A stretch of DNA of 64,000 bases. Origin: a virus. The notes below the pieces were generated by a model that saw only the letters and a program-made list of their open reading frames with translations, was not told where the DNA came from and made no database searches. The number at the start of each line of letters is the position of its first letter. Within the stretch, counting starts at the first letter, position 1. The translations under genes were made by a program, and so were the position numbers. The stretch spans positions 32,001-96,000 of the IMG/VR virus record IMGVR_UViG_3300020394_000003. The stretch is one strand, 5' to 3'. This document shows positions 1 through 64,000 of the stretch, one piece after another.

Positions 1-36
1 GTATAGATGTACAGTTTTGGAGTGATTCTGTAACTG

Positions 37-1389
37 ATGAAAAAGAAAAATTATATTCTCGATACAAGCGTTTATTTAACAAACGCAAGAGCAATTTACG
101 ACTTTGGAAGAAATGACATTATTATACCTTTAAAGGTATTAGAAGAAGTCGACAAACATAAAAAAAGACAAGACGGTGTTGGCTCACAAGCACGTCAATT
201 TATTCGAATCTTAGATGCACTGAGAGAAAAAGGTTCATTAAGTAAAGGCGTCCGAATTGATACTGGAAAAGGGCTAGTCAAAGTATATGATCGTGGCGCC
301 ACAGATGCCTCACTCTTGCCTCCTGACCTAGATCCTAGTGTACCTGACCACATCATCATCGCAACAGCCCTAACAGTAGCTGAACAAGATTCTAGTCGTA
401 AGAGTATTATGGTCTCGCGTGATATTAACATGCGTGTTATCTGCGATTCAATTGGATTAACAGCAGAAGACTACAATGCAGCAAAAGCTGTTGACGATTT
501 AGAAAAACTATATTCTGGATTTGATACTTACCTAGTCGATGATCAAACAATTGATAGGTTCTACTCAGGAGAAGATGTTTTTGTAGAAGAGGATGCACAA
601 GCTCCAGAAAACAAATTCCAACCTAATCAGTATTTATTGTTAGTTTCGAATGCTAACGATAAAAAGACCGCACTAGCAAGATTTATGAATCACAACACAG
701 CATTAAGAAAGGTTGTGCATGATAAACTGCCATCTTGGGGAATTCAATCTAGAAACAAAGAACAGGCATTTGCAATTGATCTTTTAATGGACCCGACGGT
801 AGAGGTTGTTTCTTTAATTGGAAAAGCCGGCTCTGGAAAAACTCTGTGCGCTATTGCTGCTGGAATGGAACAGACACTAGGAACCAGCCTTAAAGCAGGC
901 AAAAATAGTTTATATTCTAGAATGATTGTATCTAGACCAATTATGCCAATGGGTAGAGATATTGGTTTTCTTCCCGGCACAATGGAAGAAAAGATGCATC
1001 CATGGCTAATGCCAATTCAAGACAATCTTCAATTTCTCATGGGAAATGATAAGACCATGCTAGAGCAATACACTGAAAAGGGCTTGATTGAGATTGAAGC
1101 ACTAACTTATATTAGAGGGCGATCAATTTCTAATGCGTATATAATTATTGATGAGGCGCAGAACTTGACTGCGCATGAAATTAAAACAATTATTACTCGC
1201 GCCGGCGAGGGCACCAAGATCGTCTTAACAGGAGATATTGAACAGATTGATAATGCTTACACTGACGAAACGTCAAATGGCTTAGCCTATGCTATTGAAA
1301 AGTTTAAGTATTATGAAGTTTCGGGCCATATTACACTGCAAAAGGGAGAGCGCTCTAGAGTTGCCACGCTAGCTGCTAAGATTCTATAA
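37..1389 (+). CDS. phoH: PIN-domain/PhoH-family ATPase (PhoH2/YlaK-like)
   Basis: N-terminal PIN motifs (ILDTSV, LEEVD, PDHIII, VSRDINMR). C-terminal PhoH: GKAGSGKT Walker A, IGFLPG, YIRGRS, IIDEAQN, TGDIEQID. Confidence 0.93.
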   Translation: MKKKNYILDTSVYLTNARAIYDFGRNDIIIPLKVLEEVDKHKKRQDGVGSQARQFIRILDALREKGSLSKGVRIDTGKGLVKVYDRGATDASLLPPDLDPSVPDHIIIATALTVAEQDSSRKSIMVSRDINMRVICDSIGLTAEDYNAAKAVDDLEKLYSGFDTYLVDDQTIDRFYSGEDVFVEEDAQAPENKFQPNQYLLLVSNANDKKTALARFMNHNTALRKVVHDKLPSWGIQSRNKEQAFAIDLLMDPTVEVVSLIGKAGSGKTLCAIAAGMEQTLGTSLKAGKNSLYSRMIVSRPIMPMGRDIGFLPGTMEEKMHPWLMPIQDNLQFLMGNDKTMLEQYTEKGLIEIEALTYIRGRSISNAYIIIDEAQNLTAHEIKTIITRAGEGTKIVLTGDIEQIDNAYTDETSNGLAYAIEKFKYYEVSGHITLQKGERSRVATLAAKIL

Positions 1390-1404
1390 GGCAGGAATAG
1401 AACA

Positions 1405-1902
1405 TTGGAAATCAAAGTAGCTTTTTATAGAGGCAAAGGAAGTTGGAAAAATAGATTAATTCGATGGTGGACAAAAAGCCCATACAGTCACGCAGAACTG
1501 GTAATGCCAGATGATATTACATGGGTGAGTATTTCACCATTTCTCACCGCTACAGTTTCTGCACGCTCAAAATACGAAATAAAAAATTTAAACGATTGGG
1601 ACTTTATTAGTTTTCAGCTAAGCTGGAGAGAACCAGTCAGAGATTATCAAATTAAGCAACTCAATAATTTTATAGACGACACAAGTGGAGCTAAATACGA
1701 TTGGACAGGAATGATTTTATCACAAATATTTCCTTATCTAATAAAGCATAGAGATCGATGGTATTGTTCCGAATGGATTGCTCATGCACTTGTAAAAGCT
1801 AGAGTAGTAAGTTGGGAAAAGCTGCAGATTTACAGAACACCAAATTTGTCACCCGGCAAACTTTATGAAATATTGAAAGATTATAAACCAAATTATCAAT
1901 AA
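1405..1902 (+). CDS. Permuted papain-like NlpC/P60 (YaeF/YiiX-type) amidase/acyltransferase
   Basis: His precedes Cys: SPYSHAELV ... GAKYDWTG ... WYCSEWIAHAL. TTG start after an AGGA element. Confidence 0.72.
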   Translation: MEIKVAFYRGKGSWKNRLIRWWTKSPYSHAELVMPDDITWVSISPFLTATVSARSKYEIKNLNDWDFISFQLSWREPVRDYQIKQLNNFIDDTSGAKYDWTGMILSQIFPYLIKHRDRWYCSEWIAHALVKARVVSWEKLQIYRTPNLSPGKLYEILKDYKPNYQ

Positions 1903-1928
1903 CATTTAAATAAAAAGTAAATTTTTAA

Positions 1929-1956
1929 TTGACACTGGGTTATAATATGTTATACT
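1929..1956 (+). promoter_or_regulatory. Sigma70-type promoter
   Basis: TTGACA (1929-1934), 16-nt spacer, TGt-TATACT extended -10 (1948-1956), AT-rich upstream tract. AGGAG at 1962-1966 precedes ATG 1974. Confidence 0.7.
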
Positions 1957-1973
1957 TTAATAGGAGTAAAAAT

Positions 1974-2297
1974 ATGAATGATCAACCTGAAGCAAAGATT
2001 CAATCAATTTCTTTAGAAGAATATCATGCTCATCTAGAAAATGAAGAAGAGTGGGAATCAGGCCCGCTTAAAGACGTATTGTTGGAATATGTTGGCCAAT
2101 CAAAAGATAGTGAAGAGATTACAGTTGAGATGATTGTAGAAACTATGGCTGATGAGTTTCCTGAGTTTTTGATGGCTGTGGCCGAAGAAAATTGGATTCG
2201 TGGATATCGACAAGCTATTCATGACATTGATCAAGGCCAGCGAATGCTAGCTGAACAAGCTGCTGAATCTGGCGAAACAGCAGAAGCCGATGTCTGA
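1974..2297 (+). CDS. Acidic hypothetical protein
   Basis: The track start at 1929 (TTG) coincides with the -35 box. The in-frame ATG at 1974 follows AGGAG and is the more likely start. Confidence 0.7.
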   Translation: MNDQPEAKIQSISLEEYHAHLENEEEWESGPLKDVLLEYVGQSKDSEEITVEMIVETMADEFPEFLMAVAEENWIRGYRQAIHDIDQGQRMLAEQAAESGETAEADV

Positions 2298-3003
2298 TTT
2301 AGAAAAGCAAGATTTACGAGAGTATGTGAAAAGTTCAGCGGTGCTGTCAGAAAAAAATAGAAGAGAATATACACTGTATGGACATGTTTACGTATATATT
2401 CAAGATTTTTTACCTGAACATGTTGATATAGTAAAAGTGCTAGAAATGATCGAAAATACAATTCCTGCACACCTAGTGAACGAAGTAGATACGATCTTTG
2501 TTGGTGACTATCAAGAGCTTAACAACGGTTCGTTTACGGCAATGTATGACTCAGGAGCGATTTACGTTTCCAATGAACAGACAGACGAAAGCGATATGGT
2601 GGATGACATTATTCATGAGATTGCACACTCGCTGGAACATCCGTATGGTTGGTATATTTACTCAGACGAAATGCTAGAAAAGGAATTTCTACGAAAAAGA
2701 ATGCAAGCATTTGAAGTATTATATGGACATGAATACGTTGAAAAAAAGCATCGAAATATGTTTATGAACGTAGAATATGATAAAAAACTTGATGATTTCT
2801 TGCATAAAACTGTAGGATATGATAAGCTATTACATCTATTAATGGGAATTTTTATTACGCCATATGCAGCAACATCGTTAAGAGAGTACTTTGCTACAGG
2901 CTTAGAAGATTATTTTATTAATGATAGGGCATACCTAAAAAAAGTTTGCCCAATATTGTATACTAAGATTAATAAACTTACAAAAGGAGATTACGATGAG
3001 TAA
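2290..3003 (+). CDS. Zincin-like metallopeptidase
   Basis: IIHEIAHSLE (HExxH) plus downstream SLREYFATG, a candidate third Glu ligand. Confidence 0.65.
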   Translation: MSDLEKQDLREYVKSSAVLSEKNRREYTLYGHVYVYIQDFLPEHVDIVKVLEMIENTIPAHLVNEVDTIFVGDYQELNNGSFTAMYDSGAIYVSNEQTDESDMVDDIIHEIAHSLEHPYGWYIYSDEMLEKEFLRKRMQAFEVLYGHEYVEKKHRNMFMNVEYDKKLDDFLHKTVGYDKLLHLLMGIFITPYAATSLREYFATGLEDYFINDRAYLKKVCPILYTKINKLTKGDYDE

Positions 3004-3343
3004 TAACAAATATGATTTTGTTCAAGCAAGCGTTGAAGATAATAAAAACGGAACAGTAACAGTAACGGCAAAGGTGCCAGCGTGCAATCCTAGGAAAAAC
3101 ATTCCAATGATTCGTTATGATGCCGATGATGCATTTGCGTTTGCTCAAAAAGTGTTTGGTGAAAACTTAGGTGCGATGGTTGGCAGTAATACGGTCTTGG
3201 AAAATCGTCGATATCCCGATAGACTGCACGGAGAGTGGGTGTTTGAACTCAATAAGCCGTCCTCTACCACTACTAGTAAGCCGAAAACAGCCACTCGTCG
3301 TCGACGTACCCGACGAACTACTAAAAAAAGCACTGCACAGTAG
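2996..3343 (+). CDS. Hypothetical protein with Thr/Arg/Lys-rich C-terminal tail
   Basis: AAGGAG upstream; tail TTTSKPKTATRRRRTRRTTKK. Confidence 0.65.
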   Translation: MSNNKYDFVQASVEDNKNGTVTVTAKVPACNPRKNIPMIRYDADDAFAFAQKVFGENLGAMVGSNTVLENRRYPDRLHGEWVFELNKPSSTTTSKPKTATRRRRTRRTTKKSTAQ

Positions 3344-3351
3344 AGAATTAA

Positions 3352-4119
3352 ATGAAGCCTCACATTTCTTTTAGTGAACTTAAAGATTGGAACACTTGCC
3401 CCTTCTATCACAAGCTTAAGCATGTTGAAGGACTCAAGGGTTTCGTTGGAAACGAATATACAGCTTTCGGCACTGCAATTCATACTATTTGCGAAAACAA
3501 GCTGTTACAAAAACAGTCCGATGAACAGTTATTCCTGTCAGAATTTGAAAAACAAATTAAAATCCTAGAAGATGATAGTGTAGAACTAAGGTCCGAGTTG
3601 GTAAATACTCTTCGTGGACAAGCAGCTAAAATTATTCCCCTAATTCAGCCTGCACTAGAGAAATATTTTAACGAGGGATATGAGGTTTTAGAAACCGAAG
3701 AACAACTAATGGTTCAGATTCCTGAACAGGATAAAAAATTTAAAGGGTTTATTGATGCAGTTTTTAGAACGCCAGATGGTAAAATACATATCGTGGATTG
3801 GAAATCCTGTTCTTGGGGATGGGACGCTCGTAAGCGTTCTGATCCTATGGTTGTATATCAGCTTGTCCTCTACAAGCATTTTTACGCGCTAAAGCATAAT
3901 ATTGATCCAAAACAGATCGAGACACACTTTGCACTACTAAAAAGAACAGCAAAAAACAACAATGTAGAATTTTTTCGAGTTACATCTGGCCCCAAAAGAG
4001 TAGACAATGCACTAAAACTTTTGAAAAATGCATTGTATAATATTGCTAGTAAAAGATATATGAAAAATAAATTGTCATGCACAAGGTGTGATTTTCACAA
4101 AACACACCATTGTCCTTGA
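3352..4119 (+). CDS. Cas4/RecB-like PD-(D/E)xK exonuclease
   Basis: ISFSEL..W.TCP, GTAIH, GFIDAV, IVDWKS, QLVLY, and C-terminal CxxC..C (CTRCDFHKTHHC), consistent with a four-Cys Fe-S site. Confidence 0.85.
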   Translation: MKPHISFSELKDWNTCPFYHKLKHVEGLKGFVGNEYTAFGTAIHTICENKLLQKQSDEQLFLSEFEKQIKILEDDSVELRSELVNTLRGQAAKIIPLIQPALEKYFNEGYEVLETEEQLMVQIPEQDKKFKGFIDAVFRTPDGKIHIVDWKSCSWGWDARKRSDPMVVYQLVLYKHFYALKHNIDPKQIETHFALLKRTAKNNNVEFFRVTSGPKRVDNALKLLKNALYNIASKRYMKNKLSCTRCDFHKTHHCP

Positions 4120-4133
4120 CATTGGAGTAAAAA

Positions 4134-5411
4134 TTGAAATTAAAAACTGATAAAAAAACTATTGTAACACTGTCGGACCATCCACTAAGTCCCTCTGGAG
4201 TTGGCACGCAGACAAAATATGTAATGGAAGCATTGCTGCAAACAGGCAAATATAGGATCATATCTTTTGGCGGAGCTATTAAGCACTCTGATTATACTCC
4301 CAAGATGGTTGAGCCATACGGAGAAGATTGGATAATCCACCCAGTAGATGGATATGGAAATCAAGAAATGATTCGTTCTGTGTTAAGAACAGAGCGTCCT
4401 GATATTTTATGGTTTATGACAGATCCTAGATTTTGGCCATGGCTGTGGGAAATGGAAGATGAAATTAGATCGGTATGTCCAATGGTTTACTATCACGTCT
4501 GGGACAACTACCCTTACCCAGACTTTAATGCAAAATGGTATAACTCTACAGATGTAATTGCTTGTATCTCAAAGTTAACACATGACATTGTTCAAACGGT
4601 AGCACCAGATGTAGAATCTCATTATTTACCACACGCGGTACAATCTCAAATTTTTAAGCCACTTGACTCAAACGATGTTAAGGAATTTTCAAAGGCACTT
4701 TTAAATGATGGAGATAAGCTAGAGGATAAGGTAACTTTCTTTTGGAACAACAGGAACGCTCGTCGCAAACAGAGCGGTTCTTTGATTTATTGGTTTAACG
4801 ATTTTCTAGATAGGGTTGGTAGAGATAAGGCAAGATTGATTATGCACACTGAGCCAAGAGATCCGAATGGACAAGATTTAATTGCTATTCTAGAAAACTT
4901 AAATTTAACTAATGGAGAAATTTATCTTTCTACAAACAAGCTTCCTGCGGAATCTCTGGCGTTGATGTATAACATGGCAGATGTAACTGTGAACATCTCT
5001 GATGCCGAAGGGTTTGGACTAGCAACACTAGAATCATTATCTTGTGGCACGCCAATTATCGTGACAATGACTGGCGGTTTGCAAGAGCAAGTAACTGATG
5101 GCGAAAGCTGGTTTGGAATTGGCTTGGAACCGACTTCAAAATCAATCATTGGTTCACAACAGGTACCTTATATCTACGAAGATCGTCTTTCACAAGAACT
5201 AGTCGTCGGAGCACTAGAAGAAATGTTTAATAAAACCGCGGAAGAAAGATTGCAAATGGGCCTTGCAGGTCGAAATCATGTTTTGGTAAATTATGGCTTT
5301 GAATCTTTTTGTAAAAGCTGGGTTGAATTAATGGACAATGTAGTGGAAAATTATGGATCATGGAACGAGAGAAAGAATTACAAAAATTGGTATTTTGCGG
5401 AGGTAGCATAA
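4134..5411 (+). CDS. GT4-family (GT-B) glycosyltransferase
   Basis: SGVGTQ N-terminus; NRNARRK; SDAEGFGLATLESLSCGTP (E-x7-E motif). Confidence 0.9.
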   Translation: MKLKTDKKTIVTLSDHPLSPSGVGTQTKYVMEALLQTGKYRIISFGGAIKHSDYTPKMVEPYGEDWIIHPVDGYGNQEMIRSVLRTERPDILWFMTDPRFWPWLWEMEDEIRSVCPMVYYHVWDNYPYPDFNAKWYNSTDVIACISKLTHDIVQTVAPDVESHYLPHAVQSQIFKPLDSNDVKEFSKALLNDGDKLEDKVTFFWNNRNARRKQSGSLIYWFNDFLDRVGRDKARLIMHTEPRDPNGQDLIAILENLNLTNGEIYLSTNKLPAESLALMYNMADVTVNISDAEGFGLATLESLSCGTPIIVTMTGGLQEQVTDGESWFGIGLEPTSKSIIGSQQVPYIYEDRLSQELVVGALEEMFNKTAEERLQMGLAGRNHVLVNYGFESFCKSWVELMDNVVENYGSWNERKNYKNWYFAEVA

Positions 5412-6731
5412 ATGAGTACGCAAAAAAAGAAAGTTTTAATTAGAGGCCCACTACTCACCAGATCAGGATATGGCGAGCAAGCTAGATTCGCATATAGAGC
5501 ACTAAAATCTAGGCCTGATCTATTTGATGTATATTTGGCTCCAACCAATTGGGGGCAGACTGGATGGATTAGCGACGACAATGATGAGCGCAGAGAGATG
5601 GACAGTGTAATCAGAAACACTACAACCCATGCTCAACAGTGTCAGCAGCAAGGTGTCTTAGCATTTGATGCGTCTATTCAAGTAACCATTCCACAAGAAT
5701 GGCAAAGAATTACACCAAAAAATATTGGATATACAGCAGGCACAGAAACAACCCTTATTTCACACAAATGGGTTGAGTCATGTCAAAATGTAGACAGGAT
5801 TATTGCAGTATCTGAGCACACTAAAGCAGCATTTGAAAATACTGAGTACGAAGGCAGAGATTCGGCCGGAAATACAATCTCAGCTAGGTGTACTACGCCA
5901 ATTGATGTTGTAGGATTCCCAACCAAACAGTTAGAACCAGTCGAGCTAGACTTCAAGCCTGAAACAAAATTTAATTTCTTAGTGGTTGCTCAGTGGTCTG
6001 ACCGTAAGAATTTGCCCGAAACCCTTCAAGGTTTTATGCGAGAATTTAATGATAATGAAGATGTTGGTCTGATTATTAAAACTAGTCTAGCTAAGAACTC
6101 TTACGTGGATAGGATTTATACTGAGGCTAGGTTAAAGCAATATCTTAAAAACTATGATAAAGCACCTTGGAATGGAAAGCCTAGAAAATGCAAATTGTAT
6201 TTACTTCATGGAAATATGTCCGATGAAGAGATGGCTGGACTCTACAGGCACCCTAACGTTAATGCCTTTATCAATCTTGCCCATGGTGAGGGCTTCGGGC
6301 TTCCTATTTTTGAAGCTGCCCAAGCTGGACTACCAATTGTTGCACCCAACTGGGGGGGTATAAAGGATTATATGAATGCGTATGTCACAACTAAGAGAGG
6401 CGCCGGCAAGAAAGCTCGTAAATCGCATGGCCGCATGCGTTTTCTGGGACAAAAGGTAGACTTTAGTGTCAAACCAATTCAAAAAGAAGCAGTATGGGAT
6501 GGAGTGCTGATTCCTGAGTCTAGCTGGTGTTTCCCACATGAAAAAAGTTTTATGCGCGCCATGAGAAAAATTTACAAGTCATATGATTTGGCTCTAAGCG
6601 ATGCTAAAAAATTAAAAGCTCACGTCGAAAAAGAATTTTCAGAAGAGATTCAACAAAATAAATTTGTAGAGTCAGTCCTAGAGACACTTGAGGCGTCTTC
6701 TCCACAATCTACTTCGGTTATTACTTTATGA
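5412..6731 (+). CDS. GT4-family glycosyltransferase
   Basis: SGYGEQAR; WSDRKN; HGEGFGLPIFEAAQAGLP. Confidence 0.9.
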   Translation: MSTQKKKVLIRGPLLTRSGYGEQARFAYRALKSRPDLFDVYLAPTNWGQTGWISDDNDERREMDSVIRNTTTHAQQCQQQGVLAFDASIQVTIPQEWQRITPKNIGYTAGTETTLISHKWVESCQNVDRIIAVSEHTKAAFENTEYEGRDSAGNTISARCTTPIDVVGFPTKQLEPVELDFKPETKFNFLVVAQWSDRKNLPETLQGFMREFNDNEDVGLIIKTSLAKNSYVDRIYTEARLKQYLKNYDKAPWNGKPRKCKLYLLHGNMSDEEMAGLYRHPNVNAFINLAHGEGFGLPIFEAAQAGLPIVAPNWGGIKDYMNAYVTTKRGAGKKARKSHGRMRFLGQKVDFSVKPIQKEAVWDGVLIPESSWCFPHEKSFMRAMRKIYKSYDLALSDAKKLKAHVEKEFSEEIQQNKFVESVLETLEASSPQSTSVITL

Positions 6732-7987
6732 CAAAAAAGATATTATATCAAGGCCAGCTAGGTGATCCTAGCGGATACGCCGTTGCTGGTCGCGGCTATT
6801 TGCGTTCTATGTATGACTACATTCAAGAAAAAAAATTAGATATTGATTTAAAAGTACTTTCTATTAATGCGGATGAGCAGAGTGCTTTAACACAAGAAGA
6901 AGCTGAATTTCTCAATATGCTTTCTTTTGACAGCAACGAAGAGATAGATGCTTGGACTGAGGCCGAGGACTTTCATTACATATTCCATCATCCTCCTGTT
7001 TATGCTTGGAAAATAGACGCAACTAAGTTTTTTGCATCGAAATCAGCGACCACAACCTGTGTTACGGTGTGGGAGACAGATGCAATGCCACCGGTATGGA
7101 ATGATATCCTTAAAGCATTTGAAGTAGACAGAATCGTGGTCCCGTGCCAGTGGAACAAAGATTCTTTTGAAGCTAGTTTAGAGAAATTTGACAATTCGAT
7201 GCCTGTAAAAATGGTGCCTCATTTAATTAATGACGATTTTGTCGGCTCTGCGGAAATTGAACCACTACCTCAAGAGCTTTTGTCCCCTGACCACTTTAAC
7301 GTCTTAACAGTAGGGCAGTGGACCGACAGAAAAGCCCTGATGAATGTCGTCAAAGCATATCTAATGGAATTTAAAGATAACGAAGATTGCTCTTTAGTTG
7401 TTAAAACGTATGGAAATATTCAAGATTCTAGACCTGAGTATCAACAGCAGCAACAACAAATGATGGCTAATGAAATTACTCTTTTAAAAAGATCAATCTT
7501 GAACGACAGTCTATCCAAAACTCCTAGCTGCAAAATTCATCTTCTTTATGGCTTGTTTCCAAAAAGTCAAATGAATTATCTATACAGGGAGAGCGATCTG
7601 TTTGCGCTTTTTAGCCGCGCAGAAGGATTTGGTTTGCCAATTGCTGAATCTCTAGTCCACGAAACTCCTGTAATTGTACATGATAAGGGCGGACATGTAG
7701 GCTTTGTAGATCCTAAAAACAACTATATTGTAAACAGTTATCTAACGCCTGCCCACTGCAAAATCTTTCCATTTGTATATTCGTGTGACAGTAACTGGTT
7801 TGAGACAGACTATATTTCAGCAAGAAAGCAATTGCGATCCGCCTATAATGAATGGAAACACGAGCCTGAAGCATATGCCCAACGAGGCCCAAATGCAAAA
7901 GAATATATGCTTGAAGTAACTGGTGATAGTTTAAAAATTGGTAAAGAGCTAGTTGAATTTGTATTAAGTGAAGATGAAGAAGACTAG
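6728..7987 (+). CDS. GT4-family glycosyltransferase
   Basis: SGYAVAGR; VWETD; WTDRKA; RAEGFGLPIAESL. Confidence 0.88.
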   Translation: MTKKILYQGQLGDPSGYAVAGRGYLRSMYDYIQEKKLDIDLKVLSINADEQSALTQEEAEFLNMLSFDSNEEIDAWTEAEDFHYIFHHPPVYAWKIDATKFFASKSATTTCVTVWETDAMPPVWNDILKAFEVDRIVVPCQWNKDSFEASLEKFDNSMPVKMVPHLINDDFVGSAEIEPLPQELLSPDHFNVLTVGQWTDRKALMNVVKAYLMEFKDNEDCSLVVKTYGNIQDSRPEYQQQQQQMMANEITLLKRSILNDSLSKTPSCKIHLLYGLFPKSQMNYLYRESDLFALFSRAEGFGLPIAESLVHETPVIVHDKGGHVGFVDPKNNYIVNSYLTPAHCKIFPFVYSCDSNWFETDYISARKQLRSAYNEWKHEPEAYAQRGPNAKEYMLEVTGDSLKIGKELVEFVLSEDEED

Positions 7988-8744
7988 ACAATTAAAACGA
8001 GAGTTGAGGCGATTAAAGACGTATGATGAAAGAATCGCCTTTTTAAAAGATACATACGCAAATGAACGTTTGTTTATACTCGCATCTGGTCCGTCGTTAG
8101 GTCACGTCGACAAGCAAGAATTGAAGAAAAAAATGTCAAACTCTTTGACGTTTTCAGTTAAACAGGCATATTTGGAGTATGAGAAAGAGACTGATTTTCA
8201 CTTCATAAACGACTGTAACTTACCAATGATAAATGGATACGCGGGGTATCGTTACGGGGTCAAGTCTGGGCCCATAGTAATAGCCTCCAGTGGCTACACA
8301 GAATCCTATGCAAAAACAAGGTTTGCTCCCCAACAACAGTGGGATATATTTTGTAGAGTTTTGGATCCACTAGTATATCCAAAAAGTAACCTTGGGCGCC
8401 TCTGTGAAAATAATAATTTTGATGAAGGTCTTTTTGATAAAAGAGTTGATAGGCCTTGTGGTCCAAGTATCACCCTAGAAACCGTTATTTATATGGCAGT
8501 TCATGTAGGTATAAAAAATATATATGCAATTGGGTGGGATAGTGGCGACAAGGTAGGTGAGCATTTTTATAAATCCAAGACCCATTTAACAAGTAATCGA
8601 AATTTTGAATATGAAATGGTACAAAAAGGCTCAGGACCGTTGTATAATTGGTTGAGAGATAAAAATGTTAATTTGCACCTAGTAAGTAAGGTTAGTGCAC
8701 TTAGTGAAGAAATTCCAAGAATAGAGTTAAAGGATATAAAATGA
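7968..8744 (+). CDS. DUF115/Maf/GT42-like protein, putative nonulosonic acid transferase
   Basis: FILASGPSL ... YMAVHVGIKNIYAIGWD ... EHFY matches the Cst-II/Maf pattern; directly upstream of neuB. Confidence 0.65.
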   Translation: MKMKKTRQLKRELRRLKTYDERIAFLKDTYANERLFILASGPSLGHVDKQELKKKMSNSLTFSVKQAYLEYEKETDFHFINDCNLPMINGYAGYRYGVKSGPIVIASSGYTESYAKTRFAPQQQWDIFCRVLDPLVYPKSNLGRLCENNNFDEGLFDKRVDRPCGPSITLETVIYMAVHVGIKNIYAIGWDSGDKVGEHFYKSKTHLTSNRNFEYEMVQKGSGPLYNWLRDKNVNLHLVSKVSALSEEIPRIELKDIK

Positions 8745-9571
8745 AAAAAACATATATTATCGCAGAAATCGGGATTAACCATAATGGCTCACTAGCTGTG
8801 GCCAAAAAACTAATTGATATTGCAGCGGTAGCAGGATGTGATGCTGTTAAATTTCAAAAACGAAATCCAGATGTTTGCGTTCCAGAACACCAAAAACAAG
8901 TTATGCGTGAAACCCCATGGGGCACCATGACCTATCTTGAATACAAGTATCGTGTTGAATTTGGAAAAGAAGAATACGACGAAATCGATCAATATTGTCG
9001 TGATAAAGGTATTGCTTGGTCCGCATCACCATGGGATATGGATAGTCTAGAGTTCTTGAGCCAATATGATTTACCTTTTATTAAGATGCCATCTGCAATG
9101 ATTACAAATGAAGAGTTAATGAGAGGCTGCGCACGCACAGGAAAGAAAGTAATTTTTTCAGCAGGAATGTCTACACTTGAAGAGACTGATCAAGCAGTTG
9201 AATGGATGCGCGAAGAAGGAGCAGAGTTTGCACTATTGCACTGCAACTCAACTTACCCAGCCCCTATCGAAGACTTAAACTTACAGTGCATTAAGACTTT
9301 ACAAGATCGATATGAGTGTGAAGTTGGCTACAGTGGCCATGAGTTTCGTCTTGGAACAACAGTCGCTAGTGTGTATTTAGGTGCTACGATCCTTGAGCGT
9401 CACATCACATTAGACCGTACCATGTGGGGGTCTGACCACTTAGCATCTGTAGAGCCACAAGGTCTCATTAAGCTTGTAAAAGGTGTTAGAGAGCTTGAGA
9501 CTGCCTTCGGCGATGGTGTAAAGCGGGTCACAGAAGGTGAAATTAAAGTTAGAAAGAAGTTGAGAGGTTAA
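8741..9571 (+). CDS. neuB: NeuB-family nonulosonic acid synthase (short form, no C-terminal SAF domain)
   Basis: IIAEIGINHNGS, DAVKFQKR, LLHCNSTYP, VGYSGHE, LERHITLDR, GSDH; 276 aa. Confidence 0.95.
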   Translation: MKKTYIIAEIGINHNGSLAVAKKLIDIAAVAGCDAVKFQKRNPDVCVPEHQKQVMRETPWGTMTYLEYKYRVEFGKEEYDEIDQYCRDKGIAWSASPWDMDSLEFLSQYDLPFIKMPSAMITNEELMRGCARTGKKVIFSAGMSTLEETDQAVEWMREEGAEFALLHCNSTYPAPIEDLNLQCIKTLQDRYECEVGYSGHEFRLGTTVASVYLGATILERHITLDRTMWGSDHLASVEPQGLIKLVKGVRELETAFGDGVKRVTEGEIKVRKKLRG

Positions 9572-9572
9572 A

Positions 9573-10862
9573 ATGGATTGGACCGTAAAAGATAGATCAG
9601 TAAAAGAAAAATCACCATCACCGAAGGGCCATCTCCGCGAAGCCGTCGGGCAAAAAAAATGGAATCACTCGGCGAGGGACATCCCTGTAGATAAGTTGGG
9701 TGTTTCAATGGCCAATGGTATAGAGGATGATCATGATTTAAAATACAGAAACATTGACATTAACAATGCTTTACAAGAAGCTCAAGCGTGGGGTGATGGA
9801 AATCGTCTATATGGAAAGATCTGGCACAAGCACACACGGCAAGTTTTAACAAATCTTTTTTCCTCTGGCGAAGCCGGCCATGGTCACTTACAGACGATGG
9901 TAAGACAGTACATAAGAAGGCACCCATCAGCGGTTCATGAAAATATCTGGTTTGACCAGTTGCATCAAAAAATATTTAGCAACGCTCAAACATATTGCTC
10001 GGGCCTAGATCCTATTGAACATAGCTTTTGTTCACCTCGACAAAGTTTTGCAAATCAAACTTGGAACTCAATTGCATCAGAAATGGGCAGAATGATAGAA
10101 AATATGGTAGTTGCCTATAACGCGAAAGGTCAGGTACCTAGTGCTGATGGTGTTACTTCTGACGATATTAATGAAGGCCGTTGTTATGGAGACTTAGTAT
10201 TTCCTGATTTAAGAATTGGTCTATGTCCTGCGGTTACTGGGTTGGCTAATCAAGATAGTGTTTTGATTATCGGTGGAGGGCCATCGACTAATAATATTGA
10301 TTTTTCACAGTTTCAAGATATACCTGTATGGACAATGAATAATTATTATAAGAATCCTTTGTTTGATCAATTTAACAACATTCAGGTTGCCTCTTTTTTA
10401 GATGAGGTTGATGTGTTTTACAATGATCCACTATGGGAGTATGTAAACGATAGAGATACTATCGTACTGCAGGAGATTACAGACTGGGGAACTGAACGAT
10501 TGTCTTATGTCAAAGAAGCAGCGAATTATTCAAGCTACTTTCATACTAGATATAGAAGCAAGCTCGGTATTGGACCTCGCTTGATGATTACTGCAATTAT
10601 TCTGGGGATTAGAAATATTTATTTTTGTGGTTTTGACGGCTACAATACTGAAGATGTTTCCAATAATCATTCATTTGAGTTAGGAAAAGACCTTCCAAAT
10701 TGGATTAAAAACTCTGATCCGGGCACACAAGAGAGACAATATGTGATGCTTTTCGACTATTTGTTAAATGATTTAAAATTGTCTCGGAGTTTTAAATTAC
10801 ATGACCTTTCAGCAGGACAGCCCACATTACAATATGAATTTTTAAGACAGATAATCAGATGA
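9573..10862 (+). CDS. Unknown N-terminal domain plus Cst-II/GT42-like sialyltransferase domain
   Basis: C-terminal half VLIIGGGPSTNNIDFS..VWTMNNYY ... AIILGIRNIYFCGFDGY..HSF parallels Cst-II (IIAGNGPS..IDYS..FRCNQFY ... ALGYKEIYLSGIDFY). Lies between neuB and neuA. Confidence 0.65.
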   Translation: MDWTVKDRSVKEKSPSPKGHLREAVGQKKWNHSARDIPVDKLGVSMANGIEDDHDLKYRNIDINNALQEAQAWGDGNRLYGKIWHKHTRQVLTNLFSSGEAGHGHLQTMVRQYIRRHPSAVHENIWFDQLHQKIFSNAQTYCSGLDPIEHSFCSPRQSFANQTWNSIASEMGRMIENMVVAYNAKGQVPSADGVTSDDINEGRCYGDLVFPDLRIGLCPAVTGLANQDSVLIIGGGPSTNNIDFSQFQDIPVWTMNNYYKNPLFDQFNNIQVASFLDEVDVFYNDPLWEYVNDRDTIVLQEITDWGTERLSYVKEAANYSSYFHTRYRSKLGIGPRLMITAIILGIRNIYFCGFDGYNTEDVSNNHSFELGKDLPNWIKNSDPGTQERQYVMLFDYLLNDLKLSRSFKLHDLSAGQPTLQYEFLRQIIR

Positions 10863-11536
10863 AAAATGTAGAAGATATAGCCGTCGTAATCCAAGCAAGA
10901 TTAGGCTCACAAAGAGTCCCGCAAAAGATGATCAGATCTATTGCGGGAACTACTTTAACAGACATCGCGCTAGAAAAGATTAAAAAATGTACAAGTTTTC
11001 CACAAGAAAACTTTTATTTGTCCGTGCATGAACCTGAACTGCTTAAAATTGGCGAGAAACATAATGTTAATATTTATCGTCGAACAGAAAAATCAGCCAA
11101 GTCAGAAGGCACACCTATGACAGATATGTACGAATGGTGGGATAAATTACCTCATAAATATTGTGTGCTAGTAAATGCTTGTGCTCCGTTCCTAACTTCA
11201 AAAACAATCGACGCGTTTGTCAGAGCATACTCTTACACAGAATCAGATGGAATGTTTGGCGTAATTAGAAAAAAGAATTACTTTTGGAATTTTAACAAGG
11301 ATCTGATAACTCCATTAACGGAAGCAGTAATGAATACCAAGACAGTCGCACCGGTGTATGAAGCGGCACATTGCCTTTATGCCGGCCGCCTAGACAAAAT
11401 TGGAGAAGGGATATGGATGGGAGATTTTAATACTCCCGGTGATATTAAGTTGTTTCATATGGAAGAACAGGAAGTTTTTGATATTGATTATGAGTGGCAA
11501 TTTACAATGGCTGAAAGCTTGATGGAGACAAAGTGA
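10859..11536 (+). CDS. neuA: CMP-nonulosonate synthetase (acylneuraminate cytidylyltransferase)
   Basis: VIQARLGSQRVPQKMIR; NACAPFL; FDIDYEWQF..AE. Confidence 0.88.
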   Translation: MKNVEDIAVVIQARLGSQRVPQKMIRSIAGTTLTDIALEKIKKCTSFPQENFYLSVHEPELLKIGEKHNVNIYRRTEKSAKSEGTPMTDMYEWWDKLPHKYCVLVNACAPFLTSKTIDAFVRAYSYTESDGMFGVIRKKNYFWNFNKDLITPLTEAVMNTKTVAPVYEAAHCLYAGRLDKIGEGIWMGDFNTPGDIKLFHMEEQEVFDIDYEWQFTMAESLMETK

Positions 11537-12321
11537 CAAATTTGCCTCCTAGTAAAGAAGAAGTTAGAAAATTTATGGACACCATTGACCTACCGCCCAA
11601 GCCCCGCGGTAGAGGAATAATGGAGGTTTTATTAACAAAATATTATAATGACTTTCAGACAGTGTTAGATGTTGGTTCTGGAGGCGGTCATCACATTAGG
11701 ACCTTTAAGCACTTTGGCAAAGATACATTTGCATGCGATATGTCAGAACACAGGAACCCTGATTATCTAGGAAATTTTTTAGAAATTAGTTCTCAGATTC
11801 CAGATGGCCATTTCGATTGTGTATGGTGCAGCCATACTTTGGAGCATCAAATAAATGTTGGCGTGTTTTTAAAGGAACTGAAAAGAATTATCAGAGATGA
11901 TGGTATCCTAGCTTTGACTGTACCTCCAGCTAAGCATATGATTGTCCCGGGCCACTTATGCATCTGGAACGGTGGGCTGTTATTATACAACCTTGTCACA
12001 GTGGGCTTCGACTGCTCAGAGGCTATTGTGAGGGATCATAAACCGTCGGCTTACATTGACAGCAAAGGTCGTGAGTCAATTAAACCATATGACGTGTCTG
12101 TGCTAGTAAAAAAGAAAGACATCAATTGGAGTCCAAAAGTATTAGATGCACTACCTAGGGTAATTGAGTTTTCCGATGCAACAGTTCATGATGGAATCTT
12201 GTATATGAGTGGAAAGGGTATGATTAATATTAAGAAATTTTTTCCAAAAGATATCAAGTGGATCAGAAAAGGAAAACAGGGAGATATCCAGCTTGATGGA
12301 AGGGTGGGCAATATAGGTTGA
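11533..12321 (+). CDS. Class I SAM-dependent methyltransferase
   Basis: VLDVGSGGG; FDCVWCSHTLEH; L..DGILALTVP. Confidence 0.88.
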   Translation: MTNLPPSKEEVRKFMDTIDLPPKPRGRGIMEVLLTKYYNDFQTVLDVGSGGGHHIRTFKHFGKDTFACDMSEHRNPDYLGNFLEISSQIPDGHFDCVWCSHTLEHQINVGVFLKELKRIIRDDGILALTVPPAKHMIVPGHLCIWNGGLLLYNLVTVGFDCSEAIVRDHKPSAYIDSKGRESIKPYDVSVLVKKKDINWSPKVLDALPRVIEFSDATVHDGILYMSGKGMINIKKFFPKDIKWIRKGKQGDIQLDGRVGNIG

Positions 12322-12324
12322 GCG

Positions 12325-13134
12325 ATGAAAAAAAAGTTATGTTATATAATACCTTGTTTATATACGAAACAAAATGGGTTTCACATATTTAACTGCGTCA
12401 AATCTGTTAGAAAACAGTTTTCAAAAGTTGATATCTATGTGGTTGACAGCGGCTCATCTGACACTAGCTATCTTAATGTTTTAAAAAAGAAATATGACAT
12501 TATTCCTTTAGATGTGAAAAACAAAAACTTTCCTACTGGTGCCTTGTGGTATGTATACGAGTCAACAAAGGATCAATATGAAAATTACTTTTTACTACAT
12601 GATTCCACAATCATTAAGCAACGAGCTAGGATTGATGAAATTCTACAGGAAGATTACAAAGTGGCCCCAATAACAACATACGAAAAATGGAGTTGGCCAA
12701 AAAAAGACCGTTATGATGATAAATCAAGATCAAGCGCATGGCCCCGAAAGAAGTTTAGAGAAAATGAATTAGAATTTCCAAAAAATAAAAAATTTCTTTC
12801 TATTTTAGGGCCAATGTTTATGATATCGAAAGAGGTACTAGATGAAATTAGTAATACTACATTTTATAATATAAGGCCTAAAATCAAGTATCATTCAATA
12901 TGTATGGAAATTTTGTGGGCCTACACATTCCAGCAGCTTGGGTATAAAGAAAACATGCTTAAATATTCAATTATGCGACCAGAGCTTAAATCAGACGGTA
13001 GAAAAATATATGTTAAAGATAGCAGATATGGTGTGCCTGATCTAAATATCGATACTGAACAGCACAGATGCAAGACTCATGAAGAGCATGATTTTGATAA
13101 CACATTGCAAAAATTTTGGGCAACTAGGCAATAA
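12325..13134 (+). CDS. GT2-like (GT-A) glycosyltransferase
   Basis: YIIPC; IYVVDSGSSD; FLLHDS. Confidence 0.65.
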   Translation: MKKKLCYIIPCLYTKQNGFHIFNCVKSVRKQFSKVDIYVVDSGSSDTSYLNVLKKKYDIIPLDVKNKNFPTGALWYVYESTKDQYENYFLLHDSTIIKQRARIDEILQEDYKVAPITTYEKWSWPKKDRYDDKSRSSAWPRKKFRENELEFPKNKKFLSILGPMFMISKEVLDEISNTTFYNIRPKIKYHSICMEILWAYTFQQLGYKENMLKYSIMRPELKSDGRKIYVKDSRYGVPDLNIDTEQHRCKTHEEHDFDNTLQKFWATRQ

Positions 13135-13135
13135 G

Positions 13136-13753
13136 ATGAACAGTATAAGATTAGTAATTTTTGATTTAGATGGGGTAATTGTTGATGCGTGCGAATGGCA
13201 TCGAGTTGCACTAAATAAAGCACTAGCAGAAGTATGCGATTACACAATTTCAATGGAAGACCATTACACTACTTTTAATGGAATTCCAACAAAAGTAAAG
13301 CTGTCAAAATTAACGGAAATGGGCATAGTAAAACCTGATCAGCATGAAGAAATTTATGATCGAAAACAACAACTAACAGTTGAAACAATTAATTTATCTG
13401 CACCAAGAAGGCAAGAAAAGATTGATTTAATTAAGTATCTGCGTGAGCAAGGGTGTTATGTCGCGTGTTATACAAACAGTATAAGAGAGACAGCTACACT
13501 GATGCTTGACAAGACTGGTGTGCTAGAGCAGATGGATTATTTACTAACAAATCAAGACGTTGAAAACTCAAAACCACACCCGGAAGGGTATAACTTTTTA
13601 GTTGAAAAATTCAATTTAAAAAAGCATCAAGTGCTAATTATAGAAGATTCTCCAAAGGGTAAGCAGGCTGCATATGCATCTGGATGCAATGTATTAGAAG
13701 TAAAGGATCCCGATGAGGTAACGATTGACACATTAAGGGAGTATTTTGAATGA
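13136..13753 (+). CDS. HAD-family phosphatase (beta-PGM-like)
   Basis: IFDLDGVIVD; TNS; KPHPEGY; IEDSPKG. Start moved to the in-frame ATG just after the upstream stop. Confidence 0.88.
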   Translation: MNSIRLVIFDLDGVIVDACEWHRVALNKALAEVCDYTISMEDHYTTFNGIPTKVKLSKLTEMGIVKPDQHEEIYDRKQQLTVETINLSAPRRQEKIDLIKYLREQGCYVACYTNSIRETATLMLDKTGVLEQMDYLLTNQDVENSKPHPEGYNFLVEKFNLKKHQVLIIEDSPKGKQAAYASGCNVLEVKDPDEVTIDTLREYFE

Positions 13754-14466
13754 AGATTTTAATTCCAATGGCAGGCGAAGGAAGTCGTTTTGCTAAAGAA
13801 GGGTATACCTTTCCTAAGCCGCTTATTGATGTACGCGGCAAACCCATGATACAGACAGTAGTGGAAAACTTGGATTTTGATTCCGAGTATGTTTTTCTAG
13901 TAAGAAAAAAACATATTGAACAATACACTGGCTTGTTAGATACGCTAGACAGAATTACAAACGGTCGATTTAACTATGTTGAAGTTGATGGACTAACAGA
14001 GGGTGCTGCCTGCACTGCGCTTTTGGCTGAAAAATATATTGATAACGACGAAGGGTTGCTGATTGCCAACTCCGATCAGTTTATCTCATATGAACCAGAA
14101 AACTTTAATACCATCAAGAGTTTAACTAATGTTGATTCTATCGTATTTACATTTAATGATGTACACCCAAAGTGGTCATTTGTAAAAACAAACTCTCGTG
14201 GATTTATCACTGAAGTCGCCGAAAAAAAGCCAATTTCAAATATTGCAACTTGTGGAATTTATTGGTATAGGCGTGGTTCTGACTTTGTAAAGTATGCCAA
14301 ACAGATGATTGATAAAGATATCAGAGTCAATAATGAGTTTTACATCGCACCAGTGTATAATGAACTGATAGGTGATGGCAAGTCATTGATTCCTTTTTAT
14401 GTTAGTGAGATGTGGGGACTAGGAACACCTGAAGACCTCAAGCGATTTTTAGAGAATCATAGATGA
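13750..14466 (+). CDS. Sugar-phosphate nucleotidyltransferase (capsule-locus type)
   Basis: LIPMAGEGSRF...PKPLI; TEGAACT; ANSDQ; EKKPIS; NNEFYIAPVYN; GLGTPEDL. Confidence 0.88.
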   Translation: MKILIPMAGEGSRFAKEGYTFPKPLIDVRGKPMIQTVVENLDFDSEYVFLVRKKHIEQYTGLLDTLDRITNGRFNYVEVDGLTEGAACTALLAEKYIDNDEGLLIANSDQFISYEPENFNTIKSLTNVDSIVFTFNDVHPKWSFVKTNSRGFITEVAEKKPISNIATCGIYWYRRGSDFVKYAKQMIDKDIRVNNEFYIAPVYNELIGDGKSLIPFYVSEMWGLGTPEDLKRFLENHR

Positions 14467-15299
14467 AGATAAAAATTTATATAGTAACATATAATAACGC
14501 TGAAGATATCAATAACAATTTAAGAATGCTGCTTGATAGTGATCTGAGTGGCCACGAAGTAGAAATTAACGTTATCAACAATCATTCGAATCTTCACATA
14601 AAAGAAGAATATTTAGAGCGAATTAATATTTTACATAATACACTTAGGCCGGACTTCAGCACAGGTCACTTGTCTAGAAATTGGAATCAAGCAATTATAA
14701 ACGGCTTTAAAGACCTGAATGAACCAGACTGCGATATTCTAATTCACACTCAGGATGATGTTGTGTGGAGTAAGGATTGGCTAAAACACACGATTGAGGT
14801 ACACAAGGAGTACACTTTCTTCAGTGGTCAGGTTGGGGACGCATTTTGTAGCTATACTGCCGAAGGCGTAAAAAACATTGGACTTTGGGATGAAAGGTTC
14901 TGTAATATAATGTATCAAGAATTCGATTACTTTTTAAGAGCATTGCTTTACAATAGAGAAAAGTCGAGTATAAATTCTTATGTTTATATGCCGGTAACAG
15001 GTGAAAGAAAGATTGATCTGTTGCTAAATCCCATAGAAGACATAGAAAAAAAGTTTCCTAGGAGACCGGACAGAAACCTAGAACGAGAAGCTGCGCATAC
15101 TAAATCGGGTAGATGGATAAAACAATCTAAATTATTATTTCGTGAAAAATGGGGAATACAACACCCACGACCAGTGTTTCAGGATAATGCTAAAATTGGA
15201 AAACCATCTGTGAAAAACTTCATATACTATCCTTATTTTGAGAAAGACATATATGAACTAGATAAGAAAAATTATGTGGCAGACCTATCAAAAAAATGA
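14463..15299 (+). CDS. GT2-like glycosyltransferase, paralog A
   Basis: IYIVTYN; VINNHS; RNWNQAI; QDD; IGLWDERF; EFDY. Confidence 0.75.
   Translation: MKIKIYIVTYNNAEDINNNLRMLLDSDLSGHEVEINVINNHSNLHIKEEYLERINILHNTLRPDFSTGHLSRNWNQAIINGFKDLNEPDCDILIHTQDDVVWSKDWLKHTIEVHKEYTFFSGQVGDAFCSYTAEGVKNIGLWDERFCNIMYQEFDYFLRALLYNREKSSINSYVYMPVTGERKIDLLLNPIEDIEKKFPRRPDRNLEREAAHTKSGRWIKQSKLLFREKWGIQHPRPVFQDNAKIGKPSVKNFIYYPYFEKDIYELDKKNYVADLSKK
14676..14701 (+). repeat. 26-nt exact direct repeat shared by the two GT2 paralogs (second copy 17139-17164)
   Basis: AGAAATTGGAATCAAGCAATTATAAA occurs in both genes, within longer near-identical stretches. Confidence 0.85.
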
Positions 15300-16111
15300 A
15301 ATATTTCAATAGTATGGGTGAGGTCGAAGAACACCGAAAAACAAATCCAGACATACCAATCTGGCAAATAGTATGTGATACACCGCATGCAAAAAACATT
15401 CATCTAAACCCGAATATACCCGTAGGGGTGAGGGATGGATACTACCCACTTGCGGTTGCAGCATCTGTCAATGAAATATACACACTAGTTAACAGCTATC
15501 ACATTATCGGTAAAGAGATAACAGTATTAGAGCACCATGTGGAACAGCTAGCTAAACCTTTGGAGTATGACAATAAATACAGCCATCCAAAAATGAAAGT
15601 AAACAAAGACATTATAGATCCTCTAAGATTTTGTATAGACCTAGATATTTTTGAAAAAGATCTCGCGGGGAACACACCAGATGAAATTGCAAAGCAAAAA
15701 ATAGATAAGATAATCTCAATTTTAAAAAAGAAAAGCGTCTTGTCTGAAATGCAAGATTTCATAGTCTTAAGCTCTCCGTTTGATAAGCAGCGTAAAAAAT
15801 ATAGCTTTCATATAATTTTGGCAAAAAAAAATTTACTAGTTAAGAATCAATATTCTTTTTTAAAGCTACTGAAAGAAGTAAAGCAGCAAGATAGTAGAAT
15901 AGATAAAATGTTTCCGGGGTTTATAACTAGAGTTTACAAAACAGGAAAATATCCGATGAACCAAAGCAAAGGAAGAATTTTTAGCTGCTATACCGGCATT
16001 CCTGAGACAAAAACATCAGACGCGTTTGATAGTGATAGACATTTTTTTGAGCACACATTAATGTACGCACACGATTACCATAATGATAGTGAGGCATATG
16101 TATTGTTATGA
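15296..16111 (+). CDS. Putative archaeo-eukaryotic primase (PrimPol-like) fold protein
   Basis: LRFCIDLD (hhhDhD), KKYSFHII (SxH) and IDKM....RVYKTGK (compare PrimPol VDLGVY...FRLYKSSK), in the correct order. Confidence 0.55.
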   Translation: MKYFNSMGEVEEHRKTNPDIPIWQIVCDTPHAKNIHLNPNIPVGVRDGYYPLAVAASVNEIYTLVNSYHIIGKEITVLEHHVEQLAKPLEYDNKYSHPKMKVNKDIIDPLRFCIDLDIFEKDLAGNTPDEIAKQKIDKIISILKKKSVLSEMQDFIVLSSPFDKQRKKYSFHIILAKKNLLVKNQYSFLKLLKEVKQQDSRIDKMFPGFITRVYKTGKYPMNQSKGRIFSCYTGIPETKTSDAFDSDRHFFEHTLMYAHDYHNDSEAYVLL

Positions 16112-16929
16112 AAGAATATCACGCATTTTGTCTTTGGAGAGAACATAAAGAACTTAGAGAACTGATATACAAATCTTTTAAGGTAGTGGAGTCAAAAAAG
16201 TATGATTTGGCTCCCGAAGTAAGAGCCAAAAAGGTCAGAGATATATATGAAATATTTATCGTTGCTGAGGATGAGAGAATCTGGTCCAAACACCCAATAG
16301 AGATAATTGTTGTTGAAGTTGACGCTGAATACGGAATAAGAACCACAGGGGGTACAAAGAATACTAGGTTTGTTAACACTGAAGTTTTTGACTTTAAAAC
16401 AAACTCAAGAAAAAAATTAGGAATAAATTTTAGATATATTCACGCTACAGATCACGTTTTAGAATCAAACAAAGTTTTTAAGTCTTTTGAGTTACCACAA
16501 TACATAACAGATTTTACAATGGTTAATTTAAGAGAAGCTAGGGCTGTAAAGTGGCACGTTAACCCTTTTAAGCTGGGCCTTAAAGCATATGAAAATACTG
16601 AAAATTACGATTTTTTAAAAATTACTGAATGTCCTCACTACAATTTTTTACAAGGCCAAAAAGATGAATACTTGAAATATGTAAAAAAAATAGATACTGT
16701 GCATAGTGATGCTGATCGATATAGAAAATTAATAGAAAAATTTGATTATAAGAAATACAATTCAAGTGAAAAAAAAGATCTGATACAAGTCTCGTATATC
16801 GACGAAAAGCCAGTAATAATTGACGGTCTTCACCGAGCTAGTATTTTAATATACAATTATCAGCAGCTAGATGATATAGTAGTAAGGGTAAGAATAAATG
16901 ATAATCATCAATATAGGAACAAGAAGTGA
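16108..16929 (+). CDS. Hypothetical protein with C-terminal ParB/Srx-like motif
   Basis: VIIDGLHRASIL (ParB-type DGxHR); the N-terminal half ends in YIHATDHVLE. Confidence 0.5.
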   Translation: MKEYHAFCLWREHKELRELIYKSFKVVESKKYDLAPEVRAKKVRDIYEIFIVAEDERIWSKHPIEIIVVEVDAEYGIRTTGGTKNTRFVNTEVFDFKTNSRKKLGINFRYIHATDHVLESNKVFKSFELPQYITDFTMVNLREARAVKWHVNPFKLGLKAYENTENYDFLKITECPHYNFLQGQKDEYLKYVKKIDTVHSDADRYRKLIEKFDYKKYNSSEKKDLIQVSYIDEKPVIIDGLHRASILIYNYQQLDDIVVRVRINDNHQYRNKK

Positions 16930-17792
16930 AAATAAAAATATACATTGTTACCTACAAGAACCCTCCTGATCTTAATAGAAACCTTAAATCCATATTTGAA
17001 TCAGATTGGCGAGATTATGATGTCAGCATTAACGTAATCAATAATCATTCTGATTTTCATTTGGATTCCAAATACGAAAAAAAAGTAAATATAATTCACA
17101 ATTCTTTACGTCCCGACTGGAGCACAGGTCACCTAGCAAGAAATTGGAATCAAGCAATTATAAATGGATTTAAAAGTCTAACAAATCCAGACTGTGATAT
17201 CTTGATTCACTGCCAAGACGACAACACATGGTCTAAAGAATGGCTAACAAAATTGGTTGAAATTCACACAAAGTATACATTTTTTACTGGGCAGGCTGGC
17301 GATGCGATGTGTAGTTACACACCGGAAGCTGTGCGGCGAATTGGTCTTTGGGACGAAAGGTTTTGCAGTATTGGGTTTCAAGAATTTGATTACTACACTA
17401 GAGCATATCTGTATAATAAGAACATGTCTAGTATAAATGCTAAGACTAACTTGCTTAATAGCATGCCTGACGTTCAAAGGTATTTCCCGTACAGACCAGA
17501 TAGAAACTCAGAAAGAGAAGCGGAGCATGTACGATCTTCTTCTTATCATACTATAAACTGGAATTTATTAAAATCAAAATGGCTTCCCGATAATATTGCT
17601 GTGGAGCCAAAACAATACTGGAAAACGTTCTTGCAAAACTCAAAAAATATAAAACATTCTAGGGTGCCAAATTATGTATTCTATCCGTATTTTGAAAAAG
17701 ATGTATACAGGCTAAAAGAAAAGAATTATGTAAACATACCAGACACTAATTCGGACGAGGGACAAAAGCTAGCTGGAGTAAAGAAGAAATGA
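16926..17792 (+). CDS. GT2-like glycosyltransferase, paralog B
   Basis: Close paralog of 14463-15299 (MKIKIYIVTY, STGHL.RNWNQAIINGFK, PDCDILIH.QDD, IGLWDERFC, YPYFEKD). Confidence 0.75.
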   Translation: MKIKIYIVTYKNPPDLNRNLKSIFESDWRDYDVSINVINNHSDFHLDSKYEKKVNIIHNSLRPDWSTGHLARNWNQAIINGFKSLTNPDCDILIHCQDDNTWSKEWLTKLVEIHTKYTFFTGQAGDAMCSYTPEAVRRIGLWDERFCSIGFQEFDYYTRAYLYNKNMSSINAKTNLLNSMPDVQRYFPYRPDRNSEREAEHVRSSSYHTINWNLLKSKWLPDNIAVEPKQYWKTFLQNSKNIKHSRVPNYVFYPYFEKDVYRLKEKNYVNIPDTNSDEGQKLAGVKKK

Positions 17793-18586
17793 ACACTCTT
17801 TGTTATATTTTTCATGTGCATAATACTTTTGGAAAACGGCATATTGATATGGCGCTAGAAAGTATTGCAAATCAGGTAGGTGCACCACCCCGGTTCAAAA
17901 CCTTTATTGTATACAATGTCTCGGACGCTATTGACAACGATTATATCGAAAACAAATATGAAGAATATAACCTAAATTTAAGATTTGAAAACTTTGAAAT
18001 ATTTGAAGTTACCAAAAGAACAGAGTCAGTCAGTGAAGACTTCAGAATTCACGTAAAAGAAATTAGCGGTTACGATTGGTATATGGTTCACAAATCGGAC
18101 TTTTATTTACCAAATAGTTTATTCTCCCAAGTTAATCAAAAGATGCTAGCATGCAATAGTAGCACAGAAGCAGAGTATATTAATTTTTCTAAGTTTGATC
18201 TTAGAGAATATGTTACTGCGAAAGATATAAGAACAATGGCAGAGTTTCCTACCTTTGAATCTCTTTCTGCACAAAAATATGCTTGTCATTCTGATTATTA
18301 TTCTTCGCACAAATGGAGCCCTGAGTTATCTCTTGAACATATAGCAATTGGATATCGAGGTAGAAACAAAAAGGGCGAAAATATTTTTGATGGAGTAATG
18401 CATTATTATAATGAATCTGCGAGAAAGAAGATTCAGTTCAACAGCTACTGGGACTCGAAAGATATATTTGAAAATAGAAATCGTGGGATTAAGATGGAAA
18501 TAGACAGAAACCAATATGTTCTCCACATGTTTCATGACATCAATAGAGCAACTTCTCAGAAAAACACAGAAGGTCATAGGTTTTAA
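17789..18586 (+). CDS. Hypothetical protein, possibly a divergent GT-A glycosyltransferase
   Basis: ALESIANQ, FIVYN, HKSDFY and a terminal LHMFH resemble GT2 elements; glycan-cluster context. Confidence 0.4.
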   Translation: MNTLCYIFHVHNTFGKRHIDMALESIANQVGAPPRFKTFIVYNVSDAIDNDYIENKYEEYNLNLRFENFEIFEVTKRTESVSEDFRIHVKEISGYDWYMVHKSDFYLPNSLFSQVNQKMLACNSSTEAEYINFSKFDLREYVTAKDIRTMAEFPTFESLSAQKYACHSDYYSSHKWSPELSLEHIAIGYRGRNKKGENIFDGVMHYYNESARKKIQFNSYWDSKDIFENRNRGIKMEIDRNQYVLHMFHDINRATSQKNTEGHRF

Positions 18587-19021
18587 ATGATCCTAATCGC
18601 CCACAGAGGAAATATTGCTGGTCCTGTACCTAAATTAGAAAACAGACCAGAGTACCTTTCATTAGCCATTGGAAGTGGATATAGTGTAGAGGCAGATGTA
18701 TGGTACCATGACGGACAGATTTTTTTGGGACATGATGAGCCATCTTATCCAATATCATTGCAATTTTTACAAAATGAAGCTATTTGGTGTCATTGTAAAA
18801 ATGTGGAAGCAGCTAGGCTGTTAATTGACAATGATATTCATTGTTTTTACCACAACATTGATGATATAACCATAACGTCTAGGGGATATATCTGGACATA
18901 TCCAAACAAAAAACTGGTAGAACGCTCGGTATGTGTAATGCCCGAACTAGGGTACAGCGGAATTATTGAAAACTGCAGTGCAATATGCAGTGACTACATC
19001 GAAAAATACAAGGATTTATAA
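18587..19021 (+). CDS. Short glycerophosphodiester phosphodiesterase-like protein
   Basis: IAHRGN..EN; VEADVW; LGHD; HCKN. Confidence 0.75.
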   Translation: MILIAHRGNIAGPVPKLENRPEYLSLAIGSGYSVEADVWYHDGQIFLGHDEPSYPISLQFLQNEAIWCHCKNVEAARLLIDNDIHCFYHNIDDITITSRGYIWTYPNKKLVERSVCVMPELGYSGIIENCSAICSDYIEKYKDL

Positions 19022-19362
19022 TGTATACAGAAGAAAGACCATGGGGAATGTTTGAAAACTTGTTAGAATCTGAATACTGCAAAGTAAAAAGAATAACAGT
19101 AAACCCCGGTCAACGTTTGAGTTACCAATATCACCACAAGCGCTCAGAAGTGTGGACAATTGTGCAGGGTAAAGCTCTTATCACTCTTGATGATATAACC
19201 ACAAGATACAAAGCTGGGGACACCATTACGATTCCTACTAGTATGAAACATAGGATCGAGAACGACACAGAAGAGGCTGTAATCTTTATTGAAGTACAAC
19301 ATGGTGAATATTTTGGAGAAGATGATATTGTGAGGATTAGTGATGACTACAACAGATCCTAG
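19021..19362 (+). CDS. Mannose-6-phosphate isomerase type II C-terminal cupin
   Basis: ERPWG; LSYQYHHKRSEVW; HRIEN; IEVQHGEYFGEDDIVRISDDY. Confidence 0.9.
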   Translation: MYTEERPWGMFENLLESEYCKVKRITVNPGQRLSYQYHHKRSEVWTIVQGKALITLDDITTRYKAGDTITIPTSMKHRIENDTEEAVIFIEVQHGEYFGEDDIVRISDDYNRS

Positions 19363-20026
19363 GCAGCTAAACAGAGTAAGAACTTTAATAGGGCCGTTTA
19401 AAAGAAATAAGATGTTCTTTGTGCACATTCCAAAAAATGCAGGAACCACAGTGATGAGGGTGTTGTTACAGCATCCGCAAGGGGCTAGCTGTCATGCTAC
19501 TGCAACACAAATCAATGGATTAGACGAGTATAAAGATTGGAACAATTTTATTTTTTGTAGAGATCCCCTCGATAGATTTATTAGCGTATACCTTTGGCGC
19601 CTCAGAAAAGACGAGCTTATACAAAACATTTCAATGAATGAAGTTGTCGAGAGGCTAAGCAAAGAAAATATTAGACAACCAAAAGAATTATGGGATTTCG
19701 AAACAGACCCTGAAAAGCTTGATCGAATGTTTAACAAGCAGGTAACATGGATAAACAATAAGACTGTTTATGTGGGACGTGTTGAAGCCGTCGGTAATCA
19801 CATGCATTACTTACGCGATCATTACGGTCTACGTATTCCTTGGACAATGACAGAATTTCGAAGACACGAAAACCCAGCAAAAACGTTTGGCCCTCAAACA
19901 CCAGAAACTAGAAAAAAATTAATTAACATTTTAAAGGATTCTACAACTTTACGCAACAATTTTTTTGATTATTATGCTGAAGATTATGAAAGATTCGGGT
20001 ATAATATACCAAAGGGTTTAAAATAA
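19340..20026 (+). CDS. Sulfotransferase (family 2 type)
   Basis: FFVHIPKNAGTTV (5'-PSB loop); RDPLDRFISVY (3'-PB); YAEDYERFGY. Confidence 0.85.
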   Translation: MMTTTDPRQLNRVRTLIGPFKRNKMFFVHIPKNAGTTVMRVLLQHPQGASCHATATQINGLDEYKDWNNFIFCRDPLDRFISVYLWRLRKDELIQNISMNEVVERLSKENIRQPKELWDFETDPEKLDRMFNKQVTWINNKTVYVGRVEAVGNHMHYLRDHYGLRIPWTMTEFRRHENPAKTFGPQTPETRKKLINILKDSTTLRNNFFDYYAEDYERFGYNIPKGLK

Positions 20027-20973
20027 TGTACACCAAAGATCTGTCTCAAACAAAATATGGGATAAACCAAAGCCTGCAAACAGCTCAATCATGGATTGAG
20101 CCAAACAATCCTGATTATTTTTATCGAGGTGGCACTAGGTTTTTGAATCATTGGATACAGCTGCAGAGGCAACGCAGAGAAGAGCATTCAGCACAGATGG
20201 ATAGAATTACTCCTGAAGTTTTGGATATTGTCAAGACAATTGAAGAACAGGGTTACTACAAAATTGAAAATTTTTGGGACACTGAACTGCTAGACGAAGT
20301 AAAAAATCAGACAATTGAGATGATGAGAAGTGCAGATCCTAAAAAGGTGAATTATCCTCAAAACGGAGTTCATACAAAAATCATTCATCCATTAAAAAAT
20401 ATACCAATAACAAACAAGATGGCAACACACCCAAAGATTCAAGCCATCGCAGCGGCATTCCTAGGAGCCCCGGCGGGCCTAGGAACTACAAATCTCAGGA
20501 TGAGCACCGCCGACAAATCTAAAAATGTCGGAACTAACATGTTTCATAAGGACTTTAATAGCCCTATCAGGCTTATTAAGTTTTTTACATATTTTAACGA
20601 CGTTACAAAAGAAAACGGACCTTTTACTTATGTAAAAAATTCAAATCGCATGATGCCATCTGATCCTCCATGGTGGTCAATTCACCGTTGGCCGGATGAC
20701 AAAATTGAAAGCATTTATGGGAAAGATAGAATTATAAATTTAACAGCAAATTACGGAGATCTGATTGTTGCAACTACAAATGGGTTTCACAAAGGCCTTA
20801 AGCTAGAATCGGGAGAAAGGCTGATGCTGACCCTTAATTATCTTATTCATCCCGAGTGCGGAGACAGAGGATTTGATGCACCGCCAGAGGCAATTCATCC
20901 TGTTTTGAAAGATACTTTTGATGACCTTGCCCCCGAGGACAAATATTTATATGACTTTATGGAGAGAGTATGA
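20026..20973 (+). CDS. 2OG-Fe(II) dioxygenase, PhyH-like
   Basis: FHKD (HxD), YFNDV..ENGPF, GDLIV, FHKG, distal R. Confidence 0.8.
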   Translation: MYTKDLSQTKYGINQSLQTAQSWIEPNNPDYFYRGGTRFLNHWIQLQRQRREEHSAQMDRITPEVLDIVKTIEEQGYYKIENFWDTELLDEVKNQTIEMMRSADPKKVNYPQNGVHTKIIHPLKNIPITNKMATHPKIQAIAAAFLGAPAGLGTTNLRMSTADKSKNVGTNMFHKDFNSPIRLIKFFTYFNDVTKENGPFTYVKNSNRMMPSDPPWWSIHRWPDDKIESIYGKDRIINLTANYGDLIVATTNGFHKGLKLESGERLMLTLNYLIHPECGDRGFDAPPEAIHPVLKDTFDDLAPEDKYLYDFMERV

Positions 20974-21281
20974 TTGTATATATTGATATTGATGAGACAA
21001 TCGCAAAAACCCCTGATAGTAGAGATTATAGCTTGTCTAAGCCTATTGAAGAAAATATTAAAAAGGCAAACAAGTATTATGAAGAAGGACACACTGTCGT
21101 GTACTGGACTGCTAGAGGTTCAGGAACCGGCATTGATTGGTATGATGTTACCAAAAAACAACTTAAGTCATGGGGAGTAAAACACCATGAGCTGAGATTA
21201 GGTAAACCAGTCTATGATTTGTTTATAGACGATAAAGCAATGAACCCATCAGTATGGGAGAACAAAGGAGAAGCCAAATGA
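20970..21281 (+). CDS. Small HAD phosphatase (capsule-locus type)
   Basis: YIDIDETI; WTARG; GKP..DLFIDDKA. Confidence 0.82.
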   Translation: MIVYIDIDETIAKTPDSRDYSLSKPIEENIKKANKYYEEGHTVVYWTARGSGTGIDWYDVTKKQLKSWGVKHHELRLGKPVYDLFIDDKAMNPSVWENKGEAK

Positions 21282-21472
21282 GCAACAACGAAACAAACAA
21301 CCTGCACCTTTCAGATCAAGCCATTGGAGCCGTTATGATGGCTTTACAGCGCAGCCTGTTGGAACAATCAGATATTGTCCCAACACTTAAGGAAATGAAG
21401 CTTAAGCAGTCGGAACAGGGTCTAGTGGTCTTAAACCCGCCAATTGTCCGAGCAGCATCTGACGCTGAATAA
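21278..21472 (+). CDS. Small hypothetical protein
   Basis: AAGGAG at 21265-21270, then ATG 21278 overlapping the upstream stop. Confidence 0.65.
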   Translation: MSNNETNNLHLSDQAIGAVMMALQRSLLEQSDIVPTLKEMKLKQSEQGLVVLNPPIVRAASDAE

Positions 21473-21732
21473 TGCCGCGATACTCTTATTATTGTGAATC
21501 TTGCGAAACTGTATCAAAGGTGTTCCACTCTATGAGTACGGTTTTACAAGAATGTCCACAGTGTTTGGCGCAAGATGGATTTTACAAAATGTTATCTAAG
21601 CCATCTTATAATAAAAGCAAGAACACAAAAGAAGAACCAAAAGAAAAAGTGGAACAACATATTCAGGAAGCTAGAGAACAACTTGACAAGCAAAAGCGCA
21701 ATATGAGAAATGAGGAGCTAGTAGAAAAATGA
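21472..21732 (+). CDS. FmdB-family zinc-ribbon protein
   Basis: MPRYSYYCESC ... ECPQC. Confidence 0.8.
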   Translation: MPRYSYYCESCETVSKVFHSMSTVLQECPQCLAQDGFYKMLSKPSYNKSKNTKEEPKEKVEQHIQEAREQLDKQKRNMRNEELVEK

Positions 21733-22088
21733 CAATACCTATACAATACGTTGTACTAGTATGCTTGCTATTTTTAATTTCTTTGATCATTAATGCTGTA
21801 TTAATTTGGTATGCGCGCAATTCAATAATTCAATTAGCGTTTATTTCTGATAATTTAAACGATTTAAGAAACTCTGTCAGCGTGTATGCGAAGCACCTAA
21901 GAAATGTATATGAGCTAGAGATGTTTTATGGTGATGAAACCCTAGGAGCCCTGATGCAGCACACTACTGAGCTAGAAGCATCTTTGGAACTATATGAGGA
22001 TTTTTATGATTTATTTGAAACTGAAGACGGGGTGACTGAAGTAATGGTAGAAGAGGAGGAAGAAATAGATGCCGCCCCGCAGACGTAG
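21729..22088 (+). CDS. Membrane-anchored hypothetical protein
   Basis: N-terminal hydrophobic helix (YVVLVCLLFLISLIINAVLIWY), helical body, acidic tail. Confidence 0.65.
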   Translation: MTIPIQYVVLVCLLFLISLIINAVLIWYARNSIIQLAFISDNLNDLRNSVSVYAKHLRNVYELEMFYGDETLGALMQHTTELEASLELYEDFYDLFETEDGVTEVMVEEEEEIDAAPQT

Positions 22089-22770
22089 CAGCAAGAAAGA
22101 TCCAAAAAAACAATATTTTAGAAAAGAACATGAAGACGCAATCATCAAATACGCTCAAACAGATGATCATCGAGAGAGGACATTTTTATACGAAACACTA
22201 ATTGGTCCTGCTTTTTCTGAAATGGTTGACAAAATTGTATTTACATATAGATTTACAAACTTGCCAAACATTGAAGAACTGCAAGAAGAGTGTAAAATTT
22301 GGTTGACAACAATTTTAGATAAGTATGATCCAAGTAAAGGTTCAAAAGCATTTTCATATTTTTCGGTAATTACTAAAAATTGGTTTATTCATAAAGTTAA
22401 AAGACAGCAAAAAAGACTAGTAAGAGAGACAGATTTAGAGTCTTTGTCGAGCCAAGCTCATTTAGACCACATGTCAACAACAAACAAATATTTGCCGGAA
22501 AGAATTGAAAGAGAATTCTGGGAATTGTTGTGGAAAGAGATGGAGTCATGGGATGTGGCAACCATGAAAGAAAATGAAAGAAAAGTATACGAAGCAGTTA
22601 AAATTCTACTATCGAACCCAGACGACATAGAAATTTTTAACAAAAAAGCTATTTATCTTTACTTGAGGGAAATCACTGGATTGAATACAAAACAGGTTGT
22701 CAATAATCTGAATAAAATGCGTAAGAGATATAAGACCTTCAAAGAAAAGTGGAATGGTGGAGAATTGTGA
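22069..22770 (+). CDS. Phage-encoded sigma-factor-like protein (candidate late sigma)
   Basis: Region-2-like LDKYDPSKGSKAFSYFSVITKN; C-terminal HTH-like LREITGLNTKQV; positioned just upstream of the structural module. Confidence 0.7.
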   Translation: MPPRRRSSKKDPKKQYFRKEHEDAIIKYAQTDDHRERTFLYETLIGPAFSEMVDKIVFTYRFTNLPNIEELQEECKIWLTTILDKYDPSKGSKAFSYFSVITKNWFIHKVKRQQKRLVRETDLESLSSQAHLDHMSTTNKYLPERIEREFWELLWKEMESWDVATMKENERKVYEAVKILLSNPDDIEIFNKKAIYLYLREITGLNTKQVVNNLNKMRKRYKTFKEKWNGGEL

Positions 22771-23057
22771 AATTAGATCAATACATATCAGAAGTCGTTG
22801 ACAATATTCGTGCCGATAGAGAGGTTACGAAAGAATTGTTGAATGATGCGATTAACTATATGACTTCAAAAGCAGACGCACACGAATCAGTGGGTCAAGT
22901 CGCCGCGAAGTATGTAGAGACTCTACAGCGTTCAAACGAGCAACTGGTAAAGATTGCAAGCCTAGTTCACAAACAAGAGCAAGTCAAGTCGGATTCACTA
23001 TCTGATCAAGATAAACAAGAACTTATGGACATGATCAATACGGGAGATACAATGTAA
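22767..23057 (+). CDS. Helical hypothetical protein
   Basis: GTG at 22767 overlaps the sigma stop and follows GGAG. Confidence 0.6.
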   Translation: MKLDQYISEVVDNIRADREVTKELLNDAINYMTSKADAHESVGQVAAKYVETLQRSNEQLVKIASLVHKQEQVKSDSLSDQDKQELMDMINTGDTM

Positions 23058-24541
23058 TGGCTGAAAAAGGTGATGATAGATATCTTCCCGGCACACTAAA
23101 TCCTAGTGCTATACAATCCCCGGGTGATTATAAAGAAACTGTTGGTCCATCAATGGACAACAACAACTTTTTTACAAAGTTTCACGAAACGATGCAAAAG
23201 GGCGCATCCCTTAATACCTTTAAGGGTGTTAACAGATACAAAGCAATGGTAATCAGTGAAGTCAAGACTACAAAATCTGGTGGATTTCTTGGTTTTGGTG
23301 GTAAAGAAAGGTATGAATTTAGAATCAGAATACCGGAGCTACACAGCGGTATTCAAGACCCATGTGCTCTTCCTCCCGATGGTGGCGGCGGCGCCAACTT
23401 TAACGACAAGGTAAAGAAACTAGTAGGTATGCACCCAATGGCCTATAGTGCTTCAGACAAAGAGGGCGGCGACGGAAATTTGCCAGAGCCAAAAATGGGG
23501 GATATTGTATGGGTTGAATTTGAAAAAGGCCCATCTGCTGGTAAAATGTCTGCGCCAATCTATGTTGGAAGATTCAGCAAAGGAAAGGGTACAAACAATA
23601 TCTCGGAAGTTTGTGACGGCCTAGCAGAATCTATGAATGCAGCAGGTAACCGAAGTACCGTAGGTGGTAATCATGCCAATGTCGGAGGATATGGAGGAGA
23701 TCCCTCCTCATGGCCCGTGAGCGACTCTTCTGAACATATTGAAGGTGAGGCCGCATCGGGCCTCCACGACGTAGCTAGAGCTTATTATGAAGAACTAGGG
23801 TATACTTGGTATGACGATCCATTCATGTTAAATCTTATGGGAATCAGAAATACAAACACTAGATCTAACAACTCTTTTGATGATAAGATTATTTGTATGT
23901 ATACTGATGATGCTGGTACACAGCATGTCTATGTCTGGCCCGGTACCACCCGTCCCGGCCGGCCAGCAATGATGGATGGTCGAACAGGTGGTATTGCTAT
24001 TATGACACCATCTGCCCCACAGTACCATGCAGACTTTCCTACTAGTCACGGCGCATATCCGGGCCGTACCGCATCGGCTGGCCAAAAAACATACTATAAA
24101 GGCGCCCCTTCAGATGGTAAGGTGCGAGGTAGGAACTCGGATAGCGGCACTGGTTTTGCTGGTGATGGACCTGACCCAGTTCAAGCTTATCGAGACACCA
24201 ATAACGACGATGTATTTGACTATGATCCAAATTCAATTAAAGGTTGTGCACAGTGTCAAATTCACGGTACCGGGCCTCACATGGGAGATGGAGTCGCTGC
24301 CAACGTTGGTGGTTTAAGAGCAGACGGCTCAGCTTGGGCATGGTCTGAAGGTTGTCAAGTTTGGGGTTCATGGGCAGATTATACCTTCTGGTTATCTTTG
24401 TGGTCGCAGCAAATTCAAAATGGTCGCGAGTACATTGATTATGTTCTGATTAGAGCAGAAGATTCTCCAGAGTTATGGGGCACCCAAACAGAATCAGGGG
24501 CACCATCCGACGAACCGCAAGCCGGTGATCCGATAGAATAA
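23057..24541 (+). CDS. gp5-like baseplate hub protein: OB-fold-like N-terminus plus putative cysteine (L,D-transpeptidase-like) cell-wall domain
   Basis: FRIRIPELH and PKMGDIVWVEFE...PIYVG (gp5/VgrG OB-like). C-terminal GIRN..FDD..TTRPG..YRD...IH...WSEGCQV. Confidence 0.55.
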   Translation: MAEKGDDRYLPGTLNPSAIQSPGDYKETVGPSMDNNNFFTKFHETMQKGASLNTFKGVNRYKAMVISEVKTTKSGGFLGFGGKERYEFRIRIPELHSGIQDPCALPPDGGGGANFNDKVKKLVGMHPMAYSASDKEGGDGNLPEPKMGDIVWVEFEKGPSAGKMSAPIYVGRFSKGKGTNNISEVCDGLAESMNAAGNRSTVGGNHANVGGYGGDPSSWPVSDSSEHIEGEAASGLHDVARAYYEELGYTWYDDPFMLNLMGIRNTNTRSNNSFDDKIICMYTDDAGTQHVYVWPGTTRPGRPAMMDGRTGGIAIMTPSAPQYHADFPTSHGAYPGRTASAGQKTYYKGAPSDGKVRGRNSDSGTGFAGDGPDPVQAYRDTNNDDVFDYDPNSIKGCAQCQIHGTGPHMGDGVAANVGGLRADGSAWAWSEGCQVWGSWADYTFWLSLWSQQIQNGREYIDYVLIRAEDSPELWGTQTESGAPSDEPQAGDPIE

Positions 24542-24553
24542 AAGAGGAAGTAA

Positions 24554-25609
24554 ATGAGTCTATTCAGCAAAGGAAGAGACAAAGGTCGAGAAACTAAAAA
24601 TATTGAAGGAAGCAAGAAGAAACGAATCGACGATATTTCTGATGATTCGATAGGGACTGGTTCTGATGAGGCAAAAGAAGCCCGCCGCCGTGTTATGGGT
24701 GGTGTTGGCTGTGAGTCGATGATAGAGCCGGTACCTACTTATGATCAGGCTCCCTGCGAAACTGTTATTAATGGGGCGAATAACCAGTGGATTGTTTTAG
24801 GTCGCGACCGCCCGGGCAACAGGGCCTCTGGTTATGGTGGTGCCGGCCACACTCACTGTGGACACATCGATCTCTGTGTTGGCCGAGCATCCAGCAAAAA
24901 CAACGGATTGAAAGCAGCAGGACCTAGCGATGATGATATCGTAGGAAACAACTTTTTTAATGATGCTGCAAGAATTTATATTTCTTCAAAAACAGATATT
25001 GATAAAAACTTTGGATTGTCAAGAGGAAGACAAGGAAACAAAAAAGCTCATTCAGGTATCGGTATAAAAGCCGACGCGGTAAGAGTAATCGGGCGCGCCG
25101 GCGTAAAGATAGTTACAGGAAAAGCGCAAAATGTCAAAGCTGGCGCCGGCGGCGAAAAATTATCAATGGGCTCTAAAGATATTCGGCCTTCACCAAAAAT
25201 TGAATTGATTGCGGGTAATCAAGATGGCTCATCAAGACATTTTTCTATAGACAAAGGGTTCTTTACAGTAAACAATATCCAACCGGCAGTACTGGGCGAT
25301 AACATGGTTGAAGCTGTAAGCGAACTGGTTGAGCTAGTTAATCAGTTACAAGGAGCTTTAGTAAACTTTGCAGCTCAGCAATCAATTTTAAATGGTATTT
25401 TGGCAATACACACACACCCAGTCGCACTTGCATATACGACACCATCACCAGAACTAGCTGCAGCAGGAATCAATAATACAATTAAGATGGTGACAGATGT
25501 TCACATTCCGCTATTTTCTCAAAAAGTGAATACAATGTTTTATGAAATGAATTATCTACAGCCTTTCGGTATGCAATATATTAACAGCAGAAATGTTAAT
25601 ATTACTTAG
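24554..25609 (+). CDS. Putative baseplate spike protein
   Basis: Beta-rich segments (IVLGRDRP, ARIYIS, IKADAVRVIGR) and a distal HTH motif (ILAIHTHP) like iron-binding phage spikes; follows the gp5-like gene. Confidence 0.55.
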   Translation: MSLFSKGRDKGRETKNIEGSKKKRIDDISDDSIGTGSDEAKEARRRVMGGVGCESMIEPVPTYDQAPCETVINGANNQWIVLGRDRPGNRASGYGGAGHTHCGHIDLCVGRASSKNNGLKAAGPSDDDIVGNNFFNDAARIYISSKTDIDKNFGLSRGRQGNKKAHSGIGIKADAVRVIGRAGVKIVTGKAQNVKAGAGGEKLSMGSKDIRPSPKIELIAGNQDGSSRHFSIDKGFFTVNNIQPAVLGDNMVEAVSELVELVNQLQGALVNFAAQQSILNGILAIHTHPVALAYTTPSPELAAAGINNTIKMVTDVHIPLFSQKVNTMFYEMNYLQPFGMQYINSRNVNIT

Positions 25610-25619
25610 GAATTAAAAA

Positions 25620-28600
25620 ATGGCAACTCACGACAAAGAAACATCAACTAGTAAATCTGAAACTAGTACGACAGAGACACAGGGCAATGAGTATGACTAC
25701 ATTGATTATCAATCACTTCCTGCTGATGATAGTAATTGTGATGTCACCGCTGTAGATGTTGAAGAATTAATCGAAGATTGTCCAACTTGCGTACCAAATC
25801 CAAAAGCCCCAGTAATTGACTGGACCAAAAGAACAGATTCAGAGCCGTTTCTAAACGAGAGAAAATGCACATACTCAATTGTTTTACGAACAAAGTATGA
25901 AGGAACCGGCGGCACAGGTGAACTGCAGGATCGTCTGGATGAATATACTGAAGAGGGCGTCATTAAGTTGCTAGCTCATTATAATAAGGCCTTGGATGCT
26001 AATACGGTTGCTGCTATGCTTAGTGTTGCCGGCGCTACGGATCACTTCGTACCACCTAGACCAAAGCTTAAAATGAAGGTGCTCATCGAAATCCCAGCTA
26101 ATGATTTTGATAAAATGCCATCAGCACAAGAGGTGCCAGAAGATAGTACACAAAGCGAAGAGGATGCAGCTGCAGATGAGCAGTCTATTGTTTACACAGC
26201 AACTCTTGAAATAGAAGGATTAGAGGAAAAATTTAAACAAATCGAGCACGGCCTATCAGCATACGCTAGGTTTCAAGTTATTTATCTAAAAACACAAGGT
26301 GGCCAAGTTAGATTCCCCGGTGGTCAAATGGTCAATCTACTGCAAGAATCTAGACACTTTAAAAAAGTATATCCGGCCATTGTAAACTTTTTGAGAGATA
26401 AGGGTTTTAGTTTACGTGAAGGCCGCGGCAATAATACATTAGGAAAAATTCCCGGTGGTCCTAAGCTAGCAAACAAGGTTGTCATTGATTTTGATGACGG
26501 ATACGTAGTTAAAAAAGTTACTGTACTACGACACGGTACATGTGAAGAAAAGCCGACTGTATTTAAGGGCAACAAACTATACACATTAAAAAACACATAT
26601 CCATTTGATCGGCCCACCACAATGGCATTTCTTCCCAAGATTGAAGAAATGACAATGGATCTTCGCCGCCGCGAAGGAATGATGCCTTGGACGGAATTTG
26701 CTAGAACTTATGTATGGCCCACGCCATCTATTGCTAGTGGAGTTGATCTAACCTCTGCTATGGCAGCGTTCGCGTCAGCAGCAACAGGGCAAGCCACTGA
26801 TAAAGACATGGAAACGCTAGCAAAAACAGCTGTGACCATGAGTGAGGCGGACAAGATTTCTTCACAGACCCCCGGTTCGTGGAAGGCTGCAGAAGATGCG
26901 TATGCCGACTATAAGGAAAGATCAGGACAGGATAATTACAGAGGTAGTGCTCTTGAAAACAGGCTAGAAAAGTGGAATGATCCAGATTATACCTATGAAG
27001 ATACGATCAATGACAAGACACTAGATTCAAAAGAGCAGGCGGCTATTGCTTGTGCAATTCATGAAGACGGTTTGAAGTCAGTCGTCGGGGAGGCTTGGGA
27101 CGATTTTAGCGAAGGGTTCATGGATGAGCTATTCAGCATTTGGGACGCGGTATCGTATCAATTTCAAAATTATCTTTGTATGTCTCCCGAAGAGCGCGCT
27201 AAATTATTAGCAGATCTACAATCGATGAGAAGCCAAGCCATGGTAGCCGCTTTCGCAGAAATGATGGCTCTTATGTTTGGATTCGTGGAAATGATTCAAT
27301 CATTCCAAGAAAGTTTAGACGAGATTAAGGATCTTAAGAATCTCTACTCTTTCGCATTTGATGAGATTAAACTGTGCGGTCTATTCAACTTGTTAATGGC
27401 CTTCATCGAATGTCTTGCAATGGGCTTAGATTTAGAAGAAATGCTTCAGCCACTGCTAGCTGCAGCACTTGCTAACATGGATGTTGTTCCATTCGAAAAA
27501 CTGTTTGTTGGCCTGCCTCCCGAAGTACAGGCTGAAGTCATGGCCAAAGTCGAAGCAGACCTAGGCAGTCATATGATGCCATGGGATGCAGCAAAAATTC
27601 AAGGAAAACCCGACCCAGCAGCGGAAACATCATTTGCAAACAAGCCATCTGCAGGAACGGTAGTCTCATGGGGTGGTCCCGGTACACCGCTCAATGCTGA
27701 AAAGAGCGCCGCTAGACAAGACCCAGATAATATTAAAGCTTCAGATCTAGCAGTTGCTCGCAAACTAGAAAATGCCGCAAAACAAATTAGAGAAGGATCC
27801 GTATATTATACAGATCCCGATGAGAACGGAAACTCAGAGAAAAAATATGCTCTAACAGAGGCTCAAGCTTTTGAGCAAGCTGTTATGACTAACGCCGCTG
27901 GAGTAAATGATAAATTACGCGCTTTTGCTGAGGCCTACAATATAGATCCTTATATGGATAGCGTTCAAATTGCTCAAAAATTAGTTGATTTTGCAAACGG
28001 GTCAAGCACGATGTCTGTCAACAACCTCGGCGTCACCCAAGCTGGCACAGTAGAAGCGGATCAGACAGTTGAGTATCAAACTAGATACGAACAAGCAATA
28101 CAAGAGTATTGTAAAGCGAACTACGAACTCCAAATGGCGCAATTGGCCGACGATGATCCAAAGCCATCTTATGACGAATTTAAAGTAAGCTGCAGAGACA
28201 CCTCAGAAGCTAAAGCCTATGCAGAAGCTCTAGCTACCGCATATAACGCCGGCCTAGCTGATGATGGAACGATTGGTTCCAATGGACCTTACGGCACAAG
28301 AGGTTCACTCGGCGCTGCTCTAGGAAGTTCGGTATCAACTCTGATATCTGCATATGCGCAGGCTATTTTAGACTATTACGTTGTTAATGGGATATTAGAA
28401 GACCTCAAAGACTTTATTGAGGAACTACCCGGTGCAGCATTTGTTGCAAAAATCATTGCAGCTATTGACTGTATTGTTCCACCATTATTTGATCCGCCCT
28501 TGTTTGATTTCTTAAACACATTAGAAATTGATTTCTGTAATAACCAATATGGTATTGTGCTGCCCCGATTCTCGGGTATTCAACTACCAAACTGGAAAGA

Positions 28601-31600
28601 CTTTTTTAAATATCTGCTGGAATATGCAAAAGAGATTCTATTATATATTTTGTTTAGGCTACTGCTATACGTCCTAACTAAGATTGTGTTGATGCTGTTT
28701 GACTCGCTATGCAAGGCCTTACAGAAGTTAGGCGAGGCTGCTAGTAACGCACTGGCAGACGCAGCTTGTAATGCTATGTCTAACGCCGGCGGATTCTTGT
28801 CAGATGTATCGGATGAGATGCAAAAGGGAGAAACTACTGTTAATCGTGAAACGGGAATGACAGAAAACGTAGCCGGCTCTGCAATGTGTGAGACACCCCC
28901 ACGCGGCTTTGGAGACATGATCAGGGAAGCTTTCTGTGGCAAGGATGCTACGGATGCAGATGTGGAGGCAACAACCAACGAAGTTATGCGCGCAGTTGGT
29001 GGTGTCACGGAGGCCGACGCAGCGCGGATGGCAAATTCTGATGGCGTAAATCAGCTAGTTGCAGATATATCATCTGTACTTACCGGTGATGAGTTGGCCG
29101 ATCTTCTTCTTGGAAATCCAAACCCCGGCGCAATTCAAATGATAAGCGAGGTTGTCCAGACGGAAAATCCTGACTATATCCCAGCGTTTAACTCTCCCGG
29201 TCAAATCCGAGATATGATGAAAAGCATTGGTAACATGATGCCTATGGAGTTCCGTGCACAATTGCGAGATGAGTTGAGTGTTCCAAAGGGAGAAAGGCCC
29301 GCAAATCCAAACCTATGTACAACCCCAAATGACATTCAGAGGTTTAGAGACCTGCGCAATATGATTTTGACATCAAAAGATGGTACAACACTCGATCAGG
29401 CAAATCAACAATTTGATGCCTTAAGAGGCCGTGCACTTAACGATCTTGCTGAAGCTGGAGATTTATTACAAGGCGGTGTAGAAAACTTTATTGCTAACAA
29501 CCTTCCACCTATTTTGGGAGAACCAGATGAAAACGGGTGCGTACCACCAAATGCAATTATTCCTCGTGAACCAGAAGAACTGAGTGATTTGCTAGCAGCT
29601 TCTACAGACGCGTTATATGAAAACGTCAGAAGAGGATTTCGAAGAGATTTAACTGGAAGAAAGGGAGTATTAGACATGATTTTGTCTGATACTTGTGGTA
29701 TACCATATTCTAGGCATGAAAGAAAATCAAGTAGGTCTCTTCACTATTCTGATTATGATAGCGAAATTTTAGATAAAATCTTAGATGGTGATGATTCTGA
29801 TTTGCCTGTATTCATAGAAAACTTGCTTGAAAGAGAAAAAGGCGCTTATCCAAAATATGTCGCCCAATGGCTTGTCGACTACCTCAGAGAATCAAGGCAT
29901 TTAGGTGCCGGGTACCAATCAACGACAGAGTATGATCCAACTCAATATATGACTTATACTGGCGGCGATGAATACCCAACAGATGACAGAGGGGTTCCGT
30001 ATGGAACTGAAGAAAATCCAATTGTTATTGAGGGCGAAAAAGAACCCGATTTAATTTTGGAATTCCGAGATAATAATAAGGGTGTAGAACTAGATTACAT
30101 TACATCAACAGATTATCAATTTTCTGAAGGGTTTAATATAGAATACGGCTCTTATATCATAAATGAAGATGAAGATGGAAATCCTGTACCAAATACAGAT
30201 AACATTTATAAATTAAAAATTCTTGATGTCACAAATCAACTAGCAGATTTGCCTCGCCGCGCACGAAAGATCAAAGTAGATGAGCCACCAGATTTTAATA
30301 TGGATGAAGAGATCGCTTTAGAAGATGAGGTAATTGATCTAGAGATCTATGGCTCGTTATCTACTGAGGCAGAAGAACTTAGGCAACAATATGATCTCGG
30401 AGCGAACACTTCGGCTAGTCCTCAAAATAATCTGTGGAGCCAATACATGGCTGAAAAGTTTGCGTCGTTAGGGCTTAATGACGAGCAACAGGCCTTGTTC
30501 CAGACTAGCACATTGTTCTCTCCAGAGAATGCAAATCAAACATATGATAAAATTGTAAACTCTTTGATGGCATTTATGGGTCAAAACATCGCCGATAACA
30601 CACCGGCATGGTCATTTGGTTTTGACCCAGAAGACGACGGTGATTTAAATACATTTGATAAAGCATACATGTCGCCGGACTACCCTGAAGACAATAGATT
30701 GTTTCTTGAATGGGCTGGAACTACCTTGGTTGATCAACTTCATACTGAAGATAATAGGTACCGTCGCAATAATGGTAAACCAATTTGGTGGAAAATTAAA
30801 AGATACATCAAAGAAAATCAAATTATGGGCAAGTCAGCACATGACCGCATGTTTTTCTTAAGTCCTGCAGAATTTGGCGGAAGCTGGATGTGGCCACCAT
30901 ACTACATCGAGCCACCAAAATCTGAAGGCTGGCTAGCCATCCGCGAGGCTCTGGTTCCTGAGATTGATGGAAAAGAGCCAAAAAGAACTTCCGTATGTGG
31001 ATTTCAAGATATTAAAGATCGAGTAGACGAGCTAACAAAAAAGATGCCTGACGATCCTAGATTGTCAGAATGTCCAGACTGTGTTGTTGAGCTTCCGTAT
31101 TCTAGGATTCTTGACCGCGCCGCGGCATCAGGAATGGAAGGCCCTATTTTATCTATAATTAGAATTTATGTGCTCGAAGAAATGTTAAAGGCGATGCCTG
31201 TGTTCTCTAACTTCAAAGCAGTGATCCCAGATGTCATGGACTATACATATGTTGAATATATTATTGCAAAGATGAAAATTGATTTTACTGAAAATCTCGG
31301 CAGAAAACGTGGTTTCTTAAAAGGCGATGCACTATGGTACACCTTCCTAGAACAGTGTGTGCAATCTTACGGGCGCAGAATTCAGCTTGATGGCCTTGAA
31401 CCAACTGAGGATATTATGCAAGCCATGAATGCGCTTAACATTGTCCAAAAAGATTTTCACTATCCCGACGAAGAAGACCTAGCAAGAGCAAAATTCGCTG
31501 CTGGCTTAAACCCATGGGCCGACTTTGGCGTTGAGGTTGACGAGACTACACCTGAAATTATTTTTGGAAGAGAAGTCAAGTTGTTTACTAAGCTGGAACA

Positions 31601-33191
31601 CTACCGTCGATGGCACTTATTACAAGCTGTGAAAGACTCAGAGCAACACGCAAATGTAATTGTTCGTGCTCTTGTTGAAGAACAACTGGAATACATGGCA
31701 GAAAAGTTTGAAGAAGCATTAAAAAAGGTTGATCTTGCACCTGAAATCAAAGATATTCATCAATATTTTGTGGGCTCTAGTAACTTTGTTGCTGGTAATA
31801 ATGGTTTTGCGCCTGACCTGATGTCTTATACGGGCAACGGGGATGTTCTTAATGTTGCTGAAAACCTAGAAGATAATCCATTCAACACATATCAATCAGA
31901 GGATTGGGCACCACTACCAGTTGATGTGCAAGTTACTGATCAGGGTGAAACTCAAGCAGCGTCCATTAATCTTAGTTCTAGGATTGTAACGGGTGATTTT
32001 ATTCTAGAAAAATATATCAGAGTAGAGGATAAAAGCGAACTAGGGATCACAGACGAGATACCAGAGCCAATCCTCACACGTAGTGATTCTACCCGCGGCG
32101 TTGTGAATATAAATATTTGGAAGCAATTTTTAGAAAGTGCTCTGTTGACAGAACATAAAGATAAAAAGCTTTCTGAATTTTTCGGCGACCTAGAACTTAC
32201 TTACAATTACGATGAAGAGGGTAACCCAACAGGTGAGCCTACCGGAATTGATGGTTCAACAGGGGTAAGGTATGGTCTCAGATTGAGCTATGTACCGCCG
32301 GAAGATATGGCAAATGAATTAGAGCAAGCTTTCGAAGCCATGGCAGAAAGTGAATCTTGGGCAGATATTGAAGCAAAAGCATCTAAAGAGAAGGCCTTTT
32401 TTCTAGCGCCTCCAAATCTTACTATAGAAAACAATGGAATGTCTGTTAATTCTACTATATTGACTGATGATAGCGGCGATGAAGTGACGGCTACTAATGC
32501 TTCTGCAAGGGCACAAGATGTTTATAACAATGTTGAGGCTAGACTCGCGTCGGGCACCTATAATGGATATAGTCCAAAAGGCGCTAGATTCGTAATCCCA
32601 ATTGCTTATGCGGAATATGACGCGCTAGACCACACTCTAGAGCAGCACAAAGATAGCATTGATCAAGAAATGGATCTCAAGTGTCTTGTAAACGACCTAG
32701 TAGCAACTCCAGACTTTGAGCTTATTTTTAGATATGTCTTCCCGCTAAATAGAATTACATCTTTGATGAGTATCTATGTTGGTCGTGCATTCCTAGCGTC
32801 AATTGGTGAAAAAACTATGTCCACAACACAAGATAAATTAAAAGATGTCCTTAGCAACGGATACCCCAAGCCAGATCCTGAATCAGGAGAGTGGCAAATT
32901 TACAATATCAGAAAGTTTGTAGGCCGCGGCGGAGTTTCTTATGATCGATGGGACGACGATTTCTTGTTTCGAAGATCTAAGAGGCGACTAGTAAGAATGT
33001 TTAGGACCTATTATAAATCTAGAGACTTCTTATCAGGTGGAGATGACGAGGGCGATGGTCAAAGTGACTTCACCGCATCCGAGAAGGAACAAAAAAGAGA
33101 AAGAAAGAGAGGGGATAAGGGCTCTAAGAGATACTTCCGACGCTTACGCAGACGAGAACGAGACCGTCCTTTTGATAAAAATGGCGAATGA
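25620..33191 (+). CDS. 2523-aa acidic virion/baseplate-associated protein, function unknown
   Basis: Long uninterrupted ORF between the spike and gp25 genes, with helical hydrophobic segments and scattered Cys. Confidence 0.6.
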   Translation: MATHDKETSTSKSETSTTETQGNEYDYIDYQSLPADDSNCDVTAVDVEELIEDCPTCVPNPKAPVIDWTKRTDSEPFLNERKCTYSIVLRTKYEGTGGTGELQDRLDEYTEEGVIKLLAHYNKALDANTVAAMLSVAGATDHFVPPRPKLKMKVLIEIPANDFDKMPSAQEVPEDSTQSEEDAAADEQSIVYTATLEIEGLEEKFKQIEHGLSAYARFQVIYLKTQGGQVRFPGGQMVNLLQESRHFKKVYPAIVNFLRDKGFSLREGRGNNTLGKIPGGPKLANKVVIDFDDGYVVKKVTVLRHGTCEEKPTVFKGNKLYTLKNTYPFDRPTTMAFLPKIEEMTMDLRRREGMMPWTEFARTYVWPTPSIASGVDLTSAMAAFASAATGQATDKDMETLAKTAVTMSEADKISSQTPGSWKAAEDAYADYKERSGQDNYRGSALENRLEKWNDPDYTYEDTINDKTLDSKEQAAIACAIHEDGLKSVVGEAWDDFSEGFMDELFSIWDAVSYQFQNYLCMSPEERAKLLADLQSMRSQAMVAAFAEMMALMFGFVEMIQSFQESLDEIKDLKNLYSFAFDEIKLCGLFNLLMAFIECLAMGLDLEEMLQPLLAAALANMDVVPFEKLFVGLPPEVQAEVMAKVEADLGSHMMPWDAAKIQGKPDPAAETSFANKPSAGTVVSWGGPGTPLNAEKSAARQDPDNIKASDLAVARKLENAAKQIREGSVYYTDPDENGNSEKKYALTEAQAFEQAVMTNAAGVNDKLRAFAEAYNIDPYMDSVQIAQKLVDFANGSSTMSVNNLGVTQAGTVEADQTVEYQTRYEQAIQEYCKANYELQMAQLADDDPKPSYDEFKVSCRDTSEAKAYAEALATAYNAGLADDGTIGSNGPYGTRGSLGAALGSSVSTLISAYAQAILDYYVVNGILEDLKDFIEELPGAAFVAKIIAAIDCIVPPLFDPPLFDFLNTLEIDFCNNQYGIVLPRFSGIQLPNWKDFFKYLLEYAKEILLYILFRLLLYVLTKIVLMLFDSLCKALQKLGEAASNALADAACNAMSNAGGFLSDVSDEMQKGETTVNRETGMTENVAGSAMCETPPRGFGDMIREAFCGKDATDADVEATTNEVMRAVGGVTEADAARMANSDGVNQLVADISSVLTGDELADLLLGNPNPGAIQMISEVVQTENPDYIPAFNSPGQIRDMMKSIGNMMPMEFRAQLRDELSVPKGERPANPNLCTTPNDIQRFRDLRNMILTSKDGTTLDQANQQFDALRGRALNDLAEAGDLLQGGVENFIANNLPPILGEPDENGCVPPNAIIPREPEELSDLLAASTDALYENVRRGFRRDLTGRKGVLDMILSDTCGIPYSRHERKSSRSLHYSDYDSEILDKILDGDDSDLPVFIENLLEREKGAYPKYVAQWLVDYLRESRHLGAGYQSTTEYDPTQYMTYTGGDEYPTDDRGVPYGTEENPIVIEGEKEPDLILEFRDNNKGVELDYITSTDYQFSEGFNIEYGSYIINEDEDGNPVPNTDNIYKLKILDVTNQLADLPRRARKIKVDEPPDFNMDEEIALEDEVIDLEIYGSLSTEAEELRQQYDLGANTSASPQNNLWSQYMAEKFASLGLNDEQQALFQTSTLFSPENANQTYDKIVNSLMAFMGQNIADNTPAWSFGFDPEDDGDLNTFDKAYMSPDYPEDNRLFLEWAGTTLVDQLHTEDNRYRRNNGKPIWWKIKRYIKENQIMGKSAHDRMFFLSPAEFGGSWMWPPYYIEPPKSEGWLAIREALVPEIDGKEPKRTSVCGFQDIKDRVDELTKKMPDDPRLSECPDCVVELPYSRILDRAAASGMEGPILSIIRIYVLEEMLKAMPVFSNFKAVIPDVMDYTYVEYIIAKMKIDFTENLGRKRGFLKGDALWYTFLEQCVQSYGRRIQLDGLEPTEDIMQAMNALNIVQKDFHYPDEEDLARAKFAAGLNPWADFGVEVDETTPEIIFGREVKLFTKLEHYRRWHLLQAVKDSEQHANVIVRALVEEQLEYMAEKFEEALKKVDLAPEIKDIHQYFVGSSNFVAGNNGFAPDLMSYTGNGDVLNVAENLEDNPFNTYQSEDWAPLPVDVQVTDQGETQAASINLSSRIVTGDFILEKYIRVEDKSELGITDEIPEPILTRSDSTRGVVNINIWKQFLESALLTEHKDKKLSEFFGDLELTYNYDEEGNPTGEPTGIDGSTGVRYGLRLSYVPPEDMANELEQAFEAMAESESWADIEAKASKEKAFFLAPPNLTIENNGMSVNSTILTDDSGDEVTATNASARAQDVYNNVEARLASGTYNGYSPKGARFVIPIAYAEYDALDHTLEQHKDSIDQEMDLKCLVNDLVATPDFELIFRYVFPLNRITSLMSIYVGRAFLASIGEKTMSTTQDKLKDVLSNGYPKPDPESGEWQIYNIRKFVGRGGVSYDRWDDDFLFRRSKRRLVRMFRTYYKSRDFLSGGDDEGDGQSDFTASEKEQKRERKRGDKGSKRYFRRLRRRERDRPFDKNGE

Positions 33192-33204
33192 TACTGAAGC
33201 AAAA

Positions 33205-33212
33205 ACTATATA
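33205..33212 (+). promoter_or_regulatory. Candidate late-promoter motif RCTAnnTA (ACTATATA)
   Basis: Intergenic, upstream of gp25. Related motifs at 33653, 50007, 50023, 57614, 57630 and 60445. Confidence 0.4.
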
Positions 33213-33244
33213 CTTTATAATTAACTCAAGAGGAACACTCACCA

Positions 33245-33637
33245 ATGGCTTATGACGCTTCACTTCCATTCAGAAGAGATGAAACTACTGGATTTGCTAC
33301 AATCGATACTGTAGCCGACGCAGTACATCAGGATTTAAGAATATTGCTATTGACTACCCCGGGCGAAAGAGTCATGGACCCTTTATTCGGAGTTGGATTA
33401 AAAAGATTTTTATTTCAACCACTAGTGTTAGGTACCCTAGGAGATATTGAAGTACGTATCCGCAACCAAGTTAAGAAGTATTTAAATTTTATAACAATTG
33501 TAAATATAGACTTTTCTAGTGCACTAAGTACAGCACCGGGTACGTCAGTAACTGATATGGATGAAAACCTGCTGGGAATCACTATAAGCTATCAGTATGG
33601 TTATAATGAAGTAAGGGATTTGTATATAACAGCCTAA
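33245..33637 (+). CDS. gp25/GPW-like baseplate wedge protein
   Basis: QDLRILLLTTPGERVMDPLFGVGLKRFLFQ is the gp25 signature. Confidence 0.9.
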   Translation: MAYDASLPFRRDETTGFATIDTVADAVHQDLRILLLTTPGERVMDPLFGVGLKRFLFQPLVLGTLGDIEVRIRNQVKKYLNFITIVNIDFSSALSTAPGTSVTDMDENLLGITISYQYGYNEVRDLYITA

Positions 33638-33677
33638 AATTTAAAAATTTAGGCTAGTTAATGGATGGAGTTCTACG

Positions 33678-35483
33678 ATGTCAAAAGATAAAAGATTTAA
33701 CAGAAATATACGATACACAAACAGAGACTTTACATCTGTTAAAAATGATTTAGTAGAGCAGGCAAAGATTTACTACCCTGACACGTACAAGGACTTTAAT
33801 CAGGCTAGCTTTGGTTCAATGATGTTGGACTCAGTAGCATACGTTGCAGATCAGCTTAATTTTTATTTAGACTATCAGGCCAATGAAAGCTTTATTGATA
33901 CGGCTGTCGAATATGAGAATGTTGTAAGGCACGCTAAGAGTTTGGGATACAGATGGAAGGGCGCCCCTTCTAGCTTAGGCGTGATTTCCATGTATGTCAT
34001 TTGCCCCGCCGCAGGTCTCGGAATGGGAGTAGATTTAGATTATGTCCCAGTGCTAAAAGCCGGCGCCCAATTCACATCACAGTCGGGCGGCAGCTTTTTA
34101 TTAATGCAAGATGTGGATTTTTCTTTAAGTTCAAATGAAATCGTAGCTGCTAGAAAAGACTCCACAACAGGTTTACCTACACACTATGCGATCAAAGCAT
34201 ATGGTAAAGTCATTTCTGGCGAAATTATGAGAAAAACAGTTAATGTTGGCAGCTTTCAAAGATTTAGAAAAATTCAAGTAGGTTCGTTAAGTAACGTGTC
34301 GGAAATTTTACGTGTCACCGATGACGAAGGTCACGAATATCATCAAGTTGAATATCTATCACAAGACGTTATTTACAAAGAAGTTGTTAACAAAGATGCT
34401 CGCATCTCTGGGGTACCATCCGTGATGCGCCCTGTCTCTGTTCCTAGGAGATTTATTATTGAAACAGAAGGTAACGATCTCTATATTCAGTTTGGCCATG
34501 GCTCAGACTCAGAAGCAGCCTCTCCATCAGTGGTAGAACCTACAAACTTAACGCTGCAGCAGTTTGGAAGAAGCTATATTACGGATGAATCTTTTGATCC
34601 CAATAACTTATTATCAACGGATAAACTAGGAATTAGTCCGTCAAATACAAGAGTGTATGTGATTTATAGAATCAATAGTCAGACCACTGCAAATGCAGCA
34701 GTTGGAACAATAACAAAGGTTGGCAGCAACGAAATGTTATTTAGGGCCGAGCACGAACTGAGTCAAAAAAAGGTAAGGGAAGTAAGAAGATCTTTAGAGT
34801 CTTATAATGAAGAAGCAATCGTGGGGGCAATTACGCTTCCCGATACTGACGATATTAAAAGAATGGTGTACGATAACTTTGCAACTCAAAACAGGGCTGT
34901 CACAAAACAAGATTACTTATCACTAGCATATTCTATGGATCCAAAATTTGGCAAAATTAAACGATGTAACATCATGAGAGATCCTGATTCATTAAAAAGA
35001 AATTTAAATATGTATGTTTTAGCTGAAGCACCAAATGGAAAGTTATCGGTTGCAAATGACTCATTAAAAAGAAACTTAAAAACTTGGCTAAATCAATATA
35101 GGATGATCAATGATACAATTGATATTCTAGATGGAAAAATTTTAAATTTTAGAATTGATTTTGATGTTGTGGGGCACAGAGACTATAATAAGCACGATGT
35201 TTTAAATCAATGTGTAAAAGTGTTGAGAGATGAATTTGCACAACCAAAATATATGGGTGAACCATTTTATATTTCTGATATTCAGAATATGTTAAACGAT
35301 GTAGATGGTGTTACCGACGTTAAGATGGTTAAAGTTACATGCATGAATGGCGGAATTTATTCCGATTCTTTTCTTGACATAGCACAACAAAAGTCCGCAG
35401 ATGGAAGATATATCGTAATTCCAGAAAACTGCGCAGTAGAAATTAAATATCCAAGAAACGATATTGTGGGGACAATTACATAA
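33678..35483 (+). CDS. Baseplate wedge subunit (T4 gp6/baseplate J-like)
   Basis: YTNRDFTSVK..L; LDSVAYVADQLNFYLDYQANESFIDTA; IQFGHG; QNRAVTKQDY; DVDGV. Confidence 0.88.
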   Translation: MSKDKRFNRNIRYTNRDFTSVKNDLVEQAKIYYPDTYKDFNQASFGSMMLDSVAYVADQLNFYLDYQANESFIDTAVEYENVVRHAKSLGYRWKGAPSSLGVISMYVICPAAGLGMGVDLDYVPVLKAGAQFTSQSGGSFLLMQDVDFSLSSNEIVAARKDSTTGLPTHYAIKAYGKVISGEIMRKTVNVGSFQRFRKIQVGSLSNVSEILRVTDDEGHEYHQVEYLSQDVIYKEVVNKDARISGVPSVMRPVSVPRRFIIETEGNDLYIQFGHGSDSEAASPSVVEPTNLTLQQFGRSYITDESFDPNNLLSTDKLGISPSNTRVYVIYRINSQTTANAAVGTITKVGSNEMLFRAEHELSQKKVREVRRSLESYNEEAIVGAITLPDTDDIKRMVYDNFATQNRAVTKQDYLSLAYSMDPKFGKIKRCNIMRDPDSLKRNLNMYVLAEAPNGKLSVANDSLKRNLKTWLNQYRMINDTIDILDGKILNFRIDFDVVGHRDYNKHDVLNQCVKVLRDEFAQPKYMGEPFYISDIQNMLNDVDGVTDVKMVKVTCMNGGIYSDSFLDIAQQKSADGRYIVIPENCAVEIKYPRNDIVGTIT

Positions 35484-37027
35484 TGGCTGTTAAAAGATAT
35501 TGGGCATTGAAAGATAACACTATCACCAACGCCTACGAATCAAATTTACAATATCGAGCGACCGGCTCAAACATGGGCGGGTCAGATGTTCTTGAAGTAT
35601 TTAGTGTTTACCAGCAGGCAGGAACATCATCCTCAGATCAGGATGAGTTTGCAAGGATCCTAATTCAATTTCCAATTACAGGCTCAAACCTGCAAAATGA
35701 TTATACTTCAGTAAAAAGAGATCGAGTACTAGGGAATATTCCAGCTTCAGGAAGTGTAGAATTTTATCTTAAAATGTATAATGCACGCCATTCTTTAACC
35801 ACTCCCCGTGACTATAGTCTTGTAGTAGCTGCTCTTAACAAAGATTGGGATGAGGGCAGCGGTTTAGATATGGACAACTACACTGATGTTTTGTACGGCG
35901 ATATGAAGGGCTCTAACTGGATCTCATCTTCACTGGGAACAAAGTGGACATCAGCCGGCGGTGATTGGGATAACGATGATTCTCTAGGTGTAACCGCCTC
36001 TTTTTATACTGGCGTTGAAGATATGGAAGTTAATGTAACACCGCTTGTTGAAAACTGGATTGCAGGTACAAAGAACAACTATGGAGTAATTGTACGGCTA
36101 GCCCCCGATCTAGAGTCTGCAGAAAAATCATATTACACTAAGAAATTTTTTGGAAGAACATCTGAATTTTTCTTTAAAAGACCGGTATTGGAAGCTCGCT
36201 GGAATTCGGCCACTAGGGATGACAGAAATAATTTTTATTATAGCAGCTCAGTCGCTACATTATCAGACAATCTAAATACACTTTACTATTATAACTTTGT
36301 ACGCGGCCGCCTCCGAGCGATTCCACTCGATGCAGGCTCTGAAGTCGTAGTGAGTCTGTACACGGCTTCCCCAGATGGCACCCCAAGCGCCACGGATGGT
36401 AAAATCGCCCTCTCAAAGGGTGGAGGTGTCGTCGCTGCCGGTGATGTTAACGCAACCGCTAGCGTATCATCAACCGGAGTTTATACTGTATCATTATCTG
36501 CAACTGGTTCTAAAAGTTCGCATTCGACACTGTATGATGTGTGGCAAATTAGAAAAGCGACCGATCAGGGAGTAGATGGGTATACACAGATTTATACAGG
36601 AAGCATCAAGCCCAAATCGGATACTGGTGCGACGTGGAACAGAAATCGAACTTACGTTACAACTGTTCCAAATCTTAAGAAAACTTATCACAGAACAGAT
36701 ACAGACCGACTAAGACTTTACACTAGAGAAAAAGACTGGAGTCCAACTATTTATAATAAGGCAAACAATACGATTGAAAGATCAATCATCGAAAGTGGTT
36801 CATATAGAATTACAAGAAATATTGATAAACTAGTAGTACTACCATTTGGTACGGGATCTGAGATGCACACTCAAATGTCTTATGATGTTTCAGGCAATTA
36901 CTTTGACGTAGACTTTTCGATACTAGCATCGGGGTATTCTTACACAATGGACTTCAGTTTTTATGATGACTCAATAGGCGACTGGATAGTGCAGCCACAA
37001 AAGTTTAAGTTTAGAGTTGACGAATAG
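35483..37027 (+). CDS. Virion structural protein with DNRLRE-like beta-sandwich
   Basis: KDNTI, ARILIQF, WDEG.G, NVTPLVENW...NYG, RPVLEARW. Confidence 0.55.
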   Translation: MAVKRYWALKDNTITNAYESNLQYRATGSNMGGSDVLEVFSVYQQAGTSSSDQDEFARILIQFPITGSNLQNDYTSVKRDRVLGNIPASGSVEFYLKMYNARHSLTTPRDYSLVVAALNKDWDEGSGLDMDNYTDVLYGDMKGSNWISSSLGTKWTSAGGDWDNDDSLGVTASFYTGVEDMEVNVTPLVENWIAGTKNNYGVIVRLAPDLESAEKSYYTKKFFGRTSEFFFKRPVLEARWNSATRDDRNNFYYSSSVATLSDNLNTLYYYNFVRGRLRAIPLDAGSEVVVSLYTASPDGTPSATDGKIALSKGGGVVAAGDVNATASVSSTGVYTVSLSATGSKSSHSTLYDVWQIRKATDQGVDGYTQIYTGSIKPKSDTGATWNRNRTYVTTVPNLKKTYHRTDTDRLRLYTREKDWSPTIYNKANNTIERSIIESGSYRITRNIDKLVVLPFGTGSEMHTQMSYDVSGNYFDVDFSILASGYSYTMDFSFYDDSIGDWIVQPQKFKFRVDE

Positions 37028-37038
37028 CGAGATAAAAT

Positions 37039-40000
37039 ATGGCAATCAAAGATTTATTTGAGAAACCACAGCAAGTACTGAGTTCGGCAGATTCCGAAAA
37101 GACAACCAAAGGAAAGGTCGAATCAATCGACAACCTTGATGCAGTACTGCGTCAAAAAGAAGAGTTTGTTCCTTATATCGATCACTCCTCTGCATCTAAT
37201 TTCGCCATCTATGGCTCTGCTGAAAAATACTATGAAGATGCTTTCACGGCAATCTATCGACAATATCCTTATGACGGTTCCGCTCACGAAAAAAAAGAGT
37301 ACGAATTAAACATAAATTATCTAACAAGGTATATTCTAGATAACAAATATCCTAGAACAAATGGTTATATTACGCTAGGACTGAATAATACGTATTCGGG
37401 CCTATCAGGTTCATACGGCAATGTAGCCTCCAGCGAATATATTAAGGTTGTAGGGGGCCCGCACACAGCATCAAACCTTCAATATGATGTTGAGGGCATG
37501 ATTGGACGCCCTCTTTACGAAACTTTCAAATACTCAAATAAGCTTGCTTCTAATCCATATGAACTAGCTGGCTTAGCTAAGGGGCAAAACTTAGGCTCAC
37601 AGCTTTCAAACTTGAGGTTTAATGCCTCAGACGGAATGACTGTTGAATTCTGGCTTAAAAAGACTGCCTTTGATCCAACAAAGACCAAAAGAGAAGTTGT
37701 ATTTGATCTTTGGAATGGAAAAAATCATGTAGGGGCAGATCCTGATTTGTCATCTGGTAGATTTTTGATTGAGCTTTCTAGTAGTGACGGTGGCCCCTTT
37801 AGGCTTACATGTGTTTCTGGTTCTACTTCTTTGGCATCCGATCTTGCAATTTGTAGCACTAGTATAACCGGCGGCATAGTTGCCAACGGCGGCTGGAATC
37901 ATTATGCTGTGTCTCTTAAATCATATCCTTCTAGCAATGAGACATTGGTTAAGTTCTATGTCAATGGCGATTTGGATAAGCAGACAACAATTAGCGGCTA
38001 CATTAACGAAGTTACAGGCGGCTTAAACGCATACATTGGTGCCCTGCAAACAGGTACCGCTCTTGGCGGCGCCGCTGGTTACGGGCTGCTTAGTGCGTCT
38101 TTAGACGAGTTTCGATACTGGAAGGAGGCACGAACATCAGAGGATATTGGTAGAAACTGGTGGACTCAAGTAAATGGAGGATCAAATACTGAAACTGCAA
38201 ACACAAGCCTAGGTGTATATTATAAATTTAATGAAGGTATTGTACAAACCTCCGCTGCAGATACCGCTGGTTATGCTTTTGATAAAAAGATTTTGGACTA
38301 CTCTGGTCGCGTATCAAACGGAGTTTGGGTTGGGTACCCGGGCCTCCCACATCGTGCTAGAAGTACAAATTCGGCCATTGTGGAAGCGAATGTGGCAGCA
38401 ACAGAATTTAAAGACCCAATTCTATACAGTACACACACTAGAGTTAAAAATTTAAGAACCGAGCTGATGGCTAGCGGTTCGATGTGGGATGATGAAAATA
38501 ACGCATCACTGTTGAACGCACTGCCATCTTTTATGCGAGAAGAAGACGAAGAGATAGGGGACGGAACATTAACGAATACATTACAAATGATGGGTGCATA
38601 TTTCGACAAGATCCATCATTTAATTGATGCATTGCCAAAAGTTAGAGCTACATCGTATCTTACAGCATCAGCAAAGCCCTATCCTTTCGCCACTCATTTG
38701 CTGGAAAGTATTGGGTTAAACGCCCCTGAACTTTTTGTACAGGCGAATGTGCTAGAGTCGTTTGCTCAAAGAGATGAAGACCGTCCGTATACGCAAGATT
38801 TAACAGAGCTTAAAAATCTTATTTATCAAAACATTTACAATAACTTAACATACATTTACAAGTCCAAGGGTACTGAAAAGTCTATTCGAAATATTGTACG
38901 TTGTTTCGGAGTAGACGAAGAACTTATTCGACTTAATTTGTATTCTAGCAATTTAACTTATGAGTTAAAAGATAATACTAGAACTAAAACAGTAAAATCA
39001 AAATGTGTTAATTTTAATGACGTTGATAAATTTGACTCTACAATATATCAAGCGGCAGATCCTGACAATGCAAATACTTCGGCGTATATTACTGGATCCG
39101 GCCCGACAACAGTAACCGCATCTTTAGGTAAAGAAGATTTGCTTGGAATGACTGTGGAGGGAGAATTCATTTTCCCAATCAAGCTTACTAGGCGAGATTT
39201 CGGATATTTTGACACCCCATTTACAAAAGTGTCTCTATTTGGCATGCATACGCCAACAAAGAATGGTAATTCATTTGACACCAAAGACTATGCAAACTTC
39301 CAAGTTCAAGCTATAAAACCGAATGCAGAATCTAACCATGCATATTTTAAGCTTACCTCAAATTATGACCCGTACCCAATTCCAGAGCTAACATCCAGCT
39401 TGTTTAATGATGTATACGACAATCAAAGATGGAACCTATCTGTTAGAATTAAACCACTTGATCCCGTAACTAACTTTGTACAAGACAATCAGGTTGATAC
39501 AACGTTTAACCCGCTAGCAAGAATGTGCCAAAACTACGAAGTTCACTTTTATGGCGTGAACATGGAAACAGGATACCCAGAGCATACCTTCCACCTTTCG
39601 GGAACCATGGAGGCACATAAAGCTAGAGATTTTCTGAGAGCTTCAAAGAAAATCTATGCCGGTGCCCACAAACAAAACTTTAACGGCGCCACAATCGATC
39701 TCTCAGATGTTAAAGTATCGAACATTAAATACTGGGCAACTTGTTTAGATAATGAAGATTTACTAGCACATGCTAGCGATCCAGAAAATCACGGTGTTAC
39801 AGATCCATACAAGAATGTTGCTTTACAGGTTGCGAGCCTTAATAAATGGCACATTCCAAAAATTGATACTTTAGCCCTTAACTGGACATTTGAAAACTGT
39901 GTTGCACCATCTTCTGATGCAGGCGACCCATCAACTGACGACTCGTTTTTCTTCGTGGACGACATCTCATCGGGCTCGTCAGAAGCGGTTGCTTCCGCAA

Positions 40001-43000
40001 AGTATGGCTGGTTCAGCAACATTATTGATCAACAACACAGTGGAAAAGGAGACAGGTTCTTACCGCCAGAAAGTGGTGACAAAAATCCAATTGATGTAAA
40101 CTACATCTCTTCTGCCCGTCGTCAGTTACCAGAGGTTGTAAATACAAACGACGCTGTTCAGATTTTAAGACAAGATGATGATAAGTTTACTAGAGAACAC
40201 AGCATAGTACAGCACTATTATGCTATCGAAAAGAGCATGTACCAGACCATTTCTGAAGAAATGATTAATATGTTCGCATCAATTGTTGATTTTAATAACT
40301 TAATTGGTGAACCGGTAAACCGCTATCGACAAGAATATAAAGACCTAGGAAAGCTTAGGCAACTGTTCTTTGACAGAATTGGAAATACACCAAGTCTAGA
40401 TAAGTACGTTCAATTTTACAAATGGCTAGACTCAGCTGTCACCACTGTTATCCAAGAACTCATCCCAGCGTCAGCCGAAGTTGCTGCAGACCTACACAAT
40501 ATGGTCGAAAGTCATGTTCTTGAGAGAAATAAATACTGGACTAAGTTTCCTACGATTGAGTTCAAGCAAGATGATCCTGAAGCGGGCCTTCGCGGTGTCA
40601 TGGAGCTTACGTATGATTGGGAGCATGGCCATCATCCTGTAAATCAAAATCAGGCAAACAACGCTCTTTATTGGAAAGAGCGCGCAGAACGAGATGATTT
40701 CCCGCTGTCAGTGACAGCTTCCGTCGGCTCGCCATTCTTTCAATTAGATGGTAACCCAGTAGATGGTAACAAAAATACAATTCGTCGCACCCTAAACACT
40801 CACAGGGAGGCTAAGAAAAACTCTCTAGCAAGACCTGATGGTACTCTGTATGGAGGCCGTGAATACTCATTAAGAAAATTTACAAAGCCATACAAATTAG
40901 AAATGGACATGCCACTAGAAATAAAATCTGGCATCAATTTTGAAAAAAATAAAAATGTAGATATTGCGAAAAACCTTTTGCATCCAAACGCGCCGCTTAC
41001 AATAAGCTCATCGACTAACGGTCCACTAGCCGATTTACCAACAAATGTAATGTTTGTAGATGGTGACAATATTGATTCTTTTAAAGATGTTAGTGACGAT
41101 TTAGAACTGAACAAGGGCAAAAGAAAATATACTGGTACAGTTATTATGGGTCGAGAAAAAGAATTCGATCAGCACAATAATGAGACCTACGCAGAAACTA
41201 CATACGCAAAAGTACTACCAGCAACAATCGTATCCAGTTCGGTAGTAACAGGCTACAACAAGGTGTTCGCTGGTGTTGATGCTCCCGGGTTTGTTACCGG
41301 CGCTTCGATCACAAACATTCATCATGATTTTTATGGACAAGATCGAGAGATTCCGATGCAAGGTCCGTTCACAGAAAAATATGTAGGAGGACATCAATCT
41401 AGACACGTTCGCCTAAACCCCGGAACAGACGATTTCCAGAATAGGCCCGAGGCGTGGAGAATCCTAGTAGGAAAAGTCGTTCCCGGCTGCAGCCGTCAAG
41501 ATCCCGGTGCCTTTGGATTTGTGGGGCAAGATTACCCATATCCAGTTATTGGTAAAGAACCCATAGCTGCCACTGGAATAATTAATTGCCATATTGGTTC
41601 AGACTTGCCATTTTGCGATCCAGCAGATGGAGATACCATTACTATCAGTGATGGCAGGACCACATCAGTATTCGAATTTGATACTAACGGCTCCGTAGTG
41701 GCTGGAAATGTAACACTTGATATATCAGGAGTCAGTGGAGGTGCAAATAGTCGATCAAGACAGTATGCACAAATTCTTGCAAATGCTATCAATGCAGTAG
41801 CAGACTTACAAGTTCAAGCCACTGATAACGAACACACAATAACACTAGTTAACACATTATATGGTGCACCCTCTTCGAAAGCTTCGTTTTCTCTGGGAGC
41901 CAAGGGAAACGCTGCAATTGTAAAAACCCCCAAAAACAGCGGCGCAGGAATTGGCAGGTCTCACAGTGAAACAACTGTGTGGCGAGTAACTGGTATGGCC
42001 GGCGGACAAAACCCGGTTATTTTAAATCAAAAGCCGCCAAGAGCGGTCCGGTACCGAGAAGAATTGATCAAGCGACCAGTTAACTTTAAGAACATTAGGC
42101 AAACAACTGCCTCTGTCGACGTGGTTGTTGAGGCTTCAAGACAGCACGGCCCAATCGGGAACTATACACACAACTATGAAATTGTCCAATCTGCAGGTAG
42201 AACAACAAATGATCTAGATTTTAGAAAAACAAGCAGACTGGATCATCAAGATACAGCGCTAGCAAAAGGTGGTCAAGATATTGATGCTGTAACGTACAGC
42301 AGAAAACTTTTACAAAGAGAAATTACAAATGAAGACGAGCCGCAACATGCAGGCGGGAGCCTAGGAGATCCTAACTTCTGGCACAGGAATGCCCCGGGCG
42401 TAACGCACAGCACAAGAGACCTTTCGAAAAATCCTAGAAGAGGAAAAAACAAGACTGTAATTGTATCAAGATTTAGCGCACCGGGTGGCTACGAAAGCAT
42501 GTCTCGCGGATTTTTAGACCCAGCGCATGAAGAGCATTCACCATATGATGTAGTTACGTTCCGCAATAGAGCAGTTAGGGGAGAATTCCAATACATTGCT
42601 ACTAGCGGATCAGTACCAGAAAACTTTAAAGATACACTCTATCAAGACGGCTTGGATGCAACGACATTTAGAGTAGTAGATATTCACGGTGAACCGTGGG
42701 GCCTAAAGAGTCATCTTACTAGATACACTGCACCATATGGCAGAGATTCAGTGCTATCTCATGGCCCTCTTCAAGGTACCGAAGTGCTTGAAAATGAAAC
42801 TTTTTACCCGGGCTTTCATAAAGTACATCGCAATGGAGCTACTGCAAACGACTTTACTACAGATATTGATCGAGTAACACACACAACATACTACGGAGTT
42901 CCCATGAACCGCGGTATAGTGATGGCTTCCGATGTTGCAGGTTTCACTCCTTCTGCACCGGGCGGTACTAAAAACAGCTCGCGAGCCTTAAGATATGTCA

Positions 43001-46000
43001 CTCATCGCATTGGCTTTCCTATCGGCCACCCCGGTACCGGTAGAGAATTTACTATGGCCGTGTGGATTTATCCTCTTAAAAATCAATCTAACAGGACGGC
43101 AGTTTGGGCCCTTGGTGATCGCGGCCTAGGCGGTACACACATGAGAGATACCCCGAACAACAGACCGGCCTGCCATATGTCTATAGACATCGATCAAAGA
43201 ATTTACTTTAGTATCAATGACCCACTTACTCACAACCAAAAAAGAATGTGGTATACAACAGATGGAAGCAATCTCAGTGTCCAAACGAAAGTACATAATA
43301 TTGTTTTAAGTTATGACGGTAGTTCGACTAGCAATGTTCCAGTCATTTACGTTGATGGGGTAGCCAAAGCCCTCACTGAAACACCTGAAGGGGGAACAAT
43401 TGATCATAGCTATCAGATGGAACGAATCGATGAAGATCCACACCGCGCCCACGGATCAACATCCGATACCGCTAACGGCATTATTGTCGGCGGCGGACCC
43501 TCTGCAGGCGCGACTCCCTCAAACACACATCTAAGTTTTTGCGATACGATCTTTATGGAGGCTGCTCTTTGGGCAACAAACCTTAGTGCCGCGCAGGTGA
43601 CGCAAATTTATGCAAATGGTTATATGCCAGATCTTACTAGCTCAACAGGTGGTATTCCCACTATTAACGGTGGCTCAATTACATCAACAGAAGATTTGGT
43701 ATCTTGGTGGAGGTTTGGTGATCAGACCAATGACCCCGGTAACCCGTCACAGATTCGTCAATCGGGCTCCACCGCGGGCAATGGATATAGCATGCTCGGA
43801 ACGCCGGTCCTGAGAGATGTGGCGGGGCTCAACAACATTGCACCGATGTATAAGGGAAATGCAATAACAGATTCACAAAATAAAATAAATTATGCCAATA
43901 TTGTCACAGAGGAAGCTTCCTCGATTGACCTCGGTGCGCTTGACATCTCCGCCTTCCAGCCCGCAGCACAAACACCTGCATATTCCATTAGCACAACCGA
44001 GCTTCAACACACAACGAACTTCTTTACAAAATTAAAATTTGACAACTACTGGGTACAGCATCAGATCCCAAGAAATCACTCTAACTATAGTTGGATTAAG
44101 GCTTCGTTAATAACCGGATTTCAGCCTGTCGGATTTCCTACATCCAGCGATGCACTAGCATTTTTGCAACGCTCAGAAACGGGCTATAATGTACACCTTT
44201 CGGATCGACGCAGATTTGATGCCAGTCTTAACACAACCGACAACGCTGCATTCTCGGATATTCAAGGAACAAGCTTCACTGGATTAAACACTGTCATTGC
44301 AGAACCTGTAAACGTATCAACAAATACACTAGGTCATCCTGTTAAAGGAGTCTTCAGTGCTACAGATGATGACGGGACTGTTTATACATCCCTGTATGGT
44401 CCACCCCTAGCGCATGGCATGCAAAGTACACACCCAAAGAATCACCTACAATATCTAAATGGTACGTTCATCCCCCAAGTATATAAATACGTCGACAGCG
44501 ATGGAATTGTAACGGATACAGACCCCTTTATATTTAACAGCTTGATTCACAATAGACAAGGGCCATATGGTTGGCCATCGTGGAAACAAATCCGTGGAGC
44601 CGATCATCCTGTAGTCAGGGCACAAAAGAAAGAAAACATGTTTTCATTTGTGTTGCCCGATGCACTAGAGATTCATTTACAAACATCGACTGGTCACAGA
44701 GTAATTAGGCCTCGCTATGGCGATATTAATGTGTATGATAGGGTTATGCCTGTTACTTCAAAATTTAAACCTATTTCATCCACCATAAACGTTTCTACAA
44801 AAATTAGAAATAGTTTTGGAAAAGATGTATCAAAAGACATTCCTATTGATATCAGCACCACTTATGGCAACGAACTAGTTTACTTTAACAGAGAAAAGGT
44901 AAATAAAAAACTAAACTTGTCTAGAAGTAAAGTAGCGGCATACGAAGAAGTTAAAGCAATGTTTACAAAGGGTGCTTTAGAATCTTCAATATCTCCCGTT
45001 ACATCTATCAATAAATTCGTATATAAGGAAACTATCTATCCATCACACGATAACATGTATAGCGGCGACGTTCGAATTAAACAAGACTATAGTAATAACT
45101 TTTGGCGCGCCACTCACGCTGAAAGAACATCAAACAATCCAAAAACAATTCATGGTCAAGCTTTTTATGGCCGTGATCCCCAATATCTTGGAAATGATAA
45201 CCTTGGCCCCAGCCTCACTCACTTCGGCACCGGTGGTTCAGTAGGAAGACCGTCAATGTCAATATGGCCACTAGACGAAGCAACTGGCGCCATGGACAAC
45301 CTGCCAAATACTTCTTACAGAGCAAAATGGGCTAATGGAAGTTTTCATAGTGATTGGATTGGAAAGGGAGAGGGAGAACTTCTCAATAGGTGGTCATGGC
45401 CGATTAAATGGGACCAAGGATACTACACGCAAGGAACTGGTTACCCAACAAGTTCAGTCCGAGGAGATAATTCTACGAATAACCATGGCACCACAGCCAA
45501 AAATCGCCTGCTGCCTGAAGCAACAGCCTGCTATTACATGCCTCATTTTATGCATGCAACCTCTTCGATTACCTCTCCAACTGGATTACCGCTGGTTTCA
45601 TCAACGGCTTCTGCATTTCCATATACAACAAGTGAACAACTGGAAAATGTTATGTCGTTAGCCAATGCTAGCGGAATCAATCCTGCTCAAGCAGTGCAGG
45701 GCGTCCGCGTCGTAGAGGGCATTTATACTACAGAAGAATGGAACACAGATCAAGCAACTGCTGGCAATTTAACGATTCAACCTTTAAATCAAAATTCTAA
45801 TTATGCTGGATTCGTACCAATGCAAAGTGGATACACAGCGTGGCAAGCGGGTAAGCTAGCTGGAGTCATAAGAGAAGTATCTGTACCTCAAGATGGAACT
45901 GAAGAATTGGTTAATAAAGGAACGCAGTTTACCAAGTTCGTATCAGCATCAACCGACCCTTGGTACTCATCATATGATGAATTTTACAATGATATTAGAG

Positions 46001-49000
46001 TAAAAGCAAAAGACTACTCAGTGTTGCCAGAGTTTAGGATGGAAGACCACATTGGGGACTATATTAACAATAAGGGTGGAGACTTTTTAGCAGAGCAAAA
46101 TTCATTGTTTAGAATGGTGGGTATGCCCTCTGGTTCTAATGAATTAGCAGCAAACAGTTCCGAAGATAACTTTTACAAAATTTACGGTACAAGTGATTTC
46201 TTGAAACATTTTGACATACTTAAAAATGATATTGAAGAACACTTTCAACCATCGTCTCTGACGCTCAAGTGTAACGCTGTTCTTAAATTTAATCCATACG
46301 ATGGGTTCTACCCTGCACAGAGAACATTGCAACTAGCTAGTCAATTTTCTGCTTCATATGGCCGATATGTTGAGTATGAAGGCCCCGGTATGCATTTTCA
46401 TATGGCAAACGATGATGACGCCGAAACGTCAGGTGGGTATATTTTCCGTCAACATCCAATTGGCGAAACAGCCGGCGTAACTACAAATTTAGCATTTAGA
46501 AACTTTTTAAGTCCACTATTCTCGCCGGGAATTATGTTTAATACTATTAAAGCTGGTATCGCCTGTGACTGGCCTGTTATGACCGAAGGTGTTAAGATTT
46601 ATAAAACTAGGTCAGGAAAGTCAGACTATTGGGGATTAGGTTTTTCTAATCCACACCAAGATGATGAGCTTCATGACCGTTTCGACGCTCTGTACGGCGT
46701 ACCCAACAATACACACGTTTCTGCGACTAAACAACTAAACGAATCAAATGGTGTGCTACAAAGTGGAATTTTTAAGATTAGAGAAGATTTAAGAAAAGGC
46801 GCTATTTCCGAATCTTTAATTGTGCAATCTGCATCAATTGCGGGTATTTCGGACGGGTTCCGAATTATTGAGCCCGAAGGAAAGTATAACCATGGCGGTG
46901 ATGAAACGGACGGTGGATTTTATGCAACAAAGATTAATGTCGCCGATCTTCCCGGTATGCAAGCCACCAGCTATACACTCGACCCAATCCGAGATGATAA
47001 TAGTCTAGTATTTACTAGAATTAAAATTACAGCATCGTATGGTCCCGGCCCCAACATGGGTAGATGGGATAAGAGGATCCCCTTTGAGGCGATGATTAAT
47101 CCTGAAAATTATCTAAAAAATATTAAACTATTTGATTATATCGCACATCCATCTTGCTCACTAGACGTTACTGCATCTTGGCAAGGCCAAGGCGATGAAT
47201 TGTATTCCATGATGGCAAACAACTTCCTAGCCGCAGTACCCGACTTTTTCTTAAAAAATAATTCGATGACAACTATTTCTTCTAAAGCACAGGATGAATT
47301 AAATTTATATGCCGAGCAGGGGACTTCTTATGGGATGAGAATCAAGATGTATCGTTCTCTAAACAGGGAAAGGAACTACAATGCCGAGCGCGCCCGCGCA
47401 CTTCGAACTAAGCTATATGATGTTCCTCAAGATCCACGCGATGACCACGGTCTACATGAAACGTTTACTATGTATAGCCGAGCCTCCGCTTTCGGACCTC
47501 CAATTTTTGGAAGAACACACTGTGTAAGAAATGCTGGGAACCCTGTCCTTGCAACAGATCCCAACCCAGATACACTAGCGCAAGCAATCGCGTCAAAGCT
47601 GACAGCATCTTATAGTGCTTTAGAACTCGGCAATATATTCTCTGATCTTGATATAGAAATTTTGGATGCATGCGGCACGCAGCGTATTCCTGAAACACTC
47701 TTTCACACCGCTTCATTCCACGCTACCACTGGTGGAGTATTGGATAGCGTCGAGGGATACTATTGGTCACACACTCCTCCGTATTATCACGGAGAAGCAT
47801 GGTGTGATTTAATCTTTAAGCCAAAACAATCAAAAACTTACTCGCTAGCAGAAATTGTCGATCAATTAGAAGTGCGACAATATCGTGTAGACCCCGGCTT
47901 TGAAGATCCTACCGGTGCAAGCGGAGAAATGAACCCACAATTTATTCCCAACGGATTCCACAGTTCTTCACTATACTCTGCTGAAAACATTAACGCGAAT
48001 GCAATGCAGATTGACTCAAGTGTTAACTTATTTGGAATTGGAAAGGTAAAAACATATGCTTATAACAATGTTGGAGCAACAGGAAGGGCCTCAGCAACTA
48101 CGGTAAGAAGAACGACAGGGGATTCGCCGGCGTGGATTATCCAGCCTAAATTTGAAACTCCGATGCTTAACTTCAGCAGTCTAACCCCAGCACAAGGTGG
48201 AACATGCCCAAGGCCGCTTACTGACGACATTCTGGAGACTCCATTATATGGTGCGGAAGGTGCTCCTAGGGGAATGTGGCATCAATTCGGTACCTTGCCG
48301 CAAGGCAGTGAAGGCGTGTACTTGTCAGTGGGCGATATCCCTTCAGACTGGCTAAATAACCACCCATTAGCAAAAAATTCAGATATTTATGCTGGGTCTG
48401 ATGATGAAGGATCGGGTTCTCTAGCAGCATACAAGCGCGCTTTCTTGGGAGACAGAAATCAAGGAATGAAGTCTCTGTCTGATTTAGTCGGAATGGATAC
48501 TACACCACAAAGACTTGGCACAATCAAGGAGACTATGACAGTATATGAAGCAGTCGTTGCTGTTCCGTTCGTACTAAAAGACAATTTAAGATGGTTCTTT
48601 ACTCTAGACCCACATATGGTTGATGTGGCCCTAGGAGAAGAATCTTATCGTATTCAAGATGGATCTGACGAACCGGGTGTCTCAATTGCTGAACAGCTTA
48701 GAAAAATGCAAAAATATGTATTCCCGCCTCAATTTGATTTTCTTAATAATAGAGAATTGACACCAATGGCGATGTATATTTTTGAATTTAGTATGAAATT
48801 TAGTAAAGATGATTTATCATATATGTGGCAAAACTTGCTACCGCCGACCACTAAAAAATTCGAAATGGCTTCAGCCAATGTGCATCATAATTTATTGATC
48901 AATGAATTGATGGGCTATGCAAATAGAGAAGATGCACAGCCACTTAAGGACAATATTCAATGGATGGTATTCAAGGTTAAGCAACGCGCCCCTGTGAATT

Positions 49001-49992
49001 ACTACGATAAGATAATTGCAAAAACCCCTGAACTGGATAGGTTAGATCGAATCAGCAGAAGTCGTCAAGTAAATTTGGGAACAAATAGTGAAAATAGATA
49101 CAGCTTCAACTGGCCGTATGATTGTTTCTCTATTGTAGAAATGGCACAGCTAGAAGCAACAGTTGAATTTGCAGAAGCATCACCATCCGTATCACAGGCA
49201 CTCAAATTCGACCCATCAGGGGGACGACCTAGTAGACAAGGCGCATATGGGTTCCCAATAATTCCAAATCAGACGCCACCCGGCCTGATTCAAAACTTGG
49301 GAGGATTTTCTGGTGTCTCTGGAGAAGGCGGCGGCGTGATTCAAAAACTTGGCAGATCGCCATGGACACAGGAAATCCAGAGTGGCGATGGCTATAGTAT
49401 GGGTGCCGTCGTCGCCGATAACCCCTTCGGCTCAATCCGCGAAGGTTTTGGTTATGAACCCGGTGGAACAGGAGTAACACCATATGAGCTAGAAGGATAT
49501 GGCACCGTCGATAGTTTAGGCGGCGTTCTAGGCACCGTAGAACAGGGGGCTTATAATATGCGTTCGCTAGATGTAAGGACTTACGAAACAGGTGTTGACG
49601 CATTGTCAACTGAGTTCCGAAATCTTGCTTTAGAAGGATCGTCTGGACCAATTTTCCAAGGGCCGGCCGCAGGTCAAGCACTAGCTTTCGAGTACGACTT
49701 TCAACAAGGCGCCGTGCAAATGAACTCTGGAATGTCAGGCATTAATAGTGTACAAAGTCTTGCTACGAATCCCGCAACAAATGCGCTTCAATTCCAAGCT
49801 AATTCTGGTGTCGGTGCTTCAACCAATCTCGCAAGTCAATACGGAGGACTCAGCACTGCTGGTTCGCTATCAATATTGAACAACTCTACGTTCAATGCTG
49901 CTGCAGGGGCAGCAACACAGCAAGTAACGCAAGTAAACAATAGCGCAGCACAGTATCAGCCAATTTCAACATTCTTCACGTTTACGATTTAG
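37039..49992 (+). CDS. 4317-aa giant tail/baseplate protein with LamG/concanavalin-like domains
   Basis: TVEFWLK...WNHYAV..FYVNG...LDEFRYW...YYKFNE; a further LamG-like block FTMAVWI...YVDG...LVSWWRFGD; IYKSKGT.KSIR (gp7-like) segment. Confidence 0.7.
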   Translation: MAIKDLFEKPQQVLSSADSEKTTKGKVESIDNLDAVLRQKEEFVPYIDHSSASNFAIYGSAEKYYEDAFTAIYRQYPYDGSAHEKKEYELNINYLTRYILDNKYPRTNGYITLGLNNTYSGLSGSYGNVASSEYIKVVGGPHTASNLQYDVEGMIGRPLYETFKYSNKLASNPYELAGLAKGQNLGSQLSNLRFNASDGMTVEFWLKKTAFDPTKTKREVVFDLWNGKNHVGADPDLSSGRFLIELSSSDGGPFRLTCVSGSTSLASDLAICSTSITGGIVANGGWNHYAVSLKSYPSSNETLVKFYVNGDLDKQTTISGYINEVTGGLNAYIGALQTGTALGGAAGYGLLSASLDEFRYWKEARTSEDIGRNWWTQVNGGSNTETANTSLGVYYKFNEGIVQTSAADTAGYAFDKKILDYSGRVSNGVWVGYPGLPHRARSTNSAIVEANVAATEFKDPILYSTHTRVKNLRTELMASGSMWDDENNASLLNALPSFMREEDEEIGDGTLTNTLQMMGAYFDKIHHLIDALPKVRATSYLTASAKPYPFATHLLESIGLNAPELFVQANVLESFAQRDEDRPYTQDLTELKNLIYQNIYNNLTYIYKSKGTEKSIRNIVRCFGVDEELIRLNLYSSNLTYELKDNTRTKTVKSKCVNFNDVDKFDSTIYQAADPDNANTSAYITGSGPTTVTASLGKEDLLGMTVEGEFIFPIKLTRRDFGYFDTPFTKVSLFGMHTPTKNGNSFDTKDYANFQVQAIKPNAESNHAYFKLTSNYDPYPIPELTSSLFNDVYDNQRWNLSVRIKPLDPVTNFVQDNQVDTTFNPLARMCQNYEVHFYGVNMETGYPEHTFHLSGTMEAHKARDFLRASKKIYAGAHKQNFNGATIDLSDVKVSNIKYWATCLDNEDLLAHASDPENHGVTDPYKNVALQVASLNKWHIPKIDTLALNWTFENCVAPSSDAGDPSTDDSFFFVDDISSGSSEAVASAKYGWFSNIIDQQHSGKGDRFLPPESGDKNPIDVNYISSARRQLPEVVNTNDAVQILRQDDDKFTREHSIVQHYYAIEKSMYQTISEEMINMFASIVDFNNLIGEPVNRYRQEYKDLGKLRQLFFDRIGNTPSLDKYVQFYKWLDSAVTTVIQELIPASAEVAADLHNMVESHVLERNKYWTKFPTIEFKQDDPEAGLRGVMELTYDWEHGHHPVNQNQANNALYWKERAERDDFPLSVTASVGSPFFQLDGNPVDGNKNTIRRTLNTHREAKKNSLARPDGTLYGGREYSLRKFTKPYKLEMDMPLEIKSGINFEKNKNVDIAKNLLHPNAPLTISSSTNGPLADLPTNVMFVDGDNIDSFKDVSDDLELNKGKRKYTGTVIMGREKEFDQHNNETYAETTYAKVLPATIVSSSVVTGYNKVFAGVDAPGFVTGASITNIHHDFYGQDREIPMQGPFTEKYVGGHQSRHVRLNPGTDDFQNRPEAWRILVGKVVPGCSRQDPGAFGFVGQDYPYPVIGKEPIAATGIINCHIGSDLPFCDPADGDTITISDGRTTSVFEFDTNGSVVAGNVTLDISGVSGGANSRSRQYAQILANAINAVADLQVQATDNEHTITLVNTLYGAPSSKASFSLGAKGNAAIVKTPKNSGAGIGRSHSETTVWRVTGMAGGQNPVILNQKPPRAVRYREELIKRPVNFKNIRQTTASVDVVVEASRQHGPIGNYTHNYEIVQSAGRTTNDLDFRKTSRLDHQDTALAKGGQDIDAVTYSRKLLQREITNEDEPQHAGGSLGDPNFWHRNAPGVTHSTRDLSKNPRRGKNKTVIVSRFSAPGGYESMSRGFLDPAHEEHSPYDVVTFRNRAVRGEFQYIATSGSVPENFKDTLYQDGLDATTFRVVDIHGEPWGLKSHLTRYTAPYGRDSVLSHGPLQGTEVLENETFYPGFHKVHRNGATANDFTTDIDRVTHTTYYGVPMNRGIVMASDVAGFTPSAPGGTKNSSRALRYVTHRIGFPIGHPGTGREFTMAVWIYPLKNQSNRTAVWALGDRGLGGTHMRDTPNNRPACHMSIDIDQRIYFSINDPLTHNQKRMWYTTDGSNLSVQTKVHNIVLSYDGSSTSNVPVIYVDGVAKALTETPEGGTIDHSYQMERIDEDPHRAHGSTSDTANGIIVGGGPSAGATPSNTHLSFCDTIFMEAALWATNLSAAQVTQIYANGYMPDLTSSTGGIPTINGGSITSTEDLVSWWRFGDQTNDPGNPSQIRQSGSTAGNGYSMLGTPVLRDVAGLNNIAPMYKGNAITDSQNKINYANIVTEEASSIDLGALDISAFQPAAQTPAYSISTTELQHTTNFFTKLKFDNYWVQHQIPRNHSNYSWIKASLITGFQPVGFPTSSDALAFLQRSETGYNVHLSDRRRFDASLNTTDNAAFSDIQGTSFTGLNTVIAEPVNVSTNTLGHPVKGVFSATDDDGTVYTSLYGPPLAHGMQSTHPKNHLQYLNGTFIPQVYKYVDSDGIVTDTDPFIFNSLIHNRQGPYGWPSWKQIRGADHPVVRAQKKENMFSFVLPDALEIHLQTSTGHRVIRPRYGDINVYDRVMPVTSKFKPISSTINVSTKIRNSFGKDVSKDIPIDISTTYGNELVYFNREKVNKKLNLSRSKVAAYEEVKAMFTKGALESSISPVTSINKFVYKETIYPSHDNMYSGDVRIKQDYSNNFWRATHAERTSNNPKTIHGQAFYGRDPQYLGNDNLGPSLTHFGTGGSVGRPSMSIWPLDEATGAMDNLPNTSYRAKWANGSFHSDWIGKGEGELLNRWSWPIKWDQGYYTQGTGYPTSSVRGDNSTNNHGTTAKNRLLPEATACYYMPHFMHATSSITSPTGLPLVSSTASAFPYTTSEQLENVMSLANASGINPAQAVQGVRVVEGIYTTEEWNTDQATAGNLTIQPLNQNSNYAGFVPMQSGYTAWQAGKLAGVIREVSVPQDGTEELVNKGTQFTKFVSASTDPWYSSYDEFYNDIRVKAKDYSVLPEFRMEDHIGDYINNKGGDFLAEQNSLFRMVGMPSGSNELAANSSEDNFYKIYGTSDFLKHFDILKNDIEEHFQPSSLTLKCNAVLKFNPYDGFYPAQRTLQLASQFSASYGRYVEYEGPGMHFHMANDDDAETSGGYIFRQHPIGETAGVTTNLAFRNFLSPLFSPGIMFNTIKAGIACDWPVMTEGVKIYKTRSGKSDYWGLGFSNPHQDDELHDRFDALYGVPNNTHVSATKQLNESNGVLQSGIFKIREDLRKGAISESLIVQSASIAGISDGFRIIEPEGKYNHGGDETDGGFYATKINVADLPGMQATSYTLDPIRDDNSLVFTRIKITASYGPGPNMGRWDKRIPFEAMINPENYLKNIKLFDYIAHPSCSLDVTASWQGQGDELYSMMANNFLAAVPDFFLKNNSMTTISSKAQDELNLYAEQGTSYGMRIKMYRSLNRERNYNAERARALRTKLYDVPQDPRDDHGLHETFTMYSRASAFGPPIFGRTHCVRNAGNPVLATDPNPDTLAQAIASKLTASYSALELGNIFSDLDIEILDACGTQRIPETLFHTASFHATTGGVLDSVEGYYWSHTPPYYHGEAWCDLIFKPKQSKTYSLAEIVDQLEVRQYRVDPGFEDPTGASGEMNPQFIPNGFHSSSLYSAENINANAMQIDSSVNLFGIGKVKTYAYNNVGATGRASATTVRRTTGDSPAWIIQPKFETPMLNFSSLTPAQGGTCPRPLTDDILETPLYGAEGAPRGMWHQFGTLPQGSEGVYLSVGDIPSDWLNNHPLAKNSDIYAGSDDEGSGSLAAYKRAFLGDRNQGMKSLSDLVGMDTTPQRLGTIKETMTVYEAVVAVPFVLKDNLRWFFTLDPHMVDVALGEESYRIQDGSDEPGVSIAEQLRKMQKYVFPPQFDFLNNRELTPMAMYIFEFSMKFSKDDLSYMWQNLLPPTTKKFEMASANVHHNLLINELMGYANREDAQPLKDNIQWMVFKVKQRAPVNYYDKIIAKTPELDRLDRISRSRQVNLGTNSENRYSFNWPYDCFSIVEMAQLEATVEFAEASPSVSQALKFDPSGGRPSRQGAYGFPIIPNQTPPGLIQNLGGFSGVSGEGGGVIQKLGRSPWTQEIQSGDGYSMGAVVADNPFGSIREGFGYEPGGTGVTPYELEGYGTVDSLGGVLGTVEQGAYNMRSLDVRTYETGVDALSTEFRNLALEGSSGPIFQGPAAGQALAFEYDFQQGAVQMNSGMSGINSVQSLATNPATNALQFQANSGVGASTNLASQYGGLSTAGSLSILNNSTFNAAAGAATQQVTQVNNSAAQYQPISTFFTFTI

Positions 49993-50006
49993 AATAGGGT
50001 GAGCGA

Positions 50007-50030
50007 ACTATATATTTTGAAAACTAGGTA
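50007..50030 (+). promoter_or_regulatory. Candidate late-promoter motifs (ACTATATA, ACTAGGTA)
   Basis: Two RCTAnnTA-type motifs in the 47-nt gap before ORF 50040. Confidence 0.4.
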
Positions 50031-50039
50031 ACAAACAAT

Positions 50040-51134
50040 ATGGCATTTTTTAATAAAAAAGAAGAAGTTATCGACATCCAATTAACACAGTATGGAAAAC
50101 ATTTGCTGTCAAAAGGTGTTTTTCGCCCTGTGTCGTATGCTTTTTTTGACGATAATGTGTTATACGATAGCACCTATGCCGGCTTATCAACTGAAAATCA
50201 AAACTCAATAGAGCCAAGAATTCAAGAGGATACCCCTGCGCTAAAAACGCAGCACATGTTTTATGGTGCTGAAACAGAAATTTTAAGAATCGCAAATGAA
50301 ATCAGGGGCACAAATGGAAAAGTCCCTTCTATGCAGCCCGTAGCTGATAAACATTATGCCTTATCAGCGCCTCTGGGAACTAGCGCACTTCATACAGACA
50401 AACTGCCTTCTTGGAGTGTAAGATATTTTGCAGCCGAGTTAGATGATTCGGTGCAGTATGTTACAGGCGCCCATCCTACAATGAAAATTCCACAACTTGA
50501 GTCTACAGTTACATACAAAACAGAAATATATGATGATAGAAGTACAAACCCTGCGCTGCGGTCTGCAACATCTGGATTTGGCAGCGGGATTGAACAAAAC
50601 ATTTCTAGCGAGTCAGAGTACATGATGGCATCTAGCAAATTTGATGACGGTTCGTATTTTATCACTAGAGGCGACCAACTGCTTATTGAAATTGATGAGA
50701 AGAACACAGACTTTTTTAAAGAAAATTTTGATATAGAGGTGTTTGTCATTGAAGAGGTCGATGTCACGGGATCAGTTAAAACCCCGGGCCTTAATGGTTC
50801 TAAAAATAAAAAAGAAATATTGCGACCTCTGAACTTCCCCGCCATAAATTCCCCGGTTGTAAATGGTATTTTAACAGATCCACAAAACAGCCCTTCTGTT
50901 ACACTAGACGCAGATGATGTGGCATACTATTTTGACGTTAAAGTGGACAGTGAGATACCCCCGGAGACTTTGTGTGCGATTATTGCAGAGCTTAAATCAC
51001 AAGGGCAAGAATTGGGATACCTGTCAGACTTAGATCTTAACTGCCCAGACGTGTATGTTGCTGGTGCAAACGTGCCGTTCAACTTATATGGCAGTAATGT
51101 TACCGATGAGGATATCGAAGAATGTCTAGATTAA
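50040..51134 (+). CDS. Structural protein with tail-collar-fibre-like N-terminal motif
   Basis: IDIQLTQYGKHLLSKG....YAFFDD..LYD, related to the N-terminus of ORF 57658. Confidence 0.5.
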   Translation: MAFFNKKEEVIDIQLTQYGKHLLSKGVFRPVSYAFFDDNVLYDSTYAGLSTENQNSIEPRIQEDTPALKTQHMFYGAETEILRIANEIRGTNGKVPSMQPVADKHYALSAPLGTSALHTDKLPSWSVRYFAAELDDSVQYVTGAHPTMKIPQLESTVTYKTEIYDDRSTNPALRSATSGFGSGIEQNISSESEYMMASSKFDDGSYFITRGDQLLIEIDEKNTDFFKENFDIEVFVIEEVDVTGSVKTPGLNGSKNKKEILRPLNFPAINSPVVNGILTDPQNSPSVTLDADDVAYYFDVKVDSEIPPETLCAIIAELKSQGQELGYLSDLDLNCPDVYVAGANVPFNLYGSNVTDEDIEECLD

Positions 51135-54100
51135 TAAACACCATGGTTGGTGAATTATTCCAAGGAGTACTACCAACGCCAAAAATAAGATCTGTGAGTC
51201 TTAAATTATCGCCACTACCTCCTCCTGTTAATAATCCCCATATTGATCATGTTAGAGAAACTGTCATATATAAAGGAAGGGACGGCAAAAGAAAATTCGC
51301 TCCTAGTCAAGCAGCTGGAATTACAAAAGATCCTAGAAACTTATTAGTAGAAGTTTCTGTTGTATTGCTGGATATTATTGAGGATAATGGTGATTCAAGA
51401 TGGTTTAAAAATCAAAATCTAATGAAGTACTTGAGGCTACAGATAGTACACTCAGAAGATCCAGACTTTACTGCTAAATTAACTAACAAAGAAATTAGCC
51501 CTATACCATCTCAAATTAATAAATTTAAAAAAATGGACAATAGAGTTGTTAGTACCATTGTTGCTTTAGATACAAAAATTGATCAATTTTATGAAAAACA
51601 AAGGCTAGACAAAGAAATCAGAGAGTTTGTACAAAAATTTACATTTGCAGTAAACACAACTACGCCCGAGCATTTGACTTATTTTGCTAATGTATACCTT
51701 GACACAGAACAAATGATGCAAGATTATTCCCTAGATTTACCAGTAACAATGTTAGGTCAAGCATGCAGCGATACTACTGTCGAAGAAGTATACAAAAACA
51801 AATCCCTTGTCAGGACAGCATCGATTTACCAAGTATCAGGGACAGATTCAATTTATCCCGGTAACGCTTATAATGTTGGTGGTGGAAAATATATCGCAAA
51901 TGATATTATTAATGATGATATGATTTCTATGGATTTATTTGAAGTTCTTAATGCTTATCCTATGGATAGAAGAGCTACAAAATTAAATAAATATCGTAGA
52001 AAAATTGAAAAGATTTTAAACAATAATCAAGAATCCAAATATGTGCAAATGGTCAAGTTGCTCTCTCAATGGTCCGACCGAAGTGGAAATGCAAAATCAG
52101 CGGCATTATACAGGATTTTGGTTGCTAGAAAAAAGATTTACGATAGCTCTATTCAGGCGGGAAAGACACTAACTCGTAGAACTGTATCGAATCCAACGAT
52201 TCGTGATCAGAGGACAATACAAGATTTATCTAATATCACAATTACTGTGGAGGATACAGACGAATCGATGGAGTCAGTGAGAGATATTAGGACCAGAAAC
52301 AACTCAACTACGTCAGAAGCAGCCGCCCAAAATCTTAAAAATGCACTGTATTTTAGCAACATCATGTTTGCTAGAGACAATGCTAATTCTGCTAGGCTAA
52401 CATTTTTTATTGATTGGCGAAAAATGATAATGAAAAATAGCAAATATGCTGGTTTATTAAAAAATGACAACCTTCAGATAAACGAAACACTCCGCTCGCA
52501 GGTTAAAATAAAAAGTGTTTCTTTGATTCGAGAGAGGCAAGATGAAAAAGGGGTTATTGAGCAGGGAGACCACCGGCACACTAGGGATCGAGATTCTGTT
52601 AGAAAGCTAATTACACGAGCCTCTGAAACAAACTCTGGAATTAGAGGCACAAGAATGGAAAACTCTCCGTTTAAAAAGAAAGATCGGCCTGTTGGTGCTA
52701 TGAAAGAGATGAAATTGACTGACATCACTACAGCTGACCTCCGCGCTTTTGAGGCTGTAGATTATGATATTTCTGAAAAAACTTCTGGTAAATATAAATA
52801 TCGTGTCGAATTTAGTATGGTTGACAATATCGGATCGTACTTGGCACAACGCGCTAAAGAATTATCATCAGCCAAGGAAGAACTTAAACAATATTACGGA
52901 ATTAGCACAATGAAGTGCAACTATAATATTGCTAGCGAAAAGTTTACAGAGTTCTTTATCTCAGCATTGTATCAAAAGTATTCAATTCCAAGTCCCGATA
53001 CCATGGCACAAATGACACCAGAAGAACTTAATATGCTGCTGAATACTAGTTCTCCGTTGGAGGCGCCTTGGATGAAGCCAATTGCTAAATATGTTGAAAT
53101 TCTTAACTTGTTCGGTAACATTACAGATTCAGACGGTGAATCTTTGGCAAAAAAAATGTATTTAAAAGTAGAGCCGTCTACTGGTTCGCCTGATGGTATT
53201 CTAGAGGTAATTAAACAATTTGAAGATTTGGAGTCTAAAATCGCAGAAGTTTTGGGCGTTACTTTAACAGACATAGCCAGCATCGATACAACAAATTCAA
53301 AAATCAAATCAATTCTAAAAGACAAGATTGTAATAAGTTACTTATTTAAAGATGAGTTAGACTGCTCTTCTCTTTCTTCGGTCAAAGCTAGATTTCTAGA
53401 ATACACTAATAGTTCAGACTTAGGGTTATCATATATTACAGCAGCTGACTTAACAACTAGAATAGTTCAAGATGAAGCAAAATATTTTAAAAATACACCA
53501 AGTTTACAACAAAATGCTTTAGCCGACATGGGTACTTACAGATTTTCTTATCTCTCTCCCTCCTATTTACAAGTTGGGGGCAAAAGATTAGAACTGTTAA
53601 ACAGAGGAGAATCGTTATACGATCCTCAGCAATATAAAGAAATGATGTTTAGTATCTCACTGTTAAAAACAAATCCTGCCGCTCGCTCAATGACCATGCC
53701 TGTACTAGCATATCAACCTACAGACCTACAACAGAGCACCGCGGCTTCGGCACAACTAGCAGGCATGAACATGCAGGCGTTACAATTATTATCAAATTAC
53801 GGCATTATCATAACAAATCAAGTCCCGGCGTCATCGGTAACTTCAATAGATGCAAAGCCACTTCAAGATGTTCGTGATATTTTAGGAGAAAATACACTAT
53901 TAGCAATCAATAACGCAATCAGAACCTCATCTGACGAAGACGGAGAGGACGACACACAAGTAACACAAAAATTGAATAGCGAAGTAATACAAGCAGATGC
54001 AACTGCTTTCGCATCATCACTGATTAACACTTTAGTTAATGTGGGGATGGCAAACTTTTCAGGGGTGAACAGTGATGTTATTAATACTAAAGAATTTAAT

Positions 54101-55093
54101 CCACTAGTCAAGCAACAAATAGAGGCATCCAAAACCTTAGACTTCTACAATATGTCCAACCCTATTAATGGTATCGATTCTAGGATAAGATCTAGTAACT
54201 CTAAAAGTTCAGCAGATTCTGATGCAAAAATCAGGACCATTCCAAATCAAATTAAATCATTGTTTTTGGTAAAATCTGGCCAAGTATCACCAGTTAAAAA
54301 TTGGTTTGAAGTAGATACAGATCCTATGGCCAACCCAGAACTTAGACCTTTGTTCGAATTGCTCTATTTTAATATTCAAAAAATTGAAGTGTTAACTGGA
54401 TTTACAAAAACAAAAGATAGTAAGACTGGCGAAGCACTATTGAGGGCGCCTAGTTTCAAACTACTGACCCCAGATATGATGGCCAAAAAAGGCTCCTTAT
54501 TGTGTAGGCTGAAAAAATATCAAAACGATTCTCTTCACATTGGCCAAACCGACATGATAGATCTTCCGGTTGTAAACGAATATTTTATCTTAAAATTAAC
54601 AGATGCAAGCCCTCAATTAGACCAAAATCCAATAGTTCAAAGTGACTTAACTACAGATGGTGGTGAATATAAGCTGCCGAATGGCACTAATTACATAGGA
54701 AAGTATCATATCCATAAAGATGGAACAGTAATGACGGGAGCCAGCATGGGCACAAATGAAAGTATCTTGACGCCTCTGAAGCAAACCGTGGGTGTCCAAG
54801 CGCGAGCGTCAGCATATGCAGCTCAAAATCTTGCTGGAATTACGGCAACTTATCAAAAACAAATATTACAAGGACTAGTGTCACACCATTATGATCAAAT
54901 TTCTGTAGAAAGTGATTATTGTAGCACCGGCAAAACAATAACTAGTGCTGGTGGGACAACAGCTAGATCAACCGCAGCATATGATAGAGCCTCAATGACG
55001 TATGCTACAGTGTCGACTACGACAGCAATGGCCCCAAGCACCGGTGTTCTTACCGGTGGCTCCAGCGGCGGCTCAGGTGGAGGGGGCTATTAA
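51122..55093 (+). CDS. 1323-aa hypothetical virion protein
   Basis: Long ORF in the structural module; small TDGGEY...YIGKYHIH...MTGA module and Gly-rich C-terminus. Confidence 0.55.
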   Translation: MSRLINTMVGELFQGVLPTPKIRSVSLKLSPLPPPVNNPHIDHVRETVIYKGRDGKRKFAPSQAAGITKDPRNLLVEVSVVLLDIIEDNGDSRWFKNQNLMKYLRLQIVHSEDPDFTAKLTNKEISPIPSQINKFKKMDNRVVSTIVALDTKIDQFYEKQRLDKEIREFVQKFTFAVNTTTPEHLTYFANVYLDTEQMMQDYSLDLPVTMLGQACSDTTVEEVYKNKSLVRTASIYQVSGTDSIYPGNAYNVGGGKYIANDIINDDMISMDLFEVLNAYPMDRRATKLNKYRRKIEKILNNNQESKYVQMVKLLSQWSDRSGNAKSAALYRILVARKKIYDSSIQAGKTLTRRTVSNPTIRDQRTIQDLSNITITVEDTDESMESVRDIRTRNNSTTSEAAAQNLKNALYFSNIMFARDNANSARLTFFIDWRKMIMKNSKYAGLLKNDNLQINETLRSQVKIKSVSLIRERQDEKGVIEQGDHRHTRDRDSVRKLITRASETNSGIRGTRMENSPFKKKDRPVGAMKEMKLTDITTADLRAFEAVDYDISEKTSGKYKYRVEFSMVDNIGSYLAQRAKELSSAKEELKQYYGISTMKCNYNIASEKFTEFFISALYQKYSIPSPDTMAQMTPEELNMLLNTSSPLEAPWMKPIAKYVEILNLFGNITDSDGESLAKKMYLKVEPSTGSPDGILEVIKQFEDLESKIAEVLGVTLTDIASIDTTNSKIKSILKDKIVISYLFKDELDCSSLSSVKARFLEYTNSSDLGLSYITAADLTTRIVQDEAKYFKNTPSLQQNALADMGTYRFSYLSPSYLQVGGKRLELLNRGESLYDPQQYKEMMFSISLLKTNPAARSMTMPVLAYQPTDLQQSTAASAQLAGMNMQALQLLSNYGIIITNQVPASSVTSIDAKPLQDVRDILGENTLLAINNAIRTSSDEDGEDDTQVTQKLNSEVIQADATAFASSLINTLVNVGMANFSGVNSDVINTKEFNPLVKQQIEASKTLDFYNMSNPINGIDSRIRSSNSKSSADSDAKIRTIPNQIKSLFLVKSGQVSPVKNWFEVDTDPMANPELRPLFELLYFNIQKIEVLTGFTKTKDSKTGEALLRAPSFKLLTPDMMAKKGSLLCRLKKYQNDSLHIGQTDMIDLPVVNEYFILKLTDASPQLDQNPIVQSDLTTDGGEYKLPNGTNYIGKYHIHKDGTVMTGASMGTNESILTPLKQTVGVQARASAYAAQNLAGITATYQKQILQGLVSHHYDQISVESDYCSTGKTITSAGGTTARSTAAYDRASMTYATVSTTTAMAPSTGVLTGGSSGGSGGGGY

Positions 55094-57606
55094 TGTCAAT
55101 TAGCAAAAAAGTAACATACATCCCAGCCACTATGATTGATAGTTCGATAGATTTATTAAGAAATGAAATGTCGGCGTATTGGAGAAAGTATAAAAAATCA
55201 GAAAGATTTACTAAAGGTTCGCAATTATTATATCTTGCTGATCACCCAAAAATTGATGACACAATTAAAGGAATCACTGACTTTTCATTTTCGGAAGAGC
55301 AAGATATTAGTAGCGCAACAATGCCCTTTAAACAAGTAAGCATGAGAGTATATGGTAATCCAACAATGTTTAAAAATCAACGTCATTGGCGCGCCTACTT
55401 TGAAGGCGGTGAATTTGATGGAAAAAACTACAACCCTAAAATATCGATTGGCACACAATATAACGATAATGTTTTTACATGTGAACGACCGTTTACAGAA
55501 CGAGAAGCACAAGCTTTAGGTGGAACATCACTAGTAAAAACATATGCTGTAGACCTAGAATATAACTTTTATCAAGAGGACTACGAAAAAGCATTGAACA
55601 GAAACGTGCCAGAAAATTTATTGCCTAATTTGTATACACTATATTCTTATAAGGAAGAAATAGATGATGAAAGTGTGAGAAATACACCAATCTTTCGTGC
55701 TCATGTATCTTTAAACGGAAAGTTACACAATAACAAAGTACATCAGTTTACAGACAAGGGTTCTGAAAATCCCAAAGCTTCAAATAGTTTACAATATTTA
55801 ACTTCTTTTGCCCGGGCCCTGACTTCTCGTAATAAAGAAAGTGGTACACATGCTAATATCATAGAAGCTTATCAGAACACAATATTACCTCCGTCGAATA
55901 TGGATTTACTAGCATATAATGTAAAAAAAGAAATGTTTCCAATGTTCACGGAAATAAACTTTGCAACAGATAAAACAACTCAATTTACACAAATATTAAA
56001 AGATTCAAGCACTAGTTGTATTTTTATGAAAGATGTTGCTGGATCACTGCAAGGCACTCACAACTTTCCACACACAGTAAGGGGATATACAACCCATGTA
56101 GAAACGCCGGTGATGCAAGAAAATGAACTAGGAACCAAGACATTAATGAACATAAGCAGAGTTGCAACTGGAAATGCTAGAATTTGGGATCTAAACGATT
56201 GGCTTAAAATGTTTAAGGCTTCGAATGCTTACCCAATGCAAAACAGTATTATGTTAGGTAGAACCAATGAAGACGCTAAAATGGCAACTACTAAAAATTA
56301 TGGTTTTTATAAAAAGATGATGGAGACTATTTTTGTTGGTAAACTAAGAACATTAATTAAAAGCCAACAAAGAAGGTTCGCAGACATTATTGATGGAGAC
56401 AGCAGTTATTCAGAAGAGGTGTTTTACAGAATCGACAAGTATACCCAAGGATACGATGCGCCAATTCAAACTTTTTGGATTCCAAACACTAATGAGGTTG
56501 ATGTTATGAACTACATTGATACTCAAGTAAAATATAGCAGTGAATATACATACAAAGCTTCGGTTTTCAAGTTGGTAATCGGCGCGCAGTATTCATACTC
56601 AAATTTAGCAATCACCAAAAAAGTCACAGAAGAGTGTGTGGAATTTGTATCAACCGAAGGAGAGCCAGTTGCACCTAGGGTGCCCGGGTCGGTGACAGTT
56701 AGTAACATTTCAGGCACAAGAACAGCAATCGAGGTACAGAATGATCAGAGATATATGGCTGAGTTTGATGTCATTGTATCCCCAAATATTATGCTAGTGG
56801 AGGTACCTTTCTTTTCGGTTACATCTAGAATGATTGACGATCCTCCCCTAGCACCAGAAATTGATATTTTGCCATACAGATCAGATAGCAGATTCCTAAA
56901 GTTTTTTATGCAGGGCTCTACTGGAGAAGAGGTTATTGATCCAATCATTATGACTGATAAAGATCGCAGAATGGTACAGATGATTAGAAAAGCTAGAAAT
57001 TTAGAAAAGAATGACCCTATCACTTATAAATCAGACGACTATCCTGCTTACTTTGAAGTGTATAGATTAGAAGAACCTCCGAGAACGTACAGGAGTTTTG
57101 TGGGAAATGTTAGAGCTTCAATCGCCACAGACATTTCTGATAAGACCAAACAAAAAGCCGCGGCCCTAGCATACATTGAGCAAATTGCACCTAATAAAAA
57201 ATACTACTATATGTTTCGAAGTGTTGATGTGCATGGGAAGATTGGGTATCCATCCGCAGTGTATGAAATTGAAATGCTAAACGACAAAGGGGCGTTTTAT
57301 CCTATAATTAAATTGCATGAAATGAACCCTAGGCCGGCCCGGATTACAAAAAAAACTGGAAGAAGGTTTATACAAATCATACCAAATATTGGCCAGACAC
57401 TAATTAATGAGAGCAAGTCTGGATTTGAAGATTATTCGTCAGCAAATGACATTACAGGAAAACTAACATACGGCTTCAAAGCAGAGTCTATATGGGATAA
57501 GAAATTTAAGATAAGATTAACGTCAAAAAAGACGGGTAGAAAACTAGATCTAAATCTTGATTTTGCAAACAAAAGAGTTAAAACAGATTTTGAAGAAAGT
57601 TCGTAA
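55093..57606 (+). CDS. 837-aa hypothetical virion protein (beta-sandwich/FN3-like C-terminal half)
   Basis: YIDTQVKY..EYTY; FEVYRL; PNKKYYYMFRSVD. Confidence 0.55.
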   Translation: MSISKKVTYIPATMIDSSIDLLRNEMSAYWRKYKKSERFTKGSQLLYLADHPKIDDTIKGITDFSFSEEQDISSATMPFKQVSMRVYGNPTMFKNQRHWRAYFEGGEFDGKNYNPKISIGTQYNDNVFTCERPFTEREAQALGGTSLVKTYAVDLEYNFYQEDYEKALNRNVPENLLPNLYTLYSYKEEIDDESVRNTPIFRAHVSLNGKLHNNKVHQFTDKGSENPKASNSLQYLTSFARALTSRNKESGTHANIIEAYQNTILPPSNMDLLAYNVKKEMFPMFTEINFATDKTTQFTQILKDSSTSCIFMKDVAGSLQGTHNFPHTVRGYTTHVETPVMQENELGTKTLMNISRVATGNARIWDLNDWLKMFKASNAYPMQNSIMLGRTNEDAKMATTKNYGFYKKMMETIFVGKLRTLIKSQQRRFADIIDGDSSYSEEVFYRIDKYTQGYDAPIQTFWIPNTNEVDVMNYIDTQVKYSSEYTYKASVFKLVIGAQYSYSNLAITKKVTEECVEFVSTEGEPVAPRVPGSVTVSNISGTRTAIEVQNDQRYMAEFDVIVSPNIMLVEVPFFSVTSRMIDDPPLAPEIDILPYRSDSRFLKFFMQGSTGEEVIDPIIMTDKDRRMVQMIRKARNLEKNDPITYKSDDYPAYFEVYRLEEPPRTYRSFVGNVRASIATDISDKTKQKAAALAYIEQIAPNKKYYYMFRSVDVHGKIGYPSAVYEIEMLNDKGAFYPIIKLHEMNPRPARITKKTGRRFIQIIPNIGQTLINESKSGFEDYSSANDITGKLTYGFKAESIWDKKFKIRLTSKKTGRKLDLNLDFANKRVKTDFEESS

Positions 57607-57613
57607 GTTATGC

Positions 57614-57637
57614 ACTATTTATAATAGTAACTATTTA
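57614..57637 (+). promoter_or_regulatory. Tandem candidate late-promoter motifs ACTATTTA
   Basis: ACTATTTA at 57614-57621 and 57630-57637. The first lies in a perfect inverted repeat, ACTATT-TAT-AATAGT. Purine-rich RBS and ATG 57658 follow. Confidence 0.5.
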
Positions 57638-57657
57638 AAAAAGGAAGAGGATTACAC

Positions 57658-58569
57658 ATGGCATTTTTAGATAACTCAGGTGACATCATTCTTGATGCGG
57701 TCCTAACTGATACAGGGCGCTTCCGTTTGGCCAAAGGCGATGGAAGTTTTAAGATTACAAAATTCGCTTTAGGAGATGATGAGATTGATTATGCATTGTA
57801 TAACAAGAATCACCCATCTGGAAGCGCTTACTATGATTTAGAGTTACTACAAACGCCCGTACTCGAAGCATTCACAAATAATACGTCTATGCTTAAATCT
57901 AAACTAGTTTCGATTCCAAGAACAAATTTGCTGTACCTTCCGGTAATGAAGTTAAATGAAATCTATTCTACAAACAATGCTAGGCACACTACTGGTGCTT
58001 ATTTAGTCGCTGTTAACAAAGATACCGAAGAAGCATTGGGGGTTGACGCTAGCAGCAATGCGGTATCTGGTATTATGTACGGAGAAAATGTAGGCGCTGG
58101 TACGACAATTCGTGTAGATCAGGGTCTAGATACATCAGAGATCTCGCCCGCTTTTACAATTGACGCGGACCTAGTGGAGACTCAATATATTGTAGAGTTT
58201 GATAATAGATTTGGATCAATTGTAAACGCAACTAATGGTTCGATTACTTCACCATCTTTTATTGATGATGATAACATTGCGACATATTTTTTCTCGCTTG
58301 GAACAGATATCGGAATTGTATCTGAAAATACAGAAAGAGACGCAGCCGCGTCTACGCAAACTATTCAAGGCCCTCGCGGAACATATATAGAATTTCAAAT
58401 TCAATCATCGTTGGATTTAAACACTGGAACATTCTTGTTTACTGAGCTGGGTTCAACAACAACTGTTAACTCCACGGCCGTTTACTACATCGATACAACA
58501 GTCAGAATTACAGGTGCAACAACGGGATACAGAATTGATGTCCCGGTGAGACTAGTAAGGAAGCAATAA
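57658..58569 (+). CDS. Structural protein with tail-collar-fibre-like N-terminal motif
   Basis: LDAVLTDTGRFRLAKG..FKITKFALGDDEIDY. Confidence 0.55.
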   Translation: MAFLDNSGDIILDAVLTDTGRFRLAKGDGSFKITKFALGDDEIDYALYNKNHPSGSAYYDLELLQTPVLEAFTNNTSMLKSKLVSIPRTNLLYLPVMKLNEIYSTNNARHTTGAYLVAVNKDTEEALGVDASSNAVSGIMYGENVGAGTTIRVDQGLDTSEISPAFTIDADLVETQYIVEFDNRFGSIVNATNGSITSPSFIDDDNIATYFFSLGTDIGIVSENTERDAAASTQTIQGPRGTYIEFQIQSSLDLNTGTFLFTELGSTTTVNSTAVYYIDTTVRITGATTGYRIDVPVRLVRKQ

Positions 58570-58579
58570 GGAAACACAC

Positions 58580-59761
58580 ATGGCTACTACTTTTAAAACA
58601 TTTTCATCTAATGATGTAATTTCTACAAAAACTTTACTACACGAAGCAGTTCCCCTAACCGGGGCGATTGTTTCAGGTACATACGGAGACCTTAACGTTA
58701 AAAACTATTCGCATGGGATGTTTCAGTCAATCTACGACTATCCATATCTTAGTTCATCAGCGAACCATGTTTTTGATGTTTCGGTAGGATATAGCCCTCA
58801 TTCTCCGCTATCTGGTTCCAGCAATCGAGTAGCCCAGAATAAAAAGTTTAACATTTATAATCAAATGGCGCAAGTCTTGATGGGTTTTGACCACACTGGA
58901 TCGGTTCAGCGCTTCGATGAAGACGGCGATCTGCTCGCCGGAGGAACCAAAATTGATTCTGCAATTTTCCTTAGCTTTTCTCGGCTGCTGGTAAAAGATG
59001 AAATCAAGAAAGGTTCATTCTCTATAACTTTAGGAGTCAGCCCTTATGCTGCTCAGCGAGACACTGGTCTTCATGGTGACGGTAGGGTATTCGACAAAAG
59101 AATTACGCTAGCAGATACAAACGCTCAGAACGATTTTAGAGTAAACTCCCCCGCAGGAGAATATGGTATCTTGTATGCTAGTGTCGCGCAAGGAAGCAAC
59201 GTTCTTGTTGGCGATCCAGCTGCAGGTTCGACAACAGTAAAAGCTGGTTTGATTTACTATCAAGCGGGTATTGCAGTAATCACCTCTTCTGTGTTGATCA
59301 GAAGGGACGATCATGATAATCGCGACAGCAATCATAGCGGCCTTTTACATGCTAATCTAGGAGCTTTCTTGACTGGTTCAGTCTTTGGACATAAGGGCGT
59401 TAACTCAACTACTCCAGAAGGCTTTCACGGTCTTGTAACTGGCTCAAACATTTCTTCATCCTGCGATGCTGTGCGAGCTAGAATTCACAACATCTCCTTT
59501 AATAACACAACAGAACTAAACTCAACTGTGTATTTCTGCAGAGCCAATCACAACGAATTTAACTATAGTGCAAACCCAACGTATCTTAACGGCAGTAAGA
59601 TCAGGGTTAAGCAGCAAAGTACAGACCAGCCAGTGTCCTACATTACCACTGTCGGACTTTACTCTGCGGATAATGAACTCATGGGTGTTGCTAAACTTTC
59701 TGAGCCTCTGCGAAAAGATCCGACTAATGAAATGACATTGCGAGTACGTTTGGATTACTAG
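58580..59761 (+). CDS. Structural protein with tail-collar-fibre-like C-terminal motif
   Basis: YITTVGLY..DNELMGVAKLSEPLRK...LRVRLDY; paralog of 60460-61728. Confidence 0.6.
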   Translation: MATTFKTFSSNDVISTKTLLHEAVPLTGAIVSGTYGDLNVKNYSHGMFQSIYDYPYLSSSANHVFDVSVGYSPHSPLSGSSNRVAQNKKFNIYNQMAQVLMGFDHTGSVQRFDEDGDLLAGGTKIDSAIFLSFSRLLVKDEIKKGSFSITLGVSPYAAQRDTGLHGDGRVFDKRITLADTNAQNDFRVNSPAGEYGILYASVAQGSNVLVGDPAAGSTTVKAGLIYYQAGIAVITSSVLIRRDDHDNRDSNHSGLLHANLGAFLTGSVFGHKGVNSTTPEGFHGLVTGSNISSSCDAVRARIHNISFNNTTELNSTVYFCRANHNEFNYSANPTYLNGSKIRVKQQSTDQPVSYITTVGLYSADNELMGVAKLSEPLRKDPTNEMTLRVRLDY

Positions 59762-59762
59762 C

Positions 59763-60449
59763 ATGTCTGGCAGAGACCGGGCAACTAGACGGCTTCGCGC
59801 AAAATATAAAAAACTTATTGGTGAGTTAAGGTATTTGTATACAGATTTGGAGTATTACAAAGAAGAGCATCAATACAGAAAAGAAGATTTTCATGAAGAC
59901 TTTGCGTCTTGGTGCGAAGAGATGGGTTATGATTGTACCCGACCAGAAACGCGTCAAAAATATGAAGAAAAACAAATTGACCCATACTCTCAAAAAGTCA
60001 ACAAAAAAGAGCTACAAGAAATTCAAAAAGAAGTATATAATGATGATAGTGACGAATCAGAAGATCCTGATGACGCCTATAAAGATTTGAAATCATTATA
60101 CAAAAAAATAGCAGTAGAAACTCATCCCGACAAACTCACCCGTGCAGAAAAAGCAGCGCGAGAGAGAAAAGAGAGATTGTTTATAGAAGCAAAAAAAGCA
60201 TATGATGAGAACAATTTTTTTAGGCTGTCGCAGATAGCAGAAGAATTGGGGCTAGACCTGCCACCACCATCAAAGCAACAGCTTGTATGGATGAGAGAAG
60301 AGAAGAAGAAAATAGAAAAAATCATTGCTAGCATATCTACGACATATGAATGGGTTTGTGGAGAGGAAAATCCGCTGATGCCAAAAGATGTTATGTACCA
60401 AAAATATGCAGATGCGATTGGTTGTGTAAAATTGAAGAAAGAGGGCTAA
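59763..60449 (+). CDS. J-domain (DnaJ-like) co-chaperone
   Basis: LKSLYKKIAVETHPDK...F.EAKKAY, with an intact HPD motif. Confidence 0.82.
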   Translation: MSGRDRATRRLRAKYKKLIGELRYLYTDLEYYKEEHQYRKEDFHEDFASWCEEMGYDCTRPETRQKYEEKQIDPYSQKVNKKELQEIQKEVYNDDSDESEDPDDAYKDLKSLYKKIAVETHPDKLTRAEKAARERKERLFIEAKKAYDENNFFRLSQIAEELGLDLPPPSKQQLVWMREEKKKIEKIIASISTTYEWVCGEENPLMPKDVMYQKYADAIGCVKLKKEG

Positions 60450-60459
60450 TTAGTACAAG

Positions 60460-61728
60460 ATGTCAGTATACAAGTTCCAGCGCGGCGATATTTTTTACAA
60501 CAGGATCAAAACGTATCCAAAGTTTGGTTATTACGTCTATAACGGGACAACATACATCAACAATAAAATCGCCTCTAGTGGCTCTTTGACTGACACACCT
60601 ATTGGACTAAAATCGGGATTTGTTAGCCTGTATGAAATGAATGTTGATAGAGTCGAAGATAAAGACTCAGGAAGAGTAATATTTGGTGGCACACCCTATG
60701 ATATTAAAGATAGGGGAGTGGTATATCCGTTTATTACAAAAGACGGCACACTGTCATCCTTTAAAACGGTTTCAGCTGGTAGTTTTGCTACATTTGGCTA
60801 TGGAACAGTCATGTCTTCTAGCTATCCTATGACAGCAAGTTTAAGAAGAGAATACTACCAGCTTGGCGAAGCACGCCCTCGCATCACAGCTTTAAGAAAC
60901 ACAATGGATTTTTACACACCGCTTAGCGATCATTACGCTTATAATTCTACTCTCGGTGATAAAAGCAGCCAAAATATGTGTTTGATTTCGATTCCGTCAA
61001 TTATGTATGGCTCGTCGATTAAAAAAGGTTCAGTTTCGTTAAAATATTACTTATCCGGTTCTCTTTTGGCAGAATTGCAAGATACAAATAGAAACGGCGA
61101 ACTAGTACAAGTGACAGGTTCGACATACGCTCAATCACAAGGGAAAGACAAAGTAGCGGGCGTTATCCTCTACAATGAAGGCTTTATCATGCTGACAGGT
61201 AGTTGGCACTTAGAACAAGAAACAGCAGTTTATGGAGGCGGTAAAACAGGTCGTGATTACCTGACTAACGGAGTTCCCGAGCCAAGTCAGTGGCGCCACT
61301 GGGGTCACACGATGGAGGGCGATAGCCAGAATCTAAAAACTGGTGACGACGCCTCTACCGAATATATTAGTTTCGGCTTAGACTATCAAGGCACCAACTA
61401 CGTGCCAGTAATGACCATGCTAGCTCATGCACCAAAGGGTGAACTTAACTATTCTAACAATCCAACTTTTGTAAAGCATGGCCAAGAGAAGAAAATGACA
61501 CCTCTAACTGGCTCTAAATTTTACAGGGAGCACGATTCGATCAGTGCTAAAAACACAATGACATCCAGTTATGCTGACCCGACTGGAAGCTACCAAAAAC
61601 AAACGTTTATATCAAAAATTGGACTTTACGACAAGGACAATAATCTTATTGCGATTGCAACTCTAGCAAATCCGGTGAAAAAATTGGAAGACTTAGATTA
61701 TACTTTTAAATTGAAATTAGATTTCTAG
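60460..61728 (+). CDS. Structural protein, paralog of 58580-59761
   Basis: IKKGS, G.I.YNEG, NYSNNPTF, FISKIGLYD..NNLIAIATLANPVKK...KLKLDF. Confidence 0.6.
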   Translation: MSVYKFQRGDIFYNRIKTYPKFGYYVYNGTTYINNKIASSGSLTDTPIGLKSGFVSLYEMNVDRVEDKDSGRVIFGGTPYDIKDRGVVYPFITKDGTLSSFKTVSAGSFATFGYGTVMSSSYPMTASLRREYYQLGEARPRITALRNTMDFYTPLSDHYAYNSTLGDKSSQNMCLISIPSIMYGSSIKKGSVSLKYYLSGSLLAELQDTNRNGELVQVTGSTYAQSQGKDKVAGVILYNEGFIMLTGSWHLEQETAVYGGGKTGRDYLTNGVPEPSQWRHWGHTMEGDSQNLKTGDDASTEYISFGLDYQGTNYVPVMTMLAHAPKGELNYSNNPTFVKHGQEKKMTPLTGSKFYREHDSISAKNTMTSSYADPTGSYQKQTFISKIGLYDKDNNLIAIATLANPVKKLEDLDYTFKLKLDF

Positions 61729-61737
61729 GAGGAGGAA

Positions 61738-62148
61738 ATGTCAGTCAAAATACACAAGCATTCAAAATCTGCTTGGATTACAAAATGGAGTAAGCAAGAA
61801 AAACCATGGGGAACAGAGATGGTTTGGGCCAGTTTTACGGCGGGACACGGTAAATTGCTTACTTTAAGAAAAGATAATAGGACTAGTCTTAAGTATAATC
61901 CACAAAAAAGCGAATCGCTTATTGTACTTACGGGCAAGGTGCACGCTAAATATGGTGACGAGCATACTCTAAAAGACTCTATTGGTCACCCATGGCAAGA
62001 ATCAATTCTTGAACCGGGCATGACTTTAAACGTACAATCTGGTTGTCCGTATCGACTTACTGCTCTTGAGGATTCACAAATCATTGAGATCGGAAATCAT
62101 TTAGCAGATAGCCCTGTTCGCATTGAAGACGACTACGGAAGACAATAA
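61738..62148 (+). CDS. Cupin (PMI type II-like), degenerate metal site
   Basis: EKPWG and VRIEDDYGR are retained, but the expected His positions read SLKYNPQKSE and PYRL. Confidence 0.7.
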   Translation: MSVKIHKHSKSAWITKWSKQEKPWGTEMVWASFTAGHGKLLTLRKDNRTSLKYNPQKSESLIVLTGKVHAKYGDEHTLKDSIGHPWQESILEPGMTLNVQSGCPYRLTALEDSQIIEIGNHLADSPVRIEDDYGRQ

Positions 62149-62687
62149 TGATACTGGGACTTGACATCTCTACTAGTATCACTGGGGCTACCATACTTGA
62201 CAAAGATGGTAAAATTATCTATAATGATGCATGGGATACAAGAAAATTTAAAACAATGTTTGCTAAAGCTGAGTATGTTAAGGAAAAGTTATTAGATGCT
62301 TTTGAGAACAGCATTGACGATAGCAGTGTGATCAAACATATCTACATCGAGCAAAACCTGCAATCATTTAGAAGCGGTTTTTCGTCAGCAAAAACTTTAT
62401 CTACTCTTTCTAAATTTAATGGCATTGTGTCGTGGATGTGCTACGACTTACTAGAAATAACACCAGAGTATGTAGCAGCGCCAACGGCAAGGAAGCTAGC
62501 CGGCATAAAGATACCTCGCGGAACAAAAGCCAAAGAGGTGGTTCTTAAGTATGTTGAACAAGAAGGTTTACTTGAGATTGAGTATACGAAACACGGAAAT
62601 CCAAAACCACAATTTTATGATCGGGCAGATTCTATAATAATTGCAAAAGCAGGGCACTACTTATTGCAGGAGAAAGATGATGAATAA
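62148..62687 (+). CDS. ruvC: RuvC-like Holliday junction resolvase
   Basis: ILGLDISTSITG; IYIEQ; DRADSIIIA. Confidence 0.8.
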   Translation: MILGLDISTSITGATILDKDGKIIYNDAWDTRKFKTMFAKAEYVKEKLLDAFENSIDDSSVIKHIYIEQNLQSFRSGFSSAKTLSTLSKFNGIVSWMCYDLLEITPEYVAAPTARKLAGIKIPRGTKAKEVVLKYVEQEGLLEIEYTKHGNPKPQFYDRADSIIIAKAGHYLLQEKDDE

Positions 62688-63561
62688 ACATATGGTCGCA
62701 GAGTGGCGAAGCTTTCTTAAAGAAAACAAGCCCGCAGCAGAAGAAGTATCTGATGAAGTAATAAGATTAATTTTTTCTGATGAAATGGATAAAATCTTAC
62801 AAGATCAAAAACTAGATGAGAGTCTGTCCAGTCGCGCTAAATCTATTGCAAAGAAGTACGGCATTCCTCTTGGAATAGCCATGGGTGTTGTTACAGGTGC
62901 AATTAGTGGCAAGCAGTTTGCTGATATGCAAAACGCCCGTAATGCAGAAGTTTCCGCTCAAGCAGATGCGCCCCAGCCCGGAGACTATTCATATCACCTA
63001 AATAAAAGCCGTCTACCCCCCGGCTATTCAGATCTCAGTAATCGAGAGGCAATTGAGAAAGCATGGCAAGACATTGAAAGACTGCCCAGAAAAAGAGCAC
63101 CGGTGTCTGGAACTGCCCCCACGTTAGTTGGCGGAGAAATAAAGGTTTTAAAATTTGGGTATATCCCCACGCAAGAAATAAATCCAGACACAGTACTGCC
63201 TATGTCAGCCATGACTGCTGAAAATTATAGAAATATGCTAGAAGCTAGATTAGCAAAATCTCCCGATGAGTTGATCTATCTTAAGGGAATGATCTTTGGT
63301 GACACTGGAAAATGGGCTAGTGGTACTGGTGAAGAAGTGTTTAGGGTAGAGGGAAACTATGCTATATTGCCTCCCGAATGGTCTATAGCTCATGAAGTGT
63401 ACGCAAGCGCAGTAGAAGAAAGACTGTTTGAAATGGTCAAGTACGTAAGAGAAAGTCCAGAGATGGCTAGCGAAGTTATTTTTAAGCAACTTAATGTAGA
63501 AAATGAAGAACAGTTTAATGAATTTGTTAGTGATCAGCTGTTTAAAATCGGCCGACAGTAA
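62680..63561 (+). CDS. Hypothetical protein, possible internal virion protein
   Basis: AGGAG at 62668-62672 supports ATG 62677/62680. N-terminus MNKHMVAEWRSFLKE; Gly-rich hydrophobic segment GIPLGIAMGVVTGAISG. Confidence 0.6.
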   Translation: MNKHMVAEWRSFLKENKPAAEEVSDEVIRLIFSDEMDKILQDQKLDESLSSRAKSIAKKYGIPLGIAMGVVTGAISGKQFADMQNARNAEVSAQADAPQPGDYSYHLNKSRLPPGYSDLSNREAIEKAWQDIERLPRKRAPVSGTAPTLVGGEIKVLKFGYIPTQEINPDTVLPMSAMTAENYRNMLEARLAKSPDELIYLKGMIFGDTGKWASGTGEEVFRVEGNYAILPPEWSIAHEVYASAVEERLFEMVKYVRESPEMASEVIFKQLNVENEEQFNEFVSDQLFKIGRQ

Positions 63562-63569
63562 AAAAATAG

Positions 63570-63598
63570 TTGACAACGCCGACGACTAGTGGTATATT
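63570..63598 (+). promoter_or_regulatory. Sigma70-type promoter
   Basis: A-tract, TTGACA (63570-63575), 17-nt spacer, TGg-TATATT (63590-63598). AGGAGG at 63607-63612 precedes ATG 63617. Confidence 0.8.
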
Positions 63599-63616
63599 GG
63601 TACTATAGGAGGACTC

Positions 63617-63787
63617 ATGGAGTCAATTAAGCTTGTTTTTGCTGGTTTTTTTATGGGGTTCGCAATCAGCTGTATTCTCGCATCAGTAGCTCGCGCCCCT
63701 AGTGTAACACATATCGACAAGGAGAAGCTACAAGACAAAGAAATCGAAGCTGTCATCTTGCTAGAGATTCCTGAAACTAATGAATGA
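63617..63787 (+). CDS. 56-aa membrane/signal-anchored small protein (not in the ORF track)
   Basis: MESIKLVFAGFFMGFAISCILASVARAPSVTHIDKEKLQDKEIEAVILLEIPETNE*, with a strong RBS and promoter. Confidence 0.7.
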   Translation: MESIKLVFAGFFMGFAISCILASVARAPSVTHIDKEKLQDKEIEAVILLEIPETNE

Positions 63788-64000
63788 GCATGAAAAATAT
63801 AAGATTGTAACAAAAGTTTTGGGTCACTCTTACAGATCTGGCACAGAACATTTGTACCATTGTCCGTATTGTAAGCATCACAAGAAAAAACTATCAGTTA
63901 ATTTTGAGCGTGATGTCTACAAGTGTTGGATATGTGATGCCCGCGGCCGCACCATTCGCCGTATTGTTAGACGTTTTGGAAATTTGACTTTATTAAGGGA
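63780..64000 (+). CDS. DNA primase N-terminal zinc-binding domain (runs off the window; not in the ORF track)
   Basis: MNEHEKYKIV...YHCPYCKHHKKKLSVNFERDVYKCWICDARG has two CxxC pairs; the frame is open to the window end. Confidence 0.75.
   Translation, partial: MNEHEKYKIVTKVLGHSYRSGTEHLYHCPYCKHHKKKLSVNFERDVYKCWICDARGRTIRRIVRRFGNLTLLR

Follow-up and report, generated by a model that had tools for sequence, protein, structure and literature searches.

CCWGG is the site of EcoRII, BstNI and Dcm. It is scarce in the coliphages T7 and T3, and the few copies left in T7 cannot be cut by EcoRII, which needs two sites. In the cyanophages of Anabaena and Nostoc the restriction sites of the host are likewise counter-selected, and both CGATCG and CCTNAGG are sites known from cyanobacterial enzymes. 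The use of CCWGG by Dcm and BstNI has been confirmed (PMC10644984). Avoidance is strongest for the sites of orthodox type II systems in non-temperate dsDNA phages (Rusinov 2018, PMC6286503).

Restriction-site avoidance is an already known strategy (Rusinov 2018, PMC6286503), and the marine phage described here is a clear, ordinary case of it. As in the phages of that study, orthodox type II-like palindromes are wholly eliminated, several of them together and by synonymous recoding, and no tyrosine integrase, the only type searched for, was found in the phage (G000) or in its relatives G001 and G004, which fits the rule for non-temperate phages. It differs in that the published cases are defined by a match between site and enzyme, whereas here the searches gave no host signal, and in its large genome (~160–200 kb), which makes 0 of ~160 pentamer sites an extreme value. 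Like T7 and T3, it is a phage, apparently virulent and with probably unmodified DNA, in which CCWGG is counter-selected; unlike in T7, no CCWGG at all remains, and this marine phage is unrelated to T7. With the Anabaena and Nostoc cyanophages it shares a purge of multiple sites, which mirrors numerous type II systems in the host; its purged words include CGATCG and CCTNAGG. Unlike in those phages, nothing ties it to a cyanobacterial host, and psbA was not found.

The phage and its contig

The window analysed is a stretch of 64,000 nucleotides (G000:C1:32001-96000) of a 161,704-bp IMG/VR viral contig, which is ~89% complete per CheckV, with ~11% of the genome missing. The contig covers the greater part of the genome of an uncultured, apparently virulent, marine, myovirus-like phage, whose complete relatives are ~203 kb in length with direct terminal repeats at their ends. 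Its closest cultured relatives are Microcystis phage Mel-JY01 and Flavobacterium phage immuto, at ~31% identity in one baseplate protein only; tblastn searches with PhoH and the baseplate wedge recovered only distant cultured relatives (<=40% identity), and by megablast the 13-kb giant ORF had no DNA match among GenBank phages. A literature search on Mel-JY01 and immuto found nothing pertinent.

Complete absence of CCWGG

Neither CCAGG nor CCTGG occurs on either strand of the window, against 59 CCWGG sites expected from base composition, 66 under order 1–2 Markov models and 56 under an order 3 model (Poisson P(0) ~1e-24). The complete avoidance claimed by the initial annotation thus holds in the window and extends to the whole contig, where the count is 0 versus 156 under the maximum-order Markov model and 0 versus 168.8±10.0 (z=-16.9) across 300 synonymous codon shuffles that preserve all proteins and per-gene codon usage, the two kinds of expectation that it had named as a check. 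Chance, base composition, codon bias or an assembly artefact is a practically negligible explanation: the whole-contig Poisson P(0) is ~1e-68 to 1e-73, the minimum among the codon-preserving shuffles is 142 sites, and the same purge recurs in independent contigs of different samples, with normal counts in other relatives.

The effect is specific to this word. CCAGG and CCTGG are the only pentamers with a count of zero, both in the window and in the whole contig, and all 13 one-mismatch neighbour classes of CCWGG are present at ~0.8–2.0 of expectation. The depletion does not extend to CCSGG, which is instead enriched (184 vs 90 expected); neither of the results that the initial annotation would have taken as counter-evidence, a near-expected CCWGG count or a like depletion of CCSGG, is thus seen. 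The other palindromes that it named are freely used, as originally claimed, with observed/expected values under the codon shuffle of 616/642 for GATC, 373/297 for CCGG, 394/353 for GGCC and 384/333 for GCGC; GAATTC is mildly low (34 vs 48).

Codon mechanics of the purge

The signal shows in Pro-Gly dipeptides, for which exclusive use of CCC and CCG had been noted in more than 40 pairs. The full count bears this out: all 47 pairs in the window use CCC (30) or CCG (17), and across the genome CCW is found in 0 of 112 pairs (76 CCC, 36 CCG), even though CCA and CCT together account for 66% of all Pro codons and for 71% of those followed by a G[^G]N codon. The example strings quoted at the outset lie at the positions given for them or at most 5 bases away (Table 1). 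The other two codon frames are just as free of the word: NCN codons preceding TGG or AGG are C-ending in 0 of 207 cases versus a 17% background, the NNC-CAR-G context has 63 CAA and no CAG, and CTG is absent from the NNC-Leu-G context. Together these biases support strong selection against the CCWGG word itself, acting on the DNA whichever of the three codon frames the word falls in.

Table 1. Features of the window, with positions counted from its first base
Feature	Position	Strand	CCWGG observed vs expected
Whole window, CCWGG-free on both strands	1..64000		0 vs 56-66
Recoded Pro-Gly CCC-GGC in PhoH-like gene (37-1389)	973..977	+	
Recoded Pro-Gly CCC-GGT in cytidylyltransferase-like gene (10859-11536)	11435..11439	+	
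Two Pro-Gly pairs, both CCC-GGN, in a 20-base span of a 494-aa ORF (23057-24541)	23939..23958	+	
CCCGG within 4317-aa ORF (37039-49992)	41482..41486	+	
CCCGG within ORF 62641-63561	63019..63023	+	

Sites were removed almost entirely through synonymous recoding, with CCW-GGN Pro-Gly pairs changing to CCS-GGN, NCC-WGG changing to NCD-WGG or taking a different Arg codon, NNC-CAG-G adopting CAA, and NNC-CTG-G adopting a different Leu codon.

An alternative raised by the initial annotation is mutational erosion, whereby CCWGG methylated at the inner C would be lost by deamination of 5mC to T. An excess of CTAGG/CCTAG (280 vs 164) and the over-use of NCT before AGG (59/85) are in line with such a process. 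However, the count of the sister products CTTGG/CCAAG is no higher than expected (285 vs 295), and the T:A:G split before TGG equals the background. Moreover, CTAG is up 1.65-fold in every context but T_A and in both codon frames, the excess of CTAGG/CCTAG is no larger than this general one, and among 48 relatives the loss of CCWGG does not correlate with the CTAG excess (rho=0.01); hence, we rejected it as a deamination footprint. The chief replacement, CCSGG (+94), entails a W-to-S change that deamination cannot produce, and the substitutions seen at aligned sites in relatives are mixed, a comparison of qualitative use only, since purged and unpurged pairs share just ~67–70% DNA identity and their substitution spectrum is accordingly noisy. 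Finally, erosion does not as a rule clear every one of ~160 sites. With no C-to-T signature, 5mC deamination fails to account for the purge, and we regard it as very unlikely.

Further purged words and distribution among relatives

The original account of CCWGG avoidance was right about that word and incomplete otherwise, having missed nine more palindromes that are also at zero in the 161.7-kb contig: TCCGGA, GACGTC, GAGCTC, CCTNAGG, CGATCG, CTCGAG, CACGTG, CGTACG and CGCGCG. These are type II-like palindromes of 6–7 bp with 8–26 copies expected each under the codon shuffle (z -2.6 to -5.6).

Among ~50 marine relatives, the purge of CCWGG is labile and confined to particular lineages, having been gained or lost at least 5–6 times (at least six changes on a baseplate-wedge tree, or five with strict classes). 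Over whole records, CCWGG stands at 0 of 215 expected sites in G001 (complete, 204 kb), 0 of 103 in G002 and 5 of 124 in G003, and at 231 of 258 in G004 (complete, 203 kb) and 186 of 173 in G005. Some words are missing throughout: GAGCTC and CTCGAG are absent family-wide, and CCTNAGG is likewise one of the family-wide missing words. The additional purged words differ by lineage, several others being lineage-specific as CCWGG is; thus, G002 has 0 of 75 expected GCGC and 12 of 114 ACGT, and CAGCTG, GTCGAC and TTCGAA are missing from both G002 and G003. That the CCWGG purge has switched five times or more in a single family indicates that restriction pressure or the host turns over quickly.

Modification genes and nucleases

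No match to PF00145, PF01555, PF02086, PF01702 or PF00303 was found in the 161.7 kb of the ~89% complete contig, and thus none of the C5, N4/N6 or Dam-class methylases, DpdA/TGT or ThyA-type hydroxymethylases for which it was searched. This genome-wide profile search covered a handful of Pfam families, and many ORFs are without annotation. A Dcm-like methylase, which the initial annotation advised looking for in the rest of the genome, falls within the families that gave no match. A generic SAM methyltransferase (Methyltransf_11) is encoded in a glycan island at 11533-12321 of the window. The phage also codes for a dCMP deaminase and ThyX, which point to canonical dTMP. Its DNA is therefore probably unmodified, in agreement with the earlier proposal that it is not fully shielded by modification.

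The same pattern would be expected if the phage were avoiding methyl-dependent (type IV, McrBC/Mrr-like) restriction, in which a Dcm-like methylase of one host marks CCWGG and the next host cuts the 5mC-marked DNA, so that a genome free of CCWGG escapes marking. Sequence alone does not separate this scenario from ordinary restriction, and it sits comfortably with the lack of a phage methylase among the families searched in the ~89% complete contig. However, the nine further purged words are typical orthodox type II targets, a single mechanism for all ten is simpler, and nothing positive points to Dcm-like hosts; we consider it improbable.

Still less probable is that the purge is self-protective, the phage carrying a solitary CCWGG-cutting nuclease that shreds host DNA and is harmless to its own site-free genome. 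Such an enzyme would be encoded by one of the numerous ORFs that have no annotation or within the ~11% of the genome that is missing. No EcoRII-C match indicative of an EcoRII-like nuclease was obtained, and the sole Pfam nuclease seen in the window, a PDDEXK_1 domain at 3352-4119, is conserved in relatives with and without the purge. Although some of the genomes are incomplete, no gene of G000 is common to the purged G001, G002 and G003 yet absent from unpurged relatives. Two genes are shared with G001 and G002 only, namely one for a sugar nucleotidyltransferase and a small ORF lacking annotation in the glycan island; being non-nucleases and only partial candidates, they were rejected, which leaves the purge with no gene-content correlate. 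A nuclease of this kind would furthermore leave the ten different purged words unexplained.

We therefore favor restriction-site avoidance of the classical kind, in a virulent phage whose DNA is unmodified, and assign this reading a probability of about 80%. Unmodified DNA would be open to cutting by any type II restriction enzyme of the host, and sustained selection from a CCWGG-specific endonuclease in the host population would have led to the loss of every CCWGG, with other enzymes causing the same loss of the nine additional palindromes. Accordingly, of the options in the initial annotation, strong site-specific selection is retained, with host restriction as its best explanation, and erosion of 5mC is disfavored. 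We infer the selective agent to be a host restriction endonuclease, and the total removal of sites suggests a single-site cutter resembling BstNI, MvaI or PspGI and not an enzyme that, like EcoRII, needs two sites.

Searches for the host

A scan of contigs from GTDB genomes recovered phage-like contigs in MAGs whose labels span more than 10 unrelated taxa, including Bacteriovoracaceae, Legionellales, Parvibaculum, Pelagibacter, Actinomycetes and Woesearchaeota, and yielded no host signal, so that the avoidance of CCWGG, offered by the initial annotation as a host-prediction clue, led to no host assignment. The MAG contigs with relatives of the phage look mis-binned. The UvdE homologue has thousands of matches in marine metagenomes at 81–93% identity, pointing to no host, and the tmRNA tag ANNNNHFEQRLAA has no diagnostic value.

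Implications

As the mechanism is a textbook one, the value of this case is practical. The purge profile predicts the restriction specificities carried by the host population, and the ten-word profile could constitute a heritable barcode of the host restriction repertoire. Comparing the profile with marine methylomes or REBASE-type predictions could suggest hosts, and the profile could also guide the digestion of viromes to enrich for these phages. The phage is a member of a widespread, uncultured family of marine, myovirus-like phages of about 160–200 kb, and such a barcode could help assign hosts to this abundant ~200-kb phage family.

Complete loss of the CCWGG word

Neither CCAGG nor CCTGG occurs in the window, where 56–66 copies are expected, or anywhere in G000, the viral contig under study, which has 0 CCWGG against 156 expected under a maximum-order Markov model and 168.8±10.0 under a synonymous codon shuffle (300 replicates preserving every protein and per-gene codon usage; shuffle minimum 142, z=-16.9). 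The Poisson probability of zero copies is ~1e-24 in the window and ~1e-68 or less in the genome, and CCWGG is the only zero-count pentamer in either. The initial annotation had claimed this absence from Pro-Gly codon choice, and its reading is exact: every Pro-Gly pair, 47 within the window and 112 genome-wide, is written CCC-GGN or CCG-GGN, even though CCA and CCT make up 66% of Pro codons. Likewise, none of 207 NCN codons preceding TGG or AGG ends in C (17% background), the NCC-AGG codon pair never occurs, the NNC-Gln-G context has CAA 63 times and CAG never, and NNC-Leu-G contains no CTG. As all three reading frames are clean, the constraint targets the DNA word rather than a codon or dipeptide. 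The words described as freely used, GATC, CCGG, GGCC and GCGC, are indeed at or above codon-shuffle expectation, while GAATTC, placed in the same group, is mildly low. Far from being depleted too, the sister word CCSGG is doubled (184 observed versus 90 expected) as a direct by-product of CCWGG recoding. The absence of CCWGG in G000 is real, extreme and specific.

Selection versus deamination

Erosion through Dcm-type 5mC deamination, offered earlier as an alternative to selection, predicts an excess of both CTWGG and CCWAG. While CTAGG/CCTAG is raised 1.7-fold, CTAG as a whole is enriched to the same degree (1.65-fold), and over 48 related loci its excess shows no correlation with CCWGG loss (rho=0.01). 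The other product, CTTGG/CCAAG, shows no excess (285 versus 295). The third base of NCN codons preceding TGG keeps background proportions, with no surplus of T, and orthologous sites in relatives show mixed substitutions, a qualitative comparison at ~68% DNA identity. Moreover, CCSGG (+94), the main replacement, requires W to become S, a substitution beyond the reach of deamination. Together, these observations lead us to reject mutational erosion as the main cause. The mechanism is probably restriction-site avoidance, the classical and already known one.

Other purged words

Of the ten words purged from G000, CCWGG is the largest case; the other nine, which the initial annotation had overlooked, are TCCGGA (26 expected by codon shuffle), GAGCTC (21), GACGTC (20), CCTNAGG (19), CGATCG (19), CTCGAG (18), CGTACG (14), CACGTG (13) and CGCGCG (8), each with 0 observed. 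All nine are palindromes of the type cut by orthodox type II enzymes. CTAG is strongly over-represented, with 825 copies against 507 under the Markov model and 793 against 479 under the codon shuffle (z=+18). Both usable codon frames show the surplus, as do the hexamers GCTAGC, ACTAGT and CCTAGG, though not TCTAGA; in bacteria, by contrast, CTAG is usually scarce.

Gene content, protection and a phage-borne nuclease

G000 is a single linear IMG/VR contig, 161,704 bp long and 89% complete (CheckV estimate), with 41.7% G+C and 152 of 161 ORFs on the + strand; the window covers its bases 32001-96000. Five tRNAs, one tmRNA and the genes for UvdE, dCMP deaminase and ThyX lie outside the window.

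Features of G000 (window coordinates unless prefixed G000:C1, the contig)
Feature	Coordinates	Details
PhoH-like ATPase		in window
Baseplate wedge protein		in window
PDDEXK_1 nuclease	3352-4119	
Glycan-synthesis island	4134-20973	three GT4 glycosyltransferases, GT2-like proteins, sugar nucleotidyltransferase, cytidylyltransferase; MptE-like protein, NeuB, Methyltransf_11 SAM methyltransferase, HAD hydrolase, sulfotransferase, PhyH dioxygenase
Giant ORF, 2523 aa	25620-33191	
Giant ORF, 4317 aa	37039-49992	Laminin_G_3 is the sole recognisable domain; homologue at required coverage in G006 alone among ten relatives
tRNA-Asn(GTT)	G000:C1:5578-5675	98 nt, exceeding standard class I tRNA length
tmRNA	G000:C1:27059-27390	one-piece, phage-encoded; unusual tag ANNNNHFEQRLAA
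UvdE UV-damage endonuclease	G000:C1:147154-148092	also numbered L211:11154-12092

No DNA methylase of the C5, N4/N6 or Dam class, no TGT/DpdA and no ThyA-family hydroxymethylase was found in the ~89% complete G000, and its dCMP deaminase and ThyX point to canonical thymidylate. A tyrosine integrase was found in neither G000 nor two complete relatives, the purged G001 and the unpurged G004. These two also lack a detectable C5 or N4/N6 methylase; thus, methylation is not the alternative strategy of G004. A published survey found avoidance mainly of orthodox type II sites and mainly in dsDNA phages that are not temperate, with complete elimination in about a tenth of the genomes (Rusinov 2018, PMC6286503), a pattern that G000, with no DNA methylase, hydroxymethylase or tyrosine integrase found, fits.

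That a nuclease carried by the phage itself explains the missing CCWGG is improbable: EcoRII-C has no match in G000, PDDEXK_1, the only recognisable nuclease of the window, is conserved whatever the purge state, and no G000 gene is confined to purged genomes. Two genes are partial candidates: one encodes a sugar nucleotidyltransferase, the other is a small ORF with no annotation. The incompleteness of the genomes and their many unannotated ORFs keep this explanation alive at that low probability.

Purge state across relatives

We counted CCWGG in 48 related loci (at least 12 kb each) and in ten relatives taken whole. Observed/expected counts are 0/215 in G001 (204 kb), 0/103 in G002 (130.8 kb, the record of locus L027) and 5/124 in G003, as against 231/258 in G004 (203 kb) and 186/173 in G005. 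G006, G007 and G008 (records of L007, L069 and L032) are intermediate, some 10-kb bins at 0/11 lying beside normal ones, which suggests mosaicism, through recombination between purged and unpurged lineages, or else a recent shift of selective regime. Mapped onto a maximum-likelihood phylogeny of 50 baseplate wedge protein rows, the purged and normal states require at least six changes, every one forced by well-supported branches; under strict state definitions the minimum is five.

Among the other words, GAGCTC has few or no copies in any of the eleven genomes, and the same holds for CTCGAG in nearly all. Further losses are lineage-specific: CAGCTG, GTCGAC and TTCGAA are missing from G002 and G003, CCGCGG from G001, and G002 has purged the tetramers GCGC (0/75) and ACGT (12/114). 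The extreme contig end of G002 also holds a truncated C5 DNA methylase. Differing host restriction repertoires should give just this combination, a constant core of purged words and a periphery that changes fast.

Relatives and host

IMG/VR holds at least 147 contigs related to G000, and two complete relatives are ~203 kb each with direct terminal repeats. No close cultured relative was found, the best matches, in the baseplate wedge protein, being Microcystis phage Mel-JY01 and Flavobacterium phage immuto (~31% identity). MAGs containing related contigs bear labels from more than 10 unrelated taxa, a scatter typical of mis-binned phage DNA. The GTDB contigs concerned (L081-L092, L103), binned into MAGs with names including Pelagibacter (a 116-kb contig), Legionellales, Bacteriovoracaceae and Woesearchaeota, are probably phage DNA contaminating public MAGs.

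psbA was not found in G000. Homologues of its UvdE are abundant in Tara-type marine data: 7999 proteins match at E<=1e-20, and many marine metagenome proteins, Tara Oceans records included, are 81–93% identical. Identity to G002, G003 and G009, another related marine phage genome, is 84–86%, compared to only 40–65% for other genes of those relatives. These identities suggest that UvdE is an auxiliary gene that is either very conserved or moves horizontally.

To the known mechanism of site avoidance, G000 and its relatives add a ten-word purge profile, at least five gains or losses of the CCWGG purge inside one uncultured marine phage family, and, in the profile itself, a testable fingerprint for host finding.

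Follow-up and report, generated by a model that had tools for sequence, protein, structure and literature searches.

The 64,000-nucleotide window analysed here (positions 32,001 to 96,000 of virus record IMGVR_UViG_3300020394_000003) carries, on its plus strand, a compact gene cassette in which a protein with the hallmarks of a stand-alone AEP catalytic core, P0001, is encoded between two paralogous glycosyltransferase genes and next to a fusion protein, P0007, that combines NDK-fold and ParB/Srx-like domains. A HAD phosphatase/mutase-like gene with an NTP_transferase (sugar-1-P nucleotidylyltransferase) precedes the cassette, and a DnaG-type primase gene begins at the far end of the window. 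These genes and the predicted functional motifs of P0001 are summarized in Table 1.

Table 1. Genes and predicted motifs at the AEP locus (positions in the window)
Feature	Position	Strand	Evidence or remarks
HAD phosphatase/mutase-like gene plus NTP_transferase (sugar-1-P nucleotidylyltransferase)	13136..14466	+	Pfam HAD_2 5e-27, NTP_transferase 1.5e-8
GT2a, GT-A/GT2-like glycosyltransferase	14463..15299	+	Pfam Glycos_transf_2, E 3.7e-4
P0001, stand-alone AEP catalytic core, PrimPol/NCLDV-herpes type (model and motifs)	15296..16111	+	271 aa
L-E-H-H-x-E, residues 78-83, N-terminal module of P0001	15527..15544	+	invariant in 9 alignment rows
AEP motif I, R-F-C-I-D115-L-D117-I, putative metal ligands	15626..15649	+	D115, L116, D117 and I118 invariant
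AEP motif II, K-K168-Y-S170-F-H172-I-I, predicted NTP phosphate binding	15794..15817	+	K168, S170 and H172 invariant
AEP motif III (I-D203) and basic loop I-T-R212-x-Y-K215-x-G-K218-x-P-M-N-Q, predicted	15899..15964	+	alignment
P0007, NDK-fold (residues 1-130)::ParB/Srx-like (residues 135-273) fusion	16108..16929	+	model pLDDT 79.8
GT2b, GT-A/GT2-like glycosyltransferase, GT2a paralogue	16926..17792	+	Pfam GT2, Glyco_tranf_2_2, weak
P0008, last conserved cassette member	17789..18586	+	265 aa; same-position homologues, 30-33% identity, L009-L014
Phage DnaG-type primase (start)	63780..64000	+	Zn_ribbon_DnaG, DNAG_N, Toprim; 311 aa, continues beyond window

The HAD and NTP_transferase parts form one fused gene of 452-457 aa in loci L009, L012 and L013. 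The GT2a orthologue in L009 scores above the Pfam cut-off (24.4 bits), and the GT2b clade is the sister of the GT2a clade (98/98 support). P0008 has no family or PDB match. All junctions within the cassette are 4-nucleotide overlaps, and the stop codon of GT2a overlaps the start codon of the AEP gene (ATGA). The original prediction placed the AEP gene in overlap with glycan genes on both sides; the overlaps are indeed present at each side, with a GT-A/GT2-like gene upstream, whereas downstream lies the NDK::ParB/Srx gene, which is not recognizable as a glycan gene. GC and GC3 of the AEP gene equal those of the flanking glycosyltransferase genes, the NDK::ParB/Srx gene alone being slightly more AT-rich, and promoter- and terminator-like sites in the region occur at chance level. 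We also considered whether P0001 might be a paralogue of its GT-like neighbors of about 270 aa, its "DxD" being a GT-A motif; no motifs are shared, identity is about 20%, and the fold is that of an AEP.

The three motifs that first suggested an AEP were all located in the translation of 15296-16111: RFCIDLD at residues 111-117 (nucleotides 15626-15646), KKYSFHII at residues 167-174 (nucleotides 15794-15817), and ID...RVYKTGK at residues 202-218 (nucleotides 15899-15949). The positions D115-x-D117, K168-x-S170-x-H172, D203, and R212/K215/K218 are invariant in all seven distinct homologues at about 50% identity, and no part of the family alignment is better conserved than motif III with the basic loop. 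In human PrimPol, the motif I DxE corresponds to D114/E116, the motif III aspartate to D280, and the basic residues to R288/R291/K297; the ModN residues are R47/Q48 (motif Ia, RQ) and Q75/R76/Y78 (motif Ib, QRhY/F) (PMC5088642). The K-x-S-x-H spacing of motif II is that of PrimPol K165/S167/H169, and R212, K215, and K218 appear to follow D203 at distances similar to those separating R288, R291, and K297 from D280. Candidate ModN motifs, W23-Q24 and G44-V-R46-x-G-Y49, are also invariant, their comparison with the PrimPol RQ and QRhY motifs being by sequence only. The family has in addition the invariant LEHHxE site, which in the AlphaFold model sits where strand 76-79 ends, ahead of a low-confidence loop. 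Predicted pI ranges from 5.6 to 9.4 across the family and says nothing on DNA binding.

Profile methods do not detect this relationship. No AEP-family profile in Pfam matched P0001 at E <= 10, none in PHROGs or NCBIfam matched it, single-family searches with PF09250 and PF03121 yielded no match in the genome, and PDB sequences gave none by phmmer or family profile; the best sequence-family signal was a sub-threshold one to RE_Eco47II (E 0.015). Relatives are scarce: a word search of 5.8 billion proteins and a profile search returned the same four, phmmer on 1.8 billion representatives returned one and a fragment, and JGI metagenomes contributed one, with none in the IMG/VR search or among cultured phages and no fused forms in a library-wide phmmer search without length limit. 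The known relatives are thus a handful, every one on a marine phage contig.

The AlphaFold model of P0001, built from only five sequences, is of moderate confidence (pLDDT 73.6). It contains a two-module AEP fold, in which an alpha/beta N-terminal unit precedes an RRM-like beta-alpha-beta-beta-alpha-beta palm (strands 112-119, 155-159, 168-175, and 202-207; helices 128-145 and 185-196). D115/D117, S170/H172, and D203 are placed on palm strands 1, 3, and 4, that is, on strand 112-119 (pLDDT approximately 85-91), strand 168-175, and strand 202-207; loop 210-226, which carries R212/K215/K218, is modeled at pLDDT below 50. The best Foldseek match is human PrimPol (E 2.4e-4), and structural comparison of model residues 1-256 with PrimPol 42-332 aligns 196 residues at Z 10.8-11.1. 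In an unbiased structure search with the model against 48,161 solved chains, only PrimPol reached Z >= 8, and other AEPs scored lower (D5/E5, 7.0-7.5; ASFV, 6.6-7.1; UL52, 5.8-6.5; PriS, 5.1; CAPP, 5.0). The nearest structural neighbors of the model therefore belong to the PrimPol/NCLDV-herpes clade and not to the PriS, LigD-Pol, or pRN1 types, and the best matches in BFVD are all primases, of NCLDV and herpes type, with those of NCLDV dominating. The motif match exceeds chance, since the motifs are invariant in seven homologues, lie on palm strands 1, 3, and 4, and occur in a protein whose model is best matched by PrimPol-clade AEPs. Model and active-site conservation together strongly support the original assignment of the protein encoded at 15296-16111 as a genuine AEP catalytic core of the PrimPol/NCLDV-herpes type. 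On the model, the enzyme is a previously unclassified one, a minimal phage core whose nearest relative among solved structures is human PrimPol.

P0001 is not the replicative primase of the phage, because it lacks a Zn finger, PriCT, and helicase and because the phage has a DnaG-type primase. Searches for a UL52-type Zn finger, PriCT, and helicase found no domain match in the 271-aa protein, which has a single invariant cysteine, and, as had been noticed from the sequence, neither gene nor cassette offers a Zn-finger or helicase partner. The separate primase predicted at 63780 proved to be of the DnaG type, and its nearest cultured relatives are the primases of the Flavobacterium phages "immuto." The PrimPol catalytic core by itself polymerises but cannot prime (PMC5088642).

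The cassette has a constant order: GT-A, AEP, an optional WavE-like glycosyltransferase, NDK::ParB/Srx, the GT-A paralogue, and P0008. This order is kept in nine of nine loci from at least five lineages despite rearranged surroundings; the AEP gene lies between the GT-A paralogues in each of them and co-occurs with NDK::ParB/Srx in 100%. The contexts of AEP homologues are therefore not random, the point on which the original prediction was to be judged. The tree indicates a single duplication of the glycosyltransferase, with both paralogues kept, and the cassette has one ancestral origin accompanied by that duplication, followed by retention through about 50% sequence divergence; its contexts are not independent. 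Since 12 phage loci with a single-copy glycosyltransferase have neither AEP nor NDK::ParB/Srx, these two genes are accessory. NeuB and CTP_transf_3 are found at all three long cassette loci and within 8 kb of none of the 12 cassette-free loci. Tight operons in phage islands often hold unrelated genes. A functional tie between the AEP and the other cassette genes is thus suggested by a single ancestral event and subsequent retention, not by independent associations.

For the constant partner, P0007, we found no report of an NDK-ParB/Srx fusion in the literature. In the model, its N-terminal domain superimposes on mimivirus NDK with Z 10.6 (rmsd 2.4 A over 108 residues), and its C-terminal domain gives weak matches to KorB-CTP (Z 5.4), sulfiredoxin (4.8), and a serine kinase (4.8). 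Its invariant motifs are I-H112-A-T-D-H, an IH(A/G)(T/S)D-like histidine motif in the N-terminal domain, and D239-G-L-H-R, a D-G-x-H-R motif in the C-terminal domain; it has no Pfam NDK or ParBc match and no HTH DNA-binding domain. A predicted complex of the AEP with P0007 scored 0.00, which speaks for neither side.

The best reading, which we hold at about even confidence, is that P0001 is an active, non-replicative nucleotidyl transferase paired with NDK::ParB/Srx in the cassette; its chemistry we infer from the predicted active site. In such an enzyme, the N-terminal ModN-like module and the RRM-like palm would form the AEP core, D115, D117, and D203 would hold two metals, and K168-x-S170-x-H172 together with the R212/K215/K218 loop would hold the NTP triphosphate. 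The enzyme would use an NTP, transfer NMP to a hydroxyl acceptor, and free PPi, and NDK::ParB/Srx may supply or regenerate the NTP (e.g., from NMP or NDP) as the other half of a nucleotide-handling pair. Within this reading, the acceptor is somewhat more probably than otherwise a nucleotide or nucleic-acid 3'-OH, in template-directed extension or short oligonucleotide synthesis; this is the default, given that P0001 retains a PrimPol-like core in full and that all characterized AEPs act on nucleic acids. The less favored candidate, a sugar or sugar-phosphate of the glycan pathway, has roughly half the weight of the default.

A possible but less probable account is that P0001 is a conventional PrimPol-type DNA polymerase, a translesion or repriming enzyme on phage DNA, which occupies its island position by hitch-hiking; a trans helper might then give template grip, and NDK::ParB/Srx would merely supply dNTPs. 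This account draws on the facts that every characterized AEP acts on nucleic acids, that the best structural match takes in the entire PrimPol core, ModN included, that W23-Q24 and G44-V-R46-x-G-Y49 are candidate equivalents of the template-binding residues, and that the cassette has a single origin. It fits poorly with the distribution and placement of the gene: no other phage searched has a member of the AEP family, not even a relative that shares the GT module; none of the family's genes belongs to a replication module, and here the DnaG-type primase gene is about 48 kb away; and the AEP gene is translationally coupled to glycosyltransferase genes, between which it has been kept through long divergence and local rearrangement.

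A more far-reaching proposal, to which we give a low probability, is that the AEP and NDK::ParB/Srx have been recruited to glycan biosynthesis, where the AEP would either nucleotidylate a sugar or sugar-phosphate or make a nucleotide or oligonucleotide acceptor for a glycan built by the flanking GT-A paralogues. The support for the glycan chemistry proposed originally is contextual, from the conserved association with glycan genes. To our knowledge, AEPs have no known roles beyond those of primase, polymerase, and repair enzyme, and we found no AEP in a glycan cluster in the literature. If the proposal is true, P0001 would be the first AEP to serve a purpose other than DNA/RNA priming, replication, or repair: sugar nucleotidylation would either activate a sugar in a new way or yield a glycan capped with a nucleotide, and a nucleotide or oligonucleotide acceptor glycosylated by the flanking GT-A paralogues would be a phage-made glyco-nucleotide conjugate.

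It is less probable still that the cassette or the whole island serves to hypermodify nucleic acid with sugars, with the GT-As glycosylating DNA or nucleotides, the AEP incorporating or tolerating modified nucleotides, and NDK::ParB/Srx processing modified nucleotides or targeting DNA. DNA-glycosylating phage GT-As and ParB-like activators of phage thymine dioxygenases are known (10.1101/2023.12.21.572611; PMC13229309), and all three domains of the AEP and NDK::ParB/Srx pair are nucleotide handlers. However, the described DNA-glycosyltransferase pathways always include a ThyS-like hydroxymethylase or a TET/JBP dioxygenase (10.1101/2023.12.21.572611), and no match to ThyS-like, Tet_JBP, or C5-MTase proteins was found in the genome (161.7 kb, 89% complete), so that the link from the island to nucleic-acid modification suggested earlier is not borne out. 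The island dioxygenase is of the PhyH type, and NeuB, the CMP-transferase, and GT4 indicate a conventional glycan. A degenerate, inactive AEP relic, or a misleading model with coincidental motifs, is very unlikely, for although sequence profiles give no support and the model (pLDDT 73.6) derives from five sequences, the catalytic and NTP-binding positions are all invariant in sequences that elsewhere retain about 50% identity, every non-AEP chain scores more than 3 Z units below PrimPol in the unbiased search, and the best BFVD matches are without exception primases.

It is unusual for an AEP to be strictly paired with an undescribed NDK::ParB/Srx protein in a glycan operon, here of nonulosonate type, and the cassette offers a testable case, either of a neofunctionalised AEP or of a dedicated nucleotide-supply or nucleotide-regeneration module for phage glycan synthesis. 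Eukaryotes and large eukaryotic viruses are regarded as the center of the PrimPol/NCLDV-herpes branch, and a minimal phage member with human PrimPol as its nearest solved relative widens the host range of the clade, with the 271-aa protein offering a compact model of the core. With the core of human PrimPol (CCDC111; PDB 5L2X/7JK1), the phage AEP shares its size, the motif I acidic pair, K-x-S-x-H, and the motif III aspartate with a basic loop after it that appears comparable, at about 15% identity and with no HMM-detectable homology. Unlike human PrimPol, it lacks both a UL52-type Zn finger and an RPA-binding tail, has DxD in place of DxE as motif I, carries the lineage-specific invariant LEHHxE, and is phage-encoded within a glycan operon. 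The primase domains of poxvirus D5-E5, ASFV C962R, and herpesvirus UL52 belong to the same AEP clade by fold (Z 6.5-7.5), but each forms the N-terminal part of a large primase-helicase that also has Zn-binding, D5_N, and SF3 helicase modules, whereas the phage AEP stands alone. The bacterial, phage, and plasmid Prim-Pol of pRN1 ORF904 type (PF09250) and CRISPR-associated Prim-Pol are, like the phage AEP, members of the AEP superfamily encoded by mobile elements; they match it much more weakly (CAPP Z 5.0), with no PF09250 match, and are usually fused or adjacent to a helicase or PriCT.

The translated open reading frame predicted to encode an archaeo-eukaryotic primase (AEP; here P0001) carries the three motifs where they had been placed: RFCIDLD at residues 111-117, KKYSFHII at 167-174, and ID-x8-RVYKTGK at 202-218. 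The gene does overlap its neighbors on both sides, sharing its ATG with the upstream stop codon (ATGA) and its own stop with the next ATG. Every large ORF of the window lies on the + strand. The AEP gene has a GC content of 0.344 and matches the flanking glycosyltransferase (GT) genes in both GC and GC3, so it is not a recent foreign insertion. Residues 78-83 (L-E-H-H-x-E) are invariant across the family, and W23-Q24 and G-V-R46-x-G-Y49 are possible equivalents of the motifs of ModN, the N-terminal module of PrimPol-type cores.

Sequence searches show a very small family that curated profiles do not recognize. No member matched an AEP profile of Pfam down to an E value of 10, and the AEP found no match among PHROGs or NCBIfam profiles, or in PDB sequences by phmmer or profile; single-family searches of the phage genome with PF03121 and PF09250 were likewise negative. 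Four relatives of approximately 50% identity were found among 5.8 billion clusters, one relative and one fragment among 1.8 billion representatives of any length, and one additional contig in JGI metagenomes, with none in IMG/VR or among cultured phages. Counting partial copies on contigs L030 and L031, seven distinct sequences are available.

The fold is that of an AEP, as judged from an AlphaFold2 model built on a shallow, five-row alignment (mean pLDDT 73.6, pTM 0.75). The first ten PDB rows in the Foldseek comparison that the original prediction had proposed are human PrimPol (E 2.4e-4 to 2.7e-3), followed by ASFV PrimPol and poxvirus D5/E5; matches in BFVD are NCLDV and herpes primases. 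VIA-align matched model residues 1-256 to PrimPol 42-332 with Z 11.1 (rmsd 4.2 A, 196 aligned residues), compared with Z 7.0-7.5 for MPXV E5 and VACV D5, approximately 7 for ASFV, and 6.5 for HSV UL52. In an independent search of 48,161 chains, only PrimPol (Z 10.8) reached Z >= 8; generic ferredoxin/RRM-like domains scored from 6.6 down, and the other AEP types PriS and CAPP approximately 5. The nearest structural neighbor of the modeled protein is thus human PrimPol.

The modeled palm consists of beta(112-119), alpha(128-145), beta(155-159), beta(168-175), alpha(185-196), and beta(202-207). Strand 1 carries D115/D117, strand 3 S170/H172, and strand 4 D203; in the model this is the AEP arrangement. 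In PrimPol, D114, E116, and D280 bind metal, and K165, S167, H169, R288, R291, and K297 hold the triphosphate (PMC5088642). The spacing of K165/S167/H169 is identical to that of phage K168-x-S170-x-H172, and we infer residue equivalences between the two active sites. The invariant loop beyond D203, I-T-R212-x-Y-K215-x-G-K218-x-P-M-N-Q, is the best conserved yet worst modeled segment, as expected of a substrate-binding loop.

As originally noted, no Zn finger or helicase is present in protein or cassette, and PriCT is absent from both as well; the AEP has one invariant Cys, and a library-wide search without length limit found no fused forms. The PrimPol core polymerizes by itself, and priming requires the Zn finger (PMC5088642). 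The separate primase noted earlier is DnaG-type and lies approximately 48 kb downstream, so the AEP is not the replicative primase; by analogy, an extender or transferase is more likely than a de novo primase.

The surrounding glycan region includes three GT4 genes, NeuB, a CMP-transferase (CTP_transf_3), a methyltransferase, HAD, NTP_transferase, GT2-like genes, a cupin, a sulfotransferase, and a PhyH-type dioxygenase. Weak matches on either side of NeuB, MptE-like/DUF115 (E 5.9e-5) and CST-I sialyltransferase-like (E 0.006), are consistent with nonulosonate transferases. The listed HAD start (13079) overlaps the preceding gene; public gene calls place it at 13136. Homologs of the AEP occur in the window and on L005, L006, L007, L008, L009-12, L013-15, L030, and L031. 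Random contexts had been named as the sign of a passenger; one gene order, reflecting one ancestral event, was found at every locus: GT2a, AEP, an optional WavE-like GT (262-269 aa), the P0007 family, GT2b, and the P0008 family. As the WavE-like gene (PF07507, a putative LPS glycosyltransferase) is inserted in some lineages, the AEP and P0007 genes need not adjoin. Surroundings vary; the upstream HAD-NTP_transferase fusion of L013, for example, is 7 kb away, other genes intervening.

Features of the window and of related cassette loci
Feature	Sequence	Position	Strand	Remark
Glycan region	window	4134-21281
MptE-like/DUF115	window	7968-8744	+
NeuB, CTP_transf_3	window	8741-11536
CST-I-like	window	9573-10862	+
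HAD, NTP_transferase	window	13079-14466		two adjacent genes
GT2a	window	14463-15299
AEP gene (P0001)	window	15296-16111	+	271 aa
P0007	window	16108-16929	+	NDK::ParB/Srx fusion
GT2b	window	16926-17792
P0008	window	17789-18586		265 aa
144-aa protein	window	18587-19021	+	PHROG 34507
Giant ORF	window	25620-33191	+	2523 aa
Giant ORF	window	37039-49992	+	4317 aa
DnaG-type primase	window	63780-64000		continues to genome 96715
HAD-NTP_transferase fusion	L009	7025-8383		452-457 aa in relatives
HAD-NTP_transferase fusion	L013	1-963
WavE-like GT	L013	9195-10004
WavE-like GT	L008	1101-1889
WavE-like GT	L030	713-1501

A single-copy GT2a/b homolog occurs in 12 IMG/VR phage loci, usually with HAD, NTP_transferase, and a homolog of the 144-aa protein encoded at 18587-19021; by tblastn or profile search, none of the 12 has AEP, P0007, NeuB, or CTP_transf_3 within 8 kb. 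NeuB and CTP_transf_3 are present in all three long cassette loci (the window, L009, and L013). In L009, CTP_transf_3 and a GT2-like region are joined in an 830-aa fusion. The 144-aa protein is the companion found most constantly with the GT2-like gene and the HAD/NTP_transferase pair; its homologs adjoin the GT in the majority of the single-copy loci and also in L009 and L013. In a maximum-likelihood tree GT2a and GT2b are sister clades (98/98) separate from every single-copy gene, implying one duplication, with a two-gene insert between the copies, in the common ancestor; all parts of the cassette have been kept since.

P0007 gave no match in family searches. In its two-domain model (pLDDT 79.8), residues 1-130 match mimivirus NDK (Z 10.6, rmsd 2.4 A, 108 aligned residues; Foldseek E 3.5e-4), and the family-invariant I-H112-A-T-D-H-x-x-E resembles the NDK phospho-His segment. 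Residues 135-273, with an invariant D-G-L-H-R, weakly resemble KorB-CTP (Z 5.4), sulfiredoxin (Z 4.8), and free serine kinase (Z 4.8) in structure. Each of the three domains in the AEP/P0007 pair is predicted to handle nucleotides. P0007 might regenerate CTP or other NTPs from CMP/NDP released by glycosyltransferases, which would fit its co-occurrence with NeuB and the CMP-transferase.

The viral record (161.7 kb, estimated 89% complete) encodes PhoH and a baseplate-wedge protein, and the same AEP gene is also on a 168-kb ENA contig. Two giant ORFs flank baseplate-wedge-like genes. The DnaG-type primase has its nearest cultured relatives in Flavobacterium phage 'immuto', with 47% identity across 44% of the query, and in a Microcystis phage. 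We therefore regard the genome as that of a large marine myovirus-like phage rather than a classical T4-like cyanophage; this affinity is a hint that the host is not a cyanobacterium and may belong to the Bacteroidota.

We give roughly even chances to P0001 being an active AEP nucleotidyl transferase that is non-replicative and linked in function to the cassette and P0007. A less probable though sizable alternative is that P0001 is an ordinary DNA polymerase of PrimPol type, or an enzyme of damage tolerance, merely resident in the island: known AEPs universally serve nucleic acids and ModN is retained, but the family is found in no replication context and in no other phage searched, and is persistently coupled to GT genes. 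Sugar hypermodification of DNA or nucleotides by the cassette is improbable; phage GT-A enzymes that glycosylate DNA and ParB-dependent thymine dioxygenases exist (10.1101/2023.12.21.572611; PMC13229309), but in the described pathways the partners are ThyS-like or TET/JBP enzymes, and the 89%-complete genome yielded no match to either. Invariant catalytic residues and the wide margin of the PrimPol match make an inactive relic or modeling artifact very doubtful.

Our literature search found no report of an AEP in a glycan cluster or of an NDK-ParB fusion. The fold and chemistry of P0001 are of a known kind; what is new is the sequence family, its minimal stand-alone form in a bacteriophage, its fixed P0007 partner and glycan-operon setting, and a nearest neighbor that is PrimPol rather than a phage Prim-Pol.

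Follow-up and report, generated by a model that had tools for sequence, protein, structure and literature searches.

Virion proteins of mycobacteriophages undergo O-glycosylation by phage-encoded glycosyltransferases (Freeman et al. 2023, as described in PMC12619734). As far as that description extends, the glycosyltransferases of a tailed phage there modify capsid and tail proteins of the same phage inside the host cytoplasm, and a comparable process is proposed here. However, the mycobacteriophage glycans have been shown chemically and, in the account cited, sit at the C-termini of capsid and tail-tube subunits, whereas the candidate sites proposed here are an internal tripeptide that recurs throughout domains of the outer baseplate, fibres, sheath and capsid insertion. 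There is also a difference in the phages, ours belonging to a clade of T4-superfamily myoviruses whose hosts are Bacteroidota, Rhodothermus and cyanobacteria.

The O-GlcNAc transferase of serine-rich-repeat adhesins, GtfA/GtfB, is a cytoplasmic pair of adjacent GT4-family paralogs, in which GtfB is the non-catalytic partner; its targets are serines with small neighbours (S-A-S, S-V-S) within long disordered Ser-rich repeats. Adjacent GT4 paralogs and serines beside small residues recur in the phage studied here, whose tripeptides are, in contrast, isolated and lie in folded beta domains. A two-protein system of the GtfA/GtfB type was rejected, since all three GT4 paralogs keep the E-x7-E motif and the carrier proteins have no Ser-rich repeat arrays.

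The capsid of chlorovirus PBCV-1 is glycosylated by virus-encoded soluble glycosyltransferases, which place N-linked glycans on a eukaryotic-virus jelly-roll capsid protein. What is proposed here resembles this system in being a self-contained cytoplasmic viral glycosylation at non-canonical sites, and the PBCV-1 protein B736L, a putative GT4 (PDB entry 3oy2), is among the nearest solved relatives of our GT4-1; unlike it, the PBCV-1 glycans are N-linked, and GT4-1 is no closer to B736L than to bacterial BshA-type GT4 enzymes.

For autotransporter adhesins, Charbonneau and colleagues reportedly found in 2012 that the acceptor is a short strand-loop-strand structural motif and not a strict sequon. 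The autotransporter heptosyltransferases Aah (acting on AIDA-I) and TibC (acting on TibA) perform cytoplasmic multi-site serine O-glycosylation of beta-rich surface adhesins (PMC4358343, PMC3835316), as is proposed here for beta-rich surface proteins of a phage. In contrast to our case, these enzymes form a heptosyltransferase family, not GT4, and their substrates are regular 19-residue beta-helix repeats.

Glycosyltransferases of the phage

The window, i.e., the whole stretch of 64,000 nucleotides analysed here, contains three paralogous glycosyltransferase genes:

4134..5411, + strand: GT4-1, a retaining-type glycosyltransferase of 425 aa with intact E-x7-E; candidate writer and core gene of the clade
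5412..6731, + strand: GT4-2, a 439-aa paralog with intact E-x7-E
6728..7987, + strand: GT4-3, a third paralog of 419 aa with intact E-x7-E

As would be expected of a virion-glycosylating phage, glycosyltransferases with intact catalytic motifs (EGFGL...E in all three genes) are encoded, and orthologs are found throughout the clade. GT4-1 matches Glycos_transf_1 (E 1e-12), and its nearest solved structures are BshA-type enzymes and B736L (E 3e-8 for the latter). Among the phages compared, orthologs of GT4-1 occur only in immuto, Mel-JY01, LR756508 and RM378; RM378 also pairs GT4-2 with GT4-1, its ORF 10616 matching GT4-2. GT4-1 is present at 60-68% identity in 12 of 12 records covering its expected position, and this level is kept where the 514-aa protein described below has 44-51%. 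Acceptor specificity of GT4 enzymes is not readable from sequence.

Substrates other than protein, such as DNA or a lipid-linked glycan, look unlikely, although host carrier machinery could still play a part. The phage record, which is 89% complete, contains no ThyA-family hydroxymethylase and no DpdA/TGT-family gene, nor an initiating phosphoglycosyltransferase or Wzx flippase (PF02397, PF00953, PF01943). Nucleoside analysis of immuto DNA found only dA, dC, dT and fdPreQ1, with no sugar-modified nucleoside (PMC10516641).

A recurrent tripeptide in outward-facing virion proteins

In this marine T4-like phage, Ser/Thr-Gly-Ser and Thr-Ala-Ser occur in outward-facing particle proteins at about three times chance level. 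Within the window, four carriers and a set of controls are of relevance:

35483..37027, + strand: 514-aa baseplate-distal protein directly after the gp6-like gene; 14 motif sites
37039..49992, + strand: 4317-aa giant fibre/adhesin-like protein; 33 motif sites, all before residue 3800
58580..59761, + strand: 393-aa virion protein; 7 motif sites
60460..61728, + strand: 422-aa virion protein; 9 motif sites, mostly positionally conserved
25620..35483, + strand: negative controls of the same module (2523-aa, gp25-like and gp6-like wedge proteins), at or below expectation

A first-pass annotation had counted [ST][GAS]S by hand in these proteins and proposed a comparison with composition-shuffled controls. 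Its counts proved nearly exact, the recount giving 14, 33, 7 and 9 sites, with 2 in the 2523-aa and 0 in the gp6-like protein, and the excess survives both whole-protein and local shuffling. Against 2000 composition-preserving shuffles, the expected numbers are 2.76 for ORF 35483 (z 6.8), 13.3 for the giant ORF 37039 (z 5.5), 2.1 for ORF 58580 (z 3.4) and 1.8 for ORF 60460 (z 5.6). Pooled, the four proteins have 63 sites where 20.2 are expected (z 10.3), or 21.5 (z 9.0) if residues are shuffled only within 30-residue blocks. The controls, two of them assigned to the gp25 and gp6 families, hold 2 sites versus 3.45 expected (2523-aa), 0 versus 0.13 (gp25-like) and 0 versus 1.25 (gp6-like).

The residue requirements are defined. 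When all tripeptides were scanned without bias, TAS, TGS and SGS came out top among frequent words, and across the whole structural block only these are strongly enriched (SGS 38 versus 13.2 expected, TGS 34 versus 11.8, TAS 29 versus 11.5). SAS, TSS and SSS do not belong to this enriched set, so the motif class originally put forward was slightly too broad. The word x-G-S is enriched solely where x is S or T, with N, D, G, A and V before G-S remaining flat; [ST][GA]T is flat as well (10 versus 11.1 expected), position 3 being Ser and not Thr, and permuted and Thr-ending control motifs show no excess. In homologs, position 1 swaps freely between S and T, and position 2 among G, S and A. Enrichment over composition is hence combined with a residue grammar, as a sequon would show, at per-protein z values of 3.4-7. 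Hydrophobic residues are over-represented at -3, at -1 and just after the motif, which agrees with the earlier remark that sites often follow a hydrophobic residue, and charged residues are depleted at -1. The sites are not DNA repeats, as had also been stated: there are 60 distinct 9-mers among the 63 sites, and serine codons of both the TCN and AGY type are used. On these sequence statistics, a selected signal acting at the protein level is supported.

Beyond the window, the motif also marks the outer tail sheath, an insertion of the capsid protein and several fibre-like proteins. All 12 sites of the sheath lie in residues 144-631 and none in its conserved core (691-975), and 5 of 5 capsid sites fall inside the 178-334 insertion; inner baseplate proteins and core domains are at expectation. 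Altogether, enrichment is seen in 10 or more virion proteins that differ in predicted fold and have no detectable homology, and confinement of the motif to outward-facing parts of several non-homologous virion proteins is supported. Non-virion proteins show no avoidance of the motif (39 observed versus 37.5 expected), although an enzyme working in the cytoplasm would encounter them too, and this counts against a sequon; off-target proteins need not strictly avoid it, however, if recognition depends on structural context as well.

The carriers had been called unrelated, which is true of the 514-aa and 422-aa families (no profile similarity) but not of ORFs 58580 and 60460, which have their C-terminal half in common (23% identity, E 8e-8); that domain of ORF 58580 is also present in RM378 and LR756508. 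ORF 35483 is predicted to fold into an N-terminal jelly roll resembling a carbohydrate-binding module (CBM), followed by Ig/FN3-like sandwiches (pLDDT 80; best match the CBM 8wab, TM 0.70). The giant protein has a ConA-like lectin domain at residues 187-370 (Laminin_G_3, E 7.7e-18), and the model of ORF 60460 (pLDDT 75) gave no fold match.

Distribution among related phages

Motif excess is found in every tested phage with a GT4-1 ortholog, i.e., the records G001 and G003, the cultured Flavobacterium phage immuto, Microcystis phage Mel-JY01 and Rhodothermus phage RM378, and, more weakly, LR756508. In RM378, proteins without a BLAST match to the phage of the window carry it too. Neither T4 nor the two nearest GT4-lacking relatives show the excess: virion proteins of T4 have 26 sites versus 26.3 expected and those of Pseudoalteromonas phage XG4 88 versus 88; LR756511 (48 versus 38) is counted as showing no motif preference, and none is seen in the virion proteins of TJE1.

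The GT4-bearing phages group as a single clade in the capsid tree (support 88/90), and phages having both GT4 and motif separate perfectly from those having neither, as one change. No clade member lacking GT4 was found, GT4-1 being present in all 12 informative members. The co-occurrence of motif and GT4 genes across relatives, suggested as a check by the first-pass annotation, thus holds in every GT4-bearing phage tested, yet it amounts to a single event and is confounded with descent, because these phages form one clade. A literature search on immuto, Mel-JY01 and RM378 returned no virion-glycan data.

Site conservation and possible explanations

In two unrelated families, both of which have members by the thousand in metagenomes (>4000 homologs for the 514-aa protein, >3500 for the 422-aa protein), most sites stay at the same position. 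At least 30% of the sequences in the 514-aa family have the motif at each of 18 columns, e.g., Q27 (TGS, 64/73), Q457 (TGS, 70/73) and Q254 (SSS, 73/73), the last (254-256) being the one invariant column. Ten columns of the 422-aa family reach at least 30% occupancy, compared with one for the control motif. With the conserved columns masked, the residual excess is just 1.3-1.7 fold. The two predicted models cover 22 sites: 10 fall in loops, 3 within strands, and the other 9 where a strand meets a loop or in a two-residue hairpin turn. Gly-type sites have N, T or A as replacements in third position, and Ala-type sites follow a different substitution pattern.

Our leading, tentatively held reading, for which the odds seem to us somewhat short of even, is that the motif is an O-glycosylation sequon on virion proteins. 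[ST]-G-S and T-A-S would serve as the acceptor signal in outward-facing domains, typically as hydrophobic-x-hydrophobic-[ST]-[GA]-S-hydrophobic at a beta-strand end or tight turn, with the position-3 serine as the likely acceptor. The writers would be the soluble GT4 enzymes conserved in the clade (window 4134-7987), which would modify virion proteins in the cytoplasm during or after folding. We infer all three elements: the presence of a sugar, the residue bearing it and the enzyme responsible. The sequon had been proposed in the first-pass annotation, and the selected, outward-facing signal restricted to the GT4 clade speaks for it, although most sites are positionally conserved strand ends or turns with hydrophobic flanks, as a structural motif would also have.

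The structural explanation, which we rank only slightly lower, holds that the tripeptide is a favoured beta-strand end or tight turn in the beta-rich accessory surface domains of the clade, involved in folding or assembly and free of any modification: the Ser/Thr side chain would cap the backbone, the small residue would sit where the chain reverses or packs, and the motif would accompany GT4 solely via common descent. The conserved columns of both families are in line with it, as are the hydrophobic residues at -3, -1 and +3, which have the periodicity of a beta-strand, the modelled sites at junctions, turns and in strands, and the lack of avoidance in non-virion proteins; GT4 and motif also map to the same single branch. 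N, T and A, the replacements at position 3 of Gly-type sites, are also the residues that type II' turns favour after Gly. A physical preference should, however, be general, and the virion proteins of T4, XG4, LR756511 and TJE1 show none. Moreover, unrelated folds and families carry the motif, and position 3 calls for Ser even though Thr favours strands more. With S or T obligatory in first place, both hydroxyls are needed, a pattern that a generic Gly turn would not give, and the differing substitutions at Ala-type and Gly-type sites imply that one structural role does not cover all sites.

We regard it as improbable that the motif instead forms a functional surface, in which paired hydroxyls on exposed strands bind polysaccharide or water, or that it addresses another clade-specific reader, such as a chaperone or a phosphorylating or acylating enzyme. 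From the flanks, the i/i+2 hydroxyls with a small inward residue would place both hydroxyls on one strand face, and the proteins bearing the motif are lectin- or CBM-like adhesins; roughly half of the sites in the models, however, lie in loops and not on sheet faces. Besides two GT4s, a few proteins of the phage are matched by BLAST in RM378 but not in XG4 (e.g., window ORF 22069-22770). No kinase or acyltransferase showing a fitting distribution was noticed. Finally, a composition or chance artefact, through local S/T/G-rich patches or post-hoc choice of a motif picked by eye, could be suspected, as the carriers are above average in Ser, Thr and Gly. It is refuted by the shuffles (pooled z 9-10), the unbiased scan, the flat control motifs and the excess retained in homologs at 36-50% identity, and we consider its probability negligible.

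Coming back to glycosylation, it appears quite possible, if still short of probable, that an entire abundant aquatic T4-superfamily ('Far-T4'-like) clade has a self-contained virion O-glycosylation system, in which a three-residue strand-end sequon and a conserved soluble GT4 pair would coat sheath, capsid insertions, outer baseplate and fibres. For tailed phages, this would be the first short O-glycosylation sequon to be defined, and sugar-coated virions would be the rule in a very abundant aquatic phage group. Adsorption, sticking to marine polymers, grazing, decay and recognition by host defences would all be influenced by sugars on sheath, capsid and fibres, and glycosyltransferase genes commonly dismissed as DNA- or LPS-modifying would gain a function. 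If purely structural, the motif would still be a sharp clade-specific signature of outward-facing virion domains, helpful in the annotation of uncharacterised phage proteins. Three cultured clade members (immuto, Mel-JY01, RM378) put the question within direct reach of experiment.

Accessory sugar genes

Downstream of the GT4 genes lies a variable set:

7968..11536, + strand: weak DUF115/MptE-like protein, NeuB, a 429-aa protein and a CMP-sugar cytidylyltransferase

Flagellin is O-glycosylated with nonulosonic acids by Maf/DUF115 transferases, at sites reported to favour upstream hydrophobic residues, and NeuB, a CMP-sugar synthetase and a DUF115/MptE-like protein are likewise encoded next to one another in the window. 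A Maf/DUF115 nonulosonic-acid transferase system was nevertheless rejected: DUF115 (PF01973) scores 23.4 bits, below the cut-off of 34.6, and is backed by no NCBIfam or PDB sequence-search match, and NeuB (263 bits) is present in one of five relatives, the other four keeping the motif without it. The accessory genes are thus not conserved together with the motif, and the first-pass view of the whole glycosyltransferase island as writer has to be narrowed to the conserved GT4 genes. The island lacks the late-promoter-like motif that precedes the structural genes, a point against the sequon reading. The accessory genes may elaborate a glycan, and the variable downstream NeuB, CMP-transferase, methyl- and sulfotransferases would make such elaboration lineage-specific.

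Enrichment and Specificity of the Motif

The [ST][GAS]S tripeptide, which the first-pass annotation had proposed as a candidate O-glycosylation sequon, exceeds the expectation from composition-preserving shuffles in each of the four proteins for which an enrichment had been claimed.

Motif carriers in the window (sites observed versus expected)
35483, 514-aa protein: 14 versus 2.8, z 6.8
37039-49992 (+), 4317-aa giant protein: 33 versus 13.3, z 5.5
58580-59761, 393-aa protein: 7 versus 2.1, z 3.4
60460-61728, 422-aa protein: 9 versus 1.8, z 5.6

The paucity of sites noted for the 2523-aa protein (2 versus 3.45 expected) and the gp6-like protein (none) was equally borne out. Pooled over the four carriers, 63 sites stand against 20.2 expected, and since this excess holds when shuffling is confined to 30-residue blocks (63 versus 21.5), local S/T/G-rich patches are rejected as its cause. 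The sites had also been described as varied in codon usage and not derived from DNA repeats; indeed, they are encoded by 60 distinct 9-mers among 63, so that selection acts on the protein, and neither repeated DNA nor a mutational process is retained as their origin.

The signal is directional and specific, and a chance artefact is excluded. In the four carriers, [ST][GA]S occurs 45 times versus 12.8 expected, [ST][GA]T 10 times versus 11.1, and permuted versions of the motif stay close to expectation. In an unbiased scan of all tripeptides, the highest ranks go to TAS, TGS and SGS; when the structural block is taken as a whole, the enriched words are SGS (38 versus 13.2), TGS (34 versus 11.8) and TAS (29 versus 11.5), with no standout enrichment of SAS, TSS, SSS or of x-G-S with other first residues, which also disposes of a generic glycine turn. 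As had been remarked, the sites often follow a hydrophobic residue: the context is hydrophobic at positions -3 and -1, then [ST]-[GA]-S, then hydrophobic again, and charged residues are depleted adjoining the motif. As a mirror image of the preference for a small middle residue, [ST]-[DNEQ]-S is strongly depleted in the four proteins of window 35483-61728 (4 versus 17.5 expected, z -3.4).

Genomic Context and Further Carriers

The window covers bases 32001-96000 of its source, an IMG/VR virus record that comprises 161.7 kb and is estimated to be 89% complete. Almost all genes of the window lie on the + strand, comprising a PhoH gene, a sugar island of about 17 kb and, subsequently, a myovirus baseplate and fibre module, in which all four carriers are located downstream of the gp6-like gene. 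The island encodes three GT4 glycosyltransferases, a weak DUF115/MptE-like protein, NeuB, a cytidylyltransferase, a methyltransferase, a HAD hydrolase, a nucleotidyltransferase, weak GT2-like proteins, a sulfotransferase and a PhyH dioxygenase.

Landmarks of the window
4134-5411 (+), GT4-1
5412-6731, GT4-2
6728-7987, GT4-3
8741-9571 (+), NeuB
33245, gp25-like wedge protein, baseplate module
33678, gp6-like wedge protein, baseplate module

A reading of ORF 7968 as a Maf/DUF115 transferase was rejected, its match being under threshold. The window NeuB is short (276 aa, aligned to model positions 1-274 of 329), scores under the equivalog cut-off and, judged from the alignment, seems to be devoid of the C-terminal SAF-like domain known in bacterial NeuB/PseI.

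A scan of the whole record revealed more enriched proteins 13-35 kb downstream of the window.

Carriers downstream of the window (sites observed versus expected)
284-aa protein: 7 versus 1.5
1379-aa fibre-like protein, L026:14467-18606 (another stretch of the record; genome 110467): 17 versus 9.2
606-aa fibre-like protein, L027:3614-5434 (likewise; genome 117614): 10 versus 2.8
984-aa tail sheath: 12 versus 4.7
611-aa gp23-like capsid protein: weaker, 5 versus 2.0

In the tail sheath, the conserved domains at 691-975 are free of sites, all 12 of which fall within residues 144-631, and all five sites of the capsid protein lie at 178-334, an insertion missing from the capsid protein of Rhodothermus phage RM378. 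The whole structural block holds 152 sites versus 74.4 expected; in the 97 non-structural proteins, the motif is neither enriched nor depleted (39 versus 37.5).

The 606-aa and 1379-aa proteins have near-identical N-termini (MSYNLLSGSVEF and MGYNVLSGSITL), already containing the motif, and this common segment may serve for docking. A ConA-like lectin domain (Laminin_G_3) occupies residues 187-370 of the giant protein, whose last ~525 residues are free of motif sites.

Conservation and Structure of the Carriers

For each of the two proteins of 514 and 422 aa, relatives in metagenomes number in the thousands, many coming from marine surveys. An alignment of the former with 73 homologs (49-81% identity) shows 10-20 sites in every sequence and 18 columns in which 30% or more of the sequences have the motif, versus 1-2 columns for control motifs; the 422-aa family has 10 such columns versus one for the control motif.

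Conserved columns in the 514-aa family (query residue, sequences with the motif)
Q27, T-G-S: 64 of 73
Q89, S-G-S: 60 of 73
Q254, S-S-S: 73 of 73
Q438, S-[GA]-S: 67 of 73
Q457, T-G-S: 70 of 73

Within sites, S and T alternate at position 1, and G, S and A at position 2, while position 3 is nearly always S, which is partly an effect of how the sites were chosen. Upon masking of the conserved columns, only a modest residual excess of 1.3-1.7 fold is left; therefore, the signal consists mostly of kept positions rather than rapid turnover.

The view that the carriers are unrelated holds for the 514-aa and 422-aa families, which show no relationship by profile comparison and differ in modelled fold, and has to be amended for the 393-aa and 422-aa proteins, which share a C-terminal domain. 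The predicted structure of the 514-aa protein (pLDDT 80) begins with a CBM-like jelly roll and continues into Ig/FN3-like sandwiches; the 422-aa model (pLDDT 75) has no match among solved folds. All-against-all BLAST of the 12 enriched proteins yielded just two small C-terminal similarities, and given these BLAST, profile and fold results, a common domain family is rejected as the source of the motif. Of 22 sites placed on the models, 10 are predicted in loops, nine at strand ends or in a two-residue hairpin turn, and three inside strands.

The domain shared by the 393-aa and 422-aa proteins (~170 aa, 23% identity) also terminates proteins of two other phages, one of 416 aa in RM378 and one of 482 aa in the uncultured LR756508; given this recurrence, the domain may act as a conserved module for attachment or trimerisation.

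GT4 Enzymes and Expression

All three GT4 enzymes keep the E-x7-E motif. Among solved structures, those closest to them are BshA-type enzymes and PBCV-1 B736L, all generic representatives of GT4. Concerning other roles, neither a ThyA-family hydroxymethylase nor DpdA is encoded in the 89%-complete record, and digested DNA of Flavobacterium phage immuto contained, by LC-MS, dA, dC, dT and fdPreQ1 only (PMC10516641); DNA glycosylation is therefore unlikely. The GT4 enzymes might alternatively work with the host lipid-carrier machinery; an initiating phosphoglycosyltransferase and a Wzx flippase are absent from the same record.

The T4-type late promoter TATAAATA occurs at chance level. Several structural genes are preceded, at a distance of 30-45 nt, by CTAT(A/T)TA(C/T), in every case on the + strand; the element constitutes a candidate late promoter unlike that of T4.

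Occurrences of CTAT(A/T)TA(C/T) upstream of structural genes
Window 33206, 50008 and 57615 (+), before three structural genes
Genome 117.6, 101.6 and 129.4 kb (+)

As this element is missing from the sugar island at 4-21 kb, co-expression of the island with the structural genes receives no support.

Distribution among Phages and Interpretation

Two IMG/VR relatives (G001 and G003) display the same motif pattern, and in immuto and Microcystis phage Mel-JY01 the excess lies downstream of the respective gp6-like gene. The densest carrier seen is the 1053-aa "tail spike" of immuto, a cultured phage (L049:35296-38457; 60 sites versus 20 expected, z 9.5). Among 50,697 phage records, full-length GT4-1 orthologs (~30% identity) occur only in immuto, Mel-JY01 and LR756508, the last with a weaker excess; the RM378 ortholog from the same search covers 75% of the length. 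RM378 possesses the GT4 pair, and its motif-rich proteins of 483, 423 and 100 aa have the same hydrophobic context and no BLAST relation to any protein of this phage. No excess is present in T4 virion proteins (26 versus 26.3), in Pseudoalteromonas phage XG4 (88 versus 88) or in 114 kb of LR756511 (48 versus 38); the last two are the closest of the relatives that lack a GT4-1 homolog. Distant GT4 homologs were dropped as independent replicates: Tetrasphaera phage TJE1, with a glycosyltransferase at 21.6% identity, is not enriched, which is uninformative either way.

As expected from a co-occurrence of motif and GT4, the motif excess is seen in every tested phage with a GT4-1 ortholog and is lacking in XG4 and LR756511, but on the capsid-protein tree all seven phages with GT4 group into a single clade (support 88/90, LR756511 as sister); GT4 and motif thus go back to one origin, and their co-occurrence is inseparable from descent. 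GT4-1 was found in 12 of 16 further IMG/VR records at 60-68% identity (514-aa homologs, 44-51%), which suggests strong purifying selection on its sequence; no GT4-less clade member was found among the 16, the remaining four ending before the expected GT4 position. The assignment of the island as putative writer can be retained for the GT4 genes only: they are the sole island genes conserved with the motif, since NeuB occurs in one of five relatives.

Recognition of the motif as an O-glycosylation sequon by a trans-acting writer is a tentative reading, to be given somewhat less than an even chance; it is favoured by a clade-specific trait spanning unrelated folds and families, by the strict residue grammar, by limitation to outer particle parts, and by the motif travelling with a strongly conserved enzyme pair without other obvious substrate. 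A structural strand-end motif, which is nearly as likely, would agree with the kept positions, with the hydrophobic, strand-like flanks, with the lack of avoidance of the tripeptide in the rest of the proteome, and with the single origin common to GT4. Another function, or another modification, of the motif is improbable. Literature searches turned up neither glycosylated virions nor the motif for these phages.

A 233-aa protein of no known family, whose gene (window 22069-22770, +) follows the sugar island and precedes the baseplate module, is matched by BLAST in RM378 and LR756508 but in neither XG4 nor the portion of LR756511 that was tested. This distribution equals that of GT4 and motif, and the protein could be another clade-specific factor.
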